Assembly (NCBI GenBank): GCA_037137395.1
Contig: JBAXKK010000036.1
Location: forward strand, 1-23,426
Length of the DNA stretch: 23,426 nucleotides
Direction: 5' to 3'
DNA from: Elusimicrobiota bacterium
GTDB taxonomy: Bacteria; Elusimicrobiota; Elusimicrobia; Elusimicrobiales; UBA9959
Shown piece after piece: positions 1-23,426 of the stretch. Position numbers and translations under genes: made by a program. Below the pieces are notes generated by a model, which was not told where the DNA came from, made no database searches, and saw nothing but the letters and a program-made list of their open reading frames with translations. Each line of letters begins with the position of its first letter. Within the stretch, counting starts at the first letter, position 1.

Positions 1-114
1 CATAGGCCGTTTGTCGGCCATAGGCCCTGATACGGCACTGGCATAGCCTTGCGCTTGATCCTCGACCCGCTGCTGCGGGGAATCCTGCAGAATAATCCTG
101 TTCCTTGATTTCAT
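1..114 (-). CDS. Possible 5' part of the next gene of the minus-strand operon (hypothetical, runs off the left edge)
   Basis: ATG at 114-112 opens a stop-free frame to base 1 (MKSRNRIILQDSPQQRVEDQAQGYASAVSGPMADKRPM...), 37 nt downstream of the 152 stop and co-oriented. No clear RBS and no recognisable motif. Confidence 0.3.
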   Translation of the reverse strand, partial: MKSRNRIILQDSPQQRVEDQAQGYASAVSGPMADKRPM

Positions 115-144
115 AGATGAGATATACCTTGAACTGCAGGATTC
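80..144. repeat. 11-bp perfect inverted repeat
   Basis: GAATCCTGCAG (80-90) and CTGCAGGATTC (134-144) are exact reverse complements. The 43-nt loop contains the putative ATG at 114. Confidence 0.6.
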
Positions 145-151
145 AGGTTAA

Positions 152-1318
152 TCATGTCAGCCGCCGATCTTGCGCCAGCGACCAGAAATATTTTCCGGTT
201 TTAAAGCTTCTTTTAACGCGGCCTTTCTTGACCAGCGCCTCGCCGGTGGTCAGGACGCTTGAGCCGTCCCTGCAGTCGTGGCAAAGCGGCAGGTTGCGCG
301 CGAGAGCGAGCACACGAGCCGTGGAGATATCGTTCTCTTTTTTAAGAACTTCCACGAAGCATTTTTCCAGGCTGTCCAGATATCCCGGTTCGGGACGCAG
401 CGCCCTTTTCTTCGCCGGCCGTGTTACCGGCTTAAATCCTTTCCAACCGAAAAGCTCCAGATAATTATGATCTACTCCGGAGCATCGCCTTTTGAATACG
501 CAGCCGGCGCAGACCGGCCCGCGCTCTTTGGCGTCGGCGATGTTGGAGTCCAGATCCCAGGTTCGGCCCAGAGGCGCGGCTACCAGGGTGTTAAATTTGT
601 AAAGTTCTACGGCCCGGGTTTCATGGCCGGGAAGCAGGCAGGGGGGCATGTTGAGAGCTTTTACGCCTTTTCCCAAGCCAGCGGCCTGCGCCAGGTCAAG
701 CGCTTCGGTTATAAACTTTGAAGCGTCAGGCATGCTGACTCCAAGCGTCCGATAGTTCCTGCGCATATTGCCAACATAGATAGGATAGATAAGCACGAAA
801 TTTGATACCCCGCGGTCCATAAAGAACCTCATGGATTTTTTTAGCCGGCGGTAATTTTGCTTTGTCAGCAGCAGATTAACGCCTACGGAGAGGTGCAGCG
901 CGAGCATGTTGTCCAGGCCGCGCAGGCTTTTTTTAAAAGATCCGGTTTTGCCTGTGCAGCGGTCATGAGCGCGTGCGTTTTCGCCAAGAAAGGTGAATTT
1001 GCATACGGTCAGGCCGGCCTCCGCCAGAGTCCGGCACAGCTTCGGACTGGAGAGTTTCATGCCGTTGGTTTGCAGCCTTACCGCCTTAAATCCAACTTTG
1101 CGGGCCATGGCGGTCAGTGACGGCAGGTCTGAGCGCAGCAATGCCTCGCCGCCGGAAAAACCGAGCCGCTGATACCCCAACTTTTTGGCTGTGTATATAT
1201 GCCGCACGGCCGCCTTCAGTTCAGTAGTCGCCGCGGGATCAAAATCGCTCTGCGAGCAGAATCCGCAGGCCAGATCGCAGTTGTGATTAAGGATTATTTC
1301 GTAGCACTGTTTGGTCAT
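152..1318 (-). CDS. Radical SAM protein (HxsC-like C-terminal Cys motif) with an extra C-terminal winged-helix-like domain
   Basis: CDLACGFC (CxxxCxxC), FSGGEA, LQTNG, NMPPCLL, tail CAGCVFKRRCSG...YLELFGWKGFKPV, then about 75 extra residues containing CHDC. ATG at 1318 (MTKQCYEII) is preferred over ATT 1360 because it aligns with the N-terminus of paralog 1394-2314. Confidence 0.9.
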   Translation of the reverse strand: MTKQCYEIILNHNCDLACGFCSQSDFDPAATTELKAAVRHIYTAKKLGYQRLGFSGGEALLRSDLPSLTAMARKVGFKAVRLQTNGMKLSSPKLCRTLAEAGLTVCKFTFLGENARAHDRCTGKTGSFKKSLRGLDNMLALHLSVGVNLLLTKQNYRRLKKSMRFFMDRGVSNFVLIYPIYVGNMRRNYRTLGVSMPDASKFITEALDLAQAAGLGKGVKALNMPPCLLPGHETRAVELYKFNTLVAAPLGRTWDLDSNIADAKERGPVCAGCVFKRRCSGVDHNYLELFGWKGFKPVTRPAKKRALRPEPGYLDSLEKCFVEVLKKENDISTARVLALARNLPLCHDCRDGSSVLTTGEALVKKGRVKRSFKTGKYFWSLAQDRRLT

Positions 1319-1335
1319 CGTGTAGTAAGGCGGGT

Positions 1336-1377
1336 AAAGACGAAGGTGCCGGTAAATCAAAATCCATCTTCGTCTTT
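1336..1377. promoter_or_regulatory. Intergenic stem-loop between the two paralogous radical SAM genes
   Basis: AAAGACGAAGGTG (1336-1348) pairs with CATCTTCGTCTTT (1365-1377): 12 of 13 Watson-Crick pairs and a 16-nt loop. No long U tract follows on the minus strand. Confidence 0.55.
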
Positions 1378-1393
1378 TCCAGCAGCTCAGCCG

Positions 1394-2314
1394 CTATTTT
1401 GTTTTAAGTTTTAAGAAATTTTTTACGGGTTTGAATTCCGTCCAGCCGTAGAGTTTCGGATACTCCCGCCACGGCCCTTCGCAGATCTCTAAATACTTGC
1501 ACTGGGCGCAGCGCGGACCTTTAACCTTGCCTTCCGCGCGACGGTAAGCGCCGTAATCTTCTATAAAGCGGTCGGCGTCCACTACCGGGCCGGCCGGTAT
1601 GATGCGCTCCGCCACGCAGGCTTCGTACCCTTTCATCAGGCAGAAAGGTATGGCCTCCGTGTAGCACAATACGCCTTTTTTTCGCCCCAGATCCAGGGCC
1701 TTTTTAAGATATGGCATGACGGCGGTTTTGCGCGGCACCAGCAGTTTTTTATTTTCGGCCGCGGAACCGACTATATGGATAAAGGCGAACTGGTACTGGC
1801 TCACGCCAAGTTTTATCAGCAAGGCCGCGATGGCCGGCAGTTCCCTGTAATTCGCTGAGGTCACTACTGTGTTGGTCAGGACTGGCAGGCCGGTCCTGAC
1901 CGCGTTGGCTATGCCTGTCACACTCTGCGTGAAGCTGCCTTTGGCGCCGGTCAGCGCGTCATGCGTAGCCGCCTTGGCGCCGTGAAGACTGGGCCCCACC
2001 TCGGTCAGACCGGCTTTTACCAGTTCCCTGCAGAAGCCGGGGTAGGCAAGGGTGCGTCCGTTGGTCTGGAGCTGTATGCTGTTAAAACCGATTTTTGCGG
2101 CGGTCCTTATAAAGTCAATTATGGCCGGGTGCATACTGGGTTCGCCGCCGGTGAAGACGACGCCCCGCACGCCGCTTTTATAAGCCTTCTTAAGTTCCGC
2201 CGTCACGGTTTCCGCGCTCCGGTCGGGATACATATCACGCTTATGACCCTGCGCGCAGAAACCGCAGAGGTTGTTGCAGCGGAATGAAATCTTTATATCT
2301 ATTCGTTTATCCAT
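1394..2314 (-). CDS. Radical SAM protein (HxsC-like clade)
   Basis: CNNLCGFC, FTGGEP, LQTNGR, AIPFCLM and C-terminal CAQCKYLEICEG...YPKLYGWTEFKPV. Overlaps the upstream gene by 8 nt. Confidence 0.92.
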   Translation of the reverse strand: MDKRIDIKISFRCNNLCGFCAQGHKRDMYPDRSAETVTAELKKAYKSGVRGVVFTGGEPSMHPAIIDFIRTAAKIGFNSIQLQTNGRTLAYPGFCRELVKAGLTEVGPSLHGAKAATHDALTGAKGSFTQSVTGIANAVRTGLPVLTNTVVTSANYRELPAIAALLIKLGVSQYQFAFIHIVGSAAENKKLLVPRKTAVMPYLKKALDLGRKKGVLCYTEAIPFCLMKGYEACVAERIIPAGPVVDADRFIEDYGAYRRAEGKVKGPRCAQCKYLEICEGPWREYPKLYGWTEFKPVKNFLKLKTK

Positions 2315-3002
2315 TCGGGATGAAGGTCTCCACCAGGCGTGTTATGGATTTGTGCTTGAGGGGGCGGTTAGGTGTGAAATAAGCGTTGCCGCGCATGTAA
2401 AGCGGCTCATCCAGCACTTTTGGATTAGTGAGTTTTACCGGCGCACCTTTGCAGGCTCCGGCGCAGGGGCTTGAATTAAATTTCCTGAGCAGGGGACAAA
2501 ACCTGGTAACCGAACGGAATCTGAGCGGGTAATTAAAATGCACGCGGCCTTTATATCCTTTCAGCTTCTCCATGACTTCGCTGCAGTCGGTTTCCACTGC
2601 TTCTATCGCGTAGGTTTTGCAGAAAGAATTAAGAAATTTTTTCTCCATTCGGCCGATCTCCCACATAAGGAGTCTGCCCAGTATTGGCTTCGCTTTTCCC
2701 GGGTATTTTTTATTCAGCAGGGCCAGCAGCCCCCAATCGTTGACTACTATTTCAAAGCTCCTCTGCTTTGACAAAAAGCCGGCCGCAAGGTCGGCGGCTT
2801 TTTGAAGGCCGGTGTCGCTAAGCATCGCGGTCATGGTCACTATGCGGCCCGGGAAAAGAGCACGCAGTTTCTTGAAGTCAGCGGGGGAAGGCAGTTTGTT
2901 CTGGCAGAACTCGCTGCCGAGATAAACGGCGTCGCAGTCTTTGAGCCTGGCGGCGGTGACTAAATTGAGGTCAGAGGGTGTTAAAGATATAGTTCTTTCC
3001 AT
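2307..3002 (-). CDS. Short U32-family (UbiV-like) putative Fe-S protein, copy 2
   Basis: DAVYLGSEFCQNKLPS resembles the UbiV YLGE..C motif. Also EIVVNDWG and C-x10-C-x3-C (CPLLRKFNSSPCAGAC). Paralog of 3955-4656. Confidence 0.72.
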   Translation of the reverse strand: MERTISLTPSDLNLVTAARLKDCDAVYLGSEFCQNKLPSPADFKKLRALFPGRIVTMTAMLSDTGLQKAADLAAGFLSKQRSFEIVVNDWGLLALLNKKYPGKAKPILGRLLMWEIGRMEKKFLNSFCKTYAIEAVETDCSEVMEKLKGYKGRVHFNYPLRFRSVTRFCPLLRKFNSSPCAGACKGAPVKLTNPKVLDEPLYMRGNAYFTPNRPLKHKSITRLVETFIPNG

Positions 3003-3906
3003 AGTTCTGCGCCTCCTTTATGGCCCTTGAACCCTCAAAGACGAATAATTCTTTTGAAATGCCTTTTTCCAGCAGTTTCATCAGATAAACGGTTTTAGCG
3101 AAAACCTCTATGACCTCGGCCACATTGGGGCCCCTGGCGACTTTCATGCAGTCGGCCCCCAGATGGTAGAAATCATAGAGCGTAGAAAGCAGCCATCGGT
3201 TATCCGGCATCGGCATCTGATAGGTTCCGCCGTCGCGGTTAAGCTGGGACTGGCAGGTGAAAGGACGTGGTTTTTTGCCGGCTACGATCTCCTGGCCGCA
3301 TGGGCACCACATCGAGCACAGCGGATTGAGGTTCGCCTCATAAAAAAGCGGCAGGCAGAATATTTCTATATCTATCCCCTGCTTGTTGTTGAAGAAAGGT
3401 GCGGCCTCTTCGGTGGAGAGCTGCTGTGGGAGAACTATGCGGTTTACGCCGCGCTTGCCGAAAAACTCCATCGCGCCGCGGTTGAAGCAGAGGGCCAGCG
3501 TGCTAAGCGTGAAATAGGTCTTTATCCTGTGTTTTTTAAAATAGTCCAGCAGAGCGATATCCCTTATGATGACGCCGTCCATGCCCCTTTCCACCAGGGC
3601 TGCTACGGTCCTAGCGGCCTTGTCAAATTCAGGGTCGGGGAAAATATCATTGGCTACCAGAAAAGCTTTCTTGTTCAGGGAATGAGCCAGATCTATGGTC
3701 CTGTGTATCTCGGCCATCGAAGGAAAATTCTCGGCCCTGACTCCGTGGTTCGGGATTTCTGGCAGGCCGCAATAGACCTCGTCGGCGCCGCGGGTCAGAA
3801 AATATTCCGCCTCTTTGGCCGTGCGGACTCCCACGGTCATTTCCATCCGGGTTCTTTTTCTTTTAACCGGGGTTGCGGGCGTTAGCGGGTTTTTCTTAGC
3901 TCTCAT
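2971..3906 (-). CDS. Long U32-family (UbiU/TrhP-like) putative Fe-S protein, copy 2
   Basis: GADEVYCG, DGVIIRDIAL, LSTLALCFN, RIVLPQQLS, EIFC-x12-C-x3-C...C and MKVAR. GAGG RBS 4 nt before ATG 3906. Paralog of 4619-5497. Confidence 0.85.
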   Translation of the reverse strand: MRAKKNPLTPATPVKRKRTRMEMTVGVRTAKEAEYFLTRGADEVYCGLPEIPNHGVRAENFPSMAEIHRTIDLAHSLNKKAFLVANDIFPDPEFDKAARTVAALVERGMDGVIIRDIALLDYFKKHRIKTYFTLSTLALCFNRGAMEFFGKRGVNRIVLPQQLSTEEAAPFFNNKQGIDIEIFCLPLFYEANLNPLCSMWCPCGQEIVAGKKPRPFTCQSQLNRDGGTYQMPMPDNRWLLSTLYDFYHLGADCMKVARGPNVAEVIEVFAKTVYLMKLLEKGISKELFVFEGSRAIKEAQNYGKNYIFNTL

Positions 3907-3910
3907 GATT

Positions 3911-3927
3911 CCTCTTTGGATATTATA
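3911..3927 (-). promoter_or_regulatory. Internal -10 element (TATAAT) and RBS upstream of the second U32 pair
   Basis: Minus strand reads ...ttgttatatataatatccaaaGAGGaatcATG. Perfect TATAAT at 3927-3922 in an AT-rich 48-bp gap. No convincing -35. Confidence 0.45.
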
Positions 3928-3954
3928 TATAACAATACGAGTGAGGAAATGTTT

Positions 3955-4656
3955 TTAGCGGTCCTGTTTTCCCCGGCCGGTCAGCGGCATAGTTACCTCG
4001 CGCCAGGCGGTTTTATCCGCCCGGGACGGGGGAACAGGAGTGAAATACGCTTTTTCAGCCAGGACCAGTTTGAAATCCAGACAGCGGCTGGAAAGTTTCA
4101 GAAGCCTGCCTTCGCAGGAGTGATCGCAGACGGACTTGAAATGCCGCTCAAAAGGGCAGTAGGTCGTGACGGCCCTGAATATTAATCCGTGGTGGCGTGA
4201 GACCTTCAGCCCGAGTCTTCCGGAAACAAGTGTTTCAAGTTCCGGGGTGTCGGCTTCGGCTGAAATTATGGCGTTTTTTTTCAGGAAACTCCGCGCCCAG
4301 CCGCGCTCCATCTTAACAAGTTCCCGGACCATAAGTCTGCCGGCTGAAACACGCGTCTGGCCGTATGCCCTGACCACCGGCAGGAATCCCCAATCGTTTA
4401 CTACGACTTCCCGGACCAGTCCTCCGCCCAGCCGGCTCAAAAGCTCTTTCCACCGGGCCAGGCCGCTATCTGTCATAAGCGAAGTGGCCAGCGCAAGGGA
4501 GCCGGGGAATATTTTCCCAAGCTTTTTAAGGCATTCAGGCGAAGGGACCTGATTCTGGCAGAATTCGCTGCCCACGATGAGCGTGGAATAGGCGGCCAGT
4601 TTTTCAGGCAATATCGCTTCAGCCTGCGAAGGGTTTAAAAGTAAAGCTTTTTCCAT
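3955..4656 (-). CDS. Short U32-family (UbiV-like) putative Fe-S protein, copy 1
   Basis: IVGSEFCQNQVPS, EVVVNDWG, GRLM and C-x9-C-x3-C (CPFERHFKSVCDHSC). Confidence 0.72.
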   Translation of the reverse strand: MEKALLLNPSQAEAILPEKLAAYSTLIVGSEFCQNQVPSPECLKKLGKIFPGSLALATSLMTDSGLARWKELLSRLGGGLVREVVVNDWGFLPVVRAYGQTRVSAGRLMVRELVKMERGWARSFLKKNAIISAEADTPELETLVSGRLGLKVSRHHGLIFRAVTTYCPFERHFKSVCDHSCEGRLLKLSSRCLDFKLVLAEKAYFTPVPPSRADKTAWREVTMPLTGRGKQDR

Positions 4657-5497
4657 ATTCTAAAGGTTTAGCGTCCAGTTTTCGGCCTTCGTGCACGAAG
4701 AGCTTGCGGGAGATTCCTTTTTCCAGCAGCTTAAGAAGATATCTGGCCTTGTGGAACAGATCTATCTGGCGCAGGGTGTTTGGCCAGCGCGCCACTTTCA
4801 GATGGCCTATGCCGGACTTGTAGTGATCGTAAAAAGCGTTAAGCATGTAGTCGGGGCCTGGCATCGGCATAAAAAATTCTTTCGCGCCGTTCTTGAAAGG
4901 CAGCAGACATGTGAAATCCCTGAAGCCGCCTTTTACATGCTGACCGGTCTGAGGGCAGGGTAGTGAGCAGAGGGAATCCACGTTTATGCCGTAATAGAGA
5001 GCCTGGCAGAAGACTTCGGTCTCTATGCCGAACCGGTTTTTTACGAGGCCGGCGGAGTTTTCCGGCATCATCTGCATGGGGAGGACGAGTCTGGAGACGC
5101 CCAGATCCGCGAAAAATCCCAGCGCTTTTGAGTTGAAGCAGTTTGCCAGAGTGCTTAAAGTAAAATAAAAACGGAATTTATTTTTCTTAAAATAGGCGAG
5201 CAGGGCCGGGTCACGCACTATGACGCCGGAAAGGCCTTTGGCTTTGAGGTCGGTCAGAAGCCGCAGCGTCAGGGCGTATTCTTTCTCGTGAACTATTTCG
5301 TTGGCGGCGACAAAGACTTTTTTCCCGCGGGCGCGCGCCAGTTTTATTATCTCTTCTACGGCGCCGGGGCCGGAGAGGTTCTCGCGGGGAAGCCTGTTAT
5401 TGTGCAGCCCGATCAGGCCGCAATAAACCTCGTCAGCCCCTGAGGTAAGGAAATATCCGGCCTCTTTTACAGATTTTACTCCGACGGTTATCTTCAT
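4619..5497 (-). CDS. Long U32-family (UbiU/TrhP-like) putative Fe-S protein, copy 1
   Basis: GADEVYCG, GVIVRDPAL, LSTLANCFN, RLVLP, EVFC-x12-C-x3-C-x15-C and LKVAR. Confidence 0.85.
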   Translation of the reverse strand: MKITVGVKSVKEAGYFLTSGADEVYCGLIGLHNNRLPRENLSGPGAVEEIIKLARARGKKVFVAANEIVHEKEYALTLRLLTDLKAKGLSGVIVRDPALLAYFKKNKFRFYFTLSTLANCFNSKALGFFADLGVSRLVLPMQMMPENSAGLVKNRFGIETEVFCQALYYGINVDSLCSLPCPQTGQHVKGGFRDFTCLLPFKNGAKEFFMPMPGPDYMLNAFYDHYKSGIGHLKVARWPNTLRQIDLFHKARYLLKLLEKGISRKLFVHEGRKLDAKPLEYGKSFTFKPFAG

Positions 5498-5507
5498 GGG
5501 TAGCAGT

Positions 5508-7310
5508 TTAGCGAGTTCTCATCCAGAGTTCCAGCATGAACAGGTTCCAGAGCCTGCCGTTGTGATCTTTCTCACCGGTCAGATGTTCCAAAAAAAGTTT
5601 TTCCACGGCTTTGCGCTTAAAAATATGTGCGGTTCTGGCGTCCGAAGAAAGCATGGAATCCCGGAAGAGCTTGTTCAGAGAACCCTTTATCCAAAGTCCG
5701 GCGGGTACGCTGAAGCCGCGCTGTTTAGCGGCGGTTATCTGACGCGGCAGATGTCGTTCCATCGTTTTGCGGAGTATGAATTTGCAGTTGCCGAGTCCGG
5801 GGAGTTTCCATTTTTCCGGCAGTGAGCGGGCAAGTTCCACAAGATTGTGGTCCATATAAGGGAAGACCACTCTCATGCCGGCGCGCGCGGCAGTGGCGCG
5901 CAGTCTGGGCACGGTGCATTCCGGATGGAAGGCGCAGAGGTCAGGCAGAGTAAGCCTGTTCAGCCAATCCTGCCCCGCCGTGTCTTTGATAATTTTTTGT
6001 ATAAGCCCGGAGGCAGTTTCGTGCTGCGTCCCGAGCGAAGCGTGGAATTCAGGGCGGCAGAGCTCCCGCCTTTCCTGTTTGAGGTAAAAATCGCCCGTGT
6101 CACAGAAGTAGATGCGGGAAAGCTCGGAGTAGATAAGTTTAAGTCTCTTATCGGTGGTATTGCGGATCTTGTCGGCCATATATGACGGCAGGCGGCTGCC
6201 GGCGGCTTGAGCTTTTGCCAGCAGAAGTTCCATTTCCGGGGCTTTTTGTTCCCGCGCCATATTGATCATCTGTCTTACGCGGCCGTAGCCCGCGAAGTTC
6301 TCGTCGCCTCCGTCCCCCGAGAACATGACATTGGCCACACCCTTCATCTGCTGCGCCGCTTTCCAAAGAGGAAAGGCGCACTGGTCCGCCTGCGGCTCGC
6401 CGTAAGCGGCGGACATTTCCAGAATATCTTTCTCGCCGGGCTCACCGTAATATATCTCATGGTGGTGCGAGCGGATGGCTCTTGCCAGAGTCCTTCCGGG
6501 ACCGAAAAAATCCCATTCTTTTCCCTCTACTCCGAGGGTGAAGGTGTTGACATCCGCACCGCAATGTATGGCCAGGGCTGAAACAGAAGAGGAATCTATG
6601 CCGCCCGAGACCATGGCGGCCGCTTGTTTCTCCTTGCCCAGGCGGTGCCTGGTGGCGTCCACAAGCGCCGAGTGCACGGCTTCGGAAGCTTCGTTAAAGG
6701 AGGAGAACCGGCCCTCTTTCATGGGCGGGGTCCAATACGCGCTTATAGATATTTTTTCGCCGCGCAGGGTCAGCACGGAGGCCGGCGGCAGTTTCCTCAC
6801 CCCTTTATACATGGTGAAGGGAGAGGGGATATAGCGCATGGTGAGGTAAAGATCTACGGCGCGCGGATCGGTCCCGGCGTCTACTCCCGGCAGGCGGCTC
6901 AGCATGGCGGGGTCCGAAGCCCAGGCTATGCCGCCGGAGAAGACAGCGTAAAAAACCGGGATCTCGGAAAAGCGGTCGGTCCCAAGCAGGATAGAATTAT
7001 TGTCCGCGTCATACATGACTAAAGCAAATTGCCCGCGCAGGGCGGAAGGAAAAGCGCTTCCCAGTTTTTGGTAAAAGGCGGCCGCGTCTTTGGCGCTTAC
7101 GTCGGGGCTTTCAAGCTGCAGCCATGAACCGGACTTCCCGGCAGAGTTAAGAATGGAGCTTCCGGGCGGAAGGGCCAGACCCGGGGCGGGGGAGAGTGGT
7201 ACGGCGGCTTTCGTTTTGTCTTCGCGGCTAAGGATGTCGCGGAGCAATTTTGCCGGTCTGACGCGGTTTTTATTGAAAAGATATATTCCCGCGAAGTAAT
7301 TCGGTCCCAC
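5508..7310 (-). CDS. Asparagine synthetase-like ATP-dependent amide ligase lacking the N-terminal glutaminase Cys
   Basis: LRGQFAL, DRFSEIPVFY, SGGIDSS PP-loop, SGDGGDENFAGY, FPYMDH and KQRGFSVP. GTG start with AGGGG RBS 5 nt upstream. N-terminus is MGPNYFAGIY rather than MCGI. Confidence 0.9.
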   Translation of the reverse strand: MGPNYFAGIYLFNKNRVRPAKLLRDILSREDKTKAAVPLSPAPGLALPPGSSILNSAGKSGSWLQLESPDVSAKDAAAFYQKLGSAFPSALRGQFALVMYDADNNSILLGTDRFSEIPVFYAVFSGGIAWASDPAMLSRLPGVDAGTDPRAVDLYLTMRYIPSPFTMYKGVRKLPPASVLTLRGEKISISAYWTPPMKEGRFSSFNEASEAVHSALVDATRHRLGKEKQAAAMVSGGIDSSSVSALAIHCGADVNTFTLGVEGKEWDFFGPGRTLARAIRSHHHEIYYGEPGEKDILEMSAAYGEPQADQCAFPLWKAAQQMKGVANVMFSGDGGDENFAGYGRVRQMINMAREQKAPEMELLLAKAQAAGSRLPSYMADKIRNTTDKRLKLIYSELSRIYFCDTGDFYLKQERRELCRPEFHASLGTQHETASGLIQKIIKDTAGQDWLNRLTLPDLCAFHPECTVPRLRATAARAGMRVVFPYMDHNLVELARSLPEKWKLPGLGNCKFILRKTMERHLPRQITAAKQRGFSVPAGLWIKGSLNKLFRDSMLSSDARTAHIFKRKAVEKLFLEHLTGEKDHNGRLWNLFMLELWMRTR

Positions 7311-7315
7311 GTCGT

Positions 7316-7370
7316 CCCCTATGAAAAGTTGATCTGTATCATCGTATAAAATTTAAGGTTCGCAGGGCAA
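7316..7370 (-). promoter_or_regulatory. Possible sigma70-type promoter and RBS for the AsnB-like/U32 sub-operon
   Basis: Minus strand TTGCCC (7370-7365)-N18-TACGAT (7346-7341), then AGGGG (7320-7316) before GTG 7310. Confidence 0.35.
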
Positions 7371-8444
7371 TCAGCCCTTTTTCAGGGTTCGCGCGGCGCC
7401 GGGGCTTTCCAAATGCGCGCTGGTGTAGGACGTGCGGCCGCAGCGGGAACAGGTGGGCAGGAATCCGCCCTGTTTTATCAGCAGTTCACGGAATTTGCGA
7501 TAAGCCGGGCCGTTGTAGGTTTTCAGCCAGTCTCCCTGCGTGATGTTGCCCATCACATGTCCCAGCGGCTGACAGGAGACCATGTCTCCGTTGGGTCCTA
7601 CCCAGACACTGTTCCATTGCCCCAGGCAGAAGCCTTGTTTCGTAAACCCGGTCTTGGGGTCATACCACAATTTCATTTCCTTTTCTGTGAGGTCCAGGTC
7701 GAATCTGATGCTCGGGTCTTTTTCGGCCTTGATCCTGGCTGTTTCCGCGGCCAGCTTCGGAACCGAGATTCCGTCAGACATGGATTCTGACGTCCTCAGG
7801 TTCAGGCCGCTGCCGAGGCTGTTTTTGAACAGGGCGGCTGTTTTTTTGCGATCTTTTTCCCTTATGAAGTCCAGCTGGTTGAAAGCGATATGGTCGGGGC
7901 CGAGGGCCCGTAAAGCTTTATAGACGCTATAAAGCCTGTCGTGGTTGGCCGCGTTTATGGCGCACCAAAAGGTCAAATGCTTTACGCCTTTAAGAGGTGA
8001 AGAATTGATTGCCGCGCAGACGGCGGCGGTTTTCGCGAACGCGCCTTTGCGGCCCACAATGCGGTCGTGCAGCTCAGGCGTGCCGTGGAAGGATACGGCT
8101 ATTTCGTCCAGGCCGGCCTCCAGCAGTTTCCCGGCGGTCTTAATGTCCAGGGAACAACCGTTGGTGTTTACCAGGCAGCGGTGTCCGCCCTTTTTTATAT
8201 AGGCGACAAGTTCGGGCAGGTCTTTCCGGATGCCGGGTTCCCCGCCGGCTATGTAAAACTCTCTGCGCCTGGAAGAAAGCGTGTCTATGAATTTTTTCCA
8301 GACCGCCAGCGGAAGTTCTTTCCCCGTCGGTTTGCGGCGGGAGCTTTTAGCCATAAAGCAGAAGGCGCAGGCCAGGTTGCACCTGTAGGTGGTATCTATG
8401 GCCACGTAGTCCGGGTCCAGTTTTAATGTTGCGGCGTTCTTCAT
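7371..8444 (-). CDS. Radical SAM protein with SPASM/twitch C-terminal domain
   Basis: CNLACAFC, IAGGEP, VNTNG, then CLGQWNSVWVGPNGDMVSC...MGNI...LPTCSRC. ATG 8444 (MKNAATL) is preferred; the in-frame extension to GTG 8537 is a copy of the deacetylase C-terminus. Confidence 0.9.
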   Translation of the reverse strand: MKNAATLKLDPDYVAIDTTYRCNLACAFCFMAKSSRRKPTGKELPLAVWKKFIDTLSSRRREFYIAGGEPGIRKDLPELVAYIKKGGHRCLVNTNGCSLDIKTAGKLLEAGLDEIAVSFHGTPELHDRIVGRKGAFAKTAAVCAAINSSPLKGVKHLTFWCAINAANHDRLYSVYKALRALGPDHIAFNQLDFIREKDRKKTAALFKNSLGSGLNLRTSESMSDGISVPKLAAETARIKAEKDPSIRFDLDLTEKEMKLWYDPKTGFTKQGFCLGQWNSVWVGPNGDMVSCQPLGHVMGNITQGDWLKTYNGPAYRKFRELLIKQGGFLPTCSRCGRTSYTSAHLESPGAARTLKKG

Positions 8445-8495
8445 CTTGTCAGGTGTGACGGAAATATAAAGCCCCGGCGATGCCCTTGCCGGCGT

Positions 8496-8570
8496 GAATT
8501 TAAATGAGGGCGTGAGATATTCTACTTTTTCTGCCACACTCGCTGCGTTGGAATATTGTATCAGTTCTTT
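8496..8570 (-). pseudogene. Remnant duplicate of the polysaccharide deacetylase 3' end (direct repeat copy A)
   Basis: 66/75 nt identical to 10041-10115 with no gaps. Translates KELIQYSNAASVAEKVEYLTPSFKF versus KQLIQYSNVASVAKKVEYLARSFKF (20/25 aa). Confidence 0.85.
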
Positions 8571-8583
8571 AAAACTTAGATCC

Positions 8584-9924
8584 CTAAAAGGGCATATCTC
8601 TCAGGATTCTATAAACCCTGACAGGGAAGCAGAAATAAAACACAAATATGGCTACGATCTTTATAAGCGGCATCAGTCGCGGGTTCAGGGTTGAGCAGAA
8701 TGTGCCGCCTGTGACCGAGGCGCGGGCGGTCGTGTCATTGAGTAAAGGTGTTTTTTTATCCATATGCAGAGTCTTTGCGAGACGCGCGCCCGGGTAGATC
8801 ATGCAGGGGGAAAGTATAAAGTTGTGTATAGGCAGGCGCCAGATGAGTTTTATGGTTTCCATTAGTTGCGCCGGGGTTTCATCCGGAAATCCCATCATGA
8901 AAAAACCATTCGTGAAAATTCGTTTATGCACCAGATAATCGACGTTGTCAATAAGCTTCGGCAGATCAATATTCTTATGAACTCTTTTTTGCAGATCCGG
9001 GCTCGCGGTTTCAACTGCTATCGAGACGGATTTTACTCCGGCCTGCGCGAAAAGATCTATAAGTTCGCGCGTCAAAATATCAGCTCTTAAACCATTTCCA
9101 AAAAAAAGCTTTGTGCCGGGCAGCTCATCGCGTATCCGTCTCATTATTTCAGAAGCGCGGTCTTTGTCAAGGTTGAAAATGTCATCTATTATCTCTATCT
9201 CCGTTATCCCATATACCTCTCTCAGCGTCTTTAGCTCAGACAGCACCCGCTCAGGGGAATGCGCGCGGAAATGTTTGCCGAACATGTTGTGGCAGAAAGT
9301 GCAATGATAGGGGCAACCTCTGGAGGTTGTTATTGACATGTGGGTGTGCACGTAGAGTAATCGAGACTGAGGGTGAAATGCTGTATTGCGGTCAAAATTT
9401 GTAAGACTCCAGTCGGGCATGGGAAGCGAGTCTAAATCTTCTATAAAAGGTCTGTTTGGATTATGGTGAGGAACTCCTTGCTCAATATAGGACACGCCCT
9501 TTATGTTCTCCAGTCCGTGACCTTTTTCTAAAGCCGATACTAGCTCGGCCAGGGTTTCTTCTCCCTCATTGCGCACCACGGCATCTATATTCCCACTGTT
9601 CAGACATTCATCGGGGCAGGATGTGGGATATGCTCCGCCTGCTATGATGAACGGCTTCGGAGCAGAAGCTGCAATTTGGGCGGCTATCTTATACATGGAA
9701 ATAGCCTCCGCTGTTATGGCGCTTATTCCCACCACGTCCGGCCTGAAGGTCGCGAGTTCTTCGGCCAAGGCCTGGTGGGGCCTCTTGCAAAGATCCATAT
9801 GAAGAAGTCTGATATCGCTATAGCCGGCTTTTTTTAGAGCGCCGGCAAGATATAGCAGACCGACCGGGGGGAAAGCAAGATTGTATCTTTTGGGGCAAGA
9901 GGCTTTTATCAGCAAAAATCTCAT
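8584..9924 (-). CDS. Cobalamin-binding radical SAM protein (class B methyltransferase-like), group A
   Basis: PPVGLLYLAGAL, PDVVGIS, GGAYPT, EGEET, TSRGCPYHCTFC, DDIFN and GFFMMGFPDET. ATGA overlap with the deacetylase stop. Confidence 0.92.
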   Translation of the reverse strand: MRFLLIKASCPKRYNLAFPPVGLLYLAGALKKAGYSDIRLLHMDLCKRPHQALAEELATFRPDVVGISAITAEAISMYKIAAQIAASAPKPFIIAGGAYPTSCPDECLNSGNIDAVVRNEGEETLAELVSALEKGHGLENIKGVSYIEQGVPHHNPNRPFIEDLDSLPMPDWSLTNFDRNTAFHPQSRLLYVHTHMSITTSRGCPYHCTFCHNMFGKHFRAHSPERVLSELKTLREVYGITEIEIIDDIFNLDKDRASEIMRRIRDELPGTKLFFGNGLRADILTRELIDLFAQAGVKSVSIAVETASPDLQKRVHKNIDLPKLIDNVDYLVHKRIFTNGFFMMGFPDETPAQLMETIKLIWRLPIHNFILSPCMIYPGARLAKTLHMDKKTPLLNDTTARASVTGGTFCSTLNPRLMPLIKIVAIFVFYFCFPVRVYRILRDMPF

Positions 9925-10820
9925 TGCTGCAGCACCGATACGGGGAGTCGGCAGGCTGTTTGTAGAACCATGTCTTTTGCAGATAGATTCATGTTAAGCT
10001 CGGGGCCCCGGGAAAGTCCCAGCACTTCTCCCGCGGGGGCGAATTTAAATGAGCGCGCGAGATATTCTACTTTTTTAGCCACGCTTGCAACGTTGGAATA
10101 TTGTATCAGTTGTTTCGTCAGCCCGGTTCCGGTCGGCGCTATTTCACCGAATTCCCAGGAGTGGCAATAAAGGATTCCGGGCAGTCCCAGGGCGTTCAAT
10201 CCTGCCAGCCTTGAAGCGATAAAGTTTTTGGGCATGAGGCGAAGGAATGTGCCGCCCAGGAATGGGAGCTTCACTCCGGCAAAACTGAAAACTGAGGGAG
10301 GGAATTCCATGAGGCCGCTGGCATCGGTGTAGGGCGCTCTGCGCCTGTGGGAAAGAAAAACGGGATAGAGGCTTGAATCATAGGCGTAGCCCGCTTCTTT
10401 GATAGCGGCGAGATAAAAGGACTCGTTTTTTAAAATGGAAAAAGTAGGAGCCCTGTAGCCCAGCGGGGCTTTCCCTGTCAGCTTTTCAAGCGCCGCCCTT
10501 GAATCAGCCAGATCTTTTTTAAATTCGGCTTGGCTCATCCTGAACACTGATCTATGGGTCCCGCCGTGGCTGGCAACTTCATGTCCGGCCGACGCTATCG
10601 CTTTGACTGTATCGGGATATTTGCGCGCCACCGAACCCAGAATAAAGAAAGTCGCTTTAACGGCTATTGTGTCCAGCATGACCAGTATTCTGGAAACATC
10701 GGCGGGCAAGCCGCTTTGCTTATCGGCAAAGGCCGGGTCGCCCGCGAATAGCACCGTGTCAAACCATTCTTCCACATCTATGGAGAGGGCATTGACAACG
10801 GAGGAGGTGTCTTTAATCAT
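9921..10820 (-). CDS. Polysaccharide deacetylase (CE4; XrtA/PEP-CTERM-associated, DUF3473-like)
   Basis: NALSIDVEEWF, ATFFILG, GHEVASHGGTH, GYRAPTFSI, YDSSLYP, GGTFLRL and YCHSWEF. Confidence 0.92.
   Translation of the reverse strand: MIKDTSSVVNALSIDVEEWFDTVLFAGDPAFADKQSGLPADVSRILVMLDTIAVKATFFILGSVARKYPDTVKAIASAGHEVASHGGTHRSVFRMSQAEFKKDLADSRAALEKLTGKAPLGYRAPTFSILKNESFYLAAIKEAGYAYDSSLYPVFLSHRRRAPYTDASGLMEFPPSVFSFAGVKLPFLGGTFLRLMPKNFIASRLAGLNALGLPGILYCHSWEFGEIAPTGTGLTKQLIQYSNVASVAKKVEYLARSFKFAPAGEVLGLSRGPELNMNLSAKDMVLQTACRLPVSVLQQ
10041..10115. repeat. Direct repeat copy B (within the deacetylase 3' end)
   Basis: Matches 8496-8570 at 66/75 nt. The offset is 1545 bp, a multiple of 3. Confidence 0.9.
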
Positions 10821-11019
10821 TTGATATATCAGTAAAACATATTTGGAACAAAAAATCTGCTCTCCTCACCGTTCAATTCCATGTAATTCCCGTAATAGAC
10901 AAGCGCCGGTAAAACTAGTAAAATCACCATGTCGGCGGCTGGCGAAATTCAGGCATATTTATGCCGATTTATCTGGAAACGGCCCGGTTGTTCCCGCATG
11001 TTAAATTAATCATGGAATT
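10821..11019. promoter_or_regulatory. Divergent promoter region with a palindrome and mirrored upstream motifs
   Basis: The only long non-coding gap (199 bp), between divergent ATGs at 10820 and 11020. Contains GGCATA-tt-TATGCC (10952-10965) and TTGTTCC-N3/4-ATGTT 31-32 nt upstream of each ATG. Confidence 0.6.
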
Positions 11020-12426
11020 ATGAAGATATTGCTGCTAAATCCGAATCTGCAAGGGCAACCTGATGTCGGAATTGTCGTAAGAAGCGTTCCTCTCGGCCTT
11101 TTATATATTGCCGCCTCGCTGAGGCAGGCGGGTTATAGCGATATAAACATCGTTGACGCCAGGGTTAAGAACCTTGATCATCAGGAGATCCTCGCGCGGA
11201 TCGGGGAATTTTCTCCGGATATCGTGGGGATATCCAGCTTATGCGTAGACGCCGTTGAAACCCATAAACTGGCGGGGCTTATCAAAGCGGCTGACGCGCG
11301 CTATAAAGTCGTGGTCGGCGGAGCCCACGCTACATCTAGCCCTGAAAGCCTCATTGAGGACCCGAATATAGACTTTGTCGTGACAGGCGAGGGTGAGAGA
11401 ACCATATGCGAACTCGTCGGCGCTTTGGAAAACGGGCTGGATATATCAGGGATAGACGGCCTGGCCTTTAAAACCGGCGCCACAATCAAGGTTAATCAGC
11501 CCCGGAAGATGATAGAGGCTATTGATTCCATACCCTTCCCCGCCTGGGATCTTGTGGATATGGAGGAATATCTCAATTTTACCAGCAGGCATTCCCAAAA
11601 TCCGATGCCCATGTCGCACAGGCTGATACCTATTGTCACCTCCCGGGGGTGTCCTTTCGGCTGCATTTATTGCCACAATATTTTTGGCAAGACAATAAGG
11701 CTGAGGAGTGTTGAAAATGTTATCCGGGAAATAGAGCTTCTGGTAGAAAGATACGCGCCCGGAGAGATCGAGATTCTGGACGATATTTTTAATTTTGACC
11801 TGGACCGGGCGAAACATATCTGCGACGAGATAATAAAGCGCGGCATAAAGATCCAGTTGTCCTTCCCGAACGGTCTCAGAGTGGACGGGATGGATGAGGA
11901 ACTTATAGTCAAACTTAAGGCGGCCGGTACTCATCTGATCTATTACGCCATAGAGTCAGGCTCTCCAGCGGTGCAGAAGCGGATAGGCAAGAACCTTAAT
12001 CTGGAGAAGGCCCGGGATATAATCCGTCTGACCGTGAACCAGGGGATCCGCGTCTGTGGTTTTTTTATGATCGGTTTCCCGGAAGAAACAAAAGATGAGA
12101 TTCTGGCGACAATCAGATTCGCCAGGGAAATGCCATTCCACTTTGTGCATTTTTTTTACGTGACTCCGAGGCCAAATACGCCGCTCTACGCGCTACTTAA
12201 AAACAGAAATGTTGACCTAAAAAAAGTCAAATTCCACCATTATTTCAAACTTTCCGTGAATATGTCAGCGCTCACGGACGCCGCGTTGAGAAGGCTTCGG
12301 GCTAAGGCGTACATTGAGTTTTATCTGCGGCCGGCGCAGATGTGGCGCATCTGGAAGGCCTTGCCGGACAAATTATATATCCTGTACTATATCCCATCAA
12401 TCATATGGCGATGCCTCCTGGGATAG
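11020..12426 (+). CDS. Cobalamin-binding radical SAM protein, group A (paralog of 8584-9924)
   Basis: PLGLLYIAASL, PDIVGIS, GGAHAT, GEGERT, TSRGCPFGCIYCHN, DDIFN, FPNGLRVD and GFFMIGFPEET. Confidence 0.93.
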   Translation: MKILLLNPNLQGQPDVGIVVRSVPLGLLYIAASLRQAGYSDINIVDARVKNLDHQEILARIGEFSPDIVGISSLCVDAVETHKLAGLIKAADARYKVVVGGAHATSSPESLIEDPNIDFVVTGEGERTICELVGALENGLDISGIDGLAFKTGATIKVNQPRKMIEAIDSIPFPAWDLVDMEEYLNFTSRHSQNPMPMSHRLIPIVTSRGCPFGCIYCHNIFGKTIRLRSVENVIREIELLVERYAPGEIEILDDIFNFDLDRAKHICDEIIKRGIKIQLSFPNGLRVDGMDEELIVKLKAAGTHLIYYAIESGSPAVQKRIGKNLNLEKARDIIRLTVNQGIRVCGFFMIGFPEETKDEILATIRFAREMPFHFVHFFYVTPRPNTPLYALLKNRNVDLKKVKFHHYFKLSVNMSALTDAALRRLRAKAYIEFYLRPAQMWRIWKALPDKLYILYYIPSIIWRCLLG

Positions 12427-12442
12427 TTTCGTGCTGATAGCC

Positions 12443-13513
12443 ATGTCGGGCAAGATCGGGGAACTCCGGAACAAAAAAATGCTAAATAATTTCAGGCTAT
12501 TCAACTTCGGACAGGTCGCTTTTGTGTGCAGGATAGCTTTTAAGGGGGCCTGGGTAAAAAACTTAAGGCGCTTGGTAAAAAGCCTTATAAACCTGATACT
12601 GCGGCCGGACTCACCCGCCGCCCTGATCATCGGAGTTACATATAAATGCCAGTATCGCTGTCATTACTGTTCCACTGGTGAATATCCCTCCGATGGTCCG
12701 GTTCTGGGCACGGAGGAAATAAAGGACGCGGTAGATCAGGCCTCCGCTCTTAAGATATCCAAAGTGAATTTTTTCGGCGGGGAGCCGCTATTGAGGGAAG
12801 ACATAACGGAGCTGGTGGGCCACGCCTCCTCCAGGGATCTGTTCGTTTTTCTGGACACCAACGGGGAACTGCTGACACCGGACTCGTTAAAGCGGCTTAA
12901 ATCGGCCGGGATTACAGCCGTCTGCGTGAACACCCAGACAAAAGACTCCTGCGGAGAGAGCGATACGCTGGATGCGGCGGCTGTTTATCGGAAGATAGAA
13001 ATCGTCGCGCGGGACTGCAAAGCTGCCGGAGTCCCCTGCATGTTCTCCGTGTATGTTGACAATCGGGTGCTGAACGGTGATATTCTTGAAAACATCATTC
13101 TTCTCTCCAGAAGGTGCGGCGCCTCAGGCGTGCGTCTGCTGCTGCCCATAGATTGCGGGCGCCTGAAGGGTCGCCGGCCAGCTATATCCGCTTTTGATCT
13201 GAAAAGGGTGCATTCCCTTATTGATAATTATTTCGTGTACAGCGAGAGTATGCTGTACGGGATATCCGGTGGCGCGAAGGTCTGCGAAGCTAAACTTAAA
13301 AAAACGGTCTATCTGTCGCCATACGGGGACGTGCAGTTCTGCTACACAGTGCCTTTTTGCTTCGGGAACATCCGGAAAGAAAAGCTGGGTGCGATAATAG
13401 GCCGGATGTATTCTCATGAGTTGTTCAGACTGGCACCCGGGAACAAATGTCCGATGAACGACGCCGGATTTAAAGAAGCGCTGCGCGATCCCAGGTATAG
13501 TTCCTGTGACTGA
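12443..13513 (+). CDS. Radical SAM protein with twitch/partial SPASM tail
   Basis: CQYRCHYC, FFGGEPLL, LDTNG and CEAK...YLSPYGDVQFC...FGNI...CPMND. Start is ATG 12443 or 12479; the TTG 12314 extension overlaps the upstream gene. Confidence 0.88.
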   Translation: MSGKIGELRNKKMLNNFRLFNFGQVAFVCRIAFKGAWVKNLRRLVKSLINLILRPDSPAALIIGVTYKCQYRCHYCSTGEYPSDGPVLGTEEIKDAVDQASALKISKVNFFGGEPLLREDITELVGHASSRDLFVFLDTNGELLTPDSLKRLKSAGITAVCVNTQTKDSCGESDTLDAAAVYRKIEIVARDCKAAGVPCMFSVYVDNRVLNGDILENIILLSRRCGASGVRLLLPIDCGRLKGRRPAISAFDLKRVHSLIDNYFVYSESMLYGISGGAKVCEAKLKKTVYLSPYGDVQFCYTVPFCFGNIRKEKLGAIIGRMYSHELFRLAPGNKCPMNDAGFKEALRDPRYSSCD

Positions 13514-14558
13514 TTCTATGAAAACTTATCATTTCCCTGTCCTTCGACAGGCTATGAATTTACCTTTAAGATTAATATTCCTGCTGAAACTGGCGAACAC
13601 AGCAAAGAAGCTACGCATGATACTCGCGCATTGTGCCAGAAAAACAGCCGGTCTCTGCTCGCCGGCCGCGGCAACGATCGCGGTGACGGGGCGATGCAAC
13701 TTTAATTGCCGGCACTGCGCCGTGGACGGAAGCCGCGCCAAAGCCGGTGAACTTGCCTTAAGAGATGTTGAAAAGATCCTGCGGGACCTCGGGAGCCTGA
13801 AAGTTCCGAGAATTTACTTCGGGGGAGGGGAACCGCTCATGCATCCCGATATCGCGGGTATGATAGGGATGGCTTCCGGGAAGGGCTTTATAACTTTTCT
13901 GGAAACCAACGGATACCTGCTGGCCGACGAAACAGCGGTTCGTTCGCTGAAGGCCGCCGGCTTATCATGCGTTTGCCTGAGTTTGCACGCGGCATCAAGA
14001 GATGAACATGATGGTTTCTGCGGGATGCCCGGATCTTTTGAAAGGGTGATGCGGGCTCTGGAACTTTGCGTGCAGCACGGGCTTTTAACGGTGATTTCTG
14101 TTGTTGCAACCAAACGCCTGATAAAAGACGGAGTTGTTGCTGATATTATATCGCTGGCGCGCGCCAAAGGCGCCGGCGCGGTGCGGCTGACCGCGCCGCA
14201 TTCCGCGGGAAGATGGCTGGACTTTTTGGAGCCGATCGGCGCAAAGGATATGAACGGACTCACGGCCATCCCTTCTTTCGGCTTGCCGGTATTTAACCGC
14301 GTTTCCATCCCGCGATGCTCAATCGGGTCCACGCTCTATATAAATCCCCGCGGCGAAGTGCAGCCGTGTGAATTCATCCCTTATTCTTTTGGCAATGTTC
14401 TGACAGATGGGATGGATCAGATCATACGCGGTATGCGGACTAACGCTATGTTTAAAAGCGAAAAGCCGGCTAAATGCAGAATTGACGACGCTGAATTCCA
14501 CAGAGAATATATTGCGGGCCTCGCGGCAGGGGAATTGCCGGTGAAGGTTTATAAATAA
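13506..14558 (+). CDS. Radical SAM protein with twitch/partial SPASM tail (paralog of the upstream gene)
   Basis: CNFNCRHC, FGGGEPL, LETNG and CSIG...YINPRGEVQPCEFIPYSFGNV...CRIDD. Start is GTG 13506 or ATG 13518. Confidence 0.9.
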   Translation: MTDSMKTYHFPVLRQAMNLPLRLIFLLKLANTAKKLRMILAHCARKTAGLCSPAAATIAVTGRCNFNCRHCAVDGSRAKAGELALRDVEKILRDLGSLKVPRIYFGGGEPLMHPDIAGMIGMASGKGFITFLETNGYLLADETAVRSLKAAGLSCVCLSLHAASRDEHDGFCGMPGSFERVMRALELCVQHGLLTVISVVATKRLIKDGVVADIISLARAKGAGAVRLTAPHSAGRWLDFLEPIGAKDMNGLTAIPSFGLPVFNRVSIPRCSIGSTLYINPRGEVQPCEFIPYSFGNVLTDGMDQIIRGMRTNAMFKSEKPAKCRIDDAEFHREYIAGLAAGELPVKVYK

Positions 14559-16087
14559 TGGCGCGCATCCTGTTCATTTCAACCGGAGTTTTTGAGAATC
14601 TGGGCATAGAATACCTATCCGCGCATCTTAAGGTTCGCGGCCACGCGGTTGGGTTGGTCATCGAGCCTCTTCTGTTCCAGGATGTTTTTTTTCAGAATAA
14701 AACGCTGGCGCAGCTACTTGACCCCAGAAAAACTATCTTAACCGAAATCGATGGTTTTTCTCCGGATATTATCTGCTTCTCTGTCGTGACCGACAATTAT
14801 CAGCGCGCCCTTGCTCTGGCCGGCGCGATCCGCTCCCGCACAAAAGCTTTCATTATATTCGGGGGAATCCACCCAACATTGGCGCCCGCTATGGTCCTTG
14901 AGAACAGTTGCCTGGACGCCGTCTGTGTGGGTGAAGGCGAGGGGGCTCTTGCGGAGTTGGCGGACAGTTTTGATGCGGGCGCGGTCAGGACGGATATAAA
15001 CAATATCTGGTTTAAAGGACAGGGGGGGATAATAAAAAATCCCCTGGCCCCGATAAATTCCGATCTGGATGATCTGCCCTTTCCCGATAAAGAAATATAT
15101 TACGCGCAGAATCCGGTTTACAAAAAAACCTACATGGCTATAACCAGCCGGGGATGCCATTTTGACTGTTCCTATTGCTCCAATCATTCGCTGCGCAAAT
15201 TATACGGCAAAAGCCACGTAAGAAAAAGGACGCCGGATAATGTGATACGGGAATTGAGTCTGGCCAAAGAGAAGCACGCACCGGAATATGTCTGGTTCGT
15301 TGATGATATGTTCTTCTGGAGTGAAGAGTGGCTGAAGGAGTTTTGCGAAAGCTACAGACAAAAGGTGAATCTGCCTTTTTTCTGCTACCTGCATCCGACT
15401 TCCGTCACGGAAGCCGTCGTCAGGCTCCTTAAAGACGCTAACTGCCATGAAATAGGCATCGGGATCCAGAGCATAGACCCTGTCTCTAAATCCGCTGTGT
15501 CGCGGAATGAATCCCTGGGTGAAATCCGGGCCGCTATGGGGATTTTAAAAAAGCACGGTATTTTGACCGTCACTGAAAATATTGTCGGCCTGCCTAGCTC
15601 ATCCCATGAAAATCTGCTGGATCTGGCCGGATTTTATGCGGAAAACAAGCCAGATCTTATAATCGCGAACTGGCTGAGGTTGTACCCTCAAACAGATCTG
15701 CTGGAGCGGGAGGCCCAAAGATTCCCTGATGTGCCCCTCGAGAGGCTTGTGGAAACCGGGACCGACACCGGGATGGGCTGGAAGCTGAATGTCCGAAACC
15801 CGGCACTGACGAAGAAGGCTGCCATCCTGCTTGAATCCGCTGGCTATCTTCCGGCAGCGGTGATCTCCGCGATCCTTTATCTCAATTTGTATCGCTATAT
15901 CCCCCTCTGGTTCGGATCCCTGAACCGCTTGGCGAGAATATTAAAATTTTCTCCTCTGGGTGGCCTCTTTTACCAGAAAGCGACATATGATTCCGGCGCA
16001 AGGGTGTATCTGCAAAGCTGTTTTTACTTCGCGTATAAAAAAATAATGGTCTCATTGTCCGGTATGAAAAAGGCGTATAGAAAATGA
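14558..16087 (+). CDS. Cobalamin-binding radical SAM protein, group B
   Basis: ENLGIEYLSAHLK, PDIICFSV, FGGIHPT, GEGE, TSRGCHFDCSYC, FVDDMF, GIQS and LRLYPQT. TAATG coupling to the upstream gene. Confidence 0.93.
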   Translation: MARILFISTGVFENLGIEYLSAHLKVRGHAVGLVIEPLLFQDVFFQNKTLAQLLDPRKTILTEIDGFSPDIICFSVVTDNYQRALALAGAIRSRTKAFIIFGGIHPTLAPAMVLENSCLDAVCVGEGEGALAELADSFDAGAVRTDINNIWFKGQGGIIKNPLAPINSDLDDLPFPDKEIYYAQNPVYKKTYMAITSRGCHFDCSYCSNHSLRKLYGKSHVRKRTPDNVIRELSLAKEKHAPEYVWFVDDMFFWSEEWLKEFCESYRQKVNLPFFCYLHPTSVTEAVVRLLKDANCHEIGIGIQSIDPVSKSAVSRNESLGEIRAAMGILKKHGILTVTENIVGLPSSSHENLLDLAGFYAENKPDLIIANWLRLYPQTDLLEREAQRFPDVPLERLVETGTDTGMGWKLNVRNPALTKKAAILLESAGYLPAAVISAILYLNLYRYIPLWFGSLNRLARILKFSPLGGLFYQKATYDSGARVYLQSCFYFAYKKIMVSLSGMKKAYRK

Positions 16088-17607
16088 AAGTGTTATTTGT
16101 TCAGAATGTGGGGGAAAATCTGGGCGTGGAATATGTCTCCGCGGTCCTGAAGGGCCTAGGACATGAGACGTTCCTGGCCTTTGATCCCGCCATCGGCGAC
16201 AACTTCCGATTCAGGAGCGAGGCCGTAAAGAGTGTTTTCAGCTATGACGAAGCTATTGTGCGGCGTGTGAGGCAGCTCGCTCCGGATTTGATATGTTTTT
16301 CAGTCTATTCCGACACCTATCAGTGGGCTAAAAGACTGGCTGGAAAGCTTAAGAAGGAATGCGCCTCCCCAATACTTTTCGGCGGACATCACGCCACCGC
16401 CGCCGGCGAAGAAATTATAAAAGAAGAGAATGTTGATTATGTGTGCGTCGGAGAAGGTGAACCAGCCATCCCGGAGCTGATGGACCGGCTGGCCAGAGGC
16501 GGTGAGGACCCCGCGGCGCCATTTTCTGCTAATATTATATTTAAACACAACGGAGCCCCCATCTTCCCGCTGACGGTAAAGTTTGTGGAGGACCTGAATG
16601 CCCTGCCTTTGCCGGACAAGGGCCTGTTCTACAGGGAACACCCCGCGCTTGTGCGTGACCCCTACGCGGTGGTTACCAGCCGGTCCTGCATATTTGAATG
16701 CAGTTACTGCCATAACAGTTATTTAAGTCTGATATACGGGACCTCCCGTCATAAAGCGAGGAGGCGGAGTCCCGCGAACGTAATAAACGAGCTCCTCCGT
16801 GCGAAAGTTGAATTTAATATCAAAAGGGTCGCATTTTTCGACGATTTGTTCATTCATGACGCCGATTGGCTGAAAGATTTTCTGGCTCAGTACCGGGAAA
16901 AGATAGGTCTTCCGTTCTTCTGCACAGTTCACAGTCGGTTCCTTACCCCGGAAACCGTCGCGCTTTTGGAAAGCTCCGGTTGCGGCAGCGTGAATTTCGG
17001 GATTCAGACGATAAGCGAGCGGGTCAGAATAAAGGTACTCAATCGTTTCGAAGAAACCGCGCGGATACAGCGGGGAGTGGAATTGCTGGGCAGGACCAGG
17101 ATCTTCCTGTACACTAATGTTATTTTCGGCCTGCCGGGAGAGACCGAGGACGAGACGCTCGAAACAGTCAAATTCCTGAACGCCTGCAGGCCGGACTTTG
17201 CGGATTCAAACTGGCTTCGGTACTATCCTAAGACCAGGATCACGGAGTTTGCGGCCGAAGCCTCCCTGCTGACCCCGGAGCAGTTGTCCGGTATCGGGGC
17301 CGGCGCGCAAAGTCTCCCTTATTCACTGGGCGGACATACGAAGACTCAGGCCAACGCCAGGATCAGGAACCTTTTATGTCTTGTGAATTTTTTACCCAGA
17401 CGGATGGTGGAAACAATAATCGTGCGCAGGCTGTACCGCTGCCTGCCAGCGTTCGATCTTCGCGGGATTTGCGCGCTATGCAATATTGTATTCCAGAAAT
17501 ATTTCAGGGGTAAAAAATTCCCTTATCCCCATGTGTCCGCTCTTGAACTTCTAAAATTCAACGCGAAGTATGTTTTCAGGCGCGTTAAGGATATGACTTG
17601 TGCTTAA
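16084..17607 (+). CDS. Cobalamin-binding radical SAM protein, group B
   Basis: ENLGVEYVSAVLK, PDLICFSV, FGGHHAT, GEGE, TSRSCIFECSYC, FFDDLF, FGLPGET and LRYYPKT. ATGA coupling. Confidence 0.93.
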   Translation: MKVLFVQNVGENLGVEYVSAVLKGLGHETFLAFDPAIGDNFRFRSEAVKSVFSYDEAIVRRVRQLAPDLICFSVYSDTYQWAKRLAGKLKKECASPILFGGHHATAAGEEIIKEENVDYVCVGEGEPAIPELMDRLARGGEDPAAPFSANIIFKHNGAPIFPLTVKFVEDLNALPLPDKGLFYREHPALVRDPYAVVTSRSCIFECSYCHNSYLSLIYGTSRHKARRRSPANVINELLRAKVEFNIKRVAFFDDLFIHDADWLKDFLAQYREKIGLPFFCTVHSRFLTPETVALLESSGCGSVNFGIQTISERVRIKVLNRFEETARIQRGVELLGRTRIFLYTNVIFGLPGETEDETLETVKFLNACRPDFADSNWLRYYPKTRITEFAAEASLLTPEQLSGIGAGAQSLPYSLGGHTKTQANARIRNLLCLVNFLPRRMVETIIVRRLYRCLPAFDLRGICALCNIVFQKYFRGKKFPYPHVSALELLKFNAKYVFRRVKDMTCA

Positions 17608-18622
17608 ATCACATAATGAATTGATCCTTGTAACGGGAGCCACGGGCTTCATCGGTAAAAATCTGGTAACAGAACTGGCAGGCAGAGGGTTAAATGTGAG
17701 GTGTTTCGTGCGGGCTGGCAGCGACTGTTCTCTGCTGAAGCGGCTTAATGTAGAGATCGCAGTTGGAGATCTGCTCGATCCGCCCTCCATCCTCAGGGCT
17801 TTGGAGGGGGTGAGCGTTGTTTATCATCTGGCGGCGACGGTAAGACCGGCGGGCTCTATATACTCTAAGGGCGGCTTCGGGCGTCTTTGTTTCCGGACCA
17901 ATGTGGACGGCGCCATGAATCTGGCCAGGGCATGTCTCGCAAAAAAAGTGGAGCGCCTGGTTCATTACAGCAGCGTGGCAAGCGCGGGGCCGGGCGTTAA
18001 TATTACCGAGGACTGCGCCTCCAGACCCTTTTCCGTTTATGGCAGGAGCAAACTTGAAGGAGAGCAACAGATCCTCGGCCTCTTTAAAAGCTTTGGTCTG
18101 CCGGTGACCGTAATCAGACCAGGTATGGTCTACGGTCCGCACAGCGGCGCCTGGCGGATGCTGTTCAGGCTTGTGAATCTGGGTTTTTCCTTGTCGATAA
18201 AAGGAACGGAGATCCGTATGCCGATGTGCTATGTCGGCAATCTGATAGAGGCCACTATCGCTATCGGTGAAACTGGTAAATCGGGAGAAGTGTATTTCGT
18301 ATCCGATGAAAGCCGGTCCTTCGGGGAAACTGTGGAGATGGTGGGAATCGCTCTTGGGAAAAAGAGCAAACCCCGCGATATCTCAGTAAGCAAAAACCTG
18401 GTAAAATTTTGTTTGCGTGTAAAGGAATCCTTTGAGGCGCTGATACGCTTGGACATATTCCCCTTCAGGGTCAGTTTCGATTCAGAACTGCTGGCGGCCA
18501 TGCCTATTAACTGGAGCTGCGACACTTCCAAGCTGCTTCGGTTGGGCTATGTAAGGAAATTTACGGCCAGTGAAGGCATAGCCTTAAGCGTGGAATGGTT
18601 TCGGCGGAACAAACTTCTTTAA
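17600..18622 (+). CDS. NAD-dependent epimerase/dehydratase (extended SDR)
   Basis: LVTGATGFIG Rossmann motif, VYHLAA, HYSS, catalytic YGRSK and RPGMVYGP. Confidence 0.92.
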   Translation: MLKSHNELILVTGATGFIGKNLVTELAGRGLNVRCFVRAGSDCSLLKRLNVEIAVGDLLDPPSILRALEGVSVVYHLAATVRPAGSIYSKGGFGRLCFRTNVDGAMNLARACLAKKVERLVHYSSVASAGPGVNITEDCASRPFSVYGRSKLEGEQQILGLFKSFGLPVTVIRPGMVYGPHSGAWRMLFRLVNLGFSLSIKGTEIRMPMCYVGNLIEATIAIGETGKSGEVYFVSDESRSFGETVEMVGIALGKKSKPRDISVSKNLVKFCLRVKESFEALIRLDIFPFRVSFDSELLAAMPINWSCDTSKLLRLGYVRKFTASEGIALSVEWFRRNKLL

Positions 18623-18628
18623 ACTTCT

Positions 18629-20236
18629 ATGTACTTTTCTTTTCTCATTTTAATTGTGGTGATCTACGCTAACTTCGTAGGGCGCCAGTTCATATTTGAC
18701 CCCGCTTACTGCCTGTACCCGGATTCCCTGAATCTCTATTTTTACAACAGTGTTTCCGCGGCTAATTTGTACGCGAAAGACGTTTTCCTGGCCTATGCGC
18801 TCCAGGCCCGCCAGCAAAACCCGATAGCCTCGTATTCGCTGGTGGTGGATCTTTACGCTTTCCTGGCCAAGTATTTAAATATGGTCCTGATATTAAAAAG
18901 CGTATCTGTCGCGGCGTCTCTGGGTTGCTGCGCGCTCGTGCACAGGATAGGGCTTGTGATTTACAAAAGACCTCAAGCCGCGAAATTGCTGTGCGCGGTG
19001 TTCTGTGTTTACTTCCTTTCCATGGATTCGCTCTATCACGGGCAGCCCCGGACCTTCGGGATCCTGATATTCTGTCTCTTTATGTATTCACTCTTTACGA
19101 AAAGATTTTGCGCCCTGCCGGTTTTTATTATTTTAGCCTGGGCGTTTTATCCGCCGATCCTGCCGCTTATCTGCGCCTCGTGCGTTCTGGTGTTCTTCGC
19201 ATACGGGCCAAACTGGGCTCCGGGACTTAAACGGGCTTATGTCGCGCTGTTCGGGGCGTTCGCGCTGCTGGCGGCCGCCGTAGTCCTCGGCACTTACAAC
19301 GGCATGGATATCAGCAGCTACCAGATGTACAAGTTTTCCGGATTCCTCGGCCACGCAGCTGTTCTTCCAGACCCGATACGGTTTACGGCGTATTTTATCC
19401 TTAACTTGAACGAGCATAGCGAACTTTACAGGTATTTCACAATATTCTTTCTGCTGCTCGCCGGCATCTTTCTGTTGCGGGGAAAACTGAGTCTGCTAAA
19501 GAATATGCCCGGAGAGATAAAAACAGTTCTAGTCGGTTCTGCTGCGGCATTCATCCTTGTAGCCGGGTTTTCCCTGCCCACGGCTGCACGACAATTTGTA
19601 TTCACCATCCCTTTCGCGTTAACATTCGTGATTGTGGGTTATATGCTCCGCTGGACTGACAGCAGGCTCAAAACTGCCAGCTATATTGTTTTAACGGCTT
19701 TCGTGCTGCTGCATCCGCTTTACAACGATATTAAGAGCTTTTCAAAATATAAACTTGTCTATGAATATCTCAACCGGCAGGATCCCCAGGCCCTTATCGC
19801 GGGCCATCCGGACAGCGAGCTGATCTATTCTATTCCCTTTTTTGCCAAACGTCCTGTGGTCTCTTTTAAAGATATGGCGCAATTCCCCTTCAATCAACGC
19901 GCTATGCTGGATATACGGCGCAGATATGAGAACAGCCTGGCTTTTTTCTACGCCGATTCTGCCGCCGGAGCGGAGAAATTTATAGCAGAATACAAGCCGG
20001 ATTTAATTATCATAGAAAACTCGTTTTATTTCGGCGATACGGCCCGCTCCTATACGGAAAGAGGCGGAACGCTACCCGTTCCGGGGAAACGTTTTTGGCC
20101 GGCCTATGCACTAACACACTGTGATTTCAGTATAAGAACGGATGACGATGAAATCTGTGTAATTAAAACGAATTTGTCTGTTCCGGACGCTGCGCGCGCC
20201 CGTTCGGCTATTGCGCGGCAAGCGCAAGTTCCTTAA
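18629..20236 (+). CDS. Polytopic membrane protein with soluble C-terminal domain, possibly a GT-C-fold transferase
   Basis: About 10 hydrophobic segments by eye, an Asp-containing loop after the first helix (FDPAYCLYPDS...AKDVF) and a hydrophilic C-terminal domain of about 170 aa. The fold assignment is inferred from topology only. Confidence 0.6.
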   Translation: MYFSFLILIVVIYANFVGRQFIFDPAYCLYPDSLNLYFYNSVSAANLYAKDVFLAYALQARQQNPIASYSLVVDLYAFLAKYLNMVLILKSVSVAASLGCCALVHRIGLVIYKRPQAAKLLCAVFCVYFLSMDSLYHGQPRTFGILIFCLFMYSLFTKRFCALPVFIILAWAFYPPILPLICASCVLVFFAYGPNWAPGLKRAYVALFGAFALLAAAVVLGTYNGMDISSYQMYKFSGFLGHAAVLPDPIRFTAYFILNLNEHSELYRYFTIFFLLLAGIFLLRGKLSLLKNMPGEIKTVLVGSAAAFILVAGFSLPTAARQFVFTIPFALTFVIVGYMLRWTDSRLKTASYIVLTAFVLLHPLYNDIKSFSKYKLVYEYLNRQDPQALIAGHPDSELIYSIPFFAKRPVVSFKDMAQFPFNQRAMLDIRRRYENSLAFFYADSAAGAEKFIAEYKPDLIIIENSFYFGDTARSYTERGGTLPVPGKRFWPAYALTHCDFSIRTDDDEICVIKTNLSVPDAARARSAIARQAQVP

Positions 20237-20241
20237 TTTTA

Positions 20242-21300
20242 TTATTTGCCGGCGTGCCGGCGTATGAGCGGCCCGATCTTAACCAGTAGAGACAGAGGCA
20301 AATGTTTCAGCAGTAATCTGGCCGGGGCGAAGCGCTTCTGCTCCGGATCCATTTCCAGGTTGACCCCCGCGCGATATTGCCTGAAATAATACTTTATAGG
20401 GAATTCTTTCCCGCCCCACTTTTGCTTATGCTCATGGACTCCTGAGCCAGGTCGTGTCCGCATAAGATCGTACGCGCGCAAATTGGCGCCGCAGGCGGAA
20501 CGTATGGTTTCGTCGAAGAGCCGTATCTTGGGAAAGAATTCCTCAAGTTCCTGGTTTCCGGAGTTGATGTCCGCGAAGCGGGTGCCGTCATGCTCCAGGG
20601 TGAACAGCATGGCCGCCGGGCACCCGTTCACACGGGCTATGAACAACCGCCCAAGCCCTTCCTTCAGAAGATGCGTAAAGTACACGACCGGGAGCGGCGG
20701 GGAGCCGAATTCGCGCATCTGCCGCACGTAAATGTCGTATACGCCAACCATCTCTTCCGGCTCGCGGGTATCCGCAACCGAGACATATTTGTCGGCTTTC
20801 CTTAGATTTTTGATGAGGTTTGTCTGGAAGCGTTCGCGAAGGGCTGCGTATGGTGAAGAGGTGTTCAGCACAAAACGGGTATAAGGCGAAGCGCAAATAA
20901 ACCTTTCATCACTCTCCCCTTTCGGGAAAAGAATTTCCGTTCCCCGCAGTTCCGCGTAGTCAGCGCCGAGTTCCCCGGCGTCTTTATCCAGAACTTCCGT
21001 AACGGCGTCCCTCACCGCCTTCATGCTTTGCGCGTCCGGAGTTTCGCCGGGTTTGAACCATAGCGCTCCTTCATCCGAGAAAGGCATCGAGACGAGCCTT
21101 GTGCCGAATACGGGGGAGCGGACTACGGCGTACATGAATCCGCCTATACGCCCGGAACCCCGCCTAATGGAAAAAGTTTTTACTTCGTAACCGAAAACTT
21201 TCCGGCAGAGGCTAATCCACGCGGGGCTGCAGCAGTATGGGACAGCCTCATCCTTTTCGGGAATGGCGGAGTTGAGGTCTTCGGTTACGAGGCTTATCAT
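20242..21300 (-). CDS. FemAB-related GNAT-fold acyl/aminoacyl transferase (XrtA/PEP-CTERM-associated type)
   Basis: SPVFGTRLVSMPFSDEG, YAELRG, KNLRKA, MREFGSPP, YDLMRTRPGSGVHEHKQKWG and IGPLIRRH. ATG 21300 gives an ATGA overlap with the upstream stop; 21327 is an alternative start. Confidence 0.87.
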   Translation of the reverse strand: MISLVTEDLNSAIPEKDEAVPYCCSPAWISLCRKVFGYEVKTFSIRRGSGRIGGFMYAVVRSPVFGTRLVSMPFSDEGALWFKPGETPDAQSMKAVRDAVTEVLDKDAGELGADYAELRGTEILFPKGESDERFICASPYTRFVLNTSSPYAALRERFQTNLIKNLRKADKYVSVADTREPEEMVGVYDIYVRQMREFGSPPLPVVYFTHLLKEGLGRLFIARVNGCPAAMLFTLEHDGTRFADINSGNQELEEFFPKIRLFDETIRSACGANLRAYDLMRTRPGSGVHEHKQKWGGKEFPIKYYFRQYRAGVNLEMDPEQKRFAPARLLLKHLPLSLLVKIGPLIRRHAGK

Positions 21301-22793
21301 AGCGCGGGTGAAAATAGTTTCTGCCATAGACTCTTAAACTTGAGCTTCATGAAATAGCGGTACCTGCGCAGAAACTGACCGGTATTAAAATCATAGGCCG
21401 GCCTTTTTAAGAGACGGGTCAATATTCTGAGGAGGATATTGCCGGGCAGGAATTTCATCAGGAAAGTATTCCTGACCAGGCCTTTTCTTATGGCCGCGGG
21501 GAGAAGAGGTAATATAAGGAACAACGTGAAAAATCTGTCGAGTTCTGGCTGTGTTCCCGTAGGGCGGCTGATGATCCCTGACGGCCCCTCTCCGGCATCT
21601 ATCGCCGCCAGTTCTGCAGGCTTCAAAAGTCCCTCCTCCGCTGTTTTTATCGTCAATTCCGTGCCGGGATAATATTTAAGAAAAAACACCTCATTCTGGT
21701 CCGGAGTGTGTTCCGCATAAAAACCGGCCAGGTTCAGCAGATCTTTTTGCGTGTCTCCCGGCAAGCCTAAAATAGAATCACATACCGTGTACACGTTTTC
21801 ACGCCGGAGCATATCTATTGCGGCGGCTATTTTTTTATTGGAAGAGGGCCGCTTAAGCGTTTCAAGGCGGCGTCCTCCGTCGAAAGTCTGAACGCCGAGC
21901 TGGATTTTGAAACAACCGGCTTCTTTCAGAAGCCCGGCTGTTTTAGCATCCAGAAGGTCGGGATAAATAAAGCAGGAGAACGGCAGGCCTATCTCAGTCT
22001 TATAGCGCGGGAGAAAAGTCTCAAGCCAGGCCGTGTCCCGGTTGAAGACCTCATCGGTAAAGTGGACGAACCCGGGCCGCCATTTTTCCTTGGCGAGTGC
22101 GAGTTCTTTAAGTACATGTCCGGGACTTCTGCTCCTGGCGTATTTTCGTCCTCCATAAAGCCGCGCGTAGATATTGTTGGCGCAATACGCGCAGGCGAAG
22201 GGGCAACCCCGGGAGGCAGAGATAAGGTAGCCGCCGTTAAAAAACGAATAGCTCGAATAAAAAATATCCTTGTCGGAAAATTCAAGGGAGTCCAGGTCCA
22301 GCGGCGGGGCTGTCTCGCCCTTTATAACGGCTCCGTCCTTCTTCGACCAGATATTCGCTATGGGGGGTGAATCCTTAGCGGCCAAAGCCAGGGCCAGGGC
22401 CGGCAGAGCGCGGTCGCCCTCGCCCACACAGACATAATCCACGCAGTTGTGTGAGATTACTTTTTCAGGGACGCTGGTGGGATGTATGCCGCCGAAGACC
22501 ACGGGGACGCCCAGCTCTTTTTTAGCGGCGTCGGCCCAGCTCAGGGCCCAGCGGTAATTGTCAGTAAAAACCGAAAAGCAAAGGAGATCGGGCTTTTCGG
22601 CTTTTAGGAGAGCCATGGCTTCGTTCTTGAAATCAAAAAAATGCGCGGGGCCCTTCAGCCGCCAGAAACCGCTTTCATTAAACAGACATGGATCTATGAC
22701 CAGGCTGGTCTCAATGCCGGCTTTTTTAAGGGCGGCTGAAAGAGCCTCCACGGCGAGGCTTTCGTAGCCATTGTGGAGGAAAGTGACTTTCAT
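21297..22793 (-). CDS. Cobalamin-binding radical SAM protein, group B
   Basis: ATG 22793 (MKVTFLHNGYESLAVEALSAALK) overlaps the upstream stop (ATGA). Motifs PDLLCFSV, FGGIHPT, GEGD, ASRGCPFACAYC, FTDEVF, LGLPGDT and LKYYPGT. Confidence 0.93.
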   Translation of the reverse strand: MKVTFLHNGYESLAVEALSAALKKAGIETSLVIDPCLFNESGFWRLKGPAHFFDFKNEAMALLKAEKPDLLCFSVFTDNYRWALSWADAAKKELGVPVVFGGIHPTSVPEKVISHNCVDYVCVGEGDRALPALALALAAKDSPPIANIWSKKDGAVIKGETAPPLDLDSLEFSDKDIFYSSYSFFNGGYLISASRGCPFACAYCANNIYARLYGGRKYARSRSPGHVLKELALAKEKWRPGFVHFTDEVFNRDTAWLETFLPRYKTEIGLPFSCFIYPDLLDAKTAGLLKEAGCFKIQLGVQTFDGGRRLETLKRPSSNKKIAAAIDMLRRENVYTVCDSILGLPGDTQKDLLNLAGFYAEHTPDQNEVFFLKYYPGTELTIKTAEEGLLKPAELAAIDAGEGPSGIISRPTGTQPELDRFFTLFLILPLLPAAIRKGLVRNTFLMKFLPGNILLRILTRLLKRPAYDFNTGQFLRRYRYFMKLKFKSLWQKLFSPAL

Positions 22794-23426
22794 TCTTTTT
22801 TTGATTGGACGCGCCCGGCCACGGCCTCGGCGCTCTGAAGGCACTCTTCCATGTCCAGGTAAGAGTGAGCTCCGGTTCTGCCGCAAAGTTCCAGGTTGCG
22901 ATATTCAGAGAGCGCGGTTTTAATATTTTCAAGCGGGGCTTCGAAGCCGGCATAAAGCAGCGGGTAGGCGTGGGGAAGTCTTACCGCGGTAAAATCCATA
23001 GTCTCAAAGGCGCCGAAAAGTTTCATTGCCCTCAGGGAACATTCGGTTTCTTTAAGCAAGTCAGCGTCTTTCATGCGCCATATTCTGTCACCTTCATCGC
23101 AGAATATCTCGAAGGTTACAGGCAGGGTACCGCCCGAGCCAGCCATGGAAGGGCTCCAATTGGAAAGCTCGCAGGCGCGGGAAAAGAAAATTTCCTTTTC
23201 AGGAAAATAGATCCAATGGTCCCTGAGCGGCGCCGGACGTTTCATGGCGGCGAACAGGACTATAAGCGAGCGGTATTTTACTCCAGGGCCGGAAACTGAA
23301 AGGCCCGGGTTGTCCTTAAACAGTGGCGCCAGTCCGGTGAGCGGGATCGTGGATATCACATGGCGGCACGAGGCCTTGCGCGTTCTCCCGCCCTGTTCGA
23401 ACAGGACAGATTTTATTTTACCCCTA
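22790..23426 (-). CDS. C-terminal part of an FAD-dependent oxidoreductase (protoporphyrinogen oxidase/UDP-galactopyranose mutase-like), truncated by the window edge
   Basis: The frame stays open to the right edge (...GKIKSVLFEQGGRTRKASCRHVISTIPL). Motifs YRSLIV, DHWIYFPE, NWSPSM, HAYP and LCGRTGAHSYLDMEEC. Confidence 0.78.
   Translation of the reverse strand, partial: RGKIKSVLFEQGGRTRKASCRHVISTIPLTGLAPLFKDNPGLSVSGPGVKYRSLIVLFAAMKRPAPLRDHWIYFPEKEIFFSRACELSNWSPSMAGSGGTLPVTFEIFCDEGDRIWRMKDADLLKETECSLRAMKLFGAFETMDFTAVRLPHAYPLLYAGFEAPLENIKTALSEYRNLELCGRTGAHSYLDMEECLQSAEAVAGRVQSKKE

Follow-up and report, generated by a model that had tools for sequence, protein, structure and literature searches.

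Twenty genes of uncultured Elusimicrobia that appear to form the right-hand arm of a conserved island around a small His-Ser repeat protein

Introduction

Several described systems resemble parts of the locus reported here. The HXS anti-phage system of Pseudomonadota is organised as HxsD-HxsB-HxsC-HxsA and, as described by Li et al. (2026, PMC13128918), comprises four genes in >99.8% of cases, with an effector in the 214-aa range that carries five repeats and a peptidoglycan-binding domain; it acts by blocking entry of phage DNA. UbiU-UbiV is an O2-independent, prephenate-dependent ubiquinone hydroxylase (PMC6747719; PMC10990095). TfpW of Pseudomonas aeruginosa is a GT-C enzyme of pilin glycosylation that is linked to phage evasion (PMC11841053), and in Elusimicrobia the group VI nitrogenase paralogs sit in radical-SAM-rich neighbourhoods (Meheust et al., 10.1101/765248; PMC13474568).

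Here, we describe a locus for which a literature search found no paper. We consider the chances about even (roughly 50%) that the genes analysed supply late tailoring of a Ser-His-Gly repeat protein, comprising hydroxylation by U32 enzymes and sugar transfer by a GT-C glycosyltransferase.

The window and its island

The window, which is the whole analysed stretch of 23,426 nucleotides, is the entire contig C36 of genome G000, yet only part of the locus (G001, G003 and similar labels denote related genomes; C61, C64 and similar labels, other contigs of G000). Positions 1..151 (no strand) are the end of a dispersed intergenic repeat with many BLASTN matches throughout G000; the assembly breaks there, and C36 joins C61. 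The end of C61 and window positions 1-151 share an exact 51-nt overlap, and a 684-nt contig in run X4 leads from C61 15757-16237 directly to window 148-350 with the repeat absent. An identical precursor and window genes of ~90% identity lie on one contig in G001, and the gene order is likewise in G003, G009, G016, G029, G065, G066, G071, G080, G083 and G084. Leftward beyond the window, the DNA encodes a (Ser-His-Gly)n precursor of 142 aa, two HxsB proteins and a prepilin-peptidase-like protein. The whole island has at least 19 radical SAM genes over at least 45 kb and is syntenic in relatives; judged by sequence, the 20 window genes appear to be the right-hand arm of a conserved island centred on one small His-Ser repeat protein of uncultured Elusimicrobia.

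All 20 coding sequences (g1-g20) were confirmed, with intact reading frames and short or overlapping junctions. The earlier note called them co-operonic; they form three transcription blocks (minus strand, 152-10820; plus, 11020-20236; minus, 20242 to the end), not one operon. Its count of radical SAM proteins is borne out, since ten window proteins pass the Pfam Radical_SAM cut-off and carry CxxxCxxC, and five of these (8584-9924, 11020-12426, 14558-16087, 16084-17607 and 21297-22886) also pass for B12-binding domains. With 63 PF04055 matches in G000, 0.55 would be expected per 23.4 kb; the Poisson probability of ten or more in the window is 4e-10, which, as the genes are not independent, shows only that the density is not background. 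The note had made its locus depend on co-location of homologs elsewhere; many genomes show just that, and the locus therefore stands.

The repeat precursor and its HXS-like machinery

The precursor gene (C61:11592-12020) encodes 142 aa with 27 SH repeats and passes the HxsA4 model NF038313 (91.4 vs 55), a score that rests largely on low-complexity repeat; its sole Pfam match is a spurious collagen repeat. Both HxsB proteins pass TIGR03978 (470 and 483 vs 370), and the HxsC cut-off of 268 (TIGR03977) is not reached, the best score being 167 on C64, with 88 for g1 and 94 for g2. Two small conserved genes that flank HxsB on C64 have no NCBIfam match at 1e-12; from position and recall, we take them to be HxsD-like. 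In the window, g1 (152..1360, minus) is an HxsC-like radical SAM protein (PF04055) with a C-terminal CPLC/CxxC extension, below cut-off for both HxsC (88/268) and HxsC4 (85/500), and its orthologs in islands with a sugar arm are 43-92% identical. The neighbouring radical SAM protein g2 (1394..2314, minus) is HxsC4-like (143/500), with orthologs 57-97% identical, and is also found in islands without a sugar arm.

The HXS system, as described, has in common with this island a His-Xaa-Ser repeat substrate, HxsB above cut-off, HxsC-like enzymes and small helpers beside HxsB. The island differs in its 19 or more radical SAM genes and in the length and repeat number of its protein, which has no peptidoglycan-binding domain by Pfam; the canonical four-gene D-B-C-A order is absent from the gene maps, and the island also has an A24-like peptidase of its own, pairs of U32 genes and a sugar arm that includes a GT-C. 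The His-Xaa-Ser repeat peptide that anchors the island was overlooked in the earlier note. Of the genes that were to be sought in the flanks, that for a precursor peptide lies leftward, and an exosortase was not found in the genome.

Census of the family

Of 80 family genomes, 68 carry the precursor, which makes its product a probable major trait of the envelope in these uncultured freshwater bacteria. A UbiV-like gene is present in 55/80, of which 54 also have the precursor, and is absent from 11 of the 12 precursor-negative genomes. The sugar-arm markers are rarer (GT28-like, 22/80; g17, 19/80; g20, 18/80) and co-occur in the same 18 genomes, which are kin from three genera; all 18 have the precursor, ending in SY wherever its tail can be read, and in 14 of them g17 lies on the precursor's contig, 7-43 kb distant. 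The full three-marker arm is missing in 50 of the 68 precursor-positive genomes, and a sugar arm without precursor was never found among the 80. The GT28-like gene begins 2 bp past the precursor stop. Among the 30 best precursor loci, every GT28-positive genome with a readable tail (19/19) has a precursor ending in SY and none in RGGWC, and five SY-tailed precursors are without a sugar arm; G015 has one precursor of each tail type, and it is the SY type that adjoins the sugar arm.

The U32 pairs and prephenate

The window encodes two adjacent U32 pairs, all on the minus strand. The short UbiV-like g3 (2307..3002) accompanies the UbiU-like g4 (2971..3846; PF01136, 58 bits); g5 (3955..4656), a second UbiV-like partner that is 37% identical to g3 and has the same Cys pattern, accompanies g6 (4619..5497; PF01136, 47 bits), which is 45% identical to g4 and 73% identical to its G009 ortholog. 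The start of g4 is probably at 3846, and the longest ORF extends to 3906. Four U32 proteins had been claimed: g4 and g6 match the U32 model, and g3 and g5, which match no Pfam or NCBIfam model, are called UbiV-like because of Cys pattern, weak profile match and fold only.

The cysteines of g3 (Cys33...Cys169-x10-Cys180-x3-Cys184) are kept in 35, 35, 35 and 34 of 35 homologs, and give the UbiV-type motif CXnCX12CX3C as CXnCX10CX3C, a spacing two residues off. An hhalign comparison with Escherichia coli UbiV gives E=1.5e-4 with C33 aligned on C39; the AF2 model (pLDDT 93.8) has weak TIM-barrel matches only, the Atlas gives TM 0.74 to a cluster containing U32, and 2/35 short homologs match a UbiV-type model, weakly. 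The g4 family profile matches E. coli UbiU at 99.2%. The UbiU motif CX6CX16CX38C is incomplete: two cysteines are invariant (C177 and C198, in 33/33), and g4 and g6 are without the first Cys, that at the UbiU C169 position, which 26/33 homologs keep; both have other Cys nearby, with five Cys in the segment in g4 and four in g6. The NCBIfam equivalogs are not reached (UbiU, 62/440 and 55/440; UbiV, 26/275 or none).

In common with UbiU-UbiV as described, the island has adjacent long and short U32 genes (adjacent in 68/80 loci), a UbiV-type Cys pattern with its first Cys far upstream, a UbiU-like profile and a gene link to prephenate supply; it differs in scores far below cut-off, in shorter Cys spacing, in having no UbiT beside the pair and in a peptide/glycan cluster context instead of quinone synthesis. 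Among 80 cross-phylum UbiV-like loci, retrieved with a query of a different subfamily, Hxs genes lie within 10 kb in only one, which tells against a tailoring role on the repeat protein.

The pair abuts chorismate mutase and a shikimate operon in G012, G018, G024, G027 and G034, and chorismate mutase in G015. Across the 80 family genomes, chorismate mutase is present in 73, prephenate dehydrogenase in 3 and prephenate dehydratase in none; G000 has neither of the latter two. Chorismate mutase without prephenate dehydratase would be fitting for prephenate-dependent U32 hydroxylation. Against the link, C81 of G000 encodes another prephenate user, a U32+DUF3656 protein, and chorismate mutase also occurs in genomes without a UbiV-like gene. 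Related U32 pairs sit within qhp operons, between qhpB and qhpF, and no QhpG-like gene was found in these operons; QhpG carries out an O2-using hydroxylation of a peptide Trp (PMC7876137). The short U32 proteins of the window fall outside the qhp-linked clade in a quick tree.

The sugar arm and its GT-C

The first gene of the sugar arm, g7 (5508..7310, minus), encodes an AsnB-like ATP-dependent amide ligase (PF00733, 198 bits) with no Cys at its N-terminus and SGGxDS at 235. It occupies the position held by a DegT aminotransferase in relatives, and an AsnB-like gene is present in 1/11 other copies of the arm. The radical SAM/SPASM protein g8 (7371..8537, minus; PF04055 and PF13186), which pairs with DegT or AsnB, is likely a sugar oxidase; DegT adjoins its orthologs in 8/11 other copies and is fused in 2/11. 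The B12-binding radical SAM proteins are g9 (8584..9924, minus; PF02310 and PF04055, no NCBIfam equivalog reached), g11 (11020..12426, plus; Pfam/NCBIfam search) and, by Pfam, g14 (14558..16087, plus), g15 (16084..17607, plus) and g19 (21297..22886, minus). Two further radical SAM/SPASM proteins were assigned by Pfam, g12 (12314..13513, plus) and g13 (13506..14558, plus); the true start of g12 is probably ~40 codons downstream, its G001 ortholog being 356 aa.

The CE4 deacetylase, FemAB-like GNAT, AsnB-like, SDR and flavoprotein assignments of the earlier note all find HMM matches: g10 (9921..10820, minus) is a CE4 polysaccharide deacetylase of the DUF3473 type (PF01522 and PF11959), g16 (17600..18622, plus) an NAD-dependent SDR epimerase/dehydratase (PF01370, 117 bits; YxxxK at 147), g18 (20242..21327, minus) a FemAB-like GNAT (PF13480) and g20 (22790..23426, minus) a PRK07208-like FAD oxidoreductase (PF01593) whose 5′ half is lost at the contig end and whose G001 ortholog is complete at 442 aa. 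Deacetylase, FemAB-like and AsnB-like genes also stand together in XrtA/PEP-CTERM EPS loci; the suggested link to these is not supported, as g10, g18 and g7 score below the three XrtA cut-offs (TIGR03006, 196/276; TIGR03019, 93/260; TIGR03108, 227/817) and exosortase PF09721 has 0 matches in G000 (98.9% complete).

The membrane protein g17 (18629..20236, plus; 535 aa) has no Pfam or NCBIfam match, but its structure model agrees with the GT-C class proposed for it, with a predicted STT3/PglB/DPY19-like fold. The AF2 model (pLDDT 78) has DPY19, STT3 and PglB, all protein glycosyltransferases, as top Foldseek matches (E 2e-5 to 1e-4); there are 24 matches at E<=1e-3, all 23 of those listed being GT-C enzymes, and its Atlas neighbours are PMT_2/STT3. 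Y30-x-D32 and D51 are invariant in 13/13, and D32 and D51 supply the acidic positions that a GT-C has in its first external loop. WWDYG is the acceptor-binding motif of oligosaccharyltransferases (STT3/PglB/AglB), and it is absent from the g17 alignment. The likeness to TfpW is one of context, a GT-C gene lying near a small leader-processed surface protein; as described, the TfpW system has no radical tailoring, unlike the island here, and HxsA may not be a pilin.

Alternative explanations

The earlier note had envisaged tailoring and transfer of a sugar or lipid unit, and the sugar version is supported for g7-g20 by the GT-C fold, by DegT beside or fused to the g8 ortholog and by similar cassettes in glycan-like loci elsewhere. 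Genes g1-g6 (the two HxsC-like genes and the U32 pairs) track with the peptide precursor and accompany it in many genomes without a sugar arm. A possible, though somewhat unlikely, alternative is that g7-g20 form a self-contained envelope-glycan or glycolipid cassette docked beside the HXS island, with a product destined for LPS or another envelope polymer, while g1-g6 serve the peptide. Omnitrophota-type genomes hold similar cassettes of FAD oxidoreductase, DegT, radical SAM, U32 pair, B12 array and GT2/GT-C, one of them with an ABC exporter; an HxsB match was found in 0/5 such genomes tested (positive control run; genomes only 0.8-1.7 Mb), so the acceptor may not be the peptide. The same reading gains from the other B12 radical SAM genes of G000 in ordinary glycan loci (C1, C6, C35 and C82), from the lipid- and glycan-acceptor GT-Cs AftA, ALG9 and ALG12, which score nearly as high for g17 as protein-acceptor ones, from the shuffling of gene order within the arm between genomes and from the absence of the arm from most precursor-positive genomes. 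It is opposed by the constant company of arm and precursor in the family (18/18), by the GT28-like gene directly behind the precursor stop, by the restriction of the arm to one of two precursor tail types and by the absence of exosortase from G000.

Improbable, in our estimate, is a role of the arm in producing a small diffusible molecule or a cofactor, either of aminosugar/nucleoside type or like the tetrapyrrole-type cofactor proposed for group VI nitrogenase paralogs, whose ring the U32 pairs would hydroxylate. Pairs of radical SAM dehydrogenase and aminotransferase are known from aminoglycoside pathways (BtrN/BtrR), which counts in its favour, as do NifH-fusion/NifD-like genes within the islands of G016 and G029 and, by similarity, of G017, G026, G033 and G080. 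Also in its favour, Meheust et al. (10.1101/765248) saw as many as 13 radical SAM genes next to the group VI nif paralogs and proposed a tetrapyrrole cofactor. These neighbourhoods, with B12-fused radical SAM genes and, in some relatives, nif-like genes, very probably belong to the same island family; the passages on them mention no repeat precursor, and 'U32' occurs 0 times in the main text. The G000 island, however, is without nif-like genes, and a NifH of this kind is missing from the genome (best score 65 bits vs 190-221; no BLAST match); the islands of G001, G003 and G009 retain the arm without NifH, a GT-C implies transfer to a membrane-side acceptor, and repeat precursor and HxsB stand at the island centre.

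A repeat-driven pile-up of radical SAM paralogs that share no pathway, for which the wealth of radical SAM genes (63) and intergenic repeats in G000 and the varying B12 and U32 copy number among relatives could speak, is highly improbable and largely refuted by synteny, given intact frames with overlapping or short junctions, orthologs at 30-60% identity kept together across three genera and three unrelated markers in the same 18 genomes.

Proposed pathway and significance

For late tailoring of the repeat protein, we infer a sequence of steps from the observed gene content, precursor-contig link, synteny, co-inheritance, Cys patterns and folds. By analogy with the HXS system of E. coli, HxsB and the HxsC-like enzymes (g1 and g2 included), with small HxsD-like helpers, would modify the His-Xaa-Ser repeats. 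The A24-like aspartic peptidase would cut off a basic leader, probably after an F-x-x-x-E-E-G motif. The g3/g4 and g5/g6 pairs may be heterodimeric 4Fe-4S hydroxylases that work without O2 and use prephenate, their likely targets being His rings or the C-terminal Tyr of the precursor. A sugar carbon would be oxidised by g8 and then aminated by DegT (relatives) or amidated by g7 (G000), while the five B12 enzymes, g12, g13, g16, g10, g18 and g20 would methylate, epimerise, deacetylate and re-acylate the sugar unit. Finally, g17 would move this unit from a lipid carrier onto the peptide on the membrane's outer face. Two points weigh against this scheme: the radical SAM and U32 enzymes should reside in the cytoplasm, whereas the GT-C acts outside, and neither a flippase nor a priming transferase is encoded in the window. 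The end result would be a decorated protein of the cell surface or periplasm, with a plausible role in phage defence or in masking receptors.

The fullest version of this pathway is put forward only tentatively: a dedicated protein glycosylation in which radical SAM enzymes, five with B12 and three without, sculpt the sugar, the oligosaccharyltransferase-like GT-C adds it to the radical-modified HXS surface peptide and the U32 pairs also hydroxylate the peptide with prephenate oxygen. If true, it would bring U32 chemistry to a ribosomal peptide for the first time, taking prephenate-dependent, O2-free hydroxylation beyond quinones and RNA, and would explain why the family keeps the shikimate route only to prephenate. 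HXS radical maturation, cobalamin radical sugar methylation and GT-C protein glycosylation, which to our knowledge are not known to share a substrate, would then converge on one, and the radical-SAM-rich islands around group VI nitrogenase paralogs would become peptide-centred. The hydroxylase question is testable now, because related U32 pairs occur in the named isolates Calidifontibacillus erzurumensis and Sporosarcina sp.

Gene content of the window

The contig forming the window comes from a metagenome assembly of 2.70 Mb (completeness 98.9%, contamination 7.7%) and carries 20 genes, numbered g1 to g20, with close homologs that bear the label Elusimicrobiales. The earlier note had counted ten radical SAM proteins, five of them with B12-binding domains, and both counts hold: ten proteins pass the Pfam Radical_SAM model and carry CxxxCxxC, and a B12-binding domain is present in five of these. 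The window represents 0.9% of the DNA of its genome (G000) and contributes 10 of the 63 Radical_SAM matches found there; 0 of the 10 proteins reach any NCBIfam equivalog cut-off. The deacetylase, FemAB-like, AsnB-like, SDR and flavoprotein identities are upheld by Pfam and NCBIfam. The assignment of four proteins to U32 stood for the two long UbiU-like proteins, g4 and g6, which match PF01136, and did not extend to the short UbiV-like proteins, g3 and g5, which do not. The genes stand in three blocks and not in the single operon that had been described. A reading of the window as an XrtA exopolysaccharide locus was rejected, as three XrtA models all score under their cut-offs and no exosortase was found in the genome. 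Taken as a whole, the earlier note was largely right in its observation and half right in its interpretation.

A His-Xaa-Ser island spread over three contigs

The best NCBIfam scores of g1 and g2 are to the His-Xaa-Ser maturases HxsC and HxsC4, both under cut-off. Two other contigs of G000, C64 and C61, carry HxsB genes that pass TIGR03978, and C61 encodes a precursor that passes the HxsA4 model (G000:C61 11592-12020). This 142-aa protein consists of a basic leader, a hydrophobic stretch, 27 Ser-His repeats (the longest repeat among the precursors read) and an SY end. Its leader ends in the motif F-x-x-x-E-E-G, which we take to resemble the leaders of Flp pilins. The A24-like peptidase of the island scores 19.7 bits against a cut-off of 26.5; across 13 copies, two Asp positions are conserved at 90% or more.

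A stretch of 51 identical bases, part of a dispersed repeat, is shared by the window's left end and the end of C61. Overlaps at contig ends were not accepted as sufficient evidence for joins, because they are located in repeats and a further contig, C31, shares the overlap between C64 and C61; the join of C61 to the window was therefore tested separately. A 684-nt contig from sequencing run X4 contains C61 15757-16237 followed by window 148-350, with the repeat absent; it was identified as a bridge from matching length and depth and from coordinates that complement each other, and the run belongs to a different study from the likely source run. One contig of G001, a genome of the same genus, holds an identical copy of the precursor together with window genes at approximately 90% identity, and in three relatives (G003, G009 and G066) the gene sets of C64, C61 and the window form a single island downstream of phoH. 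The join of C64 to C61 is predicted from synteny only. Measured from the HxsD-like gene that comes first on C64, the island extends over 45.4 kb to the window's end and includes 19 radical SAM genes; it continues beyond the flavoprotein gene that is cut at the window end. The dispersed repeat (window 1-151; C61 16237-16497) separates g1 from its neighbouring radical SAM gene in the G000 strain only, being missing from G001 and from the X4 contig. In most relatives, genes for a SufS-like desulfurase, a YgeY hydrolase and a carbamoyltransferase (G000:C61 4402-8669) lie intermixed with those of the island, with carbamate-kinase-like genes nearby.

Peptide core and optional arm

The precursor is present in 68 of the 80 genomes of the family, and in 47 of the 52 of high quality. 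The short U32 family occurs in 55 of the 80, accompanied by the precursor in 54. Of the 12 genomes without the precursor, 7 of which are less than 90% complete, 11 lack the short U32 family as well. With g6 as query, matches were obtained in 22 of 36 family genomes and in 0 of 24 genomes from two other families of the same order. Many islands without sugar genes still hold U32 pairs and g2, and genes 2–6 are therefore assigned to the peptide core; the island genes beyond this core are an optional arm, which in the window spans roughly g7 to g20.

Three genes were used to follow the arm through the 80 family genomes, with E-value thresholds chosen by the analyst: a GT28-like gene directly after the precursor (1e-20; 22 genomes), the GT-C gene g17 (1e-5; 19 genomes) and the flavoprotein gene g20 (1e-30; 18 genomes). 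All three occur together in 18 genomes, every one with the precursor (18/18), and g17 lies on the precursor's own contig in 14 of them. These 18 genomes are kin, so the pattern reflects co-inheritance and not independent replication. Among the best 30 precursor loci, two of which are cut, an SY tail is found at 19/19 GT28-positive loci with a readable tail; five SY-tailed precursors have no arm, and four end in RGGWC, none with an arm. One genome, G015, has both tail types, and the SY precursor is the one that adjoins the arm. A second island of G071 has a tandem of SY-type precursors, two in number, with a small unknown protein after each (G071:C2 35165-36364). Class I methyltransferases, an AMP-binding ligase and a radical SAM fusion of approximately 850 aa, all missing from the window, belong to the arms of G009, G065, G066, G071 and G083, and the arm of G015 additionally holds a carbamoyltransferase.

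Paired U32 proteins

Short and long U32 genes are paired in the window as g3/g4 and g5/g6. The long proteins match Escherichia coli UbiU with 99.2% probability; for the short ones, the match to UbiV is weak (E 1.5e-4), and their first Cys aligns to UbiV C39. The four Cys of a CXnCX10CX3C pattern are conserved in 34–35 of 35 short homologs, the UbiV pattern being reported as CXnCX12CX3C (PMC6747719). One canonical UbiU Cys is missing from g4 and g6, which have five and four Cys, respectively, in that segment. The predicted fold of g3 is a confident beta/alpha barrel, and its Atlas model aligns (TM 0.74) to a cluster in which 37% of the members are U32 proteins; Foldseek returned TIM-barrel matches, all weak and none at E ≤ 0.001, and PDB sequence searches with the long and short alignments gave no match below E 0.08. 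A ubiquinone pathway was rejected on missed UbiU and UbiV cut-offs and on context.

Loci in other phyla were scanned with A4, a conserved Omnitrophota-type short-U32 subfamily, because the 35-sequence alignment was too diverse for this purpose; the query biases the contexts recovered away from the window's own subfamily. Long and short genes are adjacent in 68 of the best 80 loci (233 were found), the other 12 being unscored. At three loci (L155, L178 and L190), ORF length suggests a fused pair, against an automated fusion count of 0. In Calidifontibacillus erzurumensis (L194 5246-14560), qhpB and qhpF flank the pair within a quinohemoprotein amine dehydrogenase operon. QhpG is described as dihydroxylating peptide Trp using O2 (PMC7876137). 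A QhpG-like gene was found in 0/5 qhp/U32 genomes with an approximate query and no positive control, the query being a candidate chosen by its position on a Pseudomonas plasmid and labelled there simply as an FAD-dependent monooxygenase. By analogy, the qhp context supports peptide hydroxylation as a putative role of the short/long U32 family. The qhp-linked short proteins fall in a clade other than that of g3 and g5 in a quick tree. The qhp and QhpG literature searched yielded no mention of U32 proteins, and a role for these in peptide maturation (RiPP, precursor-peptide hydroxylation) was likewise not found. The qhpB/U32 pair/qhpF order is seen at six loci (L194, L186, L193, L160, L163 and L172) from C. 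erzurumensis, Sporosarcina, Planococcaceae and Acidobacteria. At the Omnitrophota loci L116–L128, which look like further peptide-maturation clusters, radical SAM genes and an ABC exporter are accompanied by as many as three U32 pairs.

Prephenate supply

The oxygen source of UbiU-V is reported to be prephenate (PMC10990095). Chorismate mutase adjoins a U32 pair in six relatives from three genera, and a whole shikimate operon is inserted into the island in G018, G027 and G034. Across the 80 family genomes, chorismate mutase is retained in 73, prephenate dehydratase was found in none and prephenate dehydrogenase is rare (present in 3, missing from 77); all 14 control genomes were positive for each of the latter two. 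G000 itself has a shikimate operon ending at chorismate mutase (G000:C1 3509-10078), and neither prephenate enzyme was found there. Its contig C81 encodes a U32+DUF3656 protein, presumably of the architecture of the rRNA hydroxylase RlhA, which could instead be why prephenate is retained. Elsewhere, a U32 pair adjoins DAHP synthase in Desulfotruncus (L173 8911-11784), and a genome of Undinarchaeota has one close to chorismate synthase (L147 9779-13557).

Enzymes of the arm and the acceptor of its product

The model of g17 has a GT-C fold; DPY19, STT3 and PglB match it best, and AftA and ALG9/12 come close behind. PMT_2 or STT3 occurs in 11–32% of the members of its language-model neighbours, and a single-protein homolog search returned only three close sequences. 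Among 11 other copies of g8, a radical SAM/SPASM protein, eight have a DegT aminotransferase as neighbour and two are fused to one (Pfam confirms the first fusion, and the second is judged by length); the remaining copy, in G029, has an AsnB-like gene beside it, as in the window. The AsnB-like g7 has no N-terminal Cys, and its amine donor is therefore probably other than glutamine, judging from sequence. On the simplest reading, g8 with DegT or g7 would oxidise a sugar that is then aminated or amidated, a step for which we take BtrN/BtrR to be the analogue. A glycan link was not found among the matches listed for cobalamin radical SAM enzymes, nor was radical SAM involvement in the literature on pilin glycosylation and GT-C enzymes.

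Our most far-reaching reading, to which we assign a probability of about 0.3, is that the GT-C enzyme glycosylates a radical-modified His-Xaa-Ser peptide with a sugar sculpted by B12 and radical SAM enzymes, and that the UbiU/UbiV-like pairs hydroxylate the peptide with prephenate oxygen. Taken separately, the placing of the arm's product on HxsA has an even chance. That the product goes elsewhere in the envelope seems rather unlikely to us, and three observations speak for it. Cassettes of the same make-up, with a flavoprotein, DegT, radical SAM, a U32 pair, a B12 array and GT2/GT-C, occur in Omnitrophota-type genomes, where HxsB was found in 0/5 (small assemblies; G000 control positive). Hxs genes lie within 10 kb at 1 of the best 80 of the 233 cross-phylum loci retrieved with A4, and additional B12 radical SAM genes of G000 stand in plain glycan loci. 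From these observations, the arm was probably recruited as a cassette for glycan tailoring. Seven Omnitrophota/Planctomycetes-type loci (L130, L137, L139, L142, L145, L152 and L153) combine a flavoprotein, DegT, a Tes/TrsS-like radical SAM protein, a U32 pair and a B12 radical SAM array; HXS genes appear to be absent from them.

Comparison with known systems

The characterised HXS system is described as a set of four genes whose effector acts in the periplasm to keep phage DNA from entering (PMC13128918). The island passes the HxsA4 and HxsB models, but its HxsC-like proteins score under the HxsC cut-off, and it lacks the HXS gene order and the peptidoglycan-binding domain; by its gene content, it would work like HXS without being a canonical member. 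The window adds the B12/GT-C arm, the strict tie of this arm to one precursor type and the exchange of DegT for AsnB. No paper on the expanded island or its arm was found in the literature searched, and Figure S6 of Meheust et al. may show such loci.

Group VI nif paralogs of Elusimicrobia have been described in radical-SAM-rich neighbourhoods, with a tetrapyrrole proposed as product (Meheust et al., 10.1101/765248), and a 2026 review states that no member of group VI has been characterised (PMC13474568). A tetrapyrrole pathway was rejected as the reason for the window, since group VI nif-like genes were not found in G000. The HXS island does contain, at a position that varies, a NifH of group VI joined to a nitrogenase component-1 domain, together with a NifD-like gene, in G016 (C6 34721-38507), in G029 (C7 68404-72319) and, by similarity, in G033, G017, G026 and G080.

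Follow-up and report, generated by a model that had tools for sequence, protein, structure and literature searches.

The substrates of the U32-family hydroxylases known so far are ubiquinone precursors and RNA bases; the chemistry of these enzymes is still unproven in vitro (PMC10990095, PMC11574389). For UbiU and UbiV, the model is that each subunit binds a [4Fe-4S] cluster (10.1101/587956, PMC10990095). The first canonical cysteine is essential in the RNA hydroxylases RlhA (C169, PMC5727448) and TrhP (C170, PMC6599085). The aromatic ring of a peptide is dihydroxylated by QhpG, an O2-using FAD monooxygenase of CTQ biogenesis (PMC7876137). The characterised His-Xaa-Ser (HXS) system of Escherichia coli consists of four genes and shows five repeats together with a peptidoglycan-binding domain; its HxsA, the only one characterised, undergoes a +8 Da change that is made without U32 genes (PMC13128918), and the term U32 is absent from the main text of that paper. 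Our literature search found no description of a U32 enzyme that hydroxylates the product of a peptide cluster. In the open-access full text that was searched, subscription papers lying outside, no paper tied U32 pairs to His-Xaa-Ser clusters, RiPPs, qhp operons or Elusimicrobia.

Gene layout of the twin pairs

The window analysed here is a stretch of 23,426 nucleotides from a genome (G000) of an uncultured Elusimicrobiota bacterium; the genome is 98.9% complete and 7.7% contaminated. As with UbiU-UbiV (YhbU and YhbV in E. coli), a long and a short gene of the U32-type fold are adjacent, here in two copies (Table 1). The order long-short-long-short given in a preliminary description of this DNA was borne out by four open reading frames, L1-S1-L2-S2, and every motif it listed was present in their translations: GADEVYCG, LSTLAxCFN and KVAR in L1 and L2, GSEFCQN..PS and VVNDWG in S1 and S2, and a cysteine motif that reads C167-x9-C177-x3-C181 in S1 and C169-x10-C180-x3-C184 in S2. 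The paralogues were 45% (L1 and L2) and 37% (S1 and S2) identical. The gene overlap within each pair, which had been called conserved, recurred in orthologous loci and measured 38 nt (6/16), 32 nt (7/16) or 53 nt (3/16) at the 16 tabulated pairs, the two of the window included. Pfam and NCBIfam profile searches agreed with the earlier statement that the window holds no ubi gene.

Table 1. Features of the twin-pair locus, in window coordinates
Feature	Position	Strand	Details
L1, U32-family long subunit, 292 aa	4619-5497	minus	Pfam U32 47.3 bits
S1, UbiV-like short subunit, 233 aa, TIM barrel (predicted)	3955-4656	minus	C33/C167/C177/C181
L2, paralogous long subunit, 311 aa	2971-3906	minus	Pfam U32 58.1 bits
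S2, paralogous short subunit, 231 aa	2307-3002	minus	C33/C169/C180/C184
L1/S1 gene overlap, 38 nt	4619-4656	minus	
L2/S2 gene overlap, 32 nt	2971-3002	minus	
HxsC-like radical SAM protein, 306 aa	1394-2314	minus	HxsC4 best NCBIfam match, 143 bits, under cut-off 500
Second HxsC-like radical SAM protein, 402 aa	152-1360	minus	HxsC and HxsC4 best NCBIfam matches, under cut-off
Variable tailoring region: AsnB-like amidotransferase, radical SAM/SPASM, B12 radical SAM, polysaccharide deacetylase	5508-10820	minus	
Contig end overlapping right end of contig C61 exactly	1-51	none	within repeated element 1-151

The short subunits resemble UbiV

S1 and S2 had no match in the Pfam and NCBIfam profile searches. 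The UbiV model NF047965 (cut-off 275) did not match them at E 0.01, and a profile of the S family did not recover true UbiV at E 1e-4. The S family comprises 1,767 clusters at 50% identity and has no Pfam or NCBIfam model. When S was compared with UbiV by hhalign, a probability of 95.3 was obtained and all four ligand cysteines were aligned (C39, C180, C193 and C197 of UbiV in the numbering of 10.1101/587956). These four cysteines were conserved to 98-100% in 134 S rows. The ligand set CXnCX12CX3C of UbiV is thus found in S, though the C-x12-C-x3-C part is C-x9/10-C-x3-C in the short subunit of about 230 residues. The alignments indicate that the short proteins are remote homologues of UbiV.

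The structure of S1 was predicted with a pLDDT of 90.4. With Foldseek, the highest TM among the matches listed was that to 5d88 (0.53), and the Atlas structure of S1 reached TM 0.70 to U32 clusters. With VIA-align, 5d88 (Z 11.3, rmsd 4.3, 194 residues aligned) ranked below CutC (Z 13.2, rmsd 3.8, 176 aligned) among generic barrels, so that this comparison shows no more than a generic TIM barrel. PDB sequence searches with S profiles gave nothing meaningful. The Foldseek and Atlas comparisons show that S1 has the U32-type fold on which the preliminary description depends, and together with Pfam and hhalign they uphold its view of a UbiU-like and a UbiV-like partner.

In part because S aligns with UbiV and keeps all four ligand cysteines, we favour, with about as much doubt as belief, the reading that L1-S1 and L2-S2 are two prephenate-fed, O2-independent hydroxylases that tailor the product of an HxsA4 cluster.

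The pairs lie in an HxsA4 radical SAM cluster

The twin pairs had been described as outside any quinone or RNA-modification context. This held for both of these pathways, but the pairs do not stand without context, since they lie in an HxsA4 cluster with its precursor on the adjoining contig. S2 overlaps the first HxsC-like gene by 8 nt, and the second HxsC-like gene is syntenic in relatives. On contig C61, HxsB (470 bits, cut-off 370), the HxsA4 precursor (91 bits, cut-off 55), GT28 and more radical SAM genes were found; contig C64 carries HxsD-like and HxsC-like genes, both under cut-off. The sequencing contigs break at the repeat that forms the left end of the window and do not bridge the join to C61, and the gene order over this join is reproduced on unbroken contigs of relatives. 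From the end overlap and the synteny we conclude that the window contig continues an HxsA4 radical SAM cluster. Precursor, HxsB, HxsD-like and HxsC-like genes are shared with the HXS system (HxsABCD/HxsA4). In contrast to the five repeats and four genes of E. coli (PMC13128918), the present system counts 27 repeats, and its tailoring genes number in the dozens; the precursor is of the form (His-Gly-Ser)n, with 28 histidines in the 92 residues past a predicted AQA cleavage site. The genes at 5508-10820 lie upstream of the pairs on the same strand and, judged from spacing alone, may be co-transcribed with them; a scan for promoters and terminators gave nothing informative.

Of the double-pair loci, 6/8 were within about 30 kb of HxsA4. 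Over the family, an S match was at most 25 kb from an HxsA4 match in 57/132 cases, in 31/55 genomes; a rough estimate for chance, which treats non-independent kin as independent, is 2.4. Against the favoured reading, 2/8 double-pair and 1/2 single-pair loci were away from HxsA4, HxsA4 was found in more genomes than S (70/80 and 55/80), and the +8 Da change of the characterised HxsA involves no U32 genes.

Alternatively, the pairs could be prephenate-dependent hydroxylases whose substrate is a small molecule, a glycan or a lipid with no relation to HxsA4, and mere residents of the radical SAM island. The double-pair module is mobile: in G341 and G575 it has aro and DJ-1 genes for neighbours, in G149 it stands alone, and in G393 it adjoins a NifH-like gene and a B12 radical SAM. 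Around the pairs, the window carries genes of a kind usual in sugar or envelope tailoring (AsnB, deacetylase, epimerase, FemAB-like), and a genome of the same genus has a different pair at the equivalent slot, with long subunits 33-34% identical. We regard this alternative as rather unlikely, given the share of double-pair loci in HxsA4 clusters, the 8-nt overlap of S2 with the HxsC-like gene, and the joint occurrence of HxsA4, a pair and the aro operon in three genomes, G321, G331 and G233; in the first two of these genomes the aro operon lies inside the HxsA4 cluster.

Rearranged cysteines in the long subunits

Both long proteins scored above the gathering score of PF01136 (U32, 22.4 bits), with the match limited to the 90 N-terminal positions of a profile of 233. 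The top NCBIfam match of L was the UbiU model NF047963 at 55-62 bits (L1 55) against a cut-off of 440, and TrhP models matched weakly (43-57 bits). The predicted structure of L1 (pLDDT 89.9) had the U32 protein Mk0906 (5d88) as its top Foldseek match at E 3.6e-8, and a PDB sequence search with the L profile reached 5d88 at E 0.57 only.

L1 retains E161, C177, C197, K234 and R237. Equivalents of C176, C193 and the glutamate of UbiU are kept in the long subunit, and E161, the glutamate of TrhP and RlhA, was present with C177 and C197 in 37/37 L1 and 6/6 L2 homologues. The first canonical cysteine, replaced by G170 in L1, was found in 0/37 L1 and 0/6 L2 homologues in the alignment, which also showed no counterpart of the fourth UbiU ligand C232. 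With the first (C169 in UbiU) and fourth cysteine absent, L1 and L2 do not match the UbiU cluster motif CX6CX16CX38C. They show C-x12-C-x3-C-x15/16-C, to which L1 contributes the clade-invariant C164 and C181; C164 was present in 42/43 L1/L2 homologues and C177, C181 and C197 each in 43/43. L2 has the same rearranged set and an additional C-x-C.

The loss of the first cysteine in both long proteins makes the chemistry of UbiU less directly transferable to them, and the hydroxylase reading is weakened because the cysteine essential in RlhA and TrhP was lost, although C164 and C181 were gained. L1 and L2 might have another chemistry, as an electron-transfer or oxidant partner of the radical SAM enzymes, a desaturase, a cross-linker or a non-catalytic prephenate binder. 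This would fit the missing first cysteine in all 43 homologues, the missing C232, the confined Pfam match and the additional loss of E161 in the closest sister paralogues. However, the conserved cysteines of L stand together with E161, K234 and R237, and the ligands of S are intact. A ligand shift to C164 is plausible, since the strand that precedes the position of the lost cysteine also precedes C164. A different chemistry therefore seems improbable to us.

The duplication of the pair is old

In the tree, the L family split off from UbiU, TrhP and RlhA at 100/100 support, with L1 and L2 as a derived Elusimicrobia branch within it; TrhP1 and TrhP2 carry each other's labels in our trees when compared with Sakai 2019, to no effect on this outcome. 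L2 and S2 each formed a separate orthologue clade (9 rows, support 99). The duplication is therefore old, and either copy has its own orthologues among other Elusimicrobia; a recent tandem duplication was ruled out by these clades. The L and S trees support the earlier claim that the pair was duplicated as a unit and diverged later. An S gene adjoins 114/121 L genes. The mirror-tree correlation of L and S was 0.90, which is no proof of co-evolution because neighbouring genes are inherited together. The S family is patchy and multi-copy, with up to 9 S per genome.

The tree and the UbiU-model scores far under the cut-off place the long proteins outside the UbiU and TrhP clades, as the preliminary description had it. 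It is very unlikely that the pairs hydroxylate RNA in the manner of TrhP1/TrhP2. TrhP1/TrhP2 is likewise a two-gene U32 system (PMC6599085), the TrhP models do match weakly, and TrhP, TrhP1/TrhP2 and RlhA share the U32 barrel, the conserved glutamate, the second cysteine and the link to prephenate. However, L1 and L2 belong to another clade and lack the C-terminal RNA-type domains and the essential E-C-C triad; their partner is cysteine-rich and UbiV-like, their distribution is patchy, and the genome already has RlhA. Hardly any credence can be given to a true UbiU/UbiV serving a quinone, despite the same long-short order, the four-cysteine partner and UbiU as the best NCBIfam match of L, as L stands apart from UbiU in the tree and far under its cut-off, S is unmatched by the UbiV model, and the proposed check for a ubiquinone pathway in this nearly complete genome found no UbiD, no SCP2/UbiT and a MenA-like gene as the only UbiA-family member.

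Prephenate supply

Prephenate enzymes were surveyed in 80 genomes of one bacterial family. In G000, the chorismate mutase gene stands at the head of a full aro operon, and profile searches matched neither prephenate dehydratase nor prephenate dehydrogenase; the operon leads from shikimate to prephenate with no detected Phe/Tyr exit. Over the family, chorismate mutase was found in 73/80 genomes, dehydratase in 0/80 and dehydrogenase in 3/80, in a search that covered these two among the possible prephenate sinks, others being cyclohexadienyl dehydratase and the aminotransferase route.

RlhA was found in 63/80 genomes, G000 included, and where present it could alone explain why the mutase is retained. 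The mutase was also kept in 12/12 genomes with S but without RlhA. A paralogous pair adjoins the mutase gene in 6/53 genomes, all six of which lack RlhA, and was the sole U32 in three of the five genomes checked. The block L1-S1-L2-S2 itself flanks the aro operon in G341 and G575, a further point for the prephenate link. The mutase-adjacent and qhp-linked pairs are other paralogues and retain the canonical cysteine, and their evidence therefore transfers to L1 and L2 by family only.

Proposed hydroxylation of the HxsA4 product

In the favoured hydroxylase reading, L1-S1 and L2-S2 would each form a Fe-S heterodimer. By analogy with UbiU/UbiV, each subunit would bind a [4Fe-4S] cluster, the ligands being C33/C167/C177/C181 in S and the rearranged C164/C177/C181/C197 in L. 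Prephenate is the predicted oxygen donor instead of O2: an aromatic ring would lose two electrons and accept the hydroxide freed as prephenate is decarboxylated to phenylpyruvate. The likeliest target would be the histidine imidazoles of the (His-Gly-Ser)n precursor; a close alternative would be a sugar or heteroaromatic decoration produced by the DegT, epimerase, B12 radical SAM and GT28 genes nearby. The two copies may act on different positions or in sequence.

A bolder generalisation, which we put forward tentatively and think more probably wrong than right, is that U32 heterodimers are general O2-independent, prephenate-fed peptide-tailoring hydroxylases, that the new four-cysteine cluster of L1 and L2 serves to hydroxylate the histidines of (His-Gly-Ser)n, a surface or defence peptide, and that the family keeps chorismate mutase solely for prephenate as oxygen donor. 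If the hydroxylase reading is true, prephenate-dependent oxygen insertion would, in anaerobes, also cover peptides or the decorations they carry, and soluble substrates would be available for a first in vitro assay of a U32 hydroxylase. The natural rearrangement of cysteines in L1 and L2 would be a test of which ligands the chemistry needs, and a mutase kept without Phe/Tyr enzymes over a family would be a genomic marker of prephenate as a dedicated oxygen donor.

Related pairs in other loci

PepU32#6 (Kimura 2017; Sakai 2019) is uncharacterised and was hand-drawn on a neighbour-joining tree, with no profile, so that the comparison is with the one listed member that we placed. This is the qhp-linked long protein of Bacillus azotoformans LMG 9581, which is the PepU32#6 entry by elimination (five motifs versus five rows) and falls within the L family that includes L1 and L2. 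The latter differ from PepU32#6 in their shorter C-termini and rearranged cysteine set. Distant L-S pairs were found in 20 qhp-type loci, with the Trp hydroxylase QhpG, a flavoprotein unrelated to the pairs, within the locus in only 2/20. These qhp pairs are of a different branch from those of the window and have the reverse gene order. Other paralogous double pairs adjoin unrelated genes.

The L-S gene pairs of the window

The window is the entire contig C36 of a 2.70-Mb genome with a completeness of 98.9% and a contamination of 7.7%. Homologues carrying names were from Elusimicrobia, and the sequencing runs that matched the window best were freshwater or lake metagenomes. The four open reading frames on the minus strand (order L1-S1-L2-S2; L, long U32-family protein; S, short UbiV-like partner), their shared motifs and the long/short gene overlaps, which were noted in a preliminary description, were all reproduced in the window sequence. 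The Pfam U32 match of L1 and L2 was confined to the first 90 of 233 profile positions, and their UbiU model scores were 55-62 bits at a cut-off of 440. S1 and S2 had zero matches in Pfam and NCBIfam. At 7371-22886, the window bears eight more radical SAM genes (five B12-binding) alongside sugar-tailoring genes.

The arrangement L1-S1-L2-S2 was present in 7 of the best 8 loci from the genome collection. L1, L2, S1 and S2 each formed a separate 9-row clade with a support of 99-100 and with matching internal topologies. The duplication is therefore an old one from which both copies have been retained, which supports the view of the preliminary description that the pair was duplicated as a unit and then diverged. 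An S gene was adjacent to 114 of 121 L genes. Within the phylum, S was found in 57 of 401 genomes; the window's family had it in 55 of 80, with up to 9 copies, and the search in the sister family gave none in 118. Closely spaced double S genes were observed 28 times in 22 genomes.

With a 44-sequence S profile, 1,767 clusters (50% identity) were recovered. An S profile of 88 rows matched a UbiV profile of 23 rows with a probability of 95.3 (E 2e-8), and in this alignment C33, C167, C177 and C181 of S1 fell onto the four UbiV ligands, as identified in 10.1101/587956. The four cysteines were conserved to 98-100% across 134 rows. The predicted structure of S1 is a TIM barrel (pLDDT 90.4). Foldseek gave the U32 protein Mk0906 as the top TM among the matches listed (0.53), an Atlas structure search led to U32 with a TM of 0.70, and VIA-align placed Mk0906 among generic barrels, under CutC. 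The Atlas and Foldseek matches support a U32-type fold for S1, as assumed in the preliminary description.

Inferred linkage to the HxsA4 cluster

The left end of the window has an exact 51-nt overlap with the right end of contig C61 of the same genome, which in turn overlaps contig C64 or C31. Because the 51-mer is present four times and the join is not bridged by sequencing contigs, it rests on synteny: the unbroken contigs of relatives have the same gene order, and the flanking genes are 91-97% identical in a genome of the same genus. Residues 1-151 of the window are a repeated intergenic element with more than 30 similar copies in the genome, where the assembly breaks.

C61 encodes HxsA4, a His-Xaa-Ser (His-Gly-Ser repeat) precursor peptide with 27 HxS repeats, and an HxsB, both above their cut-offs. 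C64 carries HxsB, HxsD-like and HxsC-like genes of the radical-SAM HXS cluster and a homologue of a prepilin-peptidase-like protein. The basic leader of the precursor contains an FxxSEEGK motif, and a hydrophobic stretch and an AQA site are also present; the leader may resemble those of pilins.

Location of features discussed in the text
Feature	Location
HxsA4 precursor gene	L094:11592-12020 (C61)
Full shikimate operon headed by chorismate mutase	G000 (genome of the window), C1, about 3500-10100 (L197)
Distant S-L pairs in qhp operons	L013, L019, L024, L025, L037, L042, L059, L060, L071 and 11 more loci

HxsA4 was located within about 30 kb of 6 of the 8 double-pair loci, with the window counted by virtue of the inferred join, and the remaining two lie beside the shikimate operon. 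Family-wide, 57 of 132 S matches (31 of 55 genomes) were at most 25 kb from an HxsA4 match, a count into which 75 HxsA4 rows entered after exclusion of duplicate, opposite-strand and most weak rows, and in which one genome (G580) depends on a weak match. In the same-genus genome mentioned above (L147, G344:C144), the flanking genes are 80-97% identical and the same slot is occupied by an unrelated L-S pair in the opposite orientation, so the cassette was swapped. Since this slot holds a different pair there and HxsA4 is present in 70 of the 80 family genomes, the L-S pair is an optional and exchangeable part of the cluster. The HXS system that has been characterised acts as an anti-phage defence in the periplasm (PMC13128918).

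We consider it an even chance that L1-S1 and L2-S2 are two heterodimeric Fe-S hydroxylases that use prephenate and act on the HxsA4 product. Each L-S pair would form an Fe-S heterodimer and would use prephenate for the hydroxylation, following the proposal for UbiU/V (PMC10990095). The U32 substrates known so far are aromatic rings, and for this reason histidine rings would be the first guess for the modified site. A small molecule or glycan without relation to the HxsA4 product seems unlikely as the substrate.

L1 and L2 lack a canonical cysteine

Among other L proteins, the first canonical cluster cysteine was retained in 91-100% of the rows. It was missing in 37 of 37 L1 homologues and 6 of 6 L2 homologues (51 matches inspected, 8 of them from other groups), which have C164 (42 of 43) and C181 (43 of 43) in its place and retain E161, C177, C197, K234 and R237. 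This cysteine is reported as essential in the RNA hydroxylases RlhA (PMC5727448) and TrhP (PMC6599085). The cysteine swap is the most unusual feature of L1 and L2 and also the chief caution: the changed site might support another chemistry, which we regard as improbable next to the hydroxylation proposed here.

The L1 model (pLDDT 89.9) had Mk0906 as its best structural match. A 100/100 branch separated the L family from UbiU, TrhP, TrhP1/2 and RlhA, both in a 154-row fast tree and in a 39-row IQ-TREE of a hand-chosen subset sampling each clade, with reference proteins typed by NCBIfam or Pfam. The long proteins are thus outside those groups, in keeping with the preliminary description. The pairs are similar in architecture to UbiU/UbiV, yet outside both families. 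RNA as the substrate, as for RlhA and TrhP, is very doubtful. By elimination among the supplement rows of Sakai 2019, one L-family member is the protein entered there as PepU32#6.

Quinone pathway and prephenate supply

A quinone substrate is hardly credible in this genome, where searches for UbiD and SCP2 found neither and the sole UbiA-family gene is MenA-like, in line with the earlier placing of the pairs outside a quinone context.

A stand-alone chorismate mutase, above the Pfam and below the NCBIfam cut-offs, leads an operon with DAHP synthase and aroE, C, K, B, Q and A. Searches of the genome for prephenate dehydratase and dehydrogenase found none; both were positive in 14 of 14 controls. 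Chorismate mutase was present in 73 of the 80 family genomes, the dehydratase in 0 and the dehydrogenase in 3. RlhA, found in 63 of the 80, could account for much of the mutase retention. When S was present and RlhA absent, the mutase was retained in 12 of 12 genomes. Five genomes had neither S nor RlhA: two are without the mutase, one has the dehydrogenase, one is 60% complete and one is unexplained. No mutase match was found despite S in G345 (90% complete) and G393 (84%). In six genomes of three genera, all without RlhA, an L-S pair was at most 1.7 kb from the mutase; these pairs are paralogues keeping the canonical cysteine, and kin genomes are not independent. The mutase-adjacent pair was the sole U32 in 3 of 5 genomes examined, and in two such genomes the HxsA4 cluster contains the aro operon.

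Pairs in other loci

An S gene, nearly always with L in the order S-L, was found in 20 loci with a QhpC-like gene of the quinohemoprotein amine dehydrogenase (qhp) operon. QhpG, which dihydroxylates a peptide tryptophan with O2 (PMC7876137), was present in the fetched DNA of 2 of these 20 loci, both gammaproteobacterial. Such a distribution suggests that the CTQ cofactor can be made by two parallel routes, one aerobic and one anaerobic. The qhp loci also suggest an ability of the L/S family to act on peptides, but they belong to a branch other than that of the window's pairs.

At L137 and L138 (G345, G383), the long subunits of a sister double pair are also without the conserved Glu, and its two short subunits seem to be products of a recent duplication or conversion. 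In G393 (L002/L144, L145), a NifH-like protein with a fused nitrogenase component-1-type domain is encoded close to a single L1-S1 pair and other pairs. In L131-L134 (G341, G127, G275, G385), a distinct double L-S module precedes a methyltransferase-like gene and a protein of about 100 residues ending in CGPYPGYPCGTRYY, possibly a second peptide substrate. Two or three L-S pairs occur at L023, L035 and L015 (Omnitrophota, Myxococcota), and the Omnitrophota loci adjoin PqqD-domain and HxsC-like genes.
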